Assembly (NCBI GenBank): GCA_965655095.1 | Contig: OZ296655.1 | Location: forward strand, 31,310,001 to 31,374,000 | DNA: 64,000 nucleotides | Direction of reading: 5' to 3' | Source of the DNA: Haplodiscus bocki | Taxonomy: Eukaryota | Shown here: positions 1 through 64,000 of the stretch, piece by piece | Layout of the letters: each line of letters begins with the position of its first letter | How positions within the stretch are numbered: position 1 is the stretch's first letter | The notes under the pieces: generated by a model | The model's database searches: none | Seen by the model: the letters and a program-made list of their open reading frames with translations, nothing else | Told to the model about the DNA's origin: nothing | Program-made: the position numbers and the translations under genes

Positions 1-3000
1 AGCATGTCGAGAAAAAGGCAAAAAGACCTTAAGTGGGGGAACAAATCAGTCTATAGCATCAGTTTGTGCTGTTTCTCAAAACTTTGAAGTGAACAAAAAC
101 GAATATGTGATCGATTCCGGTAGCACTGATCACATTGTTTTTGACAGAAATTTGTTTGTGGATTTGTGCGAGAAGAATTAGGTAGTTCTGAGTCCCAATG
201 GAAGAAAATCGCAAATAGAGGGAATAGGTAAGGTTCTGATTAAAGTTTTTAAAAAGAAAATGCAGAAAGTTGGACTTCAGTTAGAATATCTACTGCATGT
301 ACCGCAGTACAAGTTTAAGTTGAGCTCAATAGACAAAGTTTTTGAAAAGGGGCTTTCAATTTTGTTCAGAGACAAAAAAGCAAGTGTAAAACTTGCAAAC
401 TCCAGCAGATTTTTCCGTTGAAGAGAGAACACCGTTTGTTTTTCTTCAGAACGCATTTTCCTTATAGAAAATGTATATGTAACTTGCTTAAAATTGTTGA
501 AACTCAACCTCGGCATGAACGCTTAGGTCATTCAAATATTTCTCTTGTCAAAAACACAATTCCAAGATTTCCGCATTGCACTAAAGATGTTTGCGAGAAT
601 TGTGTTTTGTGGAAAGTTACGAAGGTATCAGTTCATAAAGAAACTGAGGTTAAAAGTAAGAAACCTCTCAAAGAAGTGTTTATTGACAAAGTGGGAGCGT
701 TAAACCTCCGAGTCTGCATAGATTTAGACATGTACTTATGATTGTTGATGAACCGAGTAAAAGTAAAATCGTGAAGTTTTTGCGCGCTAAAAGTAACACC
801 GGAAAAATTTCAAGAATCCATAATTCAGCCTGAAACTCCGGAAATTCTAAGGTCTCACAATGGTAAAGAGTTTACCAGCAAGCACTTCAAACGGTACTGC
901 ATTAAAAACAAAACCAAGCGGGAAATTACAGTGCCTGAAACTACTGAACAGAAAGGAACGGCTGTAAGAGTCAACCAGACTACAGTAGAAATGGCAAGAT
1001 GCCGGTTACTTTAGGCGAAGTTACCAAAAATTCTTGGTTGAGAGCTATTGCAACTGCTTGTTTTTGTTTGTGCTAACACGGTTTTGCAAATAACAAGCAG
1101 TTGCAATAGCTCCCAACCAATAATTTTAGGTAACTTCGCTTAAAGTAACAGGCATCTCGCCATTTCTACTATAGTCCGGTTGACTTTTACAGCCGTTCCA
1201 TTCTGTTCAGGAGTTTCAGGCCAAGGAGTCCATTTGAAAAATTTACCGTCAAAAAGACTCAAATAAAGTAATTGAAGAATTTGGTTGCACAGTTTTTGTC
1301 CAAAAACTCAAAACTTCCAGCATTAAACTTGACCAAAATGCCTTAAAATGTCAATTTTTAGGCTACGATGAGCATAGTGTTGGTTACTTCGTGCATGAGT
1401 TACAAACAAAGACCGCGTTTGTTGCCAGAAATATGATTCTTAACAAACGTGAAATAGTTTTTTTGAAATCATTCTCTGAAATTGGTTTTAACGATTTCCC
1501 AGATATCGGAGAGCTAACTCTGCAGCCAAATCCCATTGGAACGGAAGTTCAGGACCAAATCACTGATGGTCAGACAGTTCCATCGGACCTAGTAGCGAGT
1601 CATGAGAGTGTTTTGCAACAACTAAATTATGAAAATGAGTCATGAGAGAGCGATTCTGAGGCCGAAGGGAGTGTACCGGAAGAGGAACACACTCAAAGTT
1701 CAAAATCCTCCCTTAAATTAGAAGCTCATTTTGAACCAAAAAGAAGAGTTACTGGTATGAGTGCTTCCGAACTGCAGGGGCTCTGCATGATCATTTTTTG
1801 CCCACAACGCATACGATAGAACCACAAAAAGCATAGAGAGAAGTGAAAGTTCCAACTCGTTTCGGCAATACTTTACACATAGTTCCGTCACAAATGAAGA
1901 TGAATTTCTCTCGCGCAAACAAGCTTTGAAATCTAACAGTGCCCAGGAGTGGCTTGAACTCAAGCCGGAGAAAATTCAAAATCTTGAAAAAAAATTAAAC
2001 ATGGTCTTCAGTTAAAGCACCATATGACAAAAAAATTGTATCTAGAAAAAGGGGTATTCAAAACTGAAAGAAAAGAACATGAAGTTGCGGAAAAGTACAT
2101 GACCAGATTTGTAGCAAAAGGATTTCCGGAAACTGAAGGTGTAGATTCCGGGGAATCATTTGCCCCGGCAAGCAGGCCGTAGAGGTTTAGACTAGTAGTG
2201 GCGGTAGTTGCGCAACATAACCTCCACTTTTTGCTAATAAATTCTAAAATCAACTTTTCTTCACTGAAAATCAAAGAAGAAGTGTTCATAGAAAAACCCG
2301 AAGGTTTTGCAAAAGTTGCAGAAAATGGCACTAAGCTGGAGTGCAAACTCGATAAAACGTTATATGTTCTAAAGCAAGCCAGCAAAAACTGGCATGATCG
2401 TCTGAAAACTTCGCTTCTAGATGGAAGCTTCCAGAAAAGTAAAACCGATTACTGTCTTTATGTTAAACGCAAGAAACATAGTTTGCAATATGTCCTAGTA
2501 TGGCTAGATGATATTATCGTAGCAAATTCTGTCTAGGAGCAGTCTGAAAGAAAAGTATAAACAGAACTTCAAAATGGAAGAAAAAGGAAAACTCACATGG
2601 CTTCGAGGAATCAAGATAGAAAGAAAAACAGGAGAAATATGTTTTGATCAGGAACAATATACTGAAGAATTGTTGACGAAGGAAGGCTTAAGCAACCGCA
2701 ATCCACTGGAAAGCCTGGTAACAGTCAATTAAAAATTTGTATGAGCAAATGACAATGATGAAATGGCAGACGCAACATCTCGAAGTTTGATTGGATTAGT
2801 TCTGTTTCTTGCCAAACAAACTTTTCCTGATATTTTATAAAGTGTTAAGGTTCTATCTCGTTGAATGGATAAACCTACAATAGCTCATATGCAACGCGCA
2901 AAAAGAATTTTGCGACATCTTCATGGTACAGCAAAACTCAAAGTTTTCTATCGAAAGCAAAAAGATCCAGTTCTGTTGGGAGAAAGTGATGCAGACTAGA

Positions 3001-3464
3001 GTGGCGATCAAATCAATCGAAACTCAGCCATTGGTTTTTATTTCAAAAATGGCCAGCACATTGGTGCTATCTCATTGCAAGTGAGAAAGCAACAATCGCG
3101 CTTTCGAGCTGTGAAGCAGAGTATTAAGGTCTGGCAGCTGAAGCGCAAGAAGTATTATTCCTTGGACAATTATAATGTGATTTTCATTATACGCAACAGC
3201 AGCCAACATCTCTTGGTGAAGATATTCCAAGTGTTATCAGGCTGTCAACTAACCCTGTATTTCGCAAGAGATCAAAACACATGGATGTGAAGCAACATTC
3301 TCTTAGAGAAGCAGTGCAAAAAGATGAAATTAACATCCTACATGTGCCAACTTAAAAAATGGCAGCCTTTGTTTTCAAGGGAATGTGTGGAGCCAAATTC
3401 ACCGATCATAGTGAGAAAATTATGGGCAAACTAAACCCTAGTTCGGGTCGAGTCTGAGTGGGAG
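1..3464 (+). mobile_element. Degenerate Ty1/copia LTR retrotransposon pol (protease-integrase-RT-RNase H), 5' part outside the window
   Basis: Motifs in copia order: YVIDSGSTDH (~103-135), HERLGH, LRSHNGKEF, PEQxGTA, RFVAKGF, LKQASKNW, LVWLDD, SDAD*SGD, KHMDVK. Many stops and frameshifts. Ends in a polypurine tract GAGTGGGAG followed by TG. Confidence 0.93.
933..1221. repeat. Fold-back inverted duplication inside the copia integrase region
   Basis: Arm 933-1062 is the reverse complement of arm 1092-1221 (~130 bp, about 90% identical), with a ~29-bp spacer. Confidence 0.9.
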
Positions 3465-3671
3465 TGTTAACAGCTTGAACTCAATTCAGTCATCATAAGC
3501 AGATGCCTATCAACCTAATAATCGCCTACTTGAGGATGCATTTATTGTACGACTTAAATTAATGAGAGACTAGAGTGCATATTTTTAATGAAGTTATCGA
3601 TTACATATTTACATGGTAATTAATCCTACCGCCTACCAGGAAGTTGTAATCATGAATAATTTTTCTATAAC
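3465..3671 (+). repeat. Probable 3' LTR of the copia element (right boundary uncertain)
   Basis: Begins TGTTAACAG immediately after the PPT. No partner LTR in the window to confirm the end. Confidence 0.45.
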
Positions 3672-5688
3672 TGGTAAATGTTAGACTCAATTAAGTATCT
3701 AGAGATCAGTTTTCTCGCTGCCACGACCATATACCTTGACCCTTGACACTACGACTTTCCCACAATACGGAACTATGTTGGTATCACGGCAATCATCCTG
3801 GGTCAATCCTACGTTTCGATTCAGGTCATAATTTCGTTGCAAAGAAGTCCAAAAGCGTAAATATCGTACGTGGGGTGGGAAACATTTGTGCTTTAACAAG
3901 CGTAATAAAGTTTTTAGTTTTTGTTTGGTATTTCACGTTACGGTCGTAATTATCGGGGTTGAAAGCGATTCCCATATTCCCTATTTTCACATATCCATGT
4001 TAGGGAAGATATTGTCGGGTTTCAACTCCTTGAGAATGATTCCCTTCATGTGCATCCTGAATAGCCCGCTCACGAAATTTTCAGTAACATAATCCTCTTC
4101 TTCTGCTAACAGCTTTTATATCACTCAAATTGTTTTTTTTCTTCCGAGAATTTTCTTCCGAGCATAAATCCAATACTATCACGATGCGATCGTTACTCAG
4201 GTCAAACCCATGAAACTGGACAACGTAGTTAAAAAACTCCTGATAGATCTGAATCTCATTCAATAACATTTTTCTCTCGCGAGCACACAAGTTATTCAAA
4301 GTCATACACTTCCCTGAAGCACACGGATCCCAATTTTCGACCGAATTTGAGACAGGAGCTTGTGATTTTGAATACACGCGACGTATTTCAACGATCAAGC
4401 AGTGATCTAATCGGTGACTGTCAAAATATTGCCAGTTTTGTAACATGCGAAACAAAATTATGTATCCTCTGCAGTCATCGCACACAAAAGCGAGGCCTCT
4501 GATTAGCTGATTGTAGTCACATGACTTGCATGATGACTCATGCGTGACGTTTTGGTTGGTCAGCAGTTCTTGTATGATTTAAAACCCTGCTCTAAACAAA
4601 CTTAAATTGGGAAATATATTTGTGCGGATGACTTTAAGAGGATGACCCTTCTGTTGATTCTTCTCGACTCGTTCTTCAAAACAGTTTGAACACAAGTCGA
4701 AGTTATGGGATACAACACATTTGTATCAGCACCCAAAAAATTCGCATCATAATCGTCACAAGCAATGCCATAATGATATCCCACCAGTCCTACAATTACC
4801 CCGGCTTTCTCTCCAGAAACAGAGGTTGATGCAGGAGGCGAGGTGCGAGTTCTTAGAGAGGACAATTTTCCAATCACGTCAGCTCGCTAAGAGCGCAATC
4901 GAGTGAATTGACTATGAAAAGCTAAAGAATTCTGATGTGTTTTACCAAAAGAGCGAAACTTTAAGCGATTAATCTGAGACATCCAATAAAAAAACCTTTG
5001 ATGAGAGTATAAATTTATCACTTAGTTTCTTGACGTATAATTGTGCGATTCCATCATATGACATTACGAAACGTTATTTAACCAAAGTTAAGTTTTTCGC
5101 CATGATCAGATCGATCAACATTCTTAGTTAAATTTCAATAGGTTTTTGGAGACGGACACATGGCTGTAATTTCAAAATTCACGGTAAACTTGAAGAAAGA
5201 ATTGATCTTCTATTAGCCAGATCTCTCCTATCAACGTCAAAGTTTACGTTTACTTAGTTCCGAGCATCTCCTTGCAACTTTTGTCGTTTGATTAAATAAG
5301 ACGAGCAATCCAAAATTGTTAAATGACTGCTTTAATGATCCTAAGAATTTTATGAAATCTTCCGAAACTTGGACTGACTTTCATAATATTGATTCTTAAG
5401 CTACGAAGCACGGTTTAGGTTGTGGAAATAAACTTTGTTCTATCAGGTAATGAGCAAAATAAAGACAAATTCCAATTTCTAATTTCTCGAGTATTTCAAA
5501 AAAATCTTCGATTAGAAACAAAATTTGCAAAATGAACAAACTTGCGCGCTGATGCAAGCACTTATCGTTGGCTACCCTTATCAACTTATTAATTTTTCTG
5601 CCCATATGGCAACATGGAGGGAGAATCAATCATCCACTCGCTGCGCGTTTTGCGTATATCAGCCAATCGCACGATTTCAAAACTTACT

Positions 5689-6060
5689 ACACAGAAACAA
5701 AGCTGTGCTTCGCAACACTTGTGCCAACGGAATACTAGTGAACAAATCGACTAAATATAAATCATTTTTGAAGGTGTCACCGGTACTACCAAATTTATTG
5801 ATAGCCAGTGTACAGAAACTTCATTGATCACAAGAAACTCAAATAATAATTTTCTTGATATTTCAAATAAAAATACTGATTTTCAAGCGGAAATGGCACA
5901 GTCAGTAGAGAATGCGTGAGGCGCGAAAGGTTCCAGGTTCGAGCCTAGGACATTCCCTCCTCTCTCTGGTCAAAATCTAGGAACTTGTGCGAGTTGTGAA
6001 CGGATTGGAAAAACAGAATTCAGAAGCCTGTGAAATAACAATTGCTTGCGCAAGTGTAAT
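5689..6060 (-). mobile_element. Helentron/HINE-like non-autonomous element, family A, with an internal tRNA-derived cassette
   Basis: Starts with the family end motif aagctgtgcttcgcaACACTTG and ends GCGCAAGTGTAA (subterminal inverted repeat). Internal A-box/B-box segment TGGCACAGTCAGTAG...GGTTCGAGCC at ~5887-5955. Homologous copies near 9801, 49324, 52476 and 53720. Confidence 0.6.
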
Positions 6061-8496
6061 CACCAAATTGTAGCAATTTTTCCATAGTGTGAATGGAACA
6101 GTAACACTTCCTAAATACGTAAAAAATAGGGTTTTTTGGAGAATGGTACTTTTCAAAACTTTATTTTTTCGAAAACCGGGAAAAAGTGACTAATCCGTTG
6201 TAGTGTATAACATGGCTACACTCCTTACACGGATGCGAAATGGCACTTCGCAACACATTGACTCGTCAGTCAAAATCAAGAAAAAAAACACACCAAAGAG
6301 GATAAAAGACAGTTGAAATCAATAGCGGAGATGTGGTTGACAGTTTTTCAAATACCGCACCAGCTATCAAAATCAAGTGTTTGCTCCAAAAGTCTCATTG
6401 AGACAAGCATTTACCACAATGTCTGGTACTGTAAATGTTGATTTGTCAGTCAATCATGTCTTTTTATTTGACATTCTTTTGCTGCTCAATGTTCAAGAGA
6501 TTTATACAGTCCACAAGTCGAACACGAAGAATATACCCCCACAATGTCTCATTCAAACACAGACGCGAAGCTACACTTAGCGTACACTTGCAGCAAAAGT
6601 GGGGAAGGGCATCAACTAATTTTTCAGTTACCCCAACTTACTGTTCAATGTTCAAGAACGTTGCAGATATTACAACGGGAAAACGAACAAGCGCATTTTC
6701 TCATATTCAAACTAATAATTTGTCAAACGTGACCTTTTCGGACGCTGACATTCATTTTCTTAGACCGATGTATGGGCGGGAGGCAAAAAAGTTTCGCATA
6801 CGATCGAGTGAAATTTTCGTCCAAGAATTGGAAGCCTGTCAAAAAGTAACTAAGGTTTATTCTTGGACCATCGAATAGAACAATTTTTTGAAACTGACAA
6901 AAAAATTCAGTTGAACAATTCTATGTACAAAGGCCCGCAAACTACTTGCAACAAACAGCTTAATCTACAAAGAATGAGATTTGATTCAAGCCATGGATGA
7001 GAGAAATTGAGTGAGTAGTTTAATAGGAAAGCCACCCTGATACTCAACTGAAACCGACATTACACGCTTGTGAAGCAATGATTTTGTCATCATTTCGAAA
7101 AAAAACCTGCTCCACCCAAATGAATCTACAAATTTTACTCTCGATTGAGCGCTAAATGAAAAGAATGACACGGGTTGATAGAGTGGGAAAATTGACAAAA
7201 AGTTGATATCCTATGCATTCAGAGCAACGTTTACACCGTCATGTCTGGAAAATTGAACACAATGTGGAAAAAGTGCTCCGCGTGAAAAATTTTACACATA
7301 ATAGGCTGTCGTTGGAGACGTAAATGAAAGTAATTGATGGAGTACCGCAAGAGGAAAGATGATTTAAAAGCTGGCTGAAATCTATTCTTATGCTTTTGAA
7401 GCAATTTTTGGAGCATTATTTTGAAATTAAACAAAATCACGAAAAAGTATTACACTTAAATCAATCTGCACATACTGAACTGCCGATTAAGCATTTAAGA
7501 ATAGGAATCTAAAAGGAAAACCATTTTCAAAATGGATCAAATGCAGCATTTGACGTGTTTTGTCACTATTGGACCGTTGTATTCGGAATGAAAACAAAAT
7601 ACGAAAATCGGCCCTACATAAACGCTTCTTTATATTGTTAGTTTTTGGGAACTCTTAGGCTGCAAATAGGAAAATGGTTTGCAGAATAACGATTTTCTTT
7701 AAAAGATTTTGTTCTTTTAAGGTAGAGAGAAATTCTGAGGTACAAAAAAACACCTACACTTCCTCGGTCAAATTTAAAAACTAGCGATTTTTAGAACAAA
7801 AACACATTGACCAAAAGTCTGTAAAAGATGGCTTTTCATCTTTTACACTAACGACTACCATCTGATGACGTCAATATTACACGTTTTGGACCGGTTAAGT
7901 AAACTGGACATATGCCGGTTTCACTACACATTTTTCTTTTCAGTCAGAATGCGTAAAAGCTAAATTCAGAAATTTTCAAAATGCGAAAAAGGAAATTCTC
8001 TTAAGAATGCGTAGAAGAAAGTTTATGAAAAGCTTTTTTTATCTTGTTGAAGTATAGCAGCTTCAACACATCAGCAGGGCAGAAAATCTGCAGTTGGTAG
8101 CCGACCATCTTGTTGAACATCGTGTCATAAAGGCAAAGCTGACTGCCTACAAAACATCAATTACCCATTTGGGACTCTGATATTAATACAGAGGCAAAGT
8201 GGAATTTCGCTTTTTCCATATGCGCACTCTCATCACCGGCTCAAATCACCCCTAAAAACCTCATCCAAAACTGAATATCATAAGTTTAATTCAATTTTTA
8301 GAAATACAATACTTTGCACAAAAAAGGACGCAACATGATGTCGCAATTCAAATTATTCCAAATTCAAGGTCACATTTATTTCAAAACTAATGGAAAAATT
8401 CACATTTTCGTTCCTCTGAACTTCCTGTCGAAGCTCAGCTGTGAAGCAGAAACCGGAAGCAGAATTTGATCTGTTCATTCCTGTCTACATGCACTA

Positions 8497-11400
8497 CTAA
8501 GCTCTCTCGTGGATATCGAGCACAGCGGAAGGAACAAGTCCCAAGAACTTCAAAGGAGTATCCATCTCATCTTCTGAAAATACCTTCTTTGGAAATGACG
8601 TCATTAATGTGAAATTATTGCTCAGAGGTGATGGCGCGTTTAGCTGCGCAAAGAGACGCACAGCCGAAAGAGGTTCATTGACTTGGAATTTTTGGACTTT
8701 TGGTGGGCCGCCTCTGAACCTGATCTGAAACAGGAGACAAAAAACGATGCACTGGCAATTTTACACTTCAAAGCTAAGTAAGTCACGTCCAAGTCACCAG
8801 GAGCAGTGAAACACTGAAAAACGACCTTGTAAAAAACAAATAGCGGAAATTTCTACGACTTTCCTTACACCACAATATTACGACGAATTAATACCCGAAC
8901 TTTCCAGGATACCCCCTTTCTTACGCAAACAAATATCAGCTACTAGTGCCATTCACGATACCCCTCTCAAAATTCATTGTTGGTATGCAGAATACAAATA
9001 ACACAATTTTATAAATTTACAACTGCTCAATTTTGACATTTATGGCGGATAATCGAGAATACTGAATTTTTCAGCTCTACAATACGGAAGTTTATGGCGG
9101 ACATACGAGAGTGGTGAATTTCATATCTTTACGTTACAATATTGACATTTATGGCGGAAAATCGAGTGGCCGTTAATCGAGAGTGAAGTTTACATGAGTA
9201 TAAGTCATGAATTTGCTTACAACAGTTGAATTTAGATAGCAGACGTAAAGAAAGCAATAAAGGCAGTCGGCTGAACTATTATGCTATTTTACAAGTTTGC
9301 TTCAATTTAGGCGCCACAAATAACTGGTAAACAAGGTCAAGAGGTGTACCTTTAATCTCGAATTCGGTCACGATATTAAAAAATGATGAGGAGGCAGAAA
9401 GAGTGCTGCCTGTATTCTACCTGTATTCTAGTCTCAGTGTACTCTGTTTTGGGGGCAAAAGCTGTTGAAGTTGCCGTGGCGACAGACACTGATGACGTAA
9501 CAGCAGCTGTAGCAGTAGCACCAGTGGTGCCATTCTGAATTCCCACTGCGTTTGTTTCTTTTTCCAGAGCCGCTTTTTTGTTCGCTCTGTCCCTCGCTAT
9601 TTCTGCTTTTACCTTTTCTCTGAAAGTCACGGACATCAAAAGGGTTCAGCTACACGCTTTCATAGGCAAACGACCATTACTATAAACGATCAGAACCAAT
9701 GAACATGAAGGCTGGCAAAATTTCCGAGAATAGAAATTAAGCATGCTTTACATTCATTAGGAAAAATTGTCTATTATGAATTTGATACCAAATATTTTGT
9801 ACACAGAGGTGAATCTGTGCTTCGCAACACTTGCGCAGACGGAATACAAGTAAAAAAAACGCAATCATATTTCAATCGGTTGATATTTTCAATAAAAATA
9901 CTGATTCTAAAGCGGCAACGGCAGTCAGTAGAGCATGCAACTGCGGCGCTCAAAACTCATCGGTTCGAGCCTAGGACACTTCCTTCGATTTGATCAAAAT
10001 ATAGGAACAAATGCAAGTTTTGAACGGATCGGAAAAAAGTCCGCAGAAGACTGTGATGTAAGACTTGCTTGCGCAAGTGTAAAAAGTAAAAATTATATAA
10101 CAAAACATCGATTTAGTTAACCTGGCTATTCTGTCGGCTTCTTTTTCCCGCCTCCTTTCTTCTGCGATCTGCATCATTTCCTTTCTATGGTGACTGAAAC
10201 AAAAGCATTTACTAAAATCTCCTTGAATTTCTCGTAAACTGCCCAAAGGTACAGATAGAAGTACACTACAATGAAGGCCTTTCAAAGAGTACCGTATTTA
10301 GAGAAAAGTGAACTAACTCTTCTTTGACTTGTGACAAGGTCTGGCCTTCTTTCCTCCGCGACTTTTCTCTCGCCAGCGCTTCGGCTCGTTCTTCATCTTC
10401 TCTCTCCTTCCGCCTTGTGGCCATTTTTTCTTGAAGCCTGAAAATATTTCATTAAACAGTATGAGGGTGATCGATTAATCGCAACTTCTTCAACAATCAT
10501 TTTTACAGTCGACGCTTTTCAATTAAGTTAAAGTGCCCGACTATTACAGTGGCTCGTTTTACTCACCGTCAATTCGACTAAAAAATATTTGTGAGTAGTA
10601 AGGATTGGGGGGGGGGGGGTGTTCGCACCGTAGATGGCACCCAATAAATTTTCTCTATCTTGACAGCTAAATATACAGAAATATCGCCTGCAAACATTCA
10701 ACTAACATCTTTGACAGCTCATTCAACAGTATGTAAACTTTCCCTAGTTTCCACCAATCGACCCTACGTTCTCAAATTATCCTAAGATGAACGTTCTACT
10801 GTCTCTTCAAACTCTTTGAATGCTCTGTTCCCCAATTCAGTTTCATCATCCAAATTTGCTCAAATTTCTAATACCACGGACCTCATTCCATTATTAAAGA
10901 CTATACATATAGTGATTTTGAAACGGAAAAGGTACACAGTGCAGGGTTTCCTGGCAAAATTACTTTCATAAAAAACCGAATCCACGCTTTCGATATTTGA
11001 AAAATGTTGCTGAAAAATTCCATTGAAAAGTGCGTTCAAAATGCCCACTTTCCATAGTTTTTACACCTGAACTAGATATAATAATGGTTAAGGATTAGAT
11101 AGCCAGCCAGGAAACTTTGCCATCTGAGGAAATGTTGAACTGCACATTCTATGCGAAGCTCTTCACCAACAAAAAGTTTTTAAATTGGCACATCCGACGT
11201 GTGCATAAAACAGAACCAAATGAGTCTGTTCGGTCATTCAGCTGTGGTTACCGCGAAACGATAGTCACCCAAGTGAAGAGCGTAATTCGCCATGTGAGGC
11301 AGCAGCACAATTACTCGCAAAACTATGGCTGTCAGGAATGTGCACGTATATTTGGTACGAACGCTTCGCTTCAAGAACATTCAACGGAAAATCATGCAAC

Positions 11401-14400
11401 CTTCTCATCACAACAATCAGCAACAACTCCCGGCGATTGGGGAATTCCCGCGCTAGTGACCACCAGTTCTGCAATAAATTCATATTTCAACGTTCATCGT
11501 TTCGACTTCACTTCCCAAACAGTGGACCCATTTGCCTTTTTGATTGGACATATCGGAGAGATAATTTCTTTTATCAACGATAAACTATCTATTGTACACA
11601 TGACTCGCGTGGGGCTGTGCATGCAAGTGAAAATGGTGAAACCATTAAGAGGAGAGACGACCGAGCCTTTCTTTAACACAGTCCTTTTATCTTTGGCTCA
11701 AGTTGTTACGGAGGACGACGTCTACAATCTGATCAAATAATTACTCAGCTCAATGTATTTAGCACTGGTGGTTCGGGTTGGATTGTGGAGAAACTATTAC
11801 AATTTGATATCAAAACAAGCAGAACTCCTCGACTTGGTGGAAGTTCCTATATACCAACACCGCCAGATCTCTGTGCCCGGATTTCACGGCACTGCCTTTT
11901 AAACATTCGTAATTTGTATGACAACTATTGCTTTTTATACTCAGTAGCAGCTGCACTGTTTCCAGCTGAAAAAAAATCGTCAGCGACCCAGGAACTATAT
12001 TGACAACTTCCAGCAATTGATATTCGACCCGGCCGCAATGCCAATGAAACTTGTGAGTATACCGAAGTTTGAACGCGACAACATTTTGTCAATAAATGTG
12101 TACAGCTACGAAGATAGTTTTCTATCTTGTTGTTATCTGACCAAAAACAAGACTGTCGCTGGCAAAATTAAACTGCTGCTCTTAACAGAGGAAAACAACT
12201 ACCCTTACTGCTTAATCACTAATTTTCAAACATTCATCCATCGGGTGTGTCGCTCGAAAAAGAAGGCAGAAAAAAGGGCTAAAAACAAAAATTTGGCAGC
12301 AACTGCATGCAATTTGTGATCAAATCTGGATACAGTAGGCACGTCAAGCTTTGCAAATCTAACAGACCGCTGGATATTTCAATGCCCTCAAATGGTTCTG
12401 AAATTGAATTCTCAAACTGGCAAAATGCTTGTTCGTGGTATACGCAGACTTAGAGGCAATTACTGTTGCTGTAAACGAACCTCAAACTTCGAAGAACACC
12501 AAAAATATTGAGCTGCAGTATCCAGCAAGTTATGGAGCTGTGTTGGTAAAATCGAAAAGTAAGTTCCACTTGAATACCATTTTTTTGGTTTCTCAAAAGC
12601 CCATCATACATTTCTAATTTTTTTAGCCAATAAAGTTCAGTTCGAGTCCTTTTACCGTGGGCCGGACTGTATCGAACAGCTCATTACTTGCCTTCGAAAA
12701 TGGTTGGGGTGGAGTGAAAGTCAGCAACAAAATTATCGAGAGCTTTCATCAGTCATGTCCTGGAGTGAACGGCAACAGCTTTTGTCAACAGAAAACCCAA
12801 TTTGCTGTTTGTGCTAGGAACACGTTAGCCACAAAAAAGAAATGGTTATTCATCATTGTCACTATTCTGGTCAAATTTACGGGATCGCGCATTCTAGATG
12901 TAACCTAAAGGCCCGTCGCTCTAATTTTCTGCCCGTATTCTTTCACAACCTTGCACAATACGACGCGCACCACATCTTCAAAAAATTGCAACTCGAAGCC
13001 AATGAAAAGCTCTCTGCCATTTCCAGAACTGATGAAACGTATACCTCCTTCAGTATATCGGTAAAAACTGGTGAATACAAAAACAAATTCAACGTGAAAG
13101 TGCCTCTTTACAGCCACATTCGTGTTCTCGACAGTTTTCAATTTATGTCACAGGGTTTGGACAACTTGGCGAAAACCCTGCAACATGAAAACTTCAAACT
13201 CACGAGAAGCATTCGGCAACTTGAATGATGACGAGTTTATCAGTGTCACTCGAAAAGGCTTCTTTCCATATAATTATCTGGACAGTTTTCAAAAATTTAG
13301 TGCACCGTTTCCAGCTTTTGGCCCCGATTGGAAAAACACGCTGTCCGGAAAAATTGAAATTAGTGAAGAAGACTACACGCAAGCTTTAGCAATGTATAAT
13401 TTGTTTGCTTGTAAGGATTTTGCAGATTACCACGACCTGTATTTACGTATCGACGTCTTCATACTAGCGGATGTATTTGAAACGTTCAGGAACGTATGTC
13501 TTAAGGTTTACAATTTGGATCCTGCTCATTTCTTTTCAGCACAGAATCTCAGCTGGGATGCAATGTTGATTACAACTAGGGCAGAGATTGGGTTACTGAC
13601 AAACATTGAAATGTTGCTCTTTTGTGAAAGGGCAATTAGGGGTGGTGTCAATGGCATCGGAGCTTTGCGACACTTCAAAGCCAACAATCCCGACACAAAT
13701 GATTAGAATGCAAATGAACCTACAGTGTATGGAGCATTTTTCGACGTCACCTCGTTGTATGCCTGAACTAGGCAACAGTCTTTGCCACTGGAAGCCTACA
13801 CCTGGAGAGCAGATTTGACCATTGAAGATATTCTGAACGCTGACCCAATGGGTGAATTTGGCTTCTTTGTAGAAGTGGACTTAATTTGCCCGAAAGAGCT
13901 TCATCACTCTCACAATGATCCTCCCCTTGCGCCGGAAAAATTGGCAATTCAACCAGAATGGTTATCACCATATGCCAAGTCATTCAACAATCGACCTTCT
14001 GCTGTAGAAAAATTGGTAGAAACGCTACTTGGCAAAAGACTCTACGTGTGTCATTTCCGTAATTTGCAATTCCACCATCAGCAGGGACTCAAGGTTGATA
14101 AACTGCATAGGGTCCTACAATTCAAGCAGAGCAATTGGCTAGGCACGTACATAAACAAAAACACTGTGATGCGAAAACAAGCAACAAACGAATTTGAGAA
14201 AAACTTTTACAAATTGATGTCCAATGCTTGTTTTGGCAAAACTATGGAGAATCTTCGAAACCGAAGACTCATCAAATTTGTGCAAAATGAAACGCAGGCC
14301 AGCAGTCTCAGTTTTAAGCCAAATTACAAGTCGTTCAACATTATTAATGCGAATTTGGTATCGGTCGTAATGAACAACACCAAAAATTTGTGGAATAAGC

Positions 14401-17400
14401 CAACAACTGTAGGTGCGGCCATATTGGACTTCTCCAAGTTGACACTGTACGGATTCCATAATTAGGAGATGAAACCCCGATATGGAGATTCAATGACCGT
14501 TGTTTATAAAGATACAGATCTCTCCTCTATCGCGTGGAAACAAACAACCTCTACTCTGATATGGGCAACTTAAAGCACCTTTTTGACCTGTCTGATTATC
14601 CAACCAGTCATCCCTTGTTCGATGCTTCTAATAAAAAGGCGCCCCTTACCATGATGATGAATTGCAGGGAGAAGTGTTAGAAGAGGTGGTGTGCTTGTGA
14701 TCGAAACTTTACAGCATAAAGTTCAACGGTGGAGTCAAACAAAGTGCCAGGGGCGTTCAGAAAAGTGTAAAGAAGTCTCTTCATCATGAAGCCTACCGTG
14801 AAGGCTTGTTCAATAAAACAACAAGGCGGAAAGAAATGACCCAATTGCATTCTGAAAATCATCAGATTATCGTCAATAGACTGAGCAAAGTTGCCCTCAA
14901 CGCGTTTGACGACAAACGATATCTCTTGGGGGATGAAAGCCAATCTGTTGCATATGGCCATGTGCAGCTAAATCAATTTCGTGGTATGTTTTTACTCCTT
15001 TCTAAGCGTTTAAGCTGGTGTTGTTTTTCTCCTTTTCACCATTTAAGAAAAAGTTGTTTTTTTTTGTAGAGGTGCCGTCGTTCGAAAATGATTGTGCTGA
15101 CGATGATAACAGCACCATTACATCTAACTGTGACGTTGTTGATAAAGAATCTACCGCCTCTTGCTCTTCCTCCAATTCTGAATACACTGATGACGAAGAT
15201 AACTTTTCATCTACATGTACTGCTACGTTTTCATTATCTGCTGATGATCACGCACCAAATGATGATCAACAGCCTACTACTTCGACGGCAATTTGGTTGC
15301 CCACCACCACCTCCATTCGTTCTAAATTTAGTTGGTAACGTTTTATTCATGTTAAGAGAGTCCATGTAATATTTGGGCTGGTTATTTGAATGTTTCGCCG
15401 CAGGTCCTATTGATCCCGGGTTCATCTCTCGATCTGACGATGAATGTTCTACTGCTGATATTGTTGATTGGGACAACTTGACCGATGATATTATGGAGAC
15501 CGAAATCGAAAAAGCGTCCCATAGGAAAAGGCGTTGTCCCTTTATAGATGACGAAGCTGTCGAGAGTGAGGGCGGCGGTGGCGATGATGATGATAATGAA
15601 AACTTTCAATGATTTTGACCAGAACCAACCTGCGTTTCGCCAACCAACAATCAAGTAAGCTGCCCCAGTTATGCTCAGAATTGAGAATAAAAAATAGCCA
15701 GCCTGATGATTTCAATTTTTTAATTCATTCTGAGTTGGCAAAATACCATATAGTATTTATATGAGTTTATACTTCAGTTCCAATTTACAGTGAGTAGTAA
15801 AAAAGCTCACTACATCAACTTCATGTATTTGCCTCAAGGGCTGCAAAAGAGTATTCAGAGTAAGGTAATCAATCTCTTCCCCCTCCTCCATAACTGAAAT
15901 GCTCTTGTGGCTGGAGGATGTGAAGCTAATAAAATGTTGAAGAACGTTGTTTTCAATTAAATAAAGGGCCATATATAGACAATGCAAACCGCACAAGTTT
16001 GAGGTGGGAGTTTGAATGGGTGAGCCAATTTGATAAACCTCCAGCATTTGACTGCCAAAAAACTTCAAGCGTTTAAAAAAGTGCGTATATTGTCTGGTAG
16101 GCATACCCATGCAATCCCACACAAGCACCACGCTCTTGTGTTTAATGTATTTATAGCCTACAAATCCTTCTTGTTGTGGGTACTGATCATTATTTTTAGT
16201 AGTCTTCATGGGCACTGCTGCAACAATCAATAAAATCCAGTGCCGTCCCATGTCAATCGACCGGGCACTGTTTACAGTTTGAAATTGGAAAATCATGTCA
16301 CATAGGTTAGGATGATTATTGCGGTTGCCACCACTACTGATCTCGAGATGAAAGTGATCTGCTGACCACACACCACCCAATTTGGTCCACAATGCCGGAC
16401 AGTAGTCTCTGGCCATTGCATCCAAAGTAATGTTATCCATTTATAAGTGACTTTATCGAAATGTTGCGATGCGAATCAATGTAAATTTGACTGAATCGTT
16501 CGCCAATGAGAAAGAATTCGATTCCCGTAATCAAAGCTGCGTCAAATGCAAGTTTGAGTGTGATTCAGCTCCAGTCAATTCAGGAAAAAATGTAAAAGAC
16601 TTGCTGGCCTCCCGCGTAGAGGGTAGATCAAACACAAGTATGGAGTGATTGTCTTCAAAATCTTGCATCAAAATTCCTTTGCCACTCCTGTTGAAACCCA
16701 ATGCTGATATTGTGTTGTAATATAAGCGTGTACCGTTGCCGGTATCCATTGGTGTACCGGCAATGGTAACACCGTTGCCGCGTTGAATTTCAACCTCTTG
16801 TAGGCCAAAATTGCCGTACGAAAAGGGCGTTGAGGCTATCGTAGTTCACGAAAATGACCATACACATTGTCAAGCGGCGAATAGGCTCGGTGCCGAAAAT
16901 GTTTTCCTTGACGAAGCAATTTTGCCCAGGTTGAATGATAAAACTCTTGTTTAGGTTTTGAATAGACGGGTACACAGCTGGGCTCTTTGACAACGCTCGC
17001 TCAATGCTCATCTTCACAGAGTCGGAAAGCTCAACCTTGTTCATAAACAAGGAGGCCTCTTCAATAACAACACTATAGGGTGTCTGGTCTGCAGCTTTAA
17101 TAGCATCTGCGTCCAGGGTCCCAACTGCTTCAAGCGAACAATTGATCGGTGCTCTGTAGAGACGCAAGTGAAGTGTCACACCTGGCAGCAGGAATCGTTC
17201 ACATTCGAAAAAATCCACGTGCGGCGCCCCGTACAAACTAATGCTGTAGTTGCCTCTCTTCGTGAATGCATCTATGATTTTGTCCTTTTGTTCCGCATAC
17301 TGCTTGGCGTCACCTCTGTACCCGTAGCCTTGACATTGGGCCCGAGTCTGTTTGCCTTCAGTGTCTGAGCTCAATTCAGTTTCTACAAACGCTGCATGGT

Positions 17401-20400
17401 GGTAGTTGTTGTTGCTACTCGAAATTAGTTTGCCATTCAAAAATAGCTCGACATGCGAGAATAGCGAATGTAATAGATTGTTGCCATAAATGAGTACTGG
17501 ATCGGTTCCGGGCTTGACTAGTGTTTTACCATCGGGTGTGTACAATGAAACGTCCAAGGCAAGACAAATTCTATTAAGATCAATGCAGTTTTTATTCTCG
17601 GCAATCACAAAAAAGTCCAACTGACGTCCCCTACACCCAACGTGTGGAAAGACTCCTTGATCGCAGGCACCTTCATAATTGATGAGAACGTTTGGTCGTT
17701 CAAAAAAGTCTAGCGCACTCTGGGTCACTGGGTTTGCAATTTCGGTTGATTTACTGTACATGTTGTCGTCGTTGCTGTTGACGCCATTGGGTAGTCTTGT
17801 GTTTGTTAGTCTGTTTGTGTGTGTGTATGTGTGTGTGCTTAGCACATGCTCCCCTCTGTATTTCCTCTTCTTTTCCACCCTCCTTTGTCAATTGTCAAAG
17901 TTTATTGTGGATAAAATGTCGGCCCGACTTCTTTTGGCGGTGTTTCGCCTCGAAATGACCACATCATTAGCAGCTGCTGGTGATTTTGCTTGCCCTCCTC
18001 CTACTCGTCCTCGCCGACCAAAACCACTACCCTTGGCATGTACCTGCGCGGCGCGCAGCCCTGTCGTCCGCCCGCCGCCGCGCAAGCGTCCCGGCCGTTC
18101 GCCGCGACCGGTCCCTCGGCCGCCCGCGGCCGGCGAAGCGGTCATGTTGGTCAGTGTTTTATTTACAGACTTTTTGAAGGACTCTTTAAGGACTGTTCTT
18201 GGTCGCTTGCGACTGGCCGACGTCGACGACACTAGTTCGGGTACAATGGATGTGAAAAATTTTTTACCAAGCTCTTTGGCCACAGGCACAACGTACTTTT
18301 TCACGAGTGGCATGGCAACTCGACCCATTCGCATTGCAAATGCTCCAATTCCTCCGCCTGATCCAAACTGTCGTGCCGGTCCTCCATAAACTCTTGCTCC
18401 TCCTCCTCCTCGCATTGAAGACAGTTGAAGAATTTGATTGTCATAATGCGAATCCATCTCACTGCCATACTCGCTCCTTCTCAAGTTTGTTGAAGAATTG
18501 ATAACTTTTCTTTCTTTCACGACGACCACCACATTCTCCGGTTGGCTCCGAGTGTGCAACACTGATTTTCAAAACGCTTTTTCAAAAAATGCTGACAAAA
18601 CCTTTGTACGAGAGAGAGAGAGAGAGAGAAAGAATGGCAGACAACCATCTCAGCGGCGCATCATGCTAGTCGTTTTCGAAATTGTAAGGTGACGTTTGTC
18701 CTACCACGGCTCAAAAATGGTACTAGTTGGCCAGTTTCGTTTCGTAGTGAGATTGAAATTGACTGTACCGTAGTCTTGACGATGCGTTTCCACTGTAGAT
18801 TGGTAAACATTTGATAATGTAGGCTAGTGAAAGCTGCCGGCTGATGATTAACACTGACCCTTGTTGACAACGATTTACTAACGTATGGTTGATTTTGATG
18901 GTGAAAAGTTGGTAGTGGAATGGCCTTCAGCAATGCAGTTTGGCAGTAGCAAAAAATCTCATTTTGCACGAGGTCGCAATAGATCAGTATTGTGTGACAT
19001 CCCGCATTCAAGTCTGTGGGATACTGACCAGCACTTTTTGTTGGGAAAGCATCATGTCTACCGCCACCATTGCCATCTTCACTACGGTCTTTCACATTTG
19101 AAAGGCTGCTGCTGCAATCGAGTAGCGTTGTCGTACCCTAAATGTTTTGCAAATCGGTCGTCTGCGCTTTGAGGATTAGGCGGTCATCGTTACTTCCACT
19201 AAATTTGACTCGTAGTGTTTGTATTTGAGCATCAATTTTTCAAGATATTGGGAATTGCTTGCTGCTGCTGGCCAACTTGTTGCGAAATACTTGCTTGCAT
19301 ATTGAATCCATTATAAGATCAATGCTCGAGTAGATTCCATGTTCTATATTTTCTACAGCTGGCGGCGCAAATGTTTCGCCCAAGTACTTATTCGGCGTGT
19401 ACATTGTAACCATTCCGGGACGGCGATGCCGTGGTGGTGGCCGTGCATCTTCTTCTTGGCAATTTATAAATTGGTAGGAAAAGTTCCCTTGAAGAACATT
19501 TTGTACAAGGCTCGGCCAAGACATTTCCACAATTGCCACCTCCCAATCGCCCATCAGTTGTATTGGATGTGGCAACAGAGTGGTAAAGTTTGCGAGAGTG
19601 TTGTCGGGAAACGTGGACATGGACGCGTTTGAAACTAAATCTATATTAAATTGCTCCTGGTGAGACATTTGTAGTTGTGTGTGTGTGTTTGCAAATCAAT
19701 TAAAGACGACAGCGACTAGTGTTGTGGGGATTCGCCGTTATTTTTGTTGTTAATGTGCTTAAAGTGAACCAATTCGGGTTCGTAAAATTTGCCTTGGATA
19801 ACTTGTTTGTTGCAATCGCTTATAGAATACGTTGGAGGGTTGAGTGTCTGGATGGCCGGAAAGGTGAAAGCTTCTTCGGTAAATTGTATGCGATAGCCAC
19901 GATGAAAATTGTCAATTTTTCGTCTGACTGACCTTCTGGCCAATTTTAAATTTTGGTTCTTGTACCTTGTTAGTTGCCTGTAGTGATATCGAGAATTGTA
20001 CGTCTTTAACATCCACATTTTTGGGAGCAATATGTGTAACACGATTTATTCTACCATTGATTATGCTGACAAACTTTGGTAGTTGATCCAAGTAAATGTC
20101 GGTATTGTTTTCATGAAGGTACTCGAATATTAATGCGTTAAGCGAACGGATAGTGCGCTCTGCGAAGACCGACTTTGCTTCACTGCAAGTTGACTAGATT
20201 GTGATGGAGCGTTCTCGGCAATATTCGGCAAACTCCCCAGCGAATTCTCTACCCTTAACCACCCAAATCTTTTCCGGTTTAGCGGGTACCTTTTCCTTCC
20301 CGCCACAAAATTTGGGTTGCATCTGCTGTCTGCCAGCTTGGCAACATGTAATAATTGCGTTTAGACCATCAGCGCACGACTTTGCACTTTTGCCTTTGAT

Positions 20401-23400
20401 CGGATATACCCAGAGAAACCTACTCTACGTGTCTACGGCCACAAAGAGGTATCCAACACCATCATTCACGGATGACAAATTTTGCATGTCCGCCAAATCA
20501 TCAGACCAAATTTCGTTCAATCGATAGCTTTGCACCTTGAGTCTAATGAAACGCCTTCTCGTTTGTTTAAATTTGGTATATGTTTCGCTACTTGCTAAGT
20601 ACTTGTCAACATCACTGTAGCTGCAGCGCGATACTGTTTTCAACGATTGGCGACTACCAAAGGCCGCTGGGTTGTCGTAATTTGTGTATATGCTATGTAG
20701 TTTGCTAAATGTTACCGTGTCTTTGTTTGCAGGCACAAGTCTTCTCGTGTGTGAACATTTGGTACATAAAAAGTCTTCTCGTACGAAAACGAAAACATTT
20801 ACCAAGCCGCAGCAAGAAAAATGTACCCAACCACAAACATGACACCAAATAAATAGTTTTGTTCGAGAACCCTTCCCCAAGTCTTCCAAACAGTTACCGC
20901 ATGTGTAGGGTGGTTTATTGTTTGCTGGTGCCTTCTTTTTGCGCATACTAGTGTCAATGCGACGTGTGTTGTTGTTGTTGTGCAGACTGAACAACTAGCT
21001 AGTGGCTTGATTCTTATGAAAATGAATTGGAGTCTCTTGTTTGAGCGGATACTACACAATAACCTACTAGTACATCTTGAACCATTTGTACTGGTCTGTA
21101 GTATTTTCGTCGGGTGCACTACGTTTCATGTCGTTTGCAACTTGCTTTGCATTGGCGTTTGCTATTAGGTATTCGGGTACCCTCAACTGACGAACAAGGT
21201 CGAGACAACCTTCACTTAGCCTCTTAGTTGGTACTTGCAAGTCGGACAGGAATGCAAAAATTGTCAAACCAGTGTCTCTATGATAGAGGTGCAGCCTTCC
21301 TGAATTTGAATCAAGGGTTACTGAATCACTGCCTTGTATTTTGCGAAGTATTTGACGAGCTCGTTCCACTTCTCCAGCACTCAATCCACAAGGTAAAAGT
21401 TCTAAGATCACCTCTGCTGAAATGTTGCGAGCCCGATCAGCACAGTCATTATGTTCATTGGAAGACGAGAAGGAAAATGGTGGCGTGTCTTTCAATTCTG
21501 CCCTTTTCTTTTTGTTTGCCTCAAATCTTGTCTGAAGGTTTAGTTGAGCCACCGCCGCAGATGTACCCGCCGCAATATTCTCGTTTGTTTTCAAGTGAAA
21601 ATCTAGGATTGAGCCGTTTTGAGATGGTTTCAAGTGTGTTGGTGAGGACTGCTGTTGTTGTACTAAACTGGTGCACTGATTGTGTGGCGATGCTGTGAGG
21701 ACGTTGTTTTGGATGTGTTGTTTAGTTGCCAATAGTGATGTATATTAATCTCGAGTTATTAATGCAAATTCTTTCACGCTACTGCTTGAGCTCATGGTGC
21801 TTCTTCAAATGATTTGAAATTGACGGTTGGATTAATGCCAAAAGCTTCAAGCCTTCATCTGACAAAAGTAGCCGACGTTTGAGGGCTATTTTTATACCCC
21901 TTCGGTACAAGCGCTCTATTTGCCTTTTATTTCGATCAAGTTTTTTCTTTGTAACGCTACTGTCCATTTTTACAAGACCGTGTACCACGTTGCAAATGCA
22001 ATCACAGAAAAATTTAATGTCATTGTTGGGACAATATGAAAGTAAGCTCTTCTTTACAATTGGTTTGAATGAATGGAACAAATGAAGCACATAATAGTCT
22101 CGTAGGCTCATTTTGTACAGTTTCTGACGTTTTGCTGGTTGCTATGAAAAAGGTTGATGGTCTGGCGCCAGAACAGTTGGTTGAAAATTTCAGTTTTGGG
22201 TCTGCTCGCGAATCCAAGTCAATCAACAAATGACCATAAGGTTTGAGTGTACCTTTTTTATATGTCTCCAGCAAAAGCTTTCTTTGACCCATTTGCCTAC
22301 CGAGAGTCGATATTGGCTCAACATCCTTCGGACTGTTGAAGAGAATCAGCTGACTAATATTTAAATGAATTGTTTTTAAAATTTTTGGTTTGCTGATAGA
22401 GATTGTGCTTCATTGTAATCAAATGAACATTTCGATGGCGTCTCGAAACTACCACCTCGAGAAATTTTTGACTGGCTTGTTGATAAAAGTCATTGATAAC
22501 AACCATTGTCCGTAGCTTTTGGGCTTCACACTTGTCAATAGCTGACCAATTTATTCCCTGGTAAAACTCAATTGAATTCTTTTCGCCCATCATTCTAATA
22601 CTCAGGGACTCATATTTCGGTTGAAAATAGTTATGAAAGTACAAAAATTTATCGAATGGTGGTTTGAAAACATTCCTTTGATTGACCAACATCTCTGCAA
22701 CCAGTTGCGTTTTGCCACAACCAGTCGGCCCCACAACGGAAATGAAAGTGTGGTTCGGTATCAATGCGTTTGTTCATTGACTAGTTGATGGGGGACGAAT
22801 AATACAGCCGACGCTCGCTGATAGAATAGCAAGTACACCTGACGATGTACTTGTGTTTGCCGGAGCAAGAATCAAGTAACCGATGCAAAACAGAATTACA
22901 GCGAAAATGGTTGAATAATGTAAGAGTAGGAAAGTAAACGCTCTATCACACAGTAATTGTTTTGTGCAACAACAACCACAATCGATAACAAATGGCGGTT
23001 TCTCAATATTAGTGTCATCAAATATCAGTTCTCTGACATTGGGGCCATCAGCCAAATCTAACGTAGTATCTTGAATAGTTGATTCGGAAACGATAGAGGA
23101 ATCACCATCATTTGTCATTGCAACTTTGGTAAATGTTTATTGTATGCAAATTAGTTTATAGGAATTGAATAACTTGATGGAAACCAAAGGTATATGTTGA
23201 AAGTGGAATCGAAACTGTAAATTGGGGAGAGCGTGCGACTGTCATTGAGATTGATTTTTAAACAAAATGGTTAGAAGCTATACTTCCGATAACCTTTGTT
23301 TGAAAAAAGTTTTAATAGGAACCGATACACCAGCCCAGTCAAATGACCCAGTAGCATGCTGTTAACAAAGATGGGCTTCTGTGACAACGCATAGACGTAA

Positions 23401-26400
23401 CCGAGCCCAACCTCATAATTGCGTTTCATAAAACCAAATGCGTCGTGAAATTTGGCATGCAAAAGAAACAATTCAAAATAGTTTTAAAATTTTTCTAAAC
23501 CGCTGTTGCCCGATCCAATAAGACCACCATATATTGCCAATTCATTAATTTCTAGAAGACTGATGTCTTTGTTTAGACTATAGCACACTGCTAAGAATGC
23601 ATTTTTTTGGCGTGTTTTTCGGAAATATATAGTTTACAAGGTTGAAATTATTCTCCAGAGCTTCACTACTTAGAAGGTGATGATGATGCATTCTATCTGT
23701 GACTCTCGCAAGGAAAAACCAACTGATTATCAAGAAAAAGTCTATTCAAATGGCTGGATAAATTGAGCATTTTCATCAATATATGAAAACAAATTTGTCT
23801 GATAATTGTTGATTGTGTTTCCTTGATTTGGCAAATCGAGGCATTCAAAACACTGGCACTGAGCGTTGGAGTAGCCCAAGTCGATTGACAGCGTGTTATT
23901 ACGATGTGATGCGTTGATGTTGTCAAAACCACGTTTCAACAGGTCAATGAAGAAGTCAATCACGGAATCTTTGAAGGGTGCATCAGAGCGTTGCAGCTCC
24001 ACCAGCTTTTTGCTAAGATAGCTCAGCTTTTCCAGATCAAAACCATCGTCAAACTCTGCGTAACTGGTACGATGGAACTCCCATGTTAGATTGAATTTAC
24101 ATTCCAGTCCGTTAGTTGTTGTGGCATTCATCATTTACTTGATCTTTTCACCATGAATGAAGAGGTTGTTTGTTGACAACGTAACTTCGGTTTTGAAGCA
24201 AATCTCGAGGTAAGTGATTGCATAGAGCTTAGCTACGCAGTTTTTGATTTTCAATATTTTGTCTTTTTCGGTTAGAATATCCCCAATTGTTTCTTTGATG
24301 AACTTTTCTGCTCCGACAAAAGATGTAGCAGAATGTGATAGTGATCGTTTTGTAATTGAGAGCATACGTCTTCTGCTCCACCAATCTTGCCGACTATGTG
24401 TTTTCTCACCGTATATTCACAACTTGTCGCCCTAAGCAGTTGTTTCAAAAAGCTACATAGGCTTTTGGGGAATATAATTTCGCTGTGATCTTGGCATTTT
24501 TTCTTCGATACTTTAGGAGCAGGTGGCTCAGAAACATCACCAGCTGCGACTATCTCTTCGTGTGTGTAGAAGACAAGGTATTGAAAGTGAGAAAGAACTT
24601 CACGGAAGACGCTTGTCATGGCGAAGATTAGACGTATTATGACCAACGTCTAAAGCCAGATATCTTTATCTTATCGTTGTTACGTAAGTAGAATTTTCCT
24701 TGATAACGTGTTCGGACGTTTCCGTTGTTATGGTTTTTCCACTGTAAAATGTACTTCTAGCACAGACCGTCCGTTGAAAAGTCGCGAGGTGGCTTTGAGT
24801 TGCAACTGTTGCGTTCGTATACGATGTTCGGACGGTTTGTGCCAGAAGGACATTGGAGCGAAGTCCGAATTAGACTATTTGTATTATTATAACTTTTAAA
24901 GAATGCCATAATTCGTGTTCTACAAACTGTTACCTCCTTATGACTTTACTTGGTTACTCTACCTTCTTATAATGGCCAATATATTGATGGAAATGGAAAT
25001 AAAGGTTAGACGTATCAAATTGAATTTTTGAAAAAAAATGATTTCTTTTATTTCCATTTTTTGGAATACATGGAGGCCCTATCTATACACTGAGGTCTTC
25101 ATGTGTGATAAAGGGTGAAGCAACATGTTAGTTCAACGTTTGCAGTCGATATTTCTGTTTATTTAGCTGTCAAGATAGAGAAAATTTATTGCGTGCCATC
25201 TACGGTGCGAACACCCCCCCCTATCCTTACTAATTTTGTGCATTCCCAAAAGAGCAGTTATGACATATAGTACAAAATACTACAACGAATACAGAAATAC
25301 AAACCTTTTCGAGCCTTAATGCTGAATGATTTAGCCGATTTAAAGGGCAAAAATATATATTCAAGTATGAATTTTATGTAACAATTTTTTTGAACCTGAC
25401 ATTTAAAAAAATTTTTCTTTATGGTACGTTTGAAGCTAAAGTTCGGCGTGTTTCTCAAAATTTTCGTCAATCTCAGTACTTAGTTCTTAACCGATAGGTA
25501 ATTTTTATCGACACTCGCCGAGTCTTTCATAGATTGATCATGATCGACTTCGAATTTGCATATTAACGAGGACCAAAATAAACTGACGTTTTTTAAAGTT
25601 GGAAAAATTGAGCAAAAATTTTCATGACGTCTTCCAACCCAGTACTTGGACTCTTGATCGCCTTGTCAAGATCTTAGATTTCTTGGCGAGATCTTGCCAA
25701 AAAAAGAGGCATTTGCATTGATTTCTTGAAACGACGAACAACATTCCGAACACTGGGGATGAAAACTCAAATGAATTATTTAGTTGTCGATTTCAACTAC
25801 ATCGCCTCACTCTTTCAGTTTCTGTTTTTTCTCTTCTTCGGTCAAAGGTTTAATCTCTTCTGTCGATTCAGAGAAGTTTGAGTGACTAGTTTTGGCTGCG
25901 TGTGCCTCTGCTTCAATTGTAGACCTCAGCAGACGGCCACAGTCCTCACACTTTAGAGACATGGCCACTTCCCCACCTGAGGGCGCAGCTGCTGCTTCAG
26001 GGGGCGAGGATGAATCAGATGGCGCTATTCCTACACTGCCCGGCGCGGAACCCAATACATGCCCTTGTGACAGTGCTGCCCCACCCTGAGATGCACCGCC
26101 TATTCCCGCATCAGGGTTACTGATAATCCTAGAGATAAGAGAAGATATTAGAGTTGCGACTACGAATCTTTATTCGATTCAAGGAATTTTACGAAGTCCT
26201 TCCAGAGACTGCTGATGTATTCAGAACTCTTAAAGTCATTATTGCCAGTCAGAAAATATGGAAGGAAGGTTGTTTTTGATTATTTGATTAGCAGGGATGC
26301 AAATGGAGAGCTGGTTACTTCATGAACAACGAATAAATACAGTAAGTGACGGGAAAATTAATCGTCAAGACGCATGTACGGTTTTTTGGGTATTTCAAAT

Positions 26401-27551
26401 TTTTGTCCATTAGTCGGTGCTTTCGTATAAAAAGCCGAATTCTTGTAATAACTCTCAAATTTATTTGAGATCACGAGTTTTCCACTTTTTTTCCTGGTGT
26501 TGTATTTTACAGCATACCAGTAGTCAAAAACAAGCACAGGTCACAGACACGTTCTCAAAAACAACAAAATGGTCCTCCCCCTACGAAGTTTCTCGGTAAT
26601 TTGACATAAAACATAAGCATCACGGATCTTAGTCATTGGGCGCCAAGAATTTAGAACTGTGAAACAAAAATTGGAATTTTCAATTTATGACACCGATACC
26701 CGGAGAAAGAACATGAATTGAGGGAATCCAGCAAAAATTCCCCTTGCGTCCATCATTCAAATTGCCGAAAATTTTGGAGCGTAGCAAATTTGAAAATTTT
26801 CGTCGCTTTGAATAGTTTGCACATTTCGGCACTTTCGAGACTCAACATTTTCGACGCACGCGATGAATGGTAACCATTTTAAAAAAGCTGAAAATAGGAT
26901 GCAAATTCAAATTTGAATATCAATTAGCACAAGTGCTTGAAATGGACAGAAAAAAAAGCAAAATGTGGCGTCCGCTTTTGCTTGGGGAAGCGAAGAGTAA
27001 ATAAAAATAATGAGAGTACATAAGATTTGTACTTCACTTTACCGCTCAGCCACGCTCTATCACGGCGCGTTTGCGAAATGCGAAGAAAAAACAGTCACCC
27101 AAGGCGGATAAGATTTCAGAAAATTTTGGGATAACCATAAAATCTCCCTTCACCTTTATTCCGTTTTCCCACCAATTGAGACGAATGGATTGGAAATGTC
27201 CCGGGGTATACACTTTTAGGAATGTCCCGGGCTTTATACGAACTCGACAGAAGGGCTCCGCCATTTTGGATCTGTTCACCGCTTGTTTAGAATTAGATGA
27301 CACTAACCAGTTGACAACTGTTTCAATTTCTTTGCTTCCAGTCGCTTTGAGTCCAGCCTGGCTGAAAACAAACCCATTATAACCCACTTCTGGAGACTGT
27401 TTTGACAATCTGCCCAATAAAGACAGAAGCATATTGAGCAGCATTATTTGTTCAATGAAAAAGTTTTACAACTAATTGACAAAGTGATTGGCTATACTAA
27501 CATTTGTTCGTTAGTGAACCCCATGTCCACGAGGGCCGCCGCCATTGCCAT
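8497..27551 (-). CDS. UBXN1: UBX domain-containing protein 1 (UBA - C2H2 - coiled coil - UBX), 7 exons: 27551-27502, 27361-27308, 26128-25811, 10437-10318, 10193-10122, 9619-9421, 8724-8497
   Basis: All junctions are GT-AG and in phase. UBA LVDMGF...ATGSKEIETVVNWI; zinc finger LKCEDCGRLLRS...HAAKTSHSNFSES; coiled coil EERRREKEADRIAREKVKAEIARDR; UBX TRIQIRF...LMTSFPKKVF...LGLVPSAVL. An alternative upstream ATG exists at 27569. Confidence 0.92.
9033..9184. repeat. Short degenerate tandem repeat (3 units, core TTTATGGCGGA...CGAG)
   Basis: tttatggcgga recurs at ~9039, ~9090 and ~9148, within a UBXN1 intron. Confidence 0.6.
9801..10082 (-). mobile_element. HINE-like family A copy in a UBXN1 intron
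   Basis: Subterminal IR ACACTTGCGCA...TGCGCAAGTGT. tRNA-like GCAGTCAGTAGAGC...GGTTCGAGCC at ~9912-9980. Confidence 0.6.
10594..10708 (+). repeat. E1 left terminal inverted repeat
   Basis: Reverse complement of 25125-25234 with ~7 substitutions and a G13 vs G8 tract. Confidence 0.95.
12559..12626 (+). other. Spliceosomal intron 1 in E1 pPolB (68 nt, phase 1)
   Basis: GTAAGT donor, CTAAT branch-like site, TTTTTTTAG acceptor. Removal joins YGAVLVKSK to TNKVQFESFYRGPDC in frame. Confidence 0.88.
14984..15069 (+). other. Spliceosomal intron 2 in E1 pPolB (86 nt, phase 1)
   Basis: GTATGT donor and poly-T GTAG acceptor. Joins AYGHVQLNQFR to EVPSFENDCADDD in frame. Confidence 0.75.
15331..15403 (+). 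other. Spliceosomal intron 3 in the E1 pPolB tail (donor at 15331, or 15335 if one frameshift is allowed)
   Basis: GTTGGT...CCGCAG joins SKF|SPIDPGF, co-linear with E2 SSF|SGPGPGY. Confidence 0.6.
15757..16440 (-). CDS. E1 adenain-like cysteine protease (ORF still open)
   Basis: Catalytic pattern HW (RHWILL), VWDCMG, Q...CG (IQTPTSNLCGLHC). Homologous to E2 33965-34594. Confidence 0.88.
   Translation of the reverse strand: MDNITLDAMARDYCPALWTKLGGVWSADHFHLEISSGGNRNNHPNLCDMIFQFQTVNSARSIDMGRHWILLIVAAVPMKTTKNNDQYPQQEGFVGYKYIKHKSVVLVWDCMGMPTRQYTHFFKRLKFFGSQMLEVYQIGSPIQTPTSNLCGLHCLYMALYLIENNVLQHFISFTSSSHKSISVMEEGEEIDYLTLNTLLQPLRQIHEVDVVSFFTTHCKLELKYKLI
16433..17787 (-). pseudogene. E1 double jelly-roll major capsid protein (PY/hexon-like), frameshifted
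   Basis: SALDFFERP, IDLNRICL, NNLLHSLFSHVELFLNGKLIS, RFLLPGV, VFDL. Closely similar to the E2 MCP. Confidence 0.88.
17888..18457 (-). CDS. E1 basic Gly/Arg/Lys-rich core-like protein
   Basis: QFGSGGGIGAFAMRMGRVAMPLVKK amphipathic motif, located between penton and MCP as in Polintons. Very basic C-terminus. Homolog in E2. Confidence 0.7.
   Translation of the reverse strand: MDSHYDNQILQLSSMRGGGGARVYGGPARQFGSGGGIGAFAMRMGRVAMPLVKKYVVPVAKELGKKFFTSIVPELVSSTSASRKRPRTVLKESFKKSVNKTLTNMTASPAAGGRGTGRGERPGRLRGGGRTTGLRAAQVHAKGSGFGRRGRVGGGQAKSPAAANDVVISRRNTAKRSRADILSTINFDN
18661..19668 (-). pseudogene. E1 minor capsid protein (penton), disrupted
   Basis: LVSNASMSTFPDNTLANFTTLLP...GDWEVAIVE N-terminus; IYCDLVQ...LLKAI...LRNETGQLVPF...VTLQFRK C-terminus. 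Confidence 0.85.
19716..20994 (-). pseudogene. E1 retroviral-type (rve/c-int) integrase with N-terminal PHD finger; disrupted
   Basis: PHD CGNC...WCHVCGWVHFSC...CTKC, then WSDDLADM, YLFVAVDT*SRF, WV(V)KGREF (second catalytic Asp mutated), AERTIR, GKFYEPEL. Two in-frame stops and a frameshift. Confidence 0.92.
21067..21732 (-). CDS. E1 conserved Polinton hypothetical protein
   Basis: Homologous to E2 38929-39387 (VERARQIL, NSGRL, FLxDLQ, ANxxAK, C-terminal KWxxxY). Confidence 0.7.
   Translation of the reverse strand: MATKQHIQNNVLTASPHNQCTSLVQQQQSSPTHLKPSQNGSILDFHLKTNENIAAGTSAAVAQLNLQTRFEANKKKRAELKDTPPFSFSSSNEHNDCADRARNISAEVILELLPCGLSAGEVERARQILRKIQGSDSVTLDSNSGRLHLYHRDTGLTIFAFLSDLQVPTKRLSEGCLDLVRQLRVPEYLIANANAKQVANDMKRSAPDENTTDQYKWFKMY
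21779..22111 (-). CDS. E1 small basic Polinton protein downstream of the ATPase
   Basis: IKFFCDCICNVVHGLVKM...KRRLL. Homologous to E2 39532-39837. Confidence 0.7.
   Translation of the reverse strand: MSLRDYYVLHLFHSFKPIVKKSLLSYCPNNDIKFFCDCICNVVHGLVKMDSSVTKKKLDRNKRQIERLYRRGIKIALKRRLLLSDEGLKLLALIQPSISNHLKKHHELKQ
22080..22764 (-). pseudogene. E1 A32/FtsK-like packaging ATPase, frameshifted
   Basis: Walker A GPTGCGKT, Walker B-like MVVIND, RRHRN, PYGHLLIDL. Confidence 0.9.
22774..23118 (-). CDS. E1 small predicted two-TM membrane protein
   Basis: Acidic N-terminus, CGCCC, and two hydrophobic helices (FAVILFCIGYLIL; GVLAILSASVGCII) ending in PP. Located upstream of the ATPase. Confidence 0.65.
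   Translation of the reverse strand: MTNDGDSSIVSESTIQDTTLDLADGPNVRELIFDDTNIEKPPFVIDCGCCCTKQLLCDRAFTFLLLHYSTIFAVILFCIGYLILAPANTSTSSGVLAILSASVGCIIRPPSTSQ
23150..23690 (-). pseudogene. E1 conserved hypothetical Gly-rich/hydrophobic protein, frameshifted (boundaries approximate)
   Basis: KNAFLAVCYSL...GGLIGSGNS...FHDAFGFMKRNYEVG...KPIF...LGHL is shared with E2 ~40440-40900. Confidence 0.65.
23742..24619 (-). pseudogene. E1 terminal ORF with HUH-like motif and CxCxxC
   Basis: MTSVFREV...YTVRKH...DHYHILLH / SFVGAE...WEF...FKDSVIDF...DLGYSNAQCQCFEC. One frameshift and one stop. Co-linear with E2 41782-40950. Confidence 0.7.
25125..25234 (-). repeat. E1 right terminal inverted repeat
   Basis: Matches the left TIR and is followed directly by the TSD TTTGTG. 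Confidence 0.95.
26790..27030. repeat. Dispersed repeat also present at ~41885-42070
   Basis: Shared blocks cgctttgaatagtttgc, cacaagt(g/a)cttgaaatg and gcttgggg(g)aagcga. Confidence 0.7.
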
Positions 27552-27708
27552 TTTCTGAAATTTCGACATTTACGGAAAATATGATCCAGTGTTTCATTGT
27601 TGAATTTGAAAGCTTTTTAACCGTTCTAGTTGATCTATTTTGGGAGAAACATTTTTTTTAATAAACCATTGAAAAACCATTCAATCTCATTTGAATATGG
27701 GCACCCAA

Positions 27709-27743
27709 AAACTTCCCACCATGGGTCCAAACTTCCCACAATG
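27709..27743. promoter_or_regulatory. Tandem AAACTTCCCAC(C/A)ATG motifs upstream of UBXN1
   Basis: Two direct copies 160-190 bp upstream of the ATG. They resemble the ZNF143/Staf element; this is resemblance only. Confidence 0.25.
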
Positions 27744-30730
27744 TTTAAACGCTGAGGCACAGACGTCGTACGCAAACAAAAAATAAACTTCAAATTTTGC
27801 GAATGGCCAATATTTCAATCAAACATCAGCTCACAGTTGAGAATTGAAATGGTTACACATCAACGAACATTTAAAAGACATTTAAAGCTATGATCGGAGA
27901 TGTGATTGACACTTTTAGAAATACTACACCAGCTGTCAATCAAAAAGTTTGTTCGAAAAAGTCTTATTTCAAGACAAGAATCAGTCACAGTGTCTGATAA
28001 TCGAAAAGTTGATCTGCCAATCTTTTTGTAGATTCGTCATTTTGCTACCCAGTGTTTAAAACCACCAACATGGTAAACAACGCGACAATGAATAACACTA
28101 TAAGTCCTAAAAAGTTGATGAAAACATTTCGAGCTCTCAAAACGCTAATATTAGTCAACAAGACGTCAAAACTGCTTCAAAAATTCTTATCTCACTTGTC
28201 AATCATGAGGATTTGTGAATCGAAAAGAAAGTTGCATAATTTCGGTCAAATGAGTGTAAACACAACTTTCATAACAGGAATCTAAATTGGTCATTTTCAC
28301 AATTAGGAATTCAGTGGTGTTAATTTTGATGACTGATAGACGGTAAGTGCGGACTTGAAAAAAGTTCCGATGAACTGGTTTACTAACATCAACCATTCTC
28401 AGAACTCAGAAAATTTTTATATGTGACGTTTTTTTGGGGACACCTAATACACTGCCCACGCTGTCTCATTCAAAACATTGTTATGTGAATCACCTTTCAG
28501 AACGCTGTTGTTCATTTCTAGACCAATGTTCAAAAATCTGCACATTTCAGAACGCCAAAATAAACAAGAACCAGCCAAGATGTTTCAAAAAAGGTCGTTT
28601 TTGACCGCTTACACTAATGACTAGACTCTCCGATGACGTCACAAAATGCAGGTTTTAGACAAGATTAAAAAAAAACTATATACGTAGTATTGTAAGCGGG
28701 GGGGGGTGTTTAAATGCATTTTTGATTCCTTTGCAGTTTTTGCACAATTATGAAGGTTTTGCCTAACATTGACCAAAAAAATTAGTTTGACAGCTTACTG
28801 ATAGGTGAAGCCACCAAACTCGAACCCAAAATAGAATTGACATCTTGCTGTCAAGAGATTATACGATGATACCAATTCCGTACAATTCATCTAAACCCGT
28901 CACGAAAACTAACAAAAATGACACCATAGGCCTAATTCCATAGATAATATAAAACGCATTGAACGACCGTACTGTATTCTCGTACTAAAACTTTACCAAA
29001 TAAATTCGAACTTTAAGAATTCAATTATAATGTCCAAATATTAAATACCTCAGCTGAATATCTTATTCGGAAATCTAAAAATGACTGTTACCCAGAGGGA
29101 ACCAAAAACCTCAAAAAAATTTTTCGAAATAAAAATGTCCAGAGGGTTTTCCTTTTTTTAATTTATATTTTTTGTTGATTTATTTTTTGAAATCATGAAA
29201 CGTGGTTTAAGGATTTCTGTCGTGTGTCAAAAATAATGTCGAAAAGATTTAGATGTTCAGGGAAATCCTCTCTCCTATCAATAGCTTGGTTCGACTATCA
29301 TGTTATCAAGTGAGACTTGTGGCAAGATTTTCAAAACTCAGCGGTTCCTGAATAATCATCTCAGAACCAAACATAAGCAGAATATAATCGAAACAGCTGT
29401 CTCCGATCAGTGTGGAAAAAGCGCTATCCAATTCAACAAAAGTTATAATCTTCTCAAACATTTGAAAAATCAACACGAATCGCCGAACGTTCACAGGTGT
29501 TTTTTCTGCCCTAAATTCTTTGCAACGGAAAAGTCTCTCTATGACCATGAGGTAGCCGAACATAGACTGCCTGAGAAGAATGTCCCTCGGAAACGAACCG
29601 GGAATCCCGCTCAAGTCGAAGCTACAACTGTGGCTGTGAATGAGATTCAAAACGCATTGTTAGAAGTTATCCAAGGAAGAAATTTCTATCATTGATCCGT
29701 TCAGTTATTTAGTTATGCACCAACAGAGCATAATGGATTTCATCGATACCGAACTTCAAAAAGTAGCCAATATGAAAATTGGCCTTACTACTGCCGTCGA
29801 GCTCGTGAAACCATTGAACAATGATAGAGTTACGGCATTCTTCAATTCTTTCCTCGCTAGAATTGCCAACAACATCACAGATGAAAACCTTGACCGCGCA
29901 GATCAACTAATTTCGAGGCTCAATGTCTTTGCTTCTTGTGGCTCTGGATGGGTGACACAAAGCCTACAATCTGTGGAAGTGAAAACAGCAACTTGCCAAA
30001 CACTCAACGGCTCGTCTTACATAGAAACGCCTAATATATTGAAAGGTCTTTCGAAAAGTCTTTTGAACGTCAAAAACAAGAACGACCACTTCTGTTTTTT
30101 ATATTGTGTTGCAGCCGCATTATTTGCTTTCACCGGTCGCGCCTTCTCTCCGAAATCTCATAAGGAAAATGTGAAGCAGCTGAAATTCAAATCAAGTCGA
30201 ATGCCGATGACCTCATCCAGTATACAGCCATTCGAGAAAAGCAACAATGTCTCTATTAATATATATCAACTGGAGAATGGGAAATTGGTGGCTGTGTTTT
30301 ACAGCAAGAACAAAAACTCAAAGCGTCGCGTCAATTTACTTCGCCTGGTCAGTGGTTCCAAAACGCATTACTGTCTCATCAAAAACTTCTCGAATTTGCT
30401 TCAGAGGCTGATTCGATCAGAGAAGAAACGAAGAACTGGCTCCAAGTCGAGGCTCTGTCCAAACTGTTTCCAGTCAATAATAAAGAGAAACTACATGAAT
30501 CACATAAAATTTTGTGAGTCAAATGCTCCGCTTGAAACTCGAATGCCTATTTCTTCGCCGACTATCGAATTTGTGAATTGGCAGAAAACTCAAAAAGTTC
30601 CCTTTATTGTGTAGCGGATCTCGAAGCAATCGATGTCCGTTCTGTGGATGCGCGGAGAATTGGTTCCTACACAAAAGAAATTGAAAGACACTATACTGCA
30701 GTTTCGGTGCCATCCTCGTGGACAAAAGAA

Positions 30731-30855
30731 GTTAGTTTTCTTGCACGCTTGTTAAAAACCCAAACATGAAACTACCTCATCTGTCTAACAATATACCCGC
30801 GTTTTCCAGGTAACAATTTTTGCTTTTTGAGGAATTAACCACTTTTTCTGTTTAG
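30731..30855 (+). other. Spliceosomal intron 1 in E2 pPolB (125 nt, phase 1)
   Basis: GTTAGT donor (also used by host UBXN1 introns) and TTTTTCTGTTTAG acceptor. Joins FGAILVDKR to SNAVVKEQIYKGEDC at the same codon position as E1 intron 1. Confidence 0.88.
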
Positions 30856-33217
30856 GTAACGCTGTGGTCAAAGAGCAGATCTACAAAGGCGAAGACTGTA
30901 TTAGTTGTCTAATGGATTTACTCCGCTCTTGGTTAGCTTGGTGTTATACTGAAAAACGAAAGATCAATCAACTGAAATTTTCTACGGACGACAGAAACAT
31001 TCTGATGGAAAGAGATGAAAATGTTTGCTGTTTATGTGGGAAAAATTGTTGAGCACAACCTTAGAGTAATCCATCATTGTCACTTAACTGGCGAAAATAT
31101 TGGGGTTGCCCTTTCTAAATGCAACCTTCGTGCCAAGACAACGCGATTCTTGCCGGTTTTCTTCCACAATTTGTCGCGATATGACGCTCATCATATTATA
31201 AAATGTTTGAAACTCAACGATGGAGAAAAGCATTCAGCCATTGCAAAAAATGATGAAACCTATATTTCTTTTTCTTTGGATAAACCGATGGAACGTTTCG
31301 AAAGCAAACTTGGACAAAACGTTGTGCTTTATCATTCACTGCGGTTTTTGGACAGCTTCCAGTTTATGTCGCAAATTTTGAACTCGCTAGCAAAAACCGT
31401 CGACAAAAATGATTTCAAGTTGCCTAGAGCTGGCTTTCCAAACATCGGAGATGATCTTTTCCAGATGCTGACTAGGAAAGGCTTTTTCCCGTACAACTAT
31501 CTCGACTCTTTTGAGAAGGTTAATGAGCCCTTTCCATCTCATGGGCCTTGGTGGTACAACACTTTAACAAAAGCGATTGAAATCACAAGAGAACAGAATA
31601 ACTTTGCCTTGGAAGTTTATAACGCCTTCAATTGTAAAAACATACAATACCATGATATCTACCTATGGACTGATGTGTTTCTTCTTGGTGACATTTTCCA
31701 GAAGTTCAGAGAGGTCTGTATGCAAGTGTACAAGTTGGATCCAGCACACTTTTACTCAGCGCCCAGCCTAAGTTGGGATGCAATGCTTATTACTACTGGT
31801 GTGAAATTGGAACTTTTGCAGGACATTGACCAGCTTTTGTTCTTTGACAAAGGAATTCGCGGTGGAATAAATGGTTTGGGTGCTCGTCGTCAGTTTGAAG
31901 CAAATAACAAGTATCTTGAAAAATTCAATTCAAAAGAGGAGTCTACTTTTGGTGCTTTTTTTGACGTAACATCACTTTATGCTGGGACAATGCAAAAGGA
32001 AATGCCTGTTAGAGGATATCAACGGTGCACTGAAGTCAGTCTGGCGCAAATTCTTGCCACACCCTCGGACTCTAGCTTTGGCTACTTTGTTGAAGTGGAC
32101 CTTGCGTATCCGCCAGCAATTCACGACATCCATAATGATCTTCCATTGGCACCCGAAAAGATGAAAATTCCGACAGAATGGAGATCTGATTATGCCTAAT
32201 CCTTCGGGTTAAATGTTGGTTCAACGACTGAAAAGCTTGTGGAAACTCTGCTAGGCAAGCATCACTACGTTTGTCATTACGAAAACTTGAAATTTTATGT
32301 ACATCATGGATTAGACGTCACGAAACTCCATCGGGTAGTAAAACTCCAGCAATCAAAATGGCTTGGAGCCTACATATCAAAAAACACCATAATGCGTAAG
32401 CAAGCTTCTAATGATTTCGAGAAAAACTTCTACAAATTGATGTCGAACGCTTGTTTGGCGAGACAATGGAGAATTTACGTAGACGTGGTATGCTGCGATT
32501 CGTTACAACCGAAGCGCAAGCTGAAGCCTTCATCCAACGAGCTACGTTCAAAAACTTCAAAATTATCAGCAAAGATCTTGTATCTGTTTCCCTTCGGGTT
32601 TCCTCGGTAGTTTGGAGCAAACCAACGCCAGTGGGTGCAACTATTTTGGATCTCTCGAAATTCTCCTTGTACAAGTTTCATTACGAAGAGATGCTTCCTC
32701 GTTATGGATCAGATCGTTTGAAAATAATTTATAAAGACACTGACTCCTTACTCTATAGAATAAAAACTGCCGATTTATATGAAGACATATCAACTTTCAA
32801 GCATCTCCTCGACCTTTCGGATTATCCGGAAGACCACTTCCTTCACGACAAAACAAACAAGAAAGTACCACTCACGATGACTGATGAGCTTAATGGAAAA
32901 GTCTCGAAGGAAGTAGTTTGCCCAAGACCGAAACTATATAACATTGATTATCTGGGTGGAACTAAACAAAGCGCTAAGGGTGTTCAGAAATCCGTCAAAA
33001 AAACTTTACATCACAGTGTCTTCAAGAACTGGTTACTGTCAAAATCTGTTCTACGTAAAGAAATGATGCAACTAAGATCGGTTGGGCATCAAATTGTGGT
33101 CAATGCTGTGAACAAAGTTGCTCTCAGTTGTTTTGACGACAAACGCTACATCTTAGACGATACTGTGTCTTCTCTAGCCTACGGACATTACTCTCGGCAA
33201 TCCGAAGCGAATTTCCC

Positions 33218-33301
33218 GTAAATTACAAAATGACAAGGAAAATTCTCAGCACACATAAAATCAAGTCTAGACAAATGTGCGAACCGTTCTTTTTCGTTTA
33301 G
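33218..33301 (+). other. Probable intron 2 in E2 pPolB (needs a 1-nt indel to be in phase)
   Basis: GTAAAT...TTTTTCGTTTAG just after AYGH, followed by an acidic/Ser-rich exon as in E1. Confidence 0.5.
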
Positions 33302-33499
33302 TTGATATTGACTCTATTTCTGAATCCAGTTCGTCTGAGTTTAATGATGATGATGATGCTGGTGATGTTGATAGTGACAGTGTTATTTCTACAACAAGCG
33401 ATCGAGACAAGGAGGCTCAAACCAGTTCTAACGTTAGCAGTCTCTTTGTCCACATTGACGGACCCTTGGCAAAGGCATGGAAAGCTGCCAGTTCTTTTT

Positions 33500-33625
33500 G
33501 TGAGTAACTTCTAAACATTTTAAGAGGGCAAAACATCATTTTTACTCGACACATTTCTCTCTGGAGTGTTCAAAAATTGATTTCAAATGAAGGTTCATTT
33601 TCGGGTAAACTCTTTTCATTTTTAG
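33500..33625 (+). other. Spliceosomal intron 3 in the E2 pPolB tail (126 nt, phase 1)
   Basis: GTGAGT donor and CTTTTCATTTTTAG acceptor. Joins AASSF|SGPGPGY in frame. Confidence 0.72.
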
Positions 33626-33964
33626 CCGGCCCTGGCCCTGGATACTATCTCAATGAACAAAATGACCTTGGTTCTGACGAAGAAGCTCAATGTGTCGATT
33701 TTGTCTCACTGACGATGAAACGAGTCCAGCATCTAAAAGGCTTCCTATCTGCCCCTTCATTGATTATGAGGCTGAGGAGAAATTCTCATGAAAGCGATGA
33801 CAGTGAAGTCGCAGTGTCCTGTCGGAAAAAAAAGCAGACGCTCTAAAAATCAATTTCAATAGAGCAATTAACCTCAACTTGCACAGTATTAGTCCAGTAG
33901 AGAAAACTAAAATCAATAACTTTGACACAAAAAGATTTGAAAGACTGGTGTGGGAATTCAAAAG

Positions 33965-34594
33965 CTATATTATTTTGTACAAAAGCTTTGTATTACAGTG
34001 GTCATTGCAAAATAAAACTAAATCCAAATCCTGTAAGTTTTTCAGCGGCTGTAATACAGAAAAAATAAAGGAATCAAAATTGCGAAAGCTGACTGATAAC
34101 TGTTGAAATTTTTGAATCAAATAATGCGCAATGTAGAGGCAATAAAGACCACAAGTGTTTGAATGTGGTGACTGGATTCGGAATCTGAAGTTTCGAAAAA
34201 TTTCAATGTTGGTTTTTATCGAAACTTTCAGCAATTGATCATAGAATAATTGATAGCGTTCTACAAGCTGGCACAAAGGATCCCATACACAGAAAAAGAA
34301 AGTTCCTTCCTCTTGGCTGTTGCTCTGCTGTTGTTGATCATACAATAGAAGCAGAAGAAGCCAATGCACCCCGAAAACTCTGCCTGGTGAAGTGTTTATA
34401 ATGGAATAGGATTGAACGTGTAAAACTGCATCGTTTACTTTCATCTCATTTTTTTGCTGCATTGTAACTTTGTGTCGGCGGCGGGGCAAGAAGTAGGTCA
34501 AACCAAAATTGTCGGCAGACCATACTCCAACAAATTTTGATCTCGAAGAAGCGCAACACGTTTGGGCTACTTCAGCAAGAGTTATGTTATCCAT
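33965..34594 (-). CDS. E2 adenain-like cysteine protease
   Basis: MDNITL...GVWSADNF...GVHWLLL...VWDP...IQSPHSNTCGLYCLY. Confidence 0.88.
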   Translation of the reverse strand: MDNITLAEVAQTCCASSRSKFVGVWSADNFGLTYFLPRRRHKVTMQQKNEMKVNDAVLHVQSYSIINTSPGRVFGVHWLLLLLLYDQQQQSNSQEEGTFFFCVWDPLCQLVERYQLFYDQLLKVSIKTNIEIFRNFRFRIQSPHSNTCGLYCLYIAHYLIQKFQQLSVSFRNFDSFIFSVLQPLKNLQDLDLVLFCNDHCNTKLLYKII

Positions 34595-35950
34595 TGATGA
34601 GGCTGTTTTTCGAAATGTTGCGCGTGCCGTCAATAAAGATTTGACTGAAGCGTTCACCGACAATGAATAGCTCTACCGGATGACTCAGTGCCTCTGCAAA
34701 GCTCAACTTCAATGTGATACCGGCGCCTGTGAGCTCTGGAAATAAGGTGAGAGCTTTGCCAGCTTCTCTTGACGAAGTCAAATCGAAAACTAAAACGTAG
34801 TGATTCGCTTCAAAATCGGCCATTTCGATTCCATTGCCACCTCTTGTGAAACCAAGAGCACAAATTATTTTGTAAAAGAGACGAGTGTTTTTGGTGGTGT
34901 CAATAGGTCTGCCAGCAATTGGAACGCCGTTGCCACGCTGAATTTCGATTTTGCTCAAATGAAATTTTTTGTATTGGAAAGGCGTGGATTCAATTGTTTG
35001 TTTCTGACCATACAAAGATCAATCTCCGCACAGGCTCGGTGCCGAAGGTATTTTCTTTAATAAGGCAATTTTGTCCAGCCTGAATGATGAAACTTTTGTG
35101 AGACTTTAAATAGATGGGTAAACAGCTGGGCTTTTTGTCAAAACTCTTTCGATGCTGACCTTGACAGCAAGACAAGACATTGTTGACAAACAGAGAGGCT
35201 CTTTCATTGACTAATGCGTACGGTATCTGGTCAACGCGCTTGATGTCTGCTGCCGCCCACGTACCCACGCTCTCGATTGCGCAAGTGTTTGGTGATCTGT
35301 AAAAGGGCAAATGGAGTGTAACACACGGCAACAAAAGCCGTTCACAATCCAAAAAATCTATATGTGAAGATTCCAAATCTATGTGGTGCTCCATACAGCT
35401 CGAGAATAAATTGTTCGCCCTTTCTGAACTCGTTCAGCTCTTTCTCTTTCACTTCCTGGTTTGCCTTGCCGTTTGCTCTGTACTTATAACCTGGGCACTG
35501 GACCCACGCAAGTTTACTAGCAATGCCTGTGGTCAATTCGGTTTCGATGAATGCTAAGTGGTTATAATTGTTATAGCTACTAGAAATCAATTTTCCGTTC
35601 GAGAACATCTCTGCATGTGAAAACAAACAATATAAAGTGTTGTTTGCAAACGTCAAGTCAACATCTGCTGGTTTGACTTTTTCTGTGCCATCAGGTTGAT
35701 AGAGGCACACTTCTATAGCCAAGCAAATGCGGTTCAAATCGATACAATTGCTGTTTCCGGCGGTTACAAAAAAATCCGATTGCGGTCCACGACAGCCTAT
35801 GTGGGGAAAAACTTCTTGATCGAAGGATCGCTCGTAATTAATCAAAACGCTTGGCCTTTGGAAAAAGTCAGGCGCACTGTGTGTCACCGGATTGGCAATT
35901 TCTGTTGATCGACTGAATAAAGCTGTTGCAATGTTGTTACTCGCTCCCAT
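34587..35950 (-). pseudogene. E2 major capsid protein, frameshifted
   Basis: STEIANPVT, CIDLNRICL, DFLDCERLLLP, VFDLTSSREA, GERFSQIFID...SLING. Confidence 0.88.
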
Positions 35951-35979
35951 TGTGGATGTTGCCGGAGCCTCTTTTCATC

Positions 35980-36493
35980 AACTAAAATTGATTTTGCATA
36001 AAACATCGGACCGACTTCTCTAGGCGGGACTCTTTTTCACAATGACTTCTTTTGCGACTGAAGGATTGCCGGCTGAAGATTTATTGTTACCCTCTTTGAC
36101 ATTTTTTTTCCAGCTGGGGGTGCCCGGTCGCCTGCCCGCTCGCGGCATTTCGCGCGCCCACCCGCCCGCTCCGGCGCCTGTCGCGGCGCCTCGGTTTCCG
36201 GTGGCCTTGGCAATTGTTTTGTTTGCTGAATGCTTCAAAACATCTCGACCAGCTTTCCGAGGTCTCTTTTTACCTGAAATAATGTTTGCAAATTCGGAAA
36301 CGAATGAAGATACTAGATTTTTGCCAAATTCTTTGGCCACTGGCATAACATACTTTTCCATCAACGGCATCGCCACTCGCCCCATTCGCATGGCATACGC
36401 ACCCATGCCGCCAGATCCGAACAGTCGCGCTGGTACGTGAAAGGTAGATTGCTGATGCTGCTGTCGAATTTGAAAGTCATAATGGGCATCCAT
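35980..36493 (-). CDS. E2 core-like basic protein (3' end approximate)
   Basis: MDAHYD...FGSGGMGAYAMRMGRVAMPL...VAKEFGK, homologous to the E1 core protein. Confidence 0.7.
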
Positions 36494-36641
36494 TTGAGAG
36501 AGCAGCAGCAGTAGCCTGCAACACTTTGTCCCACTGTTTTATTGAACTGTTTTGCAAAGGAATGATGATTGGTACCGACTTTTTCTCGGTCGTTGAAGAC
36601 GAAGATGATAATGATGAAATTCAGTTTAGTAGTCTTTTGTC

Positions 36642-37597
36642 TCATTGTTCAAGGCGTTGTCGAAAGTGCAAGGTTAAGTTTGTCCGACCGCGATTGAGAA
36701 ACGGAACCAATTGGCCTGTTTCGTTCCGGAGCGCTACTGAAAGAGACTCTATGCTAGACTTTACGACGCGGCGCCATTGGAGGTTGCCGAACGTGCCAAC
36801 ATTCTGCTGCTGCTGCTGCTGCTGATTTCCAGTAGCCGGTCGCTCTGTCAATGGAATGGCTCGGAGCAATGCAATTCGACTGTCTCCCAAAATTTCATTT
36901 TGCACCAAACTGCAATATACAAAAATTGTATTGCAGCCACCAGTAAGGTCAATCGGAAATTGTCCGATTGTTTCAGGAAGCACCGAGTTGTTAACTTGCT
37001 TGTTGGTTTTGCCTATTTCAGAACAGTCAATGAGTGTTTTCATGCCCATAACGTTCTGCAAGTTTTTGGATATAGTTTCCAAAAATATACACTTTTTCGT
37101 TACCTTCATAAAAGAGTCTCAGAGCTTCTGATGCGGCATCCAGTTTCCACGAGAGAGGAAACTTGTCGTCCACGCGTCCACCAAAAATTTTCTTGCAAAT
37201 TGAACGCAAAATTTGGTCAACGCTTAAATAGACACCTAGTTTGATGCTTCCGACTTTTTCAATGATTGCCTTTGGAACAGGACGTAATGGTAGTTCGCAC
37301 ATTGTAACCAATCCGTATGGCCTTTCATTTACTTTTCTTTTCCGTGTGTCTGTGCTGCTGCTACCGCTAATATGGTTGTCACCTTGATTTTCCGGCGCGA
37401 ATCGATACTTGAAATGGCCAAGGGTTATTATTTGTATTGCTGCGGGCCATGCAATTTCGGCTGACGCCACTTCCCAGAAACCAGTTAGGTTGAGTTGTTC
37501 GGGTAAATAGAGTTGTAAAATCCGCCATCGTGTTGTCAGCAAAGGTCGAAATGGATGTGTTGGGAACTAAATTTATAGTAAACTCCCTCAGTGACAT
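36642..37597 (-). pseudogene. E2 minor capsid protein (penton), frameshifted
   Basis: FTINLVPNTS...ADNTMADFTT, WEVA, VYCSLVQNEILGD...LLRAI...LRNETGQLVPF. Confidence 0.85.
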
Positions 37598-37637
37598 TGT
37601 TTTTGATGCGTTGTCGATTAGAAAAATTTGAAAGAAG

Positions 37638-38858
37638 CTATTTTTCAAAGAGGGTCTGTTCGGATTCAAAGAATTTGCCTTGAATCAACTGATTGTTGGC
37701 GTCTTTTATGGTGTATGTGGGAGGGTTCAGTAATTGAAGTGCGGTAATGGTGAAAACCTCATCTGTAAACTGAATGCAGTACCCTCTAAGAAATGTTTCA
37801 ATTTTTGGTTTTATTCTAACTTGCTGGCCAAATTTGCATTTGGTCTAGCGAATTTGCTTGAAAGTTTGAAGGGAAATCAGATACGGTACATCACTTGTTT
37901 CAACGTCTTTCGGCGCTAGATTCGTGATGCGATTCACTCGACAATTAGTCACGTTTACGAATTGCTGTAAATTTTCAATATACGTGTCTGTGTTGTTTTC
38001 GTGCAAAAATTTGAAAATTATTGCTTTCAAAGATCGGATGTTTCGCTCAGCAAACGCCGATTTGGTTTCACTATGTGTCGAATAAAGCTCGATATCACTG
38101 TCTCTGCAGAATTGAGAAATTCATCGGCAAACTCTCGACCCTTGTCAACCCAATTTCTTTCAGGTTTAGGCTGACTTTTTGAATTGGGCCGACATAACTT
38201 CGGTTTCATCATTTCCGGTGAACTGTTTTTTCGCACGCAAAGGGCTCCCATGATTTTTTGCAACGCGTTTTTGCATTCTGTTGCAGTCTTTTTTCTCAAT
38301 GGCAGCGCCCAGACAAAGCGGCTCAGAGTGTCCACCGCAACATAACCGAAGTTAATTCCGTGGTTGTATCGAGATAGTTTTTGCATATCGGCCAAATCAA
38401 CGGACCGAATTTCATTCAATTGAAAACTCTGGACCTTCAACCTAGGGAAGCGATTTCTGGTTTGTTTGAACTTGGTATAAGTCTCACTCCGATTTAGAAA
38501 ATTGTCAACTTGTCTGTAGCTGCATTTCGAGGCTTTCTTGAGAGCATTTCCGAAGGCGAATGCAGCTGGGTTGTTGCAAGATGTGTAAACGTTATGTACT
38601 TTGCTGTAGGCTAAGGACTCCGCTGTGGAATCGGCAATTTTCCGTGTCACCGCACATTTTGAACAGAGAAAGTCAAGTCCTTTTATAGTCATCGACTCGG
38701 TGAAGACCACTGCAATCGAAATGTACGCAACCACAAATGTTGCACCATATAGAAGGCTTTTGACGTGAACCTTTGCCTAACTCTTTCGCGCAATTGCGAC
38801 AGTGCTATTTTACTTTTCCGTTGACTTTTGTTCCACCACCAATTTTTCTCTGCCTCAT
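37638..38858 (-). pseudogene. E2 integrase with N-terminal PHD finger; disrupted
   Basis: CRNC...IWCNICGCVHFDC...FLCSKC, then VDLADMQ, VAVDTLSRF, WVDKGREF, AERNIR, QGKFFESE followed by a stop. No chromodomain. Confidence 0.92.
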
Positions 38859-38928
38859 TTCTGTTCATTGAACAATCAACTGTTTGGGAAAAATTCTTTT
38901 GATTAATGAATTAGCAACACGCAACTGC

Positions 38929-39387
38929 TCAGTATAGTCGCAGCCACTTGGCTGTGGAGCAAACTCCAATTTTATCTTTGCTGTTATCGTCATAGTTGGC
39001 CACTTCTGTTGCTATGCGTTTTGCATGTGTATTCGCAAGTAAAAAGTTTGGCAACTTTAACCGTCTAACTAGATTTAGGGTTCCTTCATTCAAGTTTTTT
39101 GTGGTTGTTTGTAAATCATTCAAAAAGTCGAGAACCGTCGAACCTAGATCTCGGCCATGAAGCATCAGTCGACCGGAGTTACGATCGATCGATATGACAT
39201 TGATCTGATCGACTTTTTGGAGAATCTGCCTTGCCCGCTCAACGTTTCCACCAAATAGTCCCGAAGGCAATAAGTCGAGAAAGATTTGGTCTGTTTTTGC
39301 TAGTGTTTTGGCCCCGTCAGCTAGGGCAGCATCAGAAGTTCTTTGTTTCCGTATTTGTGCCTCTTTCACATTGCTTTTGTCTTGCAA
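38929..39387 (-). CDS. E2 conserved Polinton hypothetical protein (5' end probably frameshifted)
   Basis: Homolog of E1 21067-21732. Confidence 0.7.
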   Translation of the reverse strand: MQDKSNVKEAQIRKQRTSDAALADGAKTLAKTDQIFLDLLPSGLFGGNVERARQILQKVDQINVISIDRNSGRLMLHGRDLGSTVLDFLNDLQTTTKNLNEGTLNLVRRLKLPNFLLANTHAKRIATEVANYDDNSKDKIGVCSTAKWLRLY

Positions 39388-39531
39388 ATGAGTCTTGAGA
39401 TTTCAGAGTGTCTTCTGACCTGGTTGTGTCACGTGATGCCGAGAAGGATGTTTTTTCGTGGTTGACTTGATTTTTGGAAGAACTTAGGGACGAGTATTAT
39501 TCGTCCAACGTTATTAACACAAACTTTCATG

Positions 39532-39837
39532 CTACTGCTTAATGCCGAGTCGGTTCCTCAAATGATTGAGAACAGAAAATTCGATCAGTTTCAGAGGTTT
39601 GATACCACTTCTGGTAGCTAAAAGTTGACGCTTTTTTTTAATCGGGCTATTCTTTTTACAGATAATTGCAATACTGGCTTCATGCCTCTTTAGTTTTCTT
39701 GCTGAAACGTCTGCAGTCATCTTAATTTGACCATGCACAACCTTAAAAAGACAATTGCAGAAAAGCTTGATAATTTCAGCGGCACAGTGTAAAAGAAATG
39801 ACTGTTTTAAAAGGTTTAATTTTACTGAACAGTTCAA
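39532..39837 (-). CDS. E2 small basic protein
   Basis: IKLFCNCLFKVVHGQIKM...KKKRQLL. Homolog of E1 21779-22111. Confidence 0.7.
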   Translation of the reverse strand: MNCSVKLNLLKQSFLLHCAAEIIKLFCNCLFKVVHGQIKMTADVSARKLKRHEASIAIICKKNSPIKKKRQLLATRSGIKPLKLIEFSVLNHLRNRLGIKQ

Positions 39838-40246
39838 GAATATAAAAGTTGCACTGACTCATTATTGACTATTTCTTTTGTTAGGGTTGAAGAAATATAA
39901 AAGACACTAGGCTGGTCTCCGCTACAGTTTGAAGAGTATTTAAGTTTGGGATCCGTTTGCGGATCCAAATCAATCAATAAATGACCAAAAGGTTTTGACG
40001 CAGCTCTTTTATAAGCTTCCAGGAGAACTTTCCTGTCACCCAGTTGTCTACCCAACACCCCAATTTGTTTAACATCCCGAGGACTTTTGAAAAGAATCAC
40101 TTGTGTTACGTTGAGATCAATCAGTTTTGAATTTTTTGCGGGTTGGTAAATGTTATCTCTCAGAGTCATCAAATGTATGTTTCGATGTCTTCCAGCAACA
40201 ACCAAGTTAAGGTACGTTCCATCTTCGCACGCATCTTGATATAAAC
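39834..40246 (-). pseudogene. E2 packaging ATPase, C-terminal half only
   Basis: LYQDAC...VVAGRHRN...FKSPRD...PFGHLLIDL. Walker A/B region absent. Confidence 0.85.
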
Positions 40247-40439
40247 ACTTAAAATATGGTGAAGTCGTTGCAACTCTGTCAAATCCAAATTTATCAGATT
40301 GAGATTATATCGACTTTTTGAACTCGCAAGTGTTGACTGCTCTAAACAGACTAATGTCGTTTTAGGATTTATTCGTCCCGTAAGGTTTGTGGTGCTGGAA
40401 ATGGGAAAAGAAATGGATGTCTCGACGTACGAACGCACG

Positions 40440-40900
40440 ACTGACATCTGTGGAAGTTAAAGTGAAAATGATTGAAGTGAAAACTCTCTGTAATCTGAGC
40501 TTTTGCAGAATTTCATCACAAGCCAAAATGCTAAGCCAAGGATATGTCCTAGAAACATACTGTCCCCGAAAATTGGTTTCTTCGATATTGCATAACCGTA
40601 AGCAGGTCCAACATTATAATTACTTTTCATGAATCCAAAAGCATCATGAAAAATTGCATGAAGCCGAAAAACTTTGAAAGATTTGAAAAAAAAATGAAGT
40701 TGCTGTTGCCAGGGCCTATGAGTCCTCCGAACTCGGCGAGAACATTGACGTAACGCAAATTTATTTCGTTAATCAAACTATAGCAAACGGCTAAAAATGC
40801 ATTTTTGCGTCGATTGTTTTTGGGAAACAGAAAGGCCATCTTATTTAGAGTATCGTCTAGTTCTTGCGCAGTTAAAATATTGTGCGTGTTGTATTACTCT
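40440..40900 (-). pseudogene. E2 conserved Gly-rich/hydrophobic hypothetical protein (boundaries approximate)
   Basis: KNAFLAVCYSL...GGLIGPGNS...DAFGFMKSNYNVG...KPIF...LGHI. Confidence 0.65.
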
Positions 40901-40949
40901 GATATTAGGTAAAAAGCAACCGTTTTGATTGAAGTTTCAATTTAAAATA

Positions 40950-41782
40950 GTTCAAAGAAATTGAGTGTTCCCTTCAACAAAAGTGAATAAACTTGAATGA
41001 TAGTTCAAATCGTCTTTACAGTAGAATGGAATGCTTGGGTTTTGTGCTTCAACGCATTCGAAACATTAACATTGAGCATTGGAACAACCCAAGTCGACTT
41101 TCAATATGCTGTTGTTATGTGAAGCCTCCATTGTCTCCAAACCACGTATGAGAATGTCAATGAAGTCCAAAACCGAATCTTTGAAAACTGCTTCGGATTT
41201 CTGTAGTTCCTGAGCAACTCTTTCTGTGTCGTCTACACCACTGAATGGTGAATAGCATTGTCGTTGGAACTCCCAAATCACTTTAAATTGACATCCCAAG
41301 TCGGAAGTTGATCGAGAGGCTTTCATCTTTTTCAGCCTGTCGCCATACAATCGGAGGGTGTTTGCTGATGCCGATATTTCCTTCTTCACACAGATTTTTG
41401 GATATGTGACATTGCACAGCATAACCTTACAGTCTTTGAGTCTTTTTTTGTTCCCGAGCGTCAGGGCAGGAGTGTTTTTGAAATAGTTTTCTGCGCCAAC
41501 AAAACTCTTGATGTGAAACAGTAAATGAAAATGGGGCTCTCTTACCACTGAGCAGATATCTTCACAGCCATGAGCATGCAGTCTTACAGTGTAGTCACAG
41601 TTCGTTGAAGCTACTAGTTTTAAGAATTCTTTCAGTGTTCCTGGTAATTCGACTTCATACGTTTCCGCATATACTTTAGCAGTCTTTGAGGGTCGTGGAA
41701 GTGTGTCTCCTTCGAAATCCTCTTCACAGGAGAATATCAGGTAATAGAAATTGCTGGGGACTTCACGAAAGATACTTGTCAT
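40950..41782 (-). pseudogene. E2 terminal ORF with HUH-like motif and CxCxxC (one premature stop at 41066)
   Basis: MTSIFREV...YTVRLH...EPHFHLLFH...SFVGAE...WEF...FKDSVLDF...DLGCSNAQC*CFEC. Confidence 0.72.
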
Positions 41783-41884
41783 AAGTAAAAATAGTAGAAT
41801 TAGCAAAAAATCCCATCGCGTCTAAAACAGCCGACTAATATCAAAGTGTCAAAATTTTCAGAGAATACACTGATCTACTCGTCA

Positions 41885-42070
41885 ATTTCGACGCTTTGAA
41901 TAGTTTGCCAGTTTTCGACGCTTTGGAAATCACCAACTTTGAGAATATTTACGGTACTCGAATATTTCGATCTAGGCTCCGACTATCACAAGTACTTGAA
42001 ATGTAAAAGTAAGCAGTGACGCCCGCTCTAGCTTGGGGGAAGCGATAAAAATTAAATACGGAAGAATGAA
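41885..42070. repeat. Dispersed repeat (partner at 26790-27030) where the E2 right end would be expected
   Basis: Shared sequence blocks with 26790-27030. Confidence 0.7.
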
Positions 42071-42074
42071 AGTG

Positions 42075-43146
42075 AACAAGACCGCCGGCTAGCACTGGCA
42101 TATTTTTCGCCCAACTACAAATATTTTGATCAAATTTTGCAAACGGTTAAAAACAAAACTACTGTTTTGATATTAGTTTTCAAAGAATTTTTACACACAT
42201 CAATTCCACCACTGATTTCTGTACTTTATGCAAAAGGACATCACGATTTTCCGTTGAAAAATTTTTGTCTCACAGTGCCAAAAAAATTTGTCGAGGAACC
42301 CTTCTGTGTTTCAGAAAATTTCAGGGATCGAAAAATTTTATGCCTAAGAGGGGAATATCACGATTTTCTATAGAAAATTTGTTGTCTCACAGTGCCGAAA
42401 AACTTCGTAGGGGAACCCTTTAGGGTGTCACTAATTTCGGGCATCGAAAAATTTTATGCTTCAGAGGGTTATGTCACGATTATTTGTCAAAATTTTTTTT
42501 GTCTCACAGTGCCGAAAAATTTCGTAGGGGAACCCTTCTGTGCTGTGTTTCGGAAAATTTACGGTAGCGAAAAAGTTTATGGATAAGGGGGGGGGGAAGT
42601 ATCAAGATTTTCCGTGGAAAATTTCTTCTCCCACAGGACCGAAAAACTTCGTAAGGGGTCCCTTCTGTTTCACTAATTTCGGGTATCGAAAAATGGTAGG
42701 GGTAAGAGAGGGGGCGGGAATCACAATTTTCCGTCGAAATTATTTTGTCTCACAGTACCGAAACATTTCGTAAAGGAATCCTTCAGTGTTTATTTAAATT
42801 CGGGTGTCGAAAAAGTTTAGGGATAAGAGGGGGGGGGGAGGAGGGAGGGAGTATCAAGATATTCCGTCGAAAATTTTTTGTCTCGCAGTCCCGAAAAATT
42901 TCGTAGGTGAATCCTTTAAGTAATTCAATAAATTCGGGCATCGAAAAATGTTAGGGATAAATCGTAAAAATATTTGGCACGACAGAGACTCGAACCCCAA
43001 ACCTACTGCTTGAGAACGCTGTTGTCCTAACCCTACTGCTGTCATTTATTTTTGAATAAAAAGAGTTGGCAGTTTTGCACTGAAACAAAACGACCCTACT
43101 GAATGAATAATTTTTCTTGCACATTACATATGCGGCGAAAAATAAT
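42075..43146. mobile_element. HINE/Helentron-like element, family B, with six ~115-133-bp tandem units and a tRNA-derived cassette
   Basis: Subterminal IR ATTTTTCGCC (42102) / GGCGAAAAAT (43134). Units start ~42240, 42357, 42472, 42601, 42720 and 42853 (core tgtctcacagtgccgaaaaatttcgtaggggaaccctt). Minus-strand B-box GGTTCGAGTC at ~42990. Confidence 0.6.
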
Positions 43147-46100
43147 AATAAACAGGGACCATTCCTGTTCACTGTAGCGATCACCCTCGGCCAGTCACGC
43201 CGTTTGCGAAAGAAAGTAACGTCTACAGGCATTAAGTTTCGCTTACTTCCTAAGAAGAATTGATCGCTTAGATTTACTGGAAAGTGGACGAAAGTGAAGG
43301 TTCACTTGCTGAGCTCTCTTAATCGGAAAAGTTGAATTTTGCTTCCACGATGTCCCAAAAACAACCATAGACCAACCTTCTACTCGCACTGATTTTTTTG
43401 TCGCTCTGGCGGCCTGTTCGCCAGCGCTCGAGACAACGACCTCGCATTTCAAAGTTCAACTTCTGGCAATTACGCATTTCAGGAAGATATGCCACAGTGC
43501 GTTCATTAGGTGATTACATTTTCTTCACAACGGCACCGCTGACCTTCCAGCTCTCCTGAATTTCAGGTCCGTTTTCTCCAAAGCGTCGTCTTGTGTATCA
43601 ACAGGGCGGTGTTGGGTGGTTTTCTACGCACAAGTCCCGGAAGCGCAACATTTTGCTTTTTATATTCAATGGGAGCCAAGCAATGAATTTAGAAAAGATC
43701 TTGCCACCAATTTTTGATGCTATATTGACACTCATGAACTCAAGATCTAAGGTTACATCTCAACGGCGGACAAAAAAAAGAGTAGCTTCAAATAACAGAC
43801 CCGAGACATTCAGCCACCACTAGGATTCAATAGGAAGTTTAGATAGATTTGCAATTACCGGTAAGAATTGATAGAGGATTAAACGATCAAGTTTCCTGCC
43901 CTCTCCAAAACTCATTGACACTGTCAACGTACAGGCTTGCTATAGTGCTCTTTCGATGCTGTTAAAAAGTCTCGATTTTTAGTGCTTTTTAAAAAAGTGC
44001 CCGACTATTTCAGTAACTTTTTTTTAAAATTTTTCATTTGTTTTTCAAGACTATCAAAATCAAAGAATTTCTACAATAATTTTACACTCCCAGCCCATAG
44101 TGACTGGTACTCCAAAAGACCACACTGGTTTAGAAGGTAGGACAAAAAGGTACTACAGCCATAGATAAGATACTCGGTAAATATTTTTCGGGAGAAGCGT
44201 CTTTTTGTTTTTTGGCACTTTACACCATCACCATCGAAATCGGCAAAATTCTCCATATATTCCACAATCTAGTATTTGAGTCCTAGGCCTCCGGTCGTCT
44301 TGGAAAGGACAACCCAAACCTGGAAACGTAATATATTATGTACAAGAATACAAAAACCCCAATTTTCTCGAAAACCAATTCCCAATAATTTTGTAATACC
44401 ATTGCATATTTTTTGAGCGTACAGGCAGCGCCGACTTGAGCCTTCCTCGCTTGTTAAATTCAAAACATTGCTATCCAGGATGTTACGGATCACGCGCTAA
44501 AAGTACCTAGTTTAATCCAGAAAAAAAGCCGATTTCATTTAAATAGATTTACAAAATTGAAAAGGAGCAGGCTAAAATATCATGAGAATAAAATTTACCA
44601 AATTTCAGAAGATTAAATCACTACGCAGCCATCGAAAAAAAATTGAATTACTTAGCAGCCAAAGAAAGTTAATGGAATCACTTAGCATTCAAGAAATTTA
44701 TTAGTGACATTCACTTGCTAAATTGTGATTTTCCGTGAAAACCAGTTTCACATCCGCAAAATCCCAAAAATAAAAAGGGAGTGTCGCAGAATCAAGTTTG
44801 GTATTTCCTTTCTCGAAAAAATGTTTATGCAAAAAAATAAGATGAAATGAAAATTTTAGAAATTGTGCATCTGCTTCTTTGGCATGTGCGAAGAGCCCTA
44901 CATTTCCTTTGAAGAAATTTTGTTTTGCCCTTTGTACATGCGACCTTTCGGTACTTTCGTTATTGAAACTTTTCGGTAAAGCAGGAGGGTTTTCACAGAT
45001 TTTACCCGAAGATCATGGTCGCATACTACCGAAAATCTTTTGTTTTTCGAGAACTCTACTTCATAGAAATTTTGCCGAAGGAGAAACATATACATCACGC
45101 TTTTTGACTGAAAATTTTCTCTCGTGTTACCAAAAATTTTGTGGGGCCATTTATTTATTTGTTTTGAAAATTTGAGCGTCCCCAAAAAAACCGGGAAGTT
45201 CGTCCAGAAAGATCAAATTATTGGGCGGGAAATAATACGACTGCCATTCTTTTGTAACTATAGTTTAGATTATAACCTGTGCATTTCTGCGGAAAAACAA
45301 GCATGCGTTTGATTCATTCTTCATTTAATTCGTAATACTAAAAAGAATTCAGTGAATTCCGATTTCCAACGATTCATTCATGTAGCATCATCTGCATAAG
45401 AGAGCTGAGTCAGCTTGCTTATCTGAGATAAATTTGTATTCAACACATAGTCAGGCAGAGCAGACCCTTTGGTTGGGCGACGTTGAAACCAGATATACGA
45501 TACTCCAATAACATATTGATATTACATTCAATCGAAATATACACATTACACTTCATTGGGATAAACAAAAACATCAAAGGATTCAAACCACTGCGCAAAG
45601 ATTTGCATGCACTGAAGGTCTACAAGCCCAATTCTATTTGAAGCTCGATCTATCTCTGCTTTATTTAGGGCCCAATGTAATGATTTAGGACTTGAGCGGT
45701 AATAATTTATACGTATGGAAGTGCGAGTTAATTAATCTACTATGACACGATGGCAATTTACTGCAACTAGAAAAATTTGAGCCAATAGATTTTCAATTTT
45801 TTCCAACCAGCTTTTTCCCGAACACTTACAGGCGCATTCGGCGGAAATAATTTCGTACTCTGACAATGAGTCAACAAATGAATGCACCAGGGGTGTGACA
45901 TAATTATGAAGAAAAAGTGGTCTCTGTGAAGGACCACAGGGTTATTTAGGGTTAACTTAGTCAAAATGTTCCCAAGATCTTAAGCAGAAAGGTCAGATTA
46001 TGCTTTGCCATTTTCCAGATTAAAAAATTGACAGTTATACTCATAATGTGTCTTATAGATCTTCCTGCTGGGATATAAAACTTTATTGCTTGCATGAAAC

Positions 46101-46358
46101 ACGTTGCCTTTTTTAAATTTTAGGAAATCCATCAGCGAATTGAGAGTAGCAATAAAACAGCTCTGAAAATATACTTTCTGTTCATTACGTACATAATTAA
46201 ATCTGAAGTCTAAAATTTAGGTAATATTGGGGAAAATTGGGAAATTCATTAAATAAATGAGGAGGAGGACGATAAATTCCATCATCATAATCCGCTAATA
46301 CAATGCAAGATCCCCAGTCGGTGGCGCTCTGTTTAGGCCGATAAAGCTCAAATTAGCT

Positions 46359-49259
46359 CTAAAAAATTGGAACGTAGTTATCAATTTTGGCTTTGTGCTT
46401 CTGAGCAATACATTCGGCGATCCAGACAATGTTTCGGTTCTCCTGTTCCTTCAGTTTCACGAAACTGTAGAAAGATCCGTAGTTGAAATGATAGAGGAAA
46501 GACTTTTTGTTCAGCTCCACTTCGTATTCGAAAAATCTATCTTCCAAGGTTTTCTCACCTGGGCCAGTACCACAGCTTTCGAAACGGGCGTTGTACTCGG
46601 CGTAGTAGCTTGCCACTTGCCTCACCTGTGAAAATTATCAGTCAAAAATAAGGCTGCGCTGATATCTGAGAGCAAACGTAAGCATCAATGATGGTAGGAA
46701 TTAAACGCCAAAAAATTGGCATATTAGCAAAAAGACTCCAATTTCACGTGAATTGGCTGATAATTACGAAAAAACAAAAAATATATACAAAAAAATTGAC
46801 AAATTTTAGAAAAAAATCAACTTTTAGCACTCAAAAGAGAACTGAATTTCTTGTCATTCACAGAAAAGTGAAAAAAAGTCGATCAACGTTGTTCTTTCAT
46901 TAGCTAAGCGGAGTTAGTAAAGTGAATGAAAATTCACATCAGGAATTTCCCAAAAAGTAAGCCTATGCAGACTATGTATTCTACTCGTTCCGCATGTAAT
47001 TCTTCCGCTCTCCATTCCAGTTTTATCTACTATTCACAGTTGTAACGCAGTGTTAGAAATTTCAGAATTTGAAGCGAAGAAAAATAGAACATAAATTCAA
47101 TTGGTCTTTAAATATATCGCTCAATGCCTGAAAAAACTAATTCAATGCTGACTTTCGCGTAAGGCAGTCGCATGGTTTGAACTCCTTATCTCCATTTCTT
47201 CCAACTTTTTTTGTTAATTTGTTAATTCTGTTCAGATGCAGGTCTGTATTCCTGAAGTTCGTGTATTTTTGACTACAATTTCTTGCAAAAAACTTACTAG
47301 TGATTAGAACCTCGCGCCGATTGTGTTGATTACCGATTTCTCTCACAACTACTGGTCAAGATGAGCAAGAAGCAGGTCTTTAAGTTTGGATCATGCTCAT
47401 GGATTTGTATTTTCTAACCTGTTCATAGTCATCACATCTAGCCAAAGCAGACAGTCCGTAGGGGTACAGTTTGCCACACTTGGGGTACAGCATTGCTCTG
47501 TCGTCTTTAGTCAGTTCCGTTCCAAAGGAGTTGATTGTGATGATGAACGCTCGTCTGTCTGCTTCAAATGCTAGCAACTCACACATTGACTCAGCTGTTG
47601 GTCCGCCAAGGTACTCACAAAAGTTGTAAAAGTCTTCCAAGTAGGCCTGCACACAAAACCAATCACACAATTACAACAAAAAGATACACTTCACGTGCAA
47701 GCAATAATCATCTTGTTTTTAACAACATTCCCACGCCTAATACTCTTGCTTTCTCATGACTAATAATGGTTTTTGTCGAAAAGTAAAAAAATTATGCCTA
47801 CCCCATTCAATGAGCTTTATTTCGAAGTTATTTTTTTCCATAACTAACTGTGAAACCGAGACTTACTAGTTTATTATCTGTCTTCCTGATATTTCTACAG
47901 TAACAATGAATTAAATCAAAACACGCTACGATAGCACTTATACAACAAGACGCTCAGCTCCGGGATATTTTCCGCCCTCGAAATACTACGGAACGAAACG
48001 TCAAAAAGCCATTCTACGGCAAATTCGAAACCAACAGGCGAAATAAAATGAATTCAGAGTGCAATTTTGTTTTATCGTGCAATTGACAAATGTAATGTAA
48101 AAAACCTGATAGTTGCGTTAATGATATTCAATCCATAAATGAACTAAAGGCGAAAAATGATAAACAAAAAGATGATTCGTACAAGCAATCAAGTTGCGTT
48201 CAAAAACATCCCCGTGCCTATAGCTTTGCTTTCTCTTTATTAATACTAAATTTTGCATCTAACATTTAACGAATGCTTCTAAATCAGGGAAACTGTCACC
48301 GCTGTAACCAACTGTAAAACTAAAACTTTTAATATTTTGCTTTTTCCTGATTTTTCAATGGCACCAATGTATTAAATCAAAACACGATAACTCTTCCCTA
48401 ATTGAGGAAAAGTACTTTTTTTTCTGGCAAGAGAATGCATTATTCTTGCATGTTTTTGTAAATAATAGATTTCTTGCAAGATTCTTGCAAATAATAGGTA
48501 TCTTGCAAGACTCTTGTAGGTATCTTGGAAGAAATGTATTGCCTGGAAGGATCTTGCAAAAAATGCATCGAATTACAAGAATCTTACAAGGATTCCATTA
48601 CCTTGCAAGAAGTATGTTTTCGGACGAATCTTGCAACATTCTTGTAAGAAATGCATTTTTGCTCAGCTAGGGCTTTAAAGCAATTTTGCAGTGATGCCCA
48701 TACTTACCTTATAAAGGGTATTTCTGATTATCTCAATATTCATCTCATCGAAATCTCCATCCGTAAGACAACCAATGAAATACGGCGCAAGAGGAGTATC
48801 AACCAGAATAGCATTGTACAGATCTTGAGCACTGTTTGCAATATGGATCAACTCCAGCTGTGCGAAATTTCCCAGCTTATGACATTTGGGCAGCAACTCG
48901 CGCACTGGTCTGTTATGCAAGACACCAGTAATAACTAGCACAATGTTATCAATCATGTACCCATAAGTTATGTAATCCAAAAATGTCGACAAAGGCGATA
49001 CTGCTTGTTGGCGAATGTGCTGAAATTCGTCGACTAGTTTTTCCCGCAGTTTCTCATCGATGACGGAAACGCTGAGGGGACTGGGTTCGTTGGCCAGGAA
49101 GTTTCCATAATCCGTGCTCTGGAGATGAAGTTTCAAGTCTTCCAAAGTTTCGCACTGGGAAAGATTCGTATAGTCGTGGGACTTGAGAATGCCTGATCGG
49201 AAGCCACGAACAAGGCCGTCTAAGTATCCTGAGTTCACGTTGAACACTGTATCAAACAT
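46359..49259 (-). CDS. ATP6V0D1: V-type proton ATPase V0 subunit d, 3 exons (49259-48708, 47646-47419, 46625-46359), 348 aa
   Basis: [35 protein letters not shown]|[42 protein letters not shown] phase-0 introns. Confidence 0.97.
48396..48672. repeat. MITE-like element with internal TCTTGCAAGA palindromes
   Basis: Ends CCCTAATTGAG / CTCAGCTAGGG, possible CTT target duplication, many cttgcaag repeats. Confidence 0.45.
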
Positions 49260-49323
49260 TTCTATGCCCTGAAAAAATTGTTACCGATACAAAAAAGTAT
49301 ATGAGCGAGCACGGACATATACA

Positions 49324-50835
49324 ACAGAGGCGAAGCTGCGCTTCGCAACATTTGCGCCAACGGAATATTAGTGAACATATCGAACAAGTATAACTGATTT
49401 TTGAAGGCTCGGCTGTACAACGAAAACTACCGATGAAACAACTAAACAGAAATTTAATTAACTCAGTTAATTCTTATGAACTCATATACAAGTGTACCAA
49501 ACAGGAACTGCTTTAACAGTTAATTCGCTTGATATTTAAAACAAGCGCGCACACTGGACAACAGGCCACAAGAACAAATAATAGCGCGAGAACAAATTTT
49601 TGTGAGAAAGCGAGAGCGCATGAACAAAATCTAGGCAGCATCAGAATGTAGGCACAAATGCAGAGCTGCAACAATTATGCGGCGCATAATCCCGCACAAT
49701 CACAGCTAAATTTGCGCCCGCATAATTGGACAAAATTGACTTGCGATGCCGCATATTTCTGAGAAATGGAAATGCGTCACTATAACACCTGGTTTTTCTC
49801 AGAAGTACCAACACGCTGTTTGCATCAAATCACAAGCGAAAAAACCATTATTGACCGGAACCTGGTCAAGTTTGCTCAGAATTTTCAGTTTTCATTTGAT
49901 ATTACAATACATCGACTTCATTATGTGAGATTGTACAGATTCCGAGCTAGAAATTGTCAATCCCAGCCCTGTAAGGGCTCATACTAATACCTCTGTTGCA
50001 CAAAAAAACCAAGAAAAAAGAAAGCGCGATCATTCGTCTTCAATAGACGTAGAAACACGTGCCAAGCAACCCCAAAATGCGAATTTTTACGCACAAAAAG
50101 GCAAATTATTTTGCAAATTTTGTTCTATTCGAATGAATCATTCCCGGCAATCTGTTTTGAGTGCTCACTGCATTGGCGACAACCACAAAAAAACAAAACG
50201 AGCGAGCAGCCCAAACAGGTCAGATTCAGGGTTCATTATTTACTACATTACCGGTTCCAAATGAAGCTCGCCTCGACAATTTAATAATAATTTCGGATTG
50301 AGTTCGAGCGTGCGCGGGTTCCAAATTATCATTGAATGCCGCAAGTTCGCCATTAACGCGAAAGTTTCTTTCAAAGCATATTCCTTCAGGAGGATCAATT
50401 CCCCGAAGAGACAGTTTGTCCCTTTACTTGAAGGACTGTTACAAATCCGATAAAGAGAAGCTGAAAAAATCATTCATTGGTGGGGTCTTCTTCATGTGTT
50501 GAACGTATCTTTACCTAATACAACAAGGTCCTGTCTGCTGACAGGGCGTCCCTTAATTCGGAAACAATTAAACAACTTATGTTTGTGTATTGTAATAGTG
50601 ATTTGAGTTGAATTCAGTTCTTGTATTGATAGTTTTTCTCTCTGCATCCCGCATAACAGCGCATATTTGGCAAATTTTGGCGCACAATTTTACCCAAATC
50701 ACCCGCATCCCGCATCGCACAATTTCCAAAAAATCCCCGCATAGTTGTAGCAGCTCTGGCACAAATGCGAGTTGTGAACTGATCGGCAAAAAGAACCGTT
50801 AGACTTTGATTTAACACTTGCTAGCGCAAGTGTAA
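49324..50835 (-). mobile_element. HINE-like family A copy interrupted by a hAT element
   Basis: Perfect hairpin GCGAAGC-TGC-GCTTCGC (49330-49346) next to the subterminal IR. The other end reads ACACTTGCTAGCGCAAGTGTAA. Confidence 0.65.
49661..50758 (+). mobile_element. Internally deleted hAT transposon related to CGGBP1 (hAT19-like)
   Basis: TIRs CAGAGCTGC.AC.A.TATGCGG. 9-bp TSD GCACAAATG; an empty-site copy is visible at ~53531. Remnant zinc finger GKLFCKFCSIRMNHSRQSVLSAH...H (~50046-50200) and hAT dimerisation tail VERIFT*YNKVLSADRASL (~50495-50600). Confidence 0.82.
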
Positions 50836-51806
50836 ACATGCAAACAAAACGACCATTCAAGCATGAGATCCAACTGTGTTTCATATCAAATTTTGAGTAC
50901 ATGACCTGCTTTGCAAGAAATGCATTCTTGAAATATTTCTATTTTCATTTGAGAGAAAGCGAGAGATTTAATTTCAAAATAACATCAAGAAAACCTATCT
51001 TGGATATGGGCTGATCATTTCAACTTTGCGATCAACATCCACTCTGCTATTGAGAGAACGCACCATTAAACAAAGTATTGCAATTTTCGCATCAATGTTT
51101 ACCAAAATTGCCATTTATGTTCTAAATAAAGCGAGCCAACGTCTTAAATTGCATATACATTTGAAAAGTTTAGAAACCGAAAAATTGAACTCAACAGATA
51201 ATTCAAAACATCAAAACTCAAAAAGTTAGGACTATCTTTTTCTGCACTGCAAATCTTGTAAAAACTAGTCTTCCTTGTTTCGTTTACTAACAGTGTATTG
51301 CATCGCCAATAGAAAATCGCTAATCACTAATACCGCTTTCCGATGACCGCTAATCGCTGTGGCCGCAAACTTCGCGAAAAACTTCTGCCAACTAATTGCC
51401 GATTTTAGGGAGATAATTTTTGATAGAGAAGTTTTCATCTCACCATTGGATCATATTTTGTTCTTTTCAAGATAAAATCAGGGATTCGTTGAAAACCTTA
51501 GCCTATTTTTTAAGCTATTCTGAAAGTTTCATTTATTGTATTGAAAGATGCCATGATGTGTTTTTCGTACCAACCCAGTATCCGCTAAGCAGCTGCTTTT
51601 TCAATTTAGAGCCGCTAATCCGCTCCGTCGACGAAATAGCGTCACTTCCGCTGAGCAAGCCGGTTCCACTTTTTGCCACTCAATATACTGTTGATTAGGC
51701 GATGTTTGACAAACGATATCGAATTATTTTTCCAAAACATAGACTCGACAATTTTGGATCAACCAATTTTCTCTTTTCCATACAACGGGTCAAAGGAATA
51801 AAAAAA

Positions 51807-52145
51807 TTATGAAGACTTGCTGGGCGGCGCGACCAAAATGACTCCATCTCCTCGTACAAACATTAGGGGAATATTTCTTTTCGAGGTTTTATAAATTTCC
51901 TCATAAGTTTCTTCATCAACTTCAACAGACGTTATAACTTCTTCAATGTCACTCATAATCATGTTCAGGTGATGGTCGTAAGCGTGAAGTTTCCCATATA
52001 ACTCGCGGTCGTTTCTGAGTTTGACATAAATTCGTTCTTCCAGGGATAGTCTTATTAAATCTAGAGGCTGTTCTACAAGGGGGAGGGCGGGGTCCACTTG
52101 GTTGGGGGCACCTGACGCGTCTCCTTGCTCATCAACAGACGTCAT
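51807..52145 (-). CDS. LSM3: U6 snRNA-associated Sm-like protein LSm3
   Basis: [39 protein letters not shown]...[15 protein letters not shown]. Confidence 0.97.
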
Positions 52146-52475
52146 CGTGCAAAGAAGATTCAGAATTCCGGAGGAAAAATGATGCTCAAAAGTAGTTAGT
52201 TATATGGGCACTGATCTGAAAACAACCAAATCGTTAGAATTTGAGAAATTCGGATTTCATCTTAGATAGTTTGCAACAATGAGAGTTGGAAAGGAAATGA
52301 AAATTTGAGACAACTTTTAGAATACGGAAGATTCCTTTTGACTTGTATGACAAGTACAGGCGGAATAAAAAAGCCAGGAATGGCCAGAGTCGGCGCCACC
52401 CGGAAAACGTAAACACTTATAAAGCGAGCCTTTGTTGTTTTTGAAGTTTATATCGAATTTTTCATACCACAAAGA

Positions 52476-53607
52476 ACACAGATGTGAAGCGGATTGCGCA
52501 ACACTAGGGCCAACGTAACACTACTGAAAAAAATTAAACAAGTATAACAGATTTTTGAAGGCGCCACGGTACGACGATAACTACTGATTAAACAATTTAA
52601 CAGAATTTAATCAATTTATATAGTCATAATTAGGAGGAATTGATAAAACGTCAACTTTGAACATGAATAACTTCGGGAACATTCATGCATTAGATAAAGT
52701 AGCGAAAAACACTCTTAGAAAATTTTAAAAATTATAATGGTGTTTGTTTGAAAAATCTCCAACAAATAGAGCAAAAACTATACCAAGCGCTTTTAGCCAA
52801 ATTTTTCATTTTTTTTTGTAAATTTCATAAAAATTGAAATTTTCGGAGTTTCATTCAATCAATAGATGCACTGACTTCTCTGACAGCTATCATTTGTCGG
52901 CGGAACACTTTCCAAAAACTATTCCAAAATCCATTTTGAATCTACTAAAGGTTGAATATCAACGTATTAAAATAGGATGTTAATATTATACTTCAACTTT
53001 TTGCAATTTTTTTCTGGAAATTCATAGTTTTGAAAAAAGTGATAAAGATGAAAGCTTTGGGGAAAAACCAAAAACAACAAATTTTATAATTGTTTGCTAT
53101 CTAGCGTCATGTCAAAATTTCCGGCGAAAACTGCCAAATTTCTCAGTATATGCAATGCTTGAATGGTTTATTCGCTCAATTTTGAGACGCAATTTTCTAC
53201 CCTTTTGAAGTACTTTTTTCGGCGGATAGCCCTTTTAATGAGCTTCCGCACATTACATTTGCGCACTTTGATCTCCCATTTTTATTTCTCCACTTAGGAT
53301 TTTGTAAAAAAGGATTAGCATTGCTGAGTCCCATTTCATCGAATCATGACTGCACAAGTATAACAATTACGAAGTATAACAATAGCAGTTAATTCGCTTC
53401 ATAATACAGGAGCTCACTTTGAGAAATAGGCTACGTGAACACAATTTTGCAATTGTGCGAGAGCTCATTAACAAATTTTTGCGAAAAAGCGACATCGCAT
53501 GGAAATAAACTAGGCAACATTGGAATGTAGGCGCAAATGCGAGTTGAAAACGGATCGGGAAAAAGAATAGGAAGTCTGTTATATAACACTTGCTCGCGCA
53601 AGTGTAA
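52476..53607 (-). mobile_element. Long HINE-like family A copy (a truncated copy follows at ~53720-53850)
   Basis: Degenerate family start motif at 52476 and end ACACTTGCTCGCGCAAGTGTAA at ~53586-53607. Confidence 0.55.
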
Positions 53608-54523
53608 AATATAATAATCGCTCCGTTCTCCATTATCATTCGCGCAGCATATTCGGGCAAATAAGAGAACGTTGCTTGACTGAGAGTGTATCTGAGTTCG
53701 GTTATCCTTTTTTCAAAAGTATGGCGAAGCTGTACTTCACAACATTTGCGCAAACTGCATACAAACAAGAAACGCCATAATATTTCATTCGGTGAAATTT
53801 CAAATAAAACTGCTGATTCTCAAGCGGCAATGGTGCAGTCAGTAGAGCATGCGAAAATTTCCCGGTTTTTCCAAAGGAGGGCGTATCACAAAATGTTTTC
53901 ATTTCTGCTTTCCAAAAATTTTCAGAGGGGGTATCACTACCGTTTTTCGATTTTTGAAGTTTTGGAAGTTATGGTACAATTCGTACCATCAAGACCCTCA
54001 ATTTGACCAAAAGTGAAAGCTTGCAAAAAATAGATCGAGAAATTGCCTTAAGAAGAAAAGAAACTAATAATCGGCGCATCTTTATTTCATAAAGTGCCGA
54101 CTCAAAAATACATTATTGAACGAAATTAAGTCAATGAAATTTTTTGGTTTGCTTCGAAACGGAGCTTTTATCGTTATAAATCTCACCGATGAAGGTTTTT
54201 ACGTCTCGCATGTAAATTCTTGCATGTAATTTTACAGTCCCAAATCAAGCAAATCAAAGATTTGGCTCGGTGCTTAAGTAAATTACTTACATCTAAGCTC
54301 AAAACGCCATTTGAGTACGCAAACGAGTTTGAATTTTAGCAAAGGAGAATCAAATATAAAAAAAATAACTGTTGTCTATGACAATATTTGCATAAATTAT
54401 GCTAATTTGCTATTCGAACTATAGCAAATACAATAAACGAAAGGTTTGGCATTCGATGTATCTTGCAATCAACGTGCTGCTTCTGATTAATGGGATGAAG
54501 AAACCATTGATGAATATTTAAAT

Positions 54524-57500
54524 TTAAAGGGCTGAGCTCGATTGAGAAGTCCCGTTTAGTAATAGCGAATTATTTTTGGGCTCTGACTGAAAGGTTCTCT
54601 CACTAGTTGAAGTTTTTCTAACTGATGATGATCCACCAGATGACGTCACGTCTTTTAGGTCATTCAGAAGTGTGGACAATTCAGCGTCACCGGAAATTCC
54701 AAACTTGGCAAAACTTGCGTTCAACAAAACAGTCCACATATCTTTTTGGAAACACATTTTCTTCTGATTTGCTATTCTAATAATATCTTTGGGAGGGTAT
54801 CTGAGGAACTCGTAAAAAGAAGTAATTTTATCGAAGGCTTCGTTACTTCGAGCCCAACTTTCTTTGTCGGCTAGGTTCGTTTTTTGCAGCAACCGCTTCA
54901 GTTCTAGCACGTCCAAAAGTAGCAAGTCCAACTCGAATTGGGTTGTGTTAGCAATATTTGTAGAATTTGATAAATAGATGTTCTGAATAAATAAAGGCAA
55001 GCTGCTGAATAAAAAATTGATCTCTGGTTCTGGTAGAAATTTGGCCGCTGCAATTCCTGCTTCAGAGTAAAGCCGGGATAAGTCTTTAACTTCATCGTGC
55101 AGTTCTAGAGCAGCTAACTGATTCGAGCCGGAAGACTTGCTGTTTTTCAGTAAAGATGTCAACTGAGAAAACGTTACAACTTTCAGCTCAAGATGGAAAC
55201 CAATCAAACAATTGTCTGCAATCACTTTCAGGTCATTTATACTTCGGTTCAGGTCAGCTCCTAATGGTGTTTGTCTTTTTCCCACATCGCCACAGTTTTG
55301 ACTTTGAGAAAAATTGGGGCCAAAATTGTCGACTAGTTCTCTAGTCTTGGTAACAAGCCAATTTATGCTGTAACTTAAAACAGATAAAACTTGAAACAGT
55401 TCCGAGTATTGTTTCACATCTGTTATAGTCCTGAGTTTACCGTTATATGATGCTTCGTTCAATGACGTCATTAGTTTTGAAACTAATTCCTCAGTGTTCG
55501 CAGTCATCAACTTAGAACTAGCTTTGCCAGGACTTTCGTCTTGGACCAACCGAAATTGTGAAGCACCCTTTATGGAACCCAGTATGACGGAAACATCTTT
55601 GTCTCCAATAAGTTTCAGAGAAGTGCTGGTAGCTTCTTCCCGAGCAGCTCCTTGTCTTGAAAACATGGAGATGTATTTCGGATGAACGCGGCTGTTAAAA
55701 CTGCCCAAAAAGTGAGAAACTAAGTTTGTAAAAAGTTCGGAAAAGTCCGGCAACTGTTTCGATATGTTTGCGAGATATGACAGTAGCTCGTACGCCAGAA
55801 TGCAGGACTGTGCTAAAGGTTTGTCTGAATCTAACTTGGTTAGCAAGCTTCTAGAACTTTCGATGCTTCCAATCGAATCACGAGCTATTTTGTTCTCTAA
55901 CGTGTCCTTTATTTTATGGGTCAAATAACTTTGAAGATTATCGTCAATGTACTTCTGAACATTTTCATGCAGCATGCATTGATTTTTCTCACAACCCATT
56001 TGCACGCTGATGTAGCAACACATTTCTTCCAGGGTGTTATAAAACGCTTTGATGTTTAATATACTGCAAGCTGCATTCAAAAAGTTGCTTATTTTGTTTG
56101 CACCAGGACTTCCCTGTTTCGAAACTGTCCCACCCGCGGAACTTGGAAAAATTTCACTACTACTTTGGGTTCGAAGCCGAGCAGGCGAATTTTGAAGAGA
56201 CGTTCTGTTGATAGACGGGGCAAAAGATACAAAGGGTCGGTTTCTAGAAGCACTATCCCCTGAAGCACCTCTGGATTCGGTAACCCCCAATAAAGTACCA
56301 GTCAATCGCGAACCTGTAGCACCAGTTAAGAGAGATGACCCACTACTAATAGCTCCTTTGGAGTAATATCTTTCAGCACCAGAATTAAAAGATCCAGAAT
56401 TTTCATTCAACAATTGTTCAAGTAAGTTAATAACTGTCGCTTGAAAGGTTATCAAAAAGGTAGATATGCTGTAGATAGAACTGCAAGAACTTGATTTTTC
56501 AGCTTGTAGTAAAGCCACGTTCATTTTCTGTATAAATAAATTCTGATGTTCTACAATTTTGATCAGTTTAGACTGCAAAATTTCAAACAGCCATGTTAGT
56601 TTTTGTTCATGTTTATTCAACAAATGCGAATTAGATTCGTCGAGAGAAATGGGTCTCTGAGACGTATTATTCACTACTTCCAACAATGTACACTGTAGGA
56701 GGTTTTCAATTTTGGCGGTAAAATGAGACTGCAAGACTCCCGAGGCGTCTCTAAGTTTGCCCAAAACTGATAAGGCTTTCACAAGTTCGGTCAAAGTTGC
56801 TTCCACGTTCTCGGCACTTGAGTTTCTTTCAGCTTGCGGCAGTTCATTTATAATTGGTTTTCTGAAAACCGAGGTATTTAGTTTAGTAAACATCTGAGGA
56901 TTGCTTTGGGCAAAGATCCCTGATTGTGAGTCGATACTGACACCTCTTGAAAAATCACTTTCTGTGGCCAGCGCAGCTATCGATTGTTCGTACAGTTCGA
57001 ACTCAATAGCTTCAACAATTTTAGAGTATAACTTCTCTTTGATATCCATGGGAAAAGAAATATTTGAAACAACTGGTATTTCAGACAAAACCTCGAAGTT
57101 TGTCGATACCTGTTGTATTATTTCGGCAGCCTTGACGTACTGTTCGTTTTCAATGCATTCTTGCACAAGTTGCGACATTTGAGATATAGTTTCAATACGC
57201 TCGAATATATCCAGCACGGCATTATTTTCTTCTGACTCATTATGTAATCTTTTGAGCTCTTCACGTTTGCAGCGTATCTGTTCCTTACAGGCAGATAAGT
57301 TGGCTTTCACCTTCGCCAAATGCTCCGAAGCGGAATGCACGTTGGAGCAAATTTTTTGAAAGTCACTCACAGTGCGGTTCAGTCCATCTTGTTTAGCTTT
57401 CACAATCTTTTCTAGGCGAGCGTCCACTACGTCATAAGATCCCTCCAACTTGATTCGCTCATCTTCCCGCAACGAAGGGTCGCTGCTGTGGTCTGAAAGC

Positions 57501-57589
57501 TTTCGGATAACCGAGATCAAGATCCGAGTGGTACTTCGGCTGCTTGAGATATCGGAGACTCGGTCGAAATCAGCAGAAAATGAAGACAT
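54524..57589 (-). CDS. EXOC4: Exocyst complex component 4 (Sec8), single coding exon, 1021 aa
   Basis: Sec8 N-terminus LISVIRKLS...RE.ERIKLEGSY...DARLEKIV...KVKANLSACKEQIRCKREELKRL, and C-terminal ADNCLIGFHLEL. Long uninterrupted ORF. Confidence 0.85.
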   Translation of the reverse strand: MSSFSADFDRVSDISSSRSTTRILISVIRKLSDHSSDPSLREDERIKLEGSYDVVDARLEKIVKAKQDGLNRTVSDFQKICSNVHSASEHLAKVKANLSACKEQIRCKREELKRLHNESEENNAVLDIFERIETISQMSQLVQECIENEQYVKAAEIIQQVSTNFEVLSEIPVVSNISFPMDIKEKLYSKIVEAIEFELYEQSIAALATESDFSRGVSIDSQSGIFAQSNPQMFTKLNTSVFRKPIINELPQAERNSSAENVEATLTELVKALSVLGKLRDASGVLQSHFTAKIENLLQCTLLEVVNNTSQRPISLDESNSHLLNKHEQKLTWLFEILQSKLIKIVEHQNLFIQKMNVALLQAEKSSSCSSIYSISTFLITFQATVINLLEQLLNENSGSFNSGAERYYSKGAISSGSSLLTGATGSRLTGTLLGVTESRGASGDSASRNRPFVSFAPSINRTSLQNSPARLRTQSSSEIFPSSAGGTVSKQGSPGANKISNFLNAACSILNIKAFYNTLEEMCCYISVQMGCEKNQCMLHENVQKYIDDNLQSYLTHKIKDTLENKIARDSIGSIESSRSLLTKLDSDKPLAQSCILAYELLSYLANISKQLPDFSELFTNLVSHFLGSFNSRVHPKYISMFSRQGAAREEATSTSLKLIGDKDVSVILGSIKGASQFRLVQDESPGKASSKLMTANTEELVSKLMTSLNEASYNGKLRTITDVKQYSELFQVLSVLSYSINWLVTKTRELVDNFGPNFSQSQNCGDVGKRQTPLGADLNRSINDLKVIADNCLIGFHLELKVVTFSQLTSLLKNSKSSGSNQLAALELHDEVKDLSRLYSEAGIAAAKFLPEPEINFLFSSLPLFIQNIYLSNSTNIANTTQFELDLLLLDVLELKRLLQKTNLADKESWARSNEAFDKITSFYEFLRYPPKDIIRIANQKKMCFQKDMWTVLLNASFAKFGISGDAELSTLLNDLKDVTSSGGSSSVRKTSTSERTFQSEPKNNSLLLNGTSQSSSAL

Positions 57590-57965
57590 TGATTTGAATC
57601 GAATATCTTTACATCTTCTCTGAAATGATCAAGAAGTTTTATAATTAAGAACTCAGTAAAGATGTCAATATTTTGATTAAATTCAGTTTATGACTTAACT
57701 TCGAAAAGACTGTGAAATATGCTTACTATGGCAAACATTGCCACAAAAGTCACAATTTTTTGAAACTTTGAAATGAAATTTAAAACTCAACAATAGCAAT
57801 AAGAGAATCCCTATGAAACAGCGAATTGGGAAAAAAATCACAAGGAGAAACAATCCAATTTGAAAGCGAAAACTTTGATAAAACGTTTAGCCATATTTCC
57901 TTTGACATTTTGCTCTTTCCATAGACGAGTTTTGAAATAGGAGGCAACAAGAATGGGAAACCTTC

Positions 57966-58871
57966 TCATTGTGGTATCGTTGGCATGGGAGGTGCCGAGG
58001 AATCCTTCGATTTAGACTGGGGTCCCAATAAAATATCCTGTGCCTGGCCCAAGCTATCTTTCTCCATCTGCAGTCTTTCAACTTCCAAAGCGACTGGCAA
58101 GTATAAAACAATAACAGAAGTGGCCACTACCCAAAGCGTTTTTCTGCCCCAAACGTAGAAAAACTTGGTTGAGTTGCATGAAAAATCAAACAAGAGTTTT
58201 GAGCTGCTTCTTAAACGATCAGGAAACATTTCGGTCAAGCCCCATAACCGTTCTGACAACGTTTCATCTTCAATGTCATCATCACCTGCATCACTATCAA
58301 CGTTTTCTACTTTCGGAACAGTGCTGACTTTGACTTTTGATGAGTTATTTCGGGTCAAACCAGCACCGCCGGCAGAAATTGCCCCCGATGGAGCCGCTCT
58401 AATTGTCATGGATGCATTTTCTGTATCACCCGCTCCATTTTCATTGGGAAAAGATTCCCCTGAATGATTTGGTTCCGCAATGGAAGTAGGAACCATTTGA
58501 CTGTCAATAACTTTCATAAACGTGTCTATTTGTTCGTTAATCGAAGAAACTTCGTCTTCTGCCGAAGAAGATTCGACGTCATCAGAGCTGCTCTCACTAC
58601 TTTGGTCATTTGATGTTTGAGATTCTTCGATTTTAACGTAACCAGAAGTCTGCAAACCATCTATATCGTTACCGGTATCTTCGGAGATGGAGCTGACAAC
58701 ATCCAAATTGAGATCCTTCTCAACAGAAGTTTCAGAAAGGGCCTCAAAACTCAAGCTAGAGCTCAAAGAACCGAGGGTATCGTCAGCTGTATCCGCGCTT
58801 CCAAGACTGCTCGTGTCATCGTCTTTGGTATCCGATGATTCAGTGAATTTTTTCAACAAATCTTCATCCAT
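57966..58871 (-). CDS. TOMM22: Mitochondrial import receptor TOM22 with a long acidic N-terminal extension (301 aa)
   Basis: Signature DETLSERLWGLTEMFPD and TM segment LWVVATSVIVLYLPVALEVER, followed by ILLGP. Confidence 0.88.
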   Translation of the reverse strand: MDEDLLKKFTESSDTKDDDTSSLGSADTADDTLGSLSSSLSFEALSETSVEKDLNLDVVSSISEDTGNDIDGLQTSGYVKIEESQTSNDQSSESSSDDVESSSAEDEVSSINEQIDTFMKVIDSQMVPTSIAEPNHSGESFPNENGAGDTENASMTIRAAPSGAISAGGAGLTRNNSSKVKVSTVPKVENVDSDAGDDDIEDETLSERLWGLTEMFPDRLRSSSKLLFDFSCNSTKFFYVWGRKTLWVVATSVIVLYLPVALEVERLQMEKDSLGQAQDILLGPQSKSKDSSAPPMPTIPQ

Positions 58872-61299
58872 AAGTCTGAAAAAAACACAATACACATAGC
58901 CGGTTCGACTACCAAACTAATTTCATTTCTGAGAATTGGTTTACAAATCAGTTGAAGACGACTCCTCTGTTCTCTGTTGCGCTAAGGGTGGAAAATTTTC
59001 AGGTGGAATTTCCGGATTAATAAAATAAAAATTTCTCAGTGAAAACGAAATTATACATTTATAAAAAAGCGAATGCAACTAAAAGCTAATTATGCACGTG
59101 ACACCTCCATCAAAAATCTGCAAATAAACTTAAACCGACAGTTCTCATCACCCTAGGAACGCGATATTTTATAACTACCAAAAATATGTTTTTATGCTAT
59201 ATTTATGTTTCGTTTGCAATTCACTTCAAAGAAAGAATAAATTGCGGAATGATTGTATGAATATTTCAAAAAATATTCAAAAACAAATACCTCCGAATGG
59301 ATTGATAAACGCAGTCATTGGACCCCCTCGACATCTACAATAATTTTGCTTGAAGGAATGCAAATCTCATATAAAATGGAAATCTTATAGTGAGCTGTGT
59401 CAAGGCTTTTCAAAACTATCGAAACTTTTCTGACGTCATTGCCGAAGTAACGCAGCAAGCAAGAGAAAATGGCAAGCCAGTAAAAAGTGAGTAAAGAAAA
59501 CTCAGTGATAGTGTTTCGGCTGTTACTGATGTTCCTGGAATCGAAACTTTGCTTTAATCGAATTTCTGGCTGAAATTATTGGAACTTGTTTTGAAACTGT
59601 CGGAAATAATCATTATCTTCTGAAAGCTCTATAAGTGATTTTATCTTGGGCTTTCAATATAACATCGTAATTTCGCCAACTTTAATGATTTTTGCCATCT
59701 TCTATGTTCTCAATATTGAACCTTGTCACTAATTCTTGAGAAAATCTTCAAGATTAGCCAATAAAAATGCATATGTTATCTTTATTGGATAGAATTGTAT
59801 GTAACACGTCAACCTAAATCAGTGCTTTTAAGAAGCTTATCTCAAGAAGTACCCAAATTCTTCCTCTTTGCAAATTCTTCCGATAATTAATTCTTTTATA
59901 AAATCTTACTCTCTGAAATGTCACAGTAGTCCGCTGATTATTTTACTGAATATTATTGACAAAAGGGTCACGGAGCTTCGATGAGAATATTTATTGGTCT
60001 GCCGACGCGGACACTAAAAAGACAACAAACCATTTGTTCACAGCACAAATCGGAGGTGATTGAAAAAAAGTTTCATTTTTGAGAAGCTCAAACGAAAGAA
60101 TTGTCATCACAACTTCATCATCTTGGGTCGTCAACACTTGTCTGAAAACGGATGATTGAGATGAAACTGTGGTAAGCGGATTGGCACATCAAGGATTGAC
60201 TTCCGAAGAACTGTGTACTTGTCAAGCAATGGCAATTCGAGTCGGACAAAAGCCTGATTCTTTTTTCAATTCACGGAAGTCTAGGAACGTAATTTTTTTC
60301 CGACGGGAAAGTTCCTGTCTTTGTGACAAAAACCACAAGTTTTTCTCTGCTTCCATGCTAAAGGTAGTGGTTTGTACGTTTGCGTCTGCCACAAATCACG
60401 AAATTCGAATGCTCTATGTCATTGGAGAAAGCTCCTCGAGAAGAGCCATCGACACAGCCCCAGCGCCAATCCGCAAAGTATTCAACGAAAAGTATTGGAA
60501 GTGCCCGGATTGAGTTTTCATCCAGCAGCGAAAAAACCCGACAAGCAACTGCAAAATCGTCTTAGAAAAGGTATCAAAACTAACAAAAATATCATCACCT
60601 GGCAAGATCTTCAGAAAATTTCTTTCCCCGCACAAGAGCAACCGCAATCCGAGGTGCTCGCCAGACGTTCTTCTCAACATTCTGGAACCCTTCCGAAACC
60701 GGATTAGTGCCGTCATTAGAGCAATCAAAGCATTGGACACCCTGACATACACAAACGTCTGGTTCGGGCCTCACAAGTAACAATCAGTCCAAAGAAACAC
60801 TCGCTTTCAAGTCGAAAGAAACAGTCAGCTGATTTCATTCAAGAACTGTGGAAAATGCACCCCTTGAAACGCATTGAAGTCCATACCCTTCCTATATTTC
60901 TGAAGCATCAGAAAATTTTACCGAGGTTGCTGAGAAAGAATCGATTAAAGTCAGAGAAGAACCTGTCACAGAAACGACGGAAGCGGATTGCAAAGAAGCA
61001 AGAGTTAGTATTTTGTCGCTAAACGCCTAAACGTTTTACCGTAATACATTTTGTGACTTCTTCGGTGTTTAGGCACCCGATTGTCGTCAAATGCGATCTG
61101 TTTCGCAACGTTCTTCGTTAAGGCGAACGTAGCGTCCTCTAACATGGGTTACACTTCTGTGGTTTTCTCTTGGTGACTTCTTGAGTGTTCAGTCACTCGA
61201 TTGTCATCAAATTTGAAAAAGTGCCCTTTCACAATTAGACCCAAATTTTACGGAGAATAACTATTTCCCACTGTTGAAAAAGCCGCAAATAGATGAGTT

Positions 61300-64000
61300 G
61301 TTCACTTGTAAATTATGGCAGAAAGTGAATCAAACGGTTCCAGTGTGGAACCAAAGACAGACATTTGGAAATTGATCCGTATTCGCGGCGGGAACAAAGG
61401 TGCCTCCACAAAATCGGAGCCCAAAAAAGATTTGATGTTATCGCGGTCGATAGTGAATAAGGAACAACTCTGCAGCAGAAGCCCTTTTAGCTTCTCCAAA
61501 AAATCGATGGAACTTAGTTCACAGCTACGATGCCGAAATCGAACTTTTGACAGCGGATGTGGAGGAACTGAGTGCTGAAATTGAGTCCAATGTTGTTTCT
61601 GATGACAAGGCCAGTATTTCCAGAGCACGTTTAGAGTCGCCCACTAATAAATACAAAAAGAAACGTCAGGTAGATCTTAGAAAAAAGAAGGTGCTTCGGC
61701 AACCACAACAAGTAAAATTAAACAGCCAAAACTGCAACTACCAAGATTTACTTGCACATACACCGAGTGGACTTCATTCATAGATCTTTTCGGGGCGTCT
61801 GTAGATTCAAACACAGAACTCACTTACTCGGAACAGCTAAATTACCTTCGAGCGTGCCTCAAGTGCGACGTTGCGAAAGTAATATGCTCAGTTATGATCA
61901 CTGACGCGAATTATGAAATTGCCCTGACTCTCTTCCAAGAAAGGTACGAAAAAAAACTCTGCATTGTGCAGGCACATTTCAACATGATATGGTCCTAACC
62001 AAGCATGAAGTCTGAGTCTGAGTTAGGGTTGCGCAAAATTTCAGAGACAACAAACGAACAATCGCGAGATCTACCAGACGGGTGAGACTCCTGTTTATTT
62101 TCTGGTTAACGAAGGAATTGGACAATGAGTTGAAAAACAATGGCATTTAGCTCATCCATGCACAGATCTTCTGAAGTAGCAAGACTCTAGAAATAGAGCT
62201 CTCGAGCTTGGTAATATAAGGGAATATTCCACAGCCCATTCGAAAAACACAACTCAAAACAAGAAAATAGGATTCAATCTTACTCAACAGTGAGCACTTG
62301 TAACGAATCTTGCTCTGAATTTCACAAAATTGATGCGCGTCCGCAGTTTAAAAACACGTCTGTCTCCAACAGAACGAAACTAGCACGATCAAAACAATTG
62401 TGTTTCAATTGTTTGCGAACGAACCACAGTGTAAGTGCTCGTAGCTCCAAAAACACCAGCAGGGAGTGCAAAATGAAGCACCACGCTTTCTTATATCGCA
62501 CAAGAAATAGCAAGCAAATTCATCCAAAAAAGACGATTAAGACTAATGCATCTAGTACTGAGTCCGAAGATAAACCTCCAGCAGCTGTTGTGCTACTCAC
62601 TGCAAAGTGTCACATGAAGGCCAACAGCACTACCCTTCCTCCACTAGTTCGAAGTTTAGTAATGTTTCATCGTCAACAGCTTACATTTCGTTCCGTGACA
62701 ATATTAACAATGAAATACCGAAGCGTGCAGTTATTGACTACAGCTCTCAAGCCACTTTATACCAGAGGCTAAGGCCAAGCCCCTTATTCTTGCAATTGTA
62801 AAGCTACAGACACCAATTGCTGCTCTCAGATCAGCACAGGCAGAGAACGCTAAGCATGATTGTCATGAAAATCAAGGACGTTGTTGAAGAAAACTTGCAC
62901 GTAATTCGAAAATTACGAACAAAACACGAACACAACCTATCGATGTTACACAATTTCGTCAAGTCAATAATCTGCATCTCGCAGATCCAAAGTTCAACGT
63001 GCCTGGCAAGACAGACAATCTTCTGGGCGTGGATGTCCTCGACGAGGTTCTGTTAATTAACCCAATCAAGGATAGGAGGTAGTTGTCAATTGTTTCTGGT
63101 CCCGTCCAAAAGCCAGAATTTGAAAACAAAAATCCCATTTCCACCAATGCTTTTTCAATTGTATTCTGAAGCAAAACTGAGGACCTAAATTCAAAATTTT
63201 CGGAATTAGAACGCGTACCCGATTAAAAACATTTCTTCCCGAAAATAGAAGCGACAGTCACTAAGATCGAGAATGAGAGCGGAAGACTAAGTGCCAGTTT
63301 GCTGTTCAACCGCCTTTCAACAAAGTTGCAAACTAAGGTCCAAGTAAGCCTGTCGCCATCAAGAGATTACGCAATTTAGAGAAAAAACGAACAATGCCAA
63401 GCTACGCGAAGAGTACAGTAAATTTGTGAACGAATTCATCGATCTGGGTCACTTAGAAAACGTGTCTGAAAAGCAATTAGGGTCACAAACAAGCTATTTT
63501 TTACCGCATCAGAAAAAAGGACAGTTCGATCTGAGAAAGCGGACGTGCAATGAATCACGTCAGTTCACCGCCGCCGGAATCTTGCGAGGCCAATGAGGAC
63601 CTACAATTCCAGCAAGACACGCACACAAGAAAAACACCAGGAAAGGTTGGGAACCAATTTGACGTTTCTCACTTCAAGGTCACGGAATTTAATACAACAA
63701 TTTCGTAAGAAACACCCACAAAACGGCAAGTCCTGAGTGACATTGCAAGGATTTTTGACCCTTTGGGTTGACTTTCACCAATAAGCATCAAATTGAAAAG
63801 TTTAATGCAGAAGATTGGACTGGCCAAATTACAGTGGGAAGAAAGTCTTTCCGCCGACCTGGCAAAAACTTTTTAGAATGGAGGTCGAAGATGAGTGAAC
63901 TTTGAGACATAAAACTTAGAAGGTTCGTTCTCAAAACAAAACAGTCGCATCTAATTGACTTGCACGTGTTTTGTGACGCGTCAAAGACTGGCTATGGCGT
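61300..64000 (+). mobile_element. Degenerate Bel/Pao LTR retrotransposon, continuing past the window end (left boundary approximate)
   Basis: DUF1759-like DLFGASVDSN...LNYLRACL...ITDANYEIALTLFQERY, zinc knuckles LCFNCL...H and C..KHH, EFIDLGHLE...YFLPH, KRQVLSDIARIFDPLG, LHVFCDASKTGYG. The RT core appears deleted after LPH (~63510). Confidence 0.88.

Follow-up and report, generated by a model that had tools for sequence, protein, structure and literature searches.

Does a break in reading frame shared by the protein-primed family B polymerase (pPolB) genes of two Polintons mark a spliceosomal intron, or merely the decay of inserted copies? The available text on vertebrate and nematode Polintons/Mavericks (polintoviruses, 'adintoviruses') describes their core genes as intronless, with introns only in captured cargo (PMC8097293, 10.1101/2022.07.12.499685, PMC8502044), and PMC8097293 gives the 2006 Polinton paper as reporting 'no introns'. 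We analyzed a 64,000-nucleotide window of the Haplodiscus bocki genome together with related copies outside it. Sequence comparison indicates that a GT-AG segment at one pPolB codon in eight families is likely a true spliceosomal intron, probably with one ancestral gain, removal by host splicing and one clean loss in the ancestor of families G1–G3.

Two Polintons and their interrupted polymerase genes

The window contains two elements, E1 and E2, with the following features.

8600..27548 (lower end provisional), − strand: host gene whose third intron contains E1; putatively UBXN1, the name given in the first-pass annotation
10594..25234, no strand assigned: E1, a Polinton/Maverick element of family F1, 14.6 kb, within the host-gene intron
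11132..12558, + strand: E1 pPolB exon 1, decayed; C2H2 fingers, putative terminal-protein (TP) and vOTU region, ExoI motif
12559..12626, + strand: E1 intron-like segment, 68 nt, GTAAGT...CTAAT...TAG, phase 1
12627..14970 (end approximate), + strand: E1 pPolB exon 2, decayed; rest of the exonuclease, endonuclease-VII-like insert and palm (PF03175 matches; tblastn with P0006)
15757..24649, − strand: E1 block opposing pPolB; protease, putative major and minor capsid, integrase, packaging ATPase and small ORFs
28683..41782, no strand assigned: E2, a Polinton of family F2, left end present
29300..30730, + strand: E2 pPolB exon 1, decayed
30731..30855, + strand: E2 intron-like segment, 125 nt, GTTAGT...TTTAG, phase 1, at the codon identical to that of E1
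30856..33221, + strand: E2 pPolB exon 2, decayed (PF03175, E = 7e-10)
33965..41821, − strand: E2 block opposing pPolB, gene order as in E1 (PF00770 on 33968–34672)

Like vertebrate and nematode Polintons as far as the available descriptions go, these elements have terminal inverted repeats (TIRs), a 6-bp target duplication, and pPolB placed opposite a block encoding protease, putative capsid, integrase and packaging ATPase. The terminal features are complete in E1, with AGTAGT-type termini, TIRs at 10596–10711 and 25122–25232 (90% alike) and the duplication TTTGTG at 10588–10593 and 25235–25240. E2 retains the left end only; judged against a family copy that retains both termini and a 6-bp target duplication, which supplies the remaining features, ~630 bp at its right end, including the inverted repeat, are gone.

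The polymerase matches PF03175, and the structural model of its relative P0012 resembles phi29 polymerase (E = 4e-15). A retroviral-like integrase is represented by an rve match on an F3 relative, L199 (E = 1.3e-7, just under the curated cut-off), to which decayed ORFs in E1 and E2 are homologous. Packaging ATPase and cysteine protease are indicated by Pox_A32 (E = 1e-4) and Ulp1-type (E = 0.002) matches in F3 copies, and by PF00770 above cut-off in E2. The putative capsid had no match in Pfam or in a phage collection; its Atlas feature matches of 0.96–0.98 include double-jelly-roll (DJR) and virophage capsid clusters, with recognition below the tool's strong threshold. The opposing block of E1 is decayed, each of its genes being a single ORF in young relatives, and its gene names were transferred from relatives (rve E = 1e-7, Pox_A32 E = 1e-4, Ulp1-type protease E = 0.002, a double-jelly-roll lead); the presumed minor capsid gene was named by gene order. 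Domain names in exon 1 of E1 were assigned via PMC11161782 and the P0012 model; fold search did not confirm the TP and vOTU domains, its listed matches all being polymerases. pPolB also contains an HNH/endonuclease-VII-like insert, a domain type that the available text of 10.1101/2023.08.22.554363 reports in nematode and oomycete pPolB2. Both window copies of pPolB carry further frameshifts and stops (tblastn, four pieces each); with both decayed, the window alone is insufficient, and other copies settle the question.

Position, splice signals and fixation of the segment

The first-pass annotation had placed GT-AG segments at 12559–12626 and 30731–30855, whose removal would leave co-linear peptides. 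Both are in place, in phase 1 and at one common codon of the exonuclease domain, 11 codons upstream of the G in the Y[K/R]G motif, and the extra length relative to the continuous protein P0006 is exactly the segment, as it is relative to G1–G3. In the P0012 model (mean pLDDT 83), residue 477 marks the junction, in a turn that connects exonuclease strands 461–474 and 479–487; ExoI is upstream and ExoII downstream, in a fold resembling that of phi29 polymerase. Two further proposals also held: the E1 and E2 interiors are unrelated (z = −0.4 against shuffles), and the E2 donor GTTAGT recurs in the host gene, in three of the six introns read (27501, 27307 and 10317). The other host donors are GTGAGG, GTTAAC and GTAGAA, and five of the six acceptors are TTTCAG. 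A run search listed four sequencing runs with matches, none recorded as RNA; among their contigs listed over 11600–31500 are some that span the host introns, as DNA would.

Read directly, the E1 segment has CTAAT ~15 nt ahead of a T-run and ends in TAG. The probability of a donor-like hexamer and YAG at two fixed places by chance is ~1.5e-5 in this window, and the pattern recurs across seven unrelated segment types: 27 of 28 family pairs lack interior similarity (z at most 2.7), the exception being F2/F2b (z = 11.9). All eight families keep a GT[AT][AG]GT donor and a T-rich [CT]AG acceptor, and the extended-consensus GT donor, pyrimidine tract and YAG acceptor, resembling host introns, are U2-type features. 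The branch-point-like motif YTRAY falls within the final 45 nt of most F1, F2, F3 and F4 copies and of none in F2b, F5, F6 or F7, where its absence counts against the reading as an intron. In-frame stops within the segment (85/85 scored F2–F7 copies; 13/24 F1 copies) exclude read-through for most families.

Two other classes of intervening sequence were rejected. At 68–125 nt the segments are too short for group I/II self-splicing introns, and Rfam returned no match in 10500–42000 of the window. Introners, which are intron-generating transposons, would appear as near-identical copies at unrelated sites; for the two segment types searched, all matches (27/27 for E1 and 29/29 for E2) lay inside family copies.

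Genome-wide, the segment occupies this codon in F1, F2, F2b and F3–F7, with at least 132 copies scored; copy numbers are lower bounds, 150 of 627–860 protein-search candidates having been scored. Dropped before counting were L028 (the same copy as L027), L254 (no anchor pair), repeats among L089–L115, L053 and L054 (no protein anchor, though GT-AG was seen in both) and L193 (decayed, F7-like). The segment is present in 27/27 F1 copies (GT kept in 24, AG in 26), 27/27 fetched F2 copies (120–125 nt) and 3/3 F2b copies (112–113 nt). With strict anchors, 119 of the 132 copies keep GT and 120 keep AG, rising to 121 and 127 once anchor slips are corrected, compared with exonic decay of 2–12% per base. 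Two of 11 F3 copies, young and 99.8% identical to each other, are interrupted by the segment alone, between 478 and 798 open codons, and L256, a metagenome contig of independent origin at 96% to F3, carries this intron too. Both exons are under purifying selection, with dN/dS of 0.13/1.39 and 0.10/1.37 between F2 and F3 and 0.18/1.45 and 0.12/2.08 between F4 and F5.

An F copy without the segment was sought and none was found: an exon-2-only search returned the same 27 F1 loci and one weak F3 match, and 40 further loci contained none. The segment is fixed in every examined copy of eight families and is older than the E1/E2 split. Post-insertion decay, independent introner insertions or assembly errors might be suspected from the decayed window copies and from the introners that the accessible text of PMC11957031 reports inside dinoflagellate Maverick-like elements, but are extremely improbable sources of the segments, given this fixation, the restriction of segment matches to family copies, the same intron in an independent contig and the empty Rfam result; decay and assembly error are refuted. 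An ancient introner may have given rise to the first gain.

Intronless sister families and the probable history of the proposed intron

The intron-bearing lineage put forward by the first-pass annotation stands for the eight families, but it does not extend to the whole lineage, as G1–G3 of the same genome read straight through: ~74 copies (a lower bound), together with several database proteins, are exactly co-linear without the segment. G1–G3 group with F1 (100/99), a single clade of intron-bearing rows is rejected (AU p = 0.0028), and the separate exon trees agree with this nesting. Support for G1–G3 as one clade ranges from 83/76 to 95/92, and neither the exon-2 tree nor the combined tree resolves the base; every tree was built under LG+G4, with no mixture model. 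The G families, with median within-family identity of 87–95% and values up to 99–100%, were active over the same time span as the intron-bearing ones, and in G3 an intronless polymerase stands beside putative capsid and ATPase genes that share 89% and 85% identity with those of intron-bearing F3. Families swap modules in this way, so F1 may have received the intron by transfer, which a tree would not show; the position of G1–G3, as sisters of F1 inside the intron-bearing set, is best explained by a single gain and a single clean loss.

Under this history, the intron would have been gained once in the ancestor of these Polinton families. The element would be transcribed in the host nucleus, where the host spliceosome would remove the intron to yield the polymerase, and an unspliced message would end at or near the segment. 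The segment would afterwards have been carried passively, with selection acting on its splice signals only. Introns are generally known to be lost through reverse-transcribed spliced messages, and recombination with such a message is the most likely route to the clean single loss in the G1–G3 ancestor. Poxvirus-type transcription was also considered as a correlate of intron loss and rejected, as the listed ORFs of F1, F2, F3, G2 and G3 lack a TAAATG start context.

A different history, which we consider rather unlikely, takes the intronless state of G1–G3 as ancestral and the F1 intron as separate, through a second gain at this codon or a short conversion tract from an F2–F7 relative. The demonstrated module swapping, the shorter F1 segment (68–69 nt versus 102–125 nt elsewhere) and the open base of the exon-2 tree are in its favor, and PF02945 lies ~40 residues past the junction in pPolB; the endonuclease-VII-like domain just downstream perhaps aided such an acquisition, although this domain also occurs in intronless and distant pPolBs. 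The residues flanking the F1 segment, however, resemble the G families, unlike those of F2–F7, and the continuous outgroup P0008/P0010/P0015 falls outside F+G at 97/98 in the exon-1 tree. That the segments are not spliced at all is very improbable. The two halves would then be separate genes, or the families would be non-autonomous and use in trans the polymerase of the intronless families, which do offer helpers in the same genome; but GT/AG, pyrimidine tract and phase are conserved although the interiors are of seven unrelated types, exon 2 has no conserved first Met (codon 18–51), the exonuclease motifs are split, and both halves are under purifying selection.

A real intron could instead be kept as a switch, with retention producing a stand-alone protein of ~480 residues (zinc fingers, putative terminal protein, vOTU) or silencing the polymerase by tissue; its model is the P-element third intron, which silences its enzyme tissue-specifically. 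We regard this as unlikely. In favor of a switch, no second intron was seen in the element, whose remaining core genes are single ORFs in young copies; the intron outlasted synonymous-site saturation in eight families; and exon 1 covers the region assigned to TP and vOTU in PMC11161782, which reports repeated TP/polymerase splits. Against a switch, the cut falls within the exonuclease sheet, away from a domain border; intronless families were active during the same period; the G3 combination of modules weakens essential gating; no interior motif is common to the families; and AT-rich 100-nt segments are expected to hold stops by chance. A specific form, for which we see a distinctly small chance, would have the unspliced message encode the zinc-finger/terminal-protein/vOTU protein and the spliced one the polymerase, an adenovirus-like split of primer and polymerase from which the intronless sisters would have escaped via a reverse-transcribed message.

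Relation to known systems and other hosts

A polymerase made through host splicing would have parallels in other nuclear DNA elements. Adenovirus E2B messages for pTP and Pol are spliced, as is the third intron of the Drosophila P element; in both, the replication or transposition enzyme depends on host splicing. Such a dependence is predicted here too, but not regulated or alternative splicing, and the resemblance is a lead only. The chlorovirus polymerase, which is RNA/DNA-primed, is a precedent. In PBCV-1 a185r, according to the available text, this family B polymerase has a short spliceosomal intron at one position, either 101 or 86 nt long, that the related virus groups Pbi and SAG lack (PMC7019647). 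The segments described here are likewise short, confined to one position and missing from related groups. The chlorovirus, by contrast, is a giant algal virus whose intron is as conserved as its exons, whereas the present host is an animal, probably an acoel, and the element is an integrating one whose segment interiors have diverged beyond recognition. Dinoflagellate introners, too, are spliceosomal introns within Polinton-like elements, but those described in the accessible part of PMC11957031 are young, multi-copy, mobile and mostly post-integration; the present segments predate the families, and the E1 and E2 types have no copies outside them.

Unlike Polintons as described in the sources seen, eight families here have inherited an intron-like segment within one core gene, and three others in the same genome lack it. 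The intronless core genes described for Mavericks thus do not extend to the pPolB of F1–F7, while the other core genes and the pPolB of G1–G3 are uninterrupted; intronlessness is a descriptive trait of Polinton core genes, not a defining one. Our literature search turned up no description of a spliceosomal intron inherited within a Polinton pPolB; one may exist in subscription papers, Repbase reports or supplements, outside its scope.

These families allow the probable gain, long retention and clean loss of an intron to be compared within a single virus-like lineage, as families with and without it share the same genome. If splicing is real, it is the host nucleus that transcribes these Polintons, and pPolB needs no cytoplasmic helper. 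Ordinary RNA data would be enough to ask, in these families, if the intron of a selfish element's enzyme is neutral or regulatory.

ORF starts suggest that the same intron occurs in other hosts. The public gene calls P0001–P0005 and P0007 begin only past the intron, and ORF-based surveys would call such polymerases broken or truncated. P0003, P0007 and P0147 start with F-rich residues followed by S-A at the junction codon, as in-frame reading of an acceptor would give; the closest matches that P0002 and P0007 have in this genome reach only 63% and 59%. A scan of viral contigs with P0006 found no relative. P0006 and P0152 are continuous at the junction and nest with F6, and may represent a spliced message or a second loss.

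A common GT-AG segment in two Polinton polymerase genes

Both Polintons of the window, E1 and E2, carry an intron-like stretch in pPolB, the protein-primed DNA polymerase gene. The elements and their segments were read as follows:

10594-25234: E1, complete but decayed Polinton, bounded by inverted repeats, flanked by a TTTGTG duplication and lying in a host-gene intron
12559-12626: E1 segment, 68 nt, starts GTAAGT, ends TAG, with CTAAT ahead of a T-run
28683-41782: E2, right end missing after 41782
30731-30855: E2 segment, 125 nt, starts GTTAGT, ends TTTAG

Each segment interrupts its codon after the first base. Anchoring on P0006, a natural relative uninterrupted at the junction, placed both at one common codon with surplus length equal to segment length, confirming the phase 1 GT-AG segments proposed in the first-pass annotation. 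Finding a donor-like hexamer together with YAG, each at a set position, at both sites has a chance background of ~1.5e-5 within the window. Among six introns read in the host gene around E1, three have the GTTAGT donor, in agreement with the suggested host-like E2 donor, and five the TTTCAG acceptor; GTAAGT is also present in a second host gene. The pPolB, protease, ATPase and integrase genes are backed by Pfam in the window or in young relatives, and the capsid gene is a feature-based lead only.

Within the E2 intron, CAG/GTAAC at 30803-30815 duplicates the sequence at the actual acceptor and the beginning of the exon. It is retained in most copies of F2 (E2's family) and has a counterpart in family F2b. 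It might be the scar of a duplication, act in recursive splicing, or offer an alternative acceptor whose use would bring in a stop.

Distribution across families and copies

The 1.5 Gb assembly was examined by two junction-spanning protein searches (150 candidates scored of 750 and of 627, with split and unsplit matches), and 120 further places were fetched to resolve families. Eight families carry a segment at the junction codon, versus three (G1-G3) without any, so that the proposed intron-bearing lineage holds for the former and fails for the latter.

Segment lengths by family (nt)
F1 (E1's family): 68-69
F2: 125
F2b: 113
F3: 108
F4: 117-118
F5: 108
F6: 111
F7: 102

G1-G3 were segment-free in 36 copies of one set and in 38/40 of another, two of them having an anchor slip. 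A segment of 62-71 nt was found in 27/27 distinct E1-family copies (GT in 24, AG in 26), and a genome search with exon 2 alone recovered the same 27 places. All 30 fetched E2-like copies, from 40 scored matches, also have one (27 at 120-125 nt, 3 at 112-113 nt). Intact copies lacking it were thus absent among those examined in both families, which upholds the claim that the segment is not post-insertion decay. Used alone as queries, the E1 and E2 segments had no match outside their own families. Interiors are unrelated in 27/28 family pairs, as first noted for E1 and E2, and the termini are conserved: with strict anchors GT is kept in 119/132 and AG in 120/132 segment-bearing copies, rising to 121 and 127 once slips were corrected, losses in line with exonic decay (2-12% per base). 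The donor reads GTAAGT, GTTAGT or GTTGGT, the acceptor TTTAG or TTCAG. Between-family dN/dS is near 0.1, or dS is saturated, for both exons, with F1, F2 and G stretches covering exon 2 in part only.

The modal length is divisible by three in F3, F5, F6 and F7 (L116-L195), all scored copies of which hold in-frame stops; independent cases are too few to claim this beyond chance.

Beyond the assembly, metagenome contig L256, 96% identical to F3, carries the same intron. None of the database proteins P0001-P0005 and P0007 extends upstream of the junction, and P0003, P0007 and P0147 have an F-rich start followed by S-A at the junction codon, as expected from a TCAG acceptor read in frame. The best matches of P0002 and P0007 in this genome reach only 63% and 59%, suggesting that they probably come from other hosts. 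There is no interruption at the junction in P0008, P0010, P0015, P0012 or distant proteins from corals and insects.

Probable gain and loss, and module exchange

The feature is real and reads as one old intron of Polinton pPolB that a sister clade has probably lost cleanly. G1-G3 form one group (95/92) that joins F1 at 100/99, and the AU test rejects uniting all intron-bearing rows in one clade (p=0.0028). Separate exon trees built on unbroken frames concur (F1+G, 100/98 and 99/95; G, 90/87 and 83/76); continuous P0008/P0010/P0015 fall outside at 97/98 in the exon-1 tree, and the base of the exon-2 tree is open. The shortest reading has the intron gained once, before F1 and F2-F7 separated, and lost once, exactly, in G, in line with the earlier proposal that the intron predates the divergence of the E1 and E2 families. 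Two Logan proteins, P0006 and P0152, are nested with F6 and P0007, yet continuous; they reflect either a message already spliced or exact loss for a second time.

Since modules have been swapped, F1 may instead, though less probably, have acquired the intron separately. G3 (L203, compared with L199 and L211) shares 89% capsid and 85% ATPase identity with F3, whereas their polymerases are 54% alike in exon 2 and that of G3 groups with F1, G1 and G2. G3 is therefore a mosaic, with polymerase modules exchanged between co-resident families. One gain and one loss, taken jointly with host splicing, remains a well-favored account.

Probable splicing and genomic setting

The junction falls at a turn that links two strands of the exonuclease, past ExoI and ahead of ExoII; both sides are therefore required for a working enzyme. 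In-frame stops occur inside the segment in 85/85 scored F2-F7 copies and 13/24 F1 copies, and no conserved Met was found near the exon 2 start in scored copies. Together these features make host splicing, which would remove the segment to make polymerase, very likely. A regulatory role for the intron is possible but unsupported; intronless families have been active over the same time span and use the same structural module as intron-bearing ones. The P-element and adenovirus E2B offer comparison cases for host splicing, and intron loss through cDNA a possible model for the clean loss.

Intact vertebrate Mavericks lack introns (PMC8097293), Polinton core genes are described as intronless and cargo genes as intron-bearing (10.1101/2022.07.12.499685), pPolB has the order TP-vOTU-EXO-PALM, TP being the terminal protein (PMC11161782), and a chlorovirus polymerase intron has been reported (PMC7019647), each according to the accessible sections. 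Those sections, and the ones of 10.1101/2023.08.22.554363, PMC8502044, PMC12220804, PMC6431247, PMC11296320, PMC8504770, 10.1101/2022.07.28.501842, 10.64898/2026.07.28.741278 and PMC11957031, contain no account of an inherited spliceosomal intron in Polinton pPolB.

E1 and E2, of different families, lie 3.4 kb apart, E1 within the host gene and E2 just upstream of it. Just past the truncated E2 end, at 42240-42964, a 117-133 nt unit is present five to six times, its copies having diverged. Host exocyst (Sec8), Tom22 and LSM genes (54524-58916 and 51807-52199) are single long ORFs, so the host has both intron-poor and intron-bearing genes. The sole named match of the exocyst gene is from Symsagittifera roscoffensis, an acoel (38%), and among named pPolBs that of Convolutriloba macropyga is closest, so an acoel host is likely. 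CAGTTG, found ~5-30 nt ahead of several structural-block start codons in F1, F2, F3, G2 and G3 (L196, L199, L201, L203, L205), could serve as an initiator or E-box, or as the acceptor site in leader splicing.

Follow-up and report, generated by a model that had tools for sequence, protein, structure and literature searches.

Why should the integrase of a Polinton begin with a zinc finger, where did this finger come from and what might it bind? These questions are raised by a stretch of 64,000 nucleotides of Haplodiscus bocki DNA (assembly GCA_965655095.1, contig OZ296655.1, positions 31,310,001 to 31,374,000; hereafter the window), which holds two decayed Polintons, E1 and E2. Among related architectures, chromodomain-bearing adintovirus integrases, PHD fingers on Ginger1 and Mutator transposases and PHD fingers in LINEs are already known, and the LINE fingers were said in 2014 to be without functional study (PMC4120745). 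The first-pass annotation of this DNA had proposed that the integrase carries an N-terminal PHD finger in place of a C-terminal chromodomain, a chromatin-reader swap which could tether integration to active promoters. In the present study, we found that the fusion of PHD finger and integrase is real and new and has a traceable origin, whereas promoter targeting is a possible but not the best reading of it.

Results

Polintons E1 and E2 in the window

The features of the window used below, with the evidence for each in brackets, are as follows.

10594..25234, Polinton E1 in full; its terminal inverted repeats begin with AGTAGT and its 6-bp target site duplication is TTTGTG
10588-10593 and 25235-25240, the two copies of the E1 target site duplication TTTGTG
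20908..20946, minus strand, start of the E1 integrase, Met 20946 and short basic leader (sequence)
20755..20907, minus strand, E1 PHD finger, C4HC3, short Cys4-x3-His variant (sequence, family models, fold searches)
20509..20754, minus strand, E1 helical N-terminal domain and linker (aligned with the retroviral NTD)
19716..20508, minus strand, E1 integrase catalytic core and C-terminal SH3-like domain (rve Pfam row, structure alignment, sequence)
38654..38807, minus strand, relic of the E2 PHD finger (motifs homologous to E1)
37638..38858, minus strand, E2 integrase, decayed
48675-49280, 54524-57628 and 57966-58916, minus strand, host genes: a V-ATPase d subunit piece, Sec8 and Tom22 (Pfam)

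E1 combines AGTAGT ends and a 6-bp duplication with Pfam matches to pPolB (DNA_pol_B_2), an adenoviral-type protease (Peptidase_C5) and rve, and with weak P-loop ATPase-like rows of the packaging-ATPase kind, which together are the traits of a Polinton. No Pfam row for jelly-roll capsid proteins was obtained from the window ORFs, and the capsid labels are putative, being given from gene order. A repeat search of the window found no terminal repeat pair or ends for E2. No RNA holder of this stretch was listed, a result with no bearing on expression. Elsewhere in the window, the Sec8 frame runs uninterrupted for 1034 codons, two 133-bp arms, 23 bp from each other and 91% complementary, form an inverted repeat at 933-1221, and a tandem array with units of about 117-133 bp lies at 42240-42964; related arrays flank other E1-family insertions.

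Reality of the finger-integrase fusion

The claim that a C4HC3 finger stands in frame with the E1 integrase was confirmed on the minus strand from Met 20946 onward, where YTCGNC (20907-20890), IWCHVCGWVHFSC (20850-20812) and FLCTKC (20772-20755) follow each other and the frame continues into the integrase. The C4HC3 order was as described, but the second spacer has 13 residues and not 12. A loose C4HC3 pattern occurred once in the six frames of the window and in none of 60 shuffles. Two in-frame TAG stops, one at 20427-20425 and the other inside 20205-20185, and a frameshift near 19925-19912 break the E1 integrase. The homologous E2 finger was also found, with its motifs at 38807-38654, though it is broken: a stop stands just ahead of the first ligand, the Trp before the His is missing, frameshifts lie within and ahead of the finger, and as it stands it is spread over more than one frame. 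No chromodomain follows the GKF(Y/F)ExE motif in either element, as had been noted; the last E1 frame stops (19718-19716) 16 residues past GKFYEPEL and the E2 integrase ends 6 residues past GKFFESE.

The H. bocki genome (1.5 Gb) was searched using the finger and the integrase start as query; 150 of 6418 candidates were scored and all 150 matched. In 16 of the 74 fetched loci (one place was fetched twice), the finger, the catalytic Asp motif and the C-terminal FYxxE were found in one open frame of 408-476 codons, and the finger is thus not a separate ORF in intact copies. Fourteen of these frames end 5-16 residues after FYxxE and the other two after 31 and 52, and a chromodomain was found in none of the 16. 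The predicted full-length model (pLDDT 86.7, with 91-95 in the finger part) had foamy-virus (PFV) integrase as its best whole-model structural match. Model residues 139-407 align with the retroviral core and CTD; in HIV-1, RSV and MMTV integrase, residue 1 is matched at model residue 81/84 and the alignment runs on from there. Since model residues 81-135 align with the retroviral NTD, the finger would be an extension ahead of the NTD.

Fold and conservation of the finger

The PHD assignment had been left to be checked against RING and other zinc-binding folds, and Pfam alone does not speak with one voice. The PHD family reached 17.9-18.1 bits over the full profile in four of six isolated fingers, below its cut-off of 24 (PF00628), E1's own isolated finger had a weak zf-UDP RING row (E 0.12) and nothing else, and one copy had no row at all. 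However, the His is ligand 5 in the finger and not ligand 4 as in the C3HC4 order of RING, and the structural searches were of one kind. With the finger-only predicted model (pLDDT 85.7), each of the 40 Foldseek rows was a PHD-finger protein or a complex of one (TM up to 0.62, no row reaching E<=0.001), 48 of 50 rows of the VIA fold search were PHD-type (best Z 5.9, rmsd 2.0, 51 aligned), and the Atlas neighbours were PHD clusters (best 0.90). No RING row appeared in the Foldseek or VIA list, both being filled by PHD rows. A PHD fold is predicted for the E1-family finger on this basis, and a RING or another zinc-binding fold is very improbable. The Cys4-His gap has 3 residues, against 4 in the compared host PHD fingers, and alignment of the finger to solved PHDs takes a one-residue gap. 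The finger is therefore a PHD variant with short Cys4-His spacing, lying below the Pfam cut-off.

The eight zinc ligands in C4-H-C3 order and a G-W-V-H core are invariant in 27 aligned copies from several subfamilies, which were chosen for an intact ligand pattern, and a Phe two before Cys7 is present in 36/36 family members. In 21 pairs of seven open copies, pN was 0.12-0.37 in the finger and 0.09-0.34 in the core, with a finger pS of 0.45-0.98; pS across regions was 0.40-0.98, so that synonymous sites are near saturation. Because finger pN equals core pN, the finger is under purifying selection, and it is as constrained as the catalytic core. These data, together with the invariant ligands and core, largely refute the view that the finger is a jobless passenger left by a LINE insertion. 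Such a view could draw on large families of the same genome which have spread with neither finger nor chromodomain, the finger being dispensable for integration in general, and we give it hardly any credence.

Order of events in the integrase tree

The integrase frames of the families with neither finger nor chromodomain have 312-348 codons, and metagenome relatives of the E1 integrase lineage with a complete C-terminus are also without chromodomain; the closest metagenome loci were 65-97% identical to the query. For the integrase tree, 11 near-redundant rows of an earlier tree were dropped and 14 metagenome rows were added, giving 56 rows with a root on 12 outgroup integrases (11 with chromodomain), which are distant and narrow. 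The 44 chromodomain-less rows formed one clade (100/100), in which the 22 rows with the short finger were nested (97/93). Within the latter, 2A-bearing lineages branch first, and the E1 and E2-like families belong to a nested group of 12 rows without 2A (100/96). In a smaller tree the root inside the chromodomain-less group was not settled (AU p 0.415 and 0.405), and it was settled only once the metagenome rows had been added; the ingroup taken without a root was split in the same way (98/90). An initial tree, whose root lay on a tandem-duplicated long branch, was discarded. Overall, it is probable that the chromodomain was lost before the finger was gained.

This order bears directly on the proposed replacement of one domain by the other. 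The PHD fold, the fusion and the absence of a chromodomain all stood, but the chromatin-reader swap did not, because the chromodomain is missing from a much wider lineage, including same-genome families with neither domain, and the PHD clade is nested inside it. Two sister integrases (P0096 and P0100) have a different finger of usual spacing, which groups with a Penelope-type finger in the finger tree (97/78) and is either a second capture or a replacement. In the H. bocki genome, a Penelope-like RT-GIY-YIG frame with a PHD inside the RT domain was seen at L142:3024-4727 (minus strand) and also in L143, L144 and L151. This PHD is placed between QRDGVAMG and YVDD (Pfam PHD 25 bits, RVT_1, GIY-YIG), and it is the L142-type finger that groups with those of P0096 and P0100. 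A scan of viral contigs gave two loci, both chromodomain-bearing, and a third homolog search returned near copies of one PHD-less family only. In other genomes, the called frame of some chromodomain-type integrases (P0315, P0352, P0420 and others) also takes in PF08398 and PF18930 domains upstream, by fusion or by read-through of decayed copies.

Probable LINE origin and the 2A-like leader

A profile of the finger was compared with 1.84 billion representatives and gave 109 matches. As judged by eye among the matches listed, ranks 1-40 were Polinton integrase pieces and those from rank 41 on were mostly LINE N-termini, with a few unclassified; no host chromatin protein was recognised among those listed. 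The LINE matches are of the 2A-PHD-APE type or have fingers heading RLE-type RT proteins, and Pfam on 27 of the matches found APE in 6 (one weak) and RT in 1. Several LINE fingers have the short Cys4-x3-His spacing and the Trp before Cys3, as in Polinton fingers. When a LINE 2A-PHD query was run on the H. bocki genome, the 20 best loci were a 2A-bearing Polinton subfamily, 44-58% identical. The same genome has 2A-PHD-APE-RT LINEs (parts in 9/20 fetched loci, and a second family in one more), and the comparison of such a LINE with the Polinton leader and finger gave 37% over 73 residues. In the finger tree, which has 56 columns and long branches and whose LINE rows had been picked by searching with the Polinton profile, the fingers of Polintons grouped with those of the LINE ORF2 type (99/98), apart from host and ORF1 PHDs.

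Among the 120 listed homologs (of 378) there are several lineages in which a hydrophobic leader stands right before the finger and closes with G(I/V)ExNPGP. Two 2A-bearing elements checked in the H. bocki genome are full Polintons with the gene order of E1, and across 25 loci of the 2A-bearing subfamily NPGP was intact in 16 of the 24 readable copies. The early-branching 2A-like motif is a hydrophobic tract followed by xExNPGP, in which the canonical Asp of D(V/I)ExNPGP is mostly Gly; one early-branching member (P0050) has no 2A in its called sequence. The peptide is missing from the E1 leader and from E2, the E1 subfamily being without 2A. According to excerpts of PMC3708506, the layout 2A-PHD-APE is known for CR1 and Crack LINEs, and the activity of a 2A varies with its upstream context. 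Skipping is on record for a GxExNPGP peptide of DHAV-1 (PMC6249498), and a reduced protein output for many eukaryotic 2A-like peptides (excerpts of bioRxiv 10.64898/2026.06.17.732966). By analogy, the Polinton 2A-like leader may cause skipping ahead of the integrase or dampen its production.

It is highly probable that the finger is of LINE origin, having been taken, likely with the 2A-like peptide, from the start of a LINE ORF2 protein. We infer the direction from LINE to Polinton because the module is spread over many LINE families and is confined to one integrase clade. The LINE family of the H. bocki genome is not the closest relative of the finger, so that the donor itself lies outside the LINEs compared here. 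One database protein (P0226) had suggested that the upstream gene is fused to the 2A leader; this was not supported, since in L053 the two frames overlap but are separate. Further PHD-bearing frames were seen along the way. RLE-type non-LTR elements in the H. bocki genome (L190:723-4010, plus strand, L191, L192 and L193) and P0300 start with a short Cys4-x3-His finger and have no 2A motif, and LINE ORF1-like frames of 237-409 codons in the same genome (L136-L141, L146-L150 and L152-L155) begin with a PHD finger of usual spacing.

Residues of the binding face and insertion sites

In PHD fingers that read H3K4me3, two to four aromatics form the cage and an invariant Trp separates the K4me3 pocket from that of Arg2; the latter pocket is often acidic, with RAG2 having a Tyr in place of the acid, and readers of unmodified K4 have an acidic patch before Cys1 (excerpts of PMC3241642). 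The numbering of the cage positions on the finger was checked against host fingers. The Trp two before the His is present in 35/36 family members. Two before Cys1, 22/36 members, E1 among them, have Tyr or Trp, whereas early-branching lineages have Leu, Met or Thr there. Three before Cys3 we found S in 17, T in 7, L in 7, P in 2 and C, V or I in the others, and Met or an aromatic in 0/36; the residue directly after Cys3 is N, H or T in 36/36 and never Asp. By comparison, five Trp-bearing fingers of host proteins from the same genome have Met or Tyr three before Cys3 and Asp after Cys3. An acidic Arg2 pocket, the usual trait of H3K4me3 readers with RAG2 as the exception, was absent from 36/36, and the acidic cluster before Cys1 that marks readers of unmodified H3K4 was absent too, the leaders being basic. 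The net charge of the finger is on average +6.3 (range +2 to +10), with 0.25 acidic residues in the N-terminal half (n=36). H3K4me3 reading by the finger is doubtful on these residues. Directly before Cys3, however, Trp or Tyr is found in 36/36, which recalls the Tyr of RAG2, and so a non-canonical pocket is conceivable.

The insertion sites of the E1 family were compared with arbitrary sites. A host-gene ORF was found within 8 kb in 3/20 outer flanks and at 2/20 arbitrary sites, a comparison of low power with one side per insertion (n=20), in which selection also removes promoter insertions. None of the 20 flanks had a gene start abutting the element, and no target sequence was shared by 30 left-end flanks, three of which come from one duplicated site. 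CpG observed/expected was mostly near 0.9 and was uninformative. One copy (G000:C1, outer flank L262) has gone into, or right next to, the 3' part of a coding region for an ABC transporter. A histone gene cluster repeated every 4.6 kb, with at least 150 H3 matches, was seen at about 15.6-16.3 Mb of G000:C4 and on C37. Taken with the residues above, the suggested tethering to H3K4me3 and promoters is weakly supported: it keeps the near-constant Trp on its side, and has against it the aromatic before Cys1 in only 22/36, the lack of Met or an aromatic three before Cys3, the basic finger and the flanks.

Discussion

The scenario that we put forward, and which as a whole we rate at about even chances, is that a PHD finger, likely with a 2A-like peptide, was captured from a LINE ORF2 after the chromodomain had been lost, and that the finger likely serves as a basic grip on DNA or nucleosomes and not as an H3K4me3 reader. 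It builds on the fusion, its conservation, the absence of a chromodomain, the 2A-like motif of the early branches and the sequence kinship to LINE fingers. In this course of events, a Polinton lineage would lose its chromodomain first. The 5' end of a LINE would then recombine in frame ahead of the integrase gene, either by insertion and deletion or by template switching. The 2A-like leader would initially be kept, where it may release a leader of 30-40 residues or lower the integrase output, and later be lost in the branch toward E1 and E2. The finger, with its charge of about +6, would add affinity for the viral DNA ends or for target chromatin without choosing promoters.

As to the main job of the finger, a grip on nucleic acid or on the nucleosome surface is our tentative choice, with chances somewhat short of even. 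The mean charge of +6.3 and the few acidic residues were counted in its favour. DNA-binding PHD fingers do exist (PMC6222470), but the two described there are atypical (C3HC2H, extra sheet) and unlike our finger, which was counted against a grip, and a plain electrostatic grip has against it that the invariant Trp, like the conserved aromatic before Cys3, points to a specific pocket. These aromatics would suit a finger that reads the methylated H3 tail (H3K4me3 or, in the manner of RAG2, H3K4me together with methylated Arg2) and so steers integration to active chromatin in replacement of the chromodomain. Besides the counts of 35/36 for the Trp, 22/36 for Tyr or Trp two before Cys1 and 36/36 for Trp or Tyr before Cys3, such a reader has the precedent of RAG2 with Tyr for acid in the Arg2 pocket (excerpts of PMC3241642), the suggestion that LINE PHDs may aid genome targeting (PMC4120745), and the gain of two different fingers in sister chromodomain-less lineages. 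The best fold matches of the predicted model, too, are mostly H3K4me readers, but they weigh little, since solved PHD structures are mostly H3K4 readers. Against a reader, the Met or aromatic three before Cys3 and the Asp after it, both present in the five Trp-bearing host fingers, are absent, as is the acidic patch that readers of unmodified K4 have; the finger carries a strongly basic charge, and the H3 tail is basic too; and the flanks have no gene-start enrichment (3/20 vs 2/20, at low power). We consider a reader of this kind unlikely.

A binding partner of protein nature is a further reading, in which the finger would hold on to a factor of the host, to a further integrase subunit or to a virion protein through which the integrase is packaged. 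PHD fingers also bind non-histone proteins (excerpts of PMC3241642), the finger has exposed conserved aromatics and a conserved LG(K/R) loop, and the same finger type occurs on APE-LINE, RLE-LINE and Polinton proteins, which share little beyond the need to reach nuclear DNA. On the other hand, the high positive charge fits nucleic acid at least equally; this reading also seems to us improbable. A more elaborate alternative is that a chromatin reader was re-acquired twice from retrotransposons (the LINE 2A-PHD and the Penelope-type finger), the short finger reading methylated H3 via a RAG2-like aromatic pocket and StopGo setting the integrase dose, and we find it more improbable still. We therefore retain, for the time being, the basic grip as our working view of the finger.

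The LINE origin would make this a traceable transfer of a module from an RNA-based retrotransposon to a DNA-virus-like element, in which the 2A-like peptide is the fingerprint of the donor and the tree gives the order of chromodomain loss, 2A-PHD gain and 2A loss. Families with and without the finger occur in one genome, in which the binding of the finger and its effect on insertion sites may be compared. A working 2A, if true, would extend StopGo recoding to Polintons; no report of such recoding in any DNA virus-like element was found in the literature searched. Likewise, no description of an N-terminal PHD or of a 2A-like peptide on a Polinton integrase was found in the literature, including available portions of PMC8502044, PMC8097293, PMC10748475, PMC11071296, PMC12846837, PMC12338488 and the bioRxiv 2A surveys, with supplements, subscription papers and Repbase outside this scope, and the portions of the main text of PMC8502044 and PMC11071296 so covered do not mention a PHD.

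Comparison with known systems

With the Polinton/Maverick (adintovirus) integrase and its element, as described in parts of PMC8502044 and PMC11071296, the E1 family has in common the rve core, the SH3-like C-terminal domain, pPolB, protease, ATPase, AGTAGT ends and the 6-bp duplication. It differs from the chromodomain-bearing adintovirus integrases of the same sources in having no chromodomain and an N-terminal PHD, with a 2A-like leader in addition in early lineages. In Ginger1-9_HM and the Mutator transposases, too, a DNA transposon has a PHD joined to its integrase-like DDE enzyme; unlike the Polinton finger, this PHD is C-terminal, stands beside Ulp1, belongs to cut-and-paste elements and comes with no 2A (excerpts of PMC2836005). 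The PHDs of BPTF, TAF3, ING, AL1/AL3 and RAG2 resemble the Polinton finger in its predicted fold (TM about 0.6) and in the Trp before the His, and that of RAG2 resembles it further in an Arg2 region without acid and an aromatic before Cys3 (excerpts of PMC3241642). Compared with H3K4me3-reading PHDs, the Polinton finger has a Cys4-His spacing shorter by one residue, no Met or aromatic three before Cys3 and a charge of about +6. The integrase of foamy viruses likewise has an extra small domain ahead of the NTD, an N-terminal extension domain that contacts DNA, but the Polinton finger is of a different fold and was not aligned to it in any listed row. The closest likeness in layout is to the ORF2 proteins of CR1, Crack and the sea-urchin STR elements, with which the Polinton module shares a hydrophobic leader, xExNPGP and a PHD at the start of an enzyme ORF (excerpts of PMC3708506). 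In contrast to these, it sits on the DDE integrase of a DNA-virus-like element, and its motif, G(I/V)ExNPGP, has no canonical Asp and was lost in E1 and E2.
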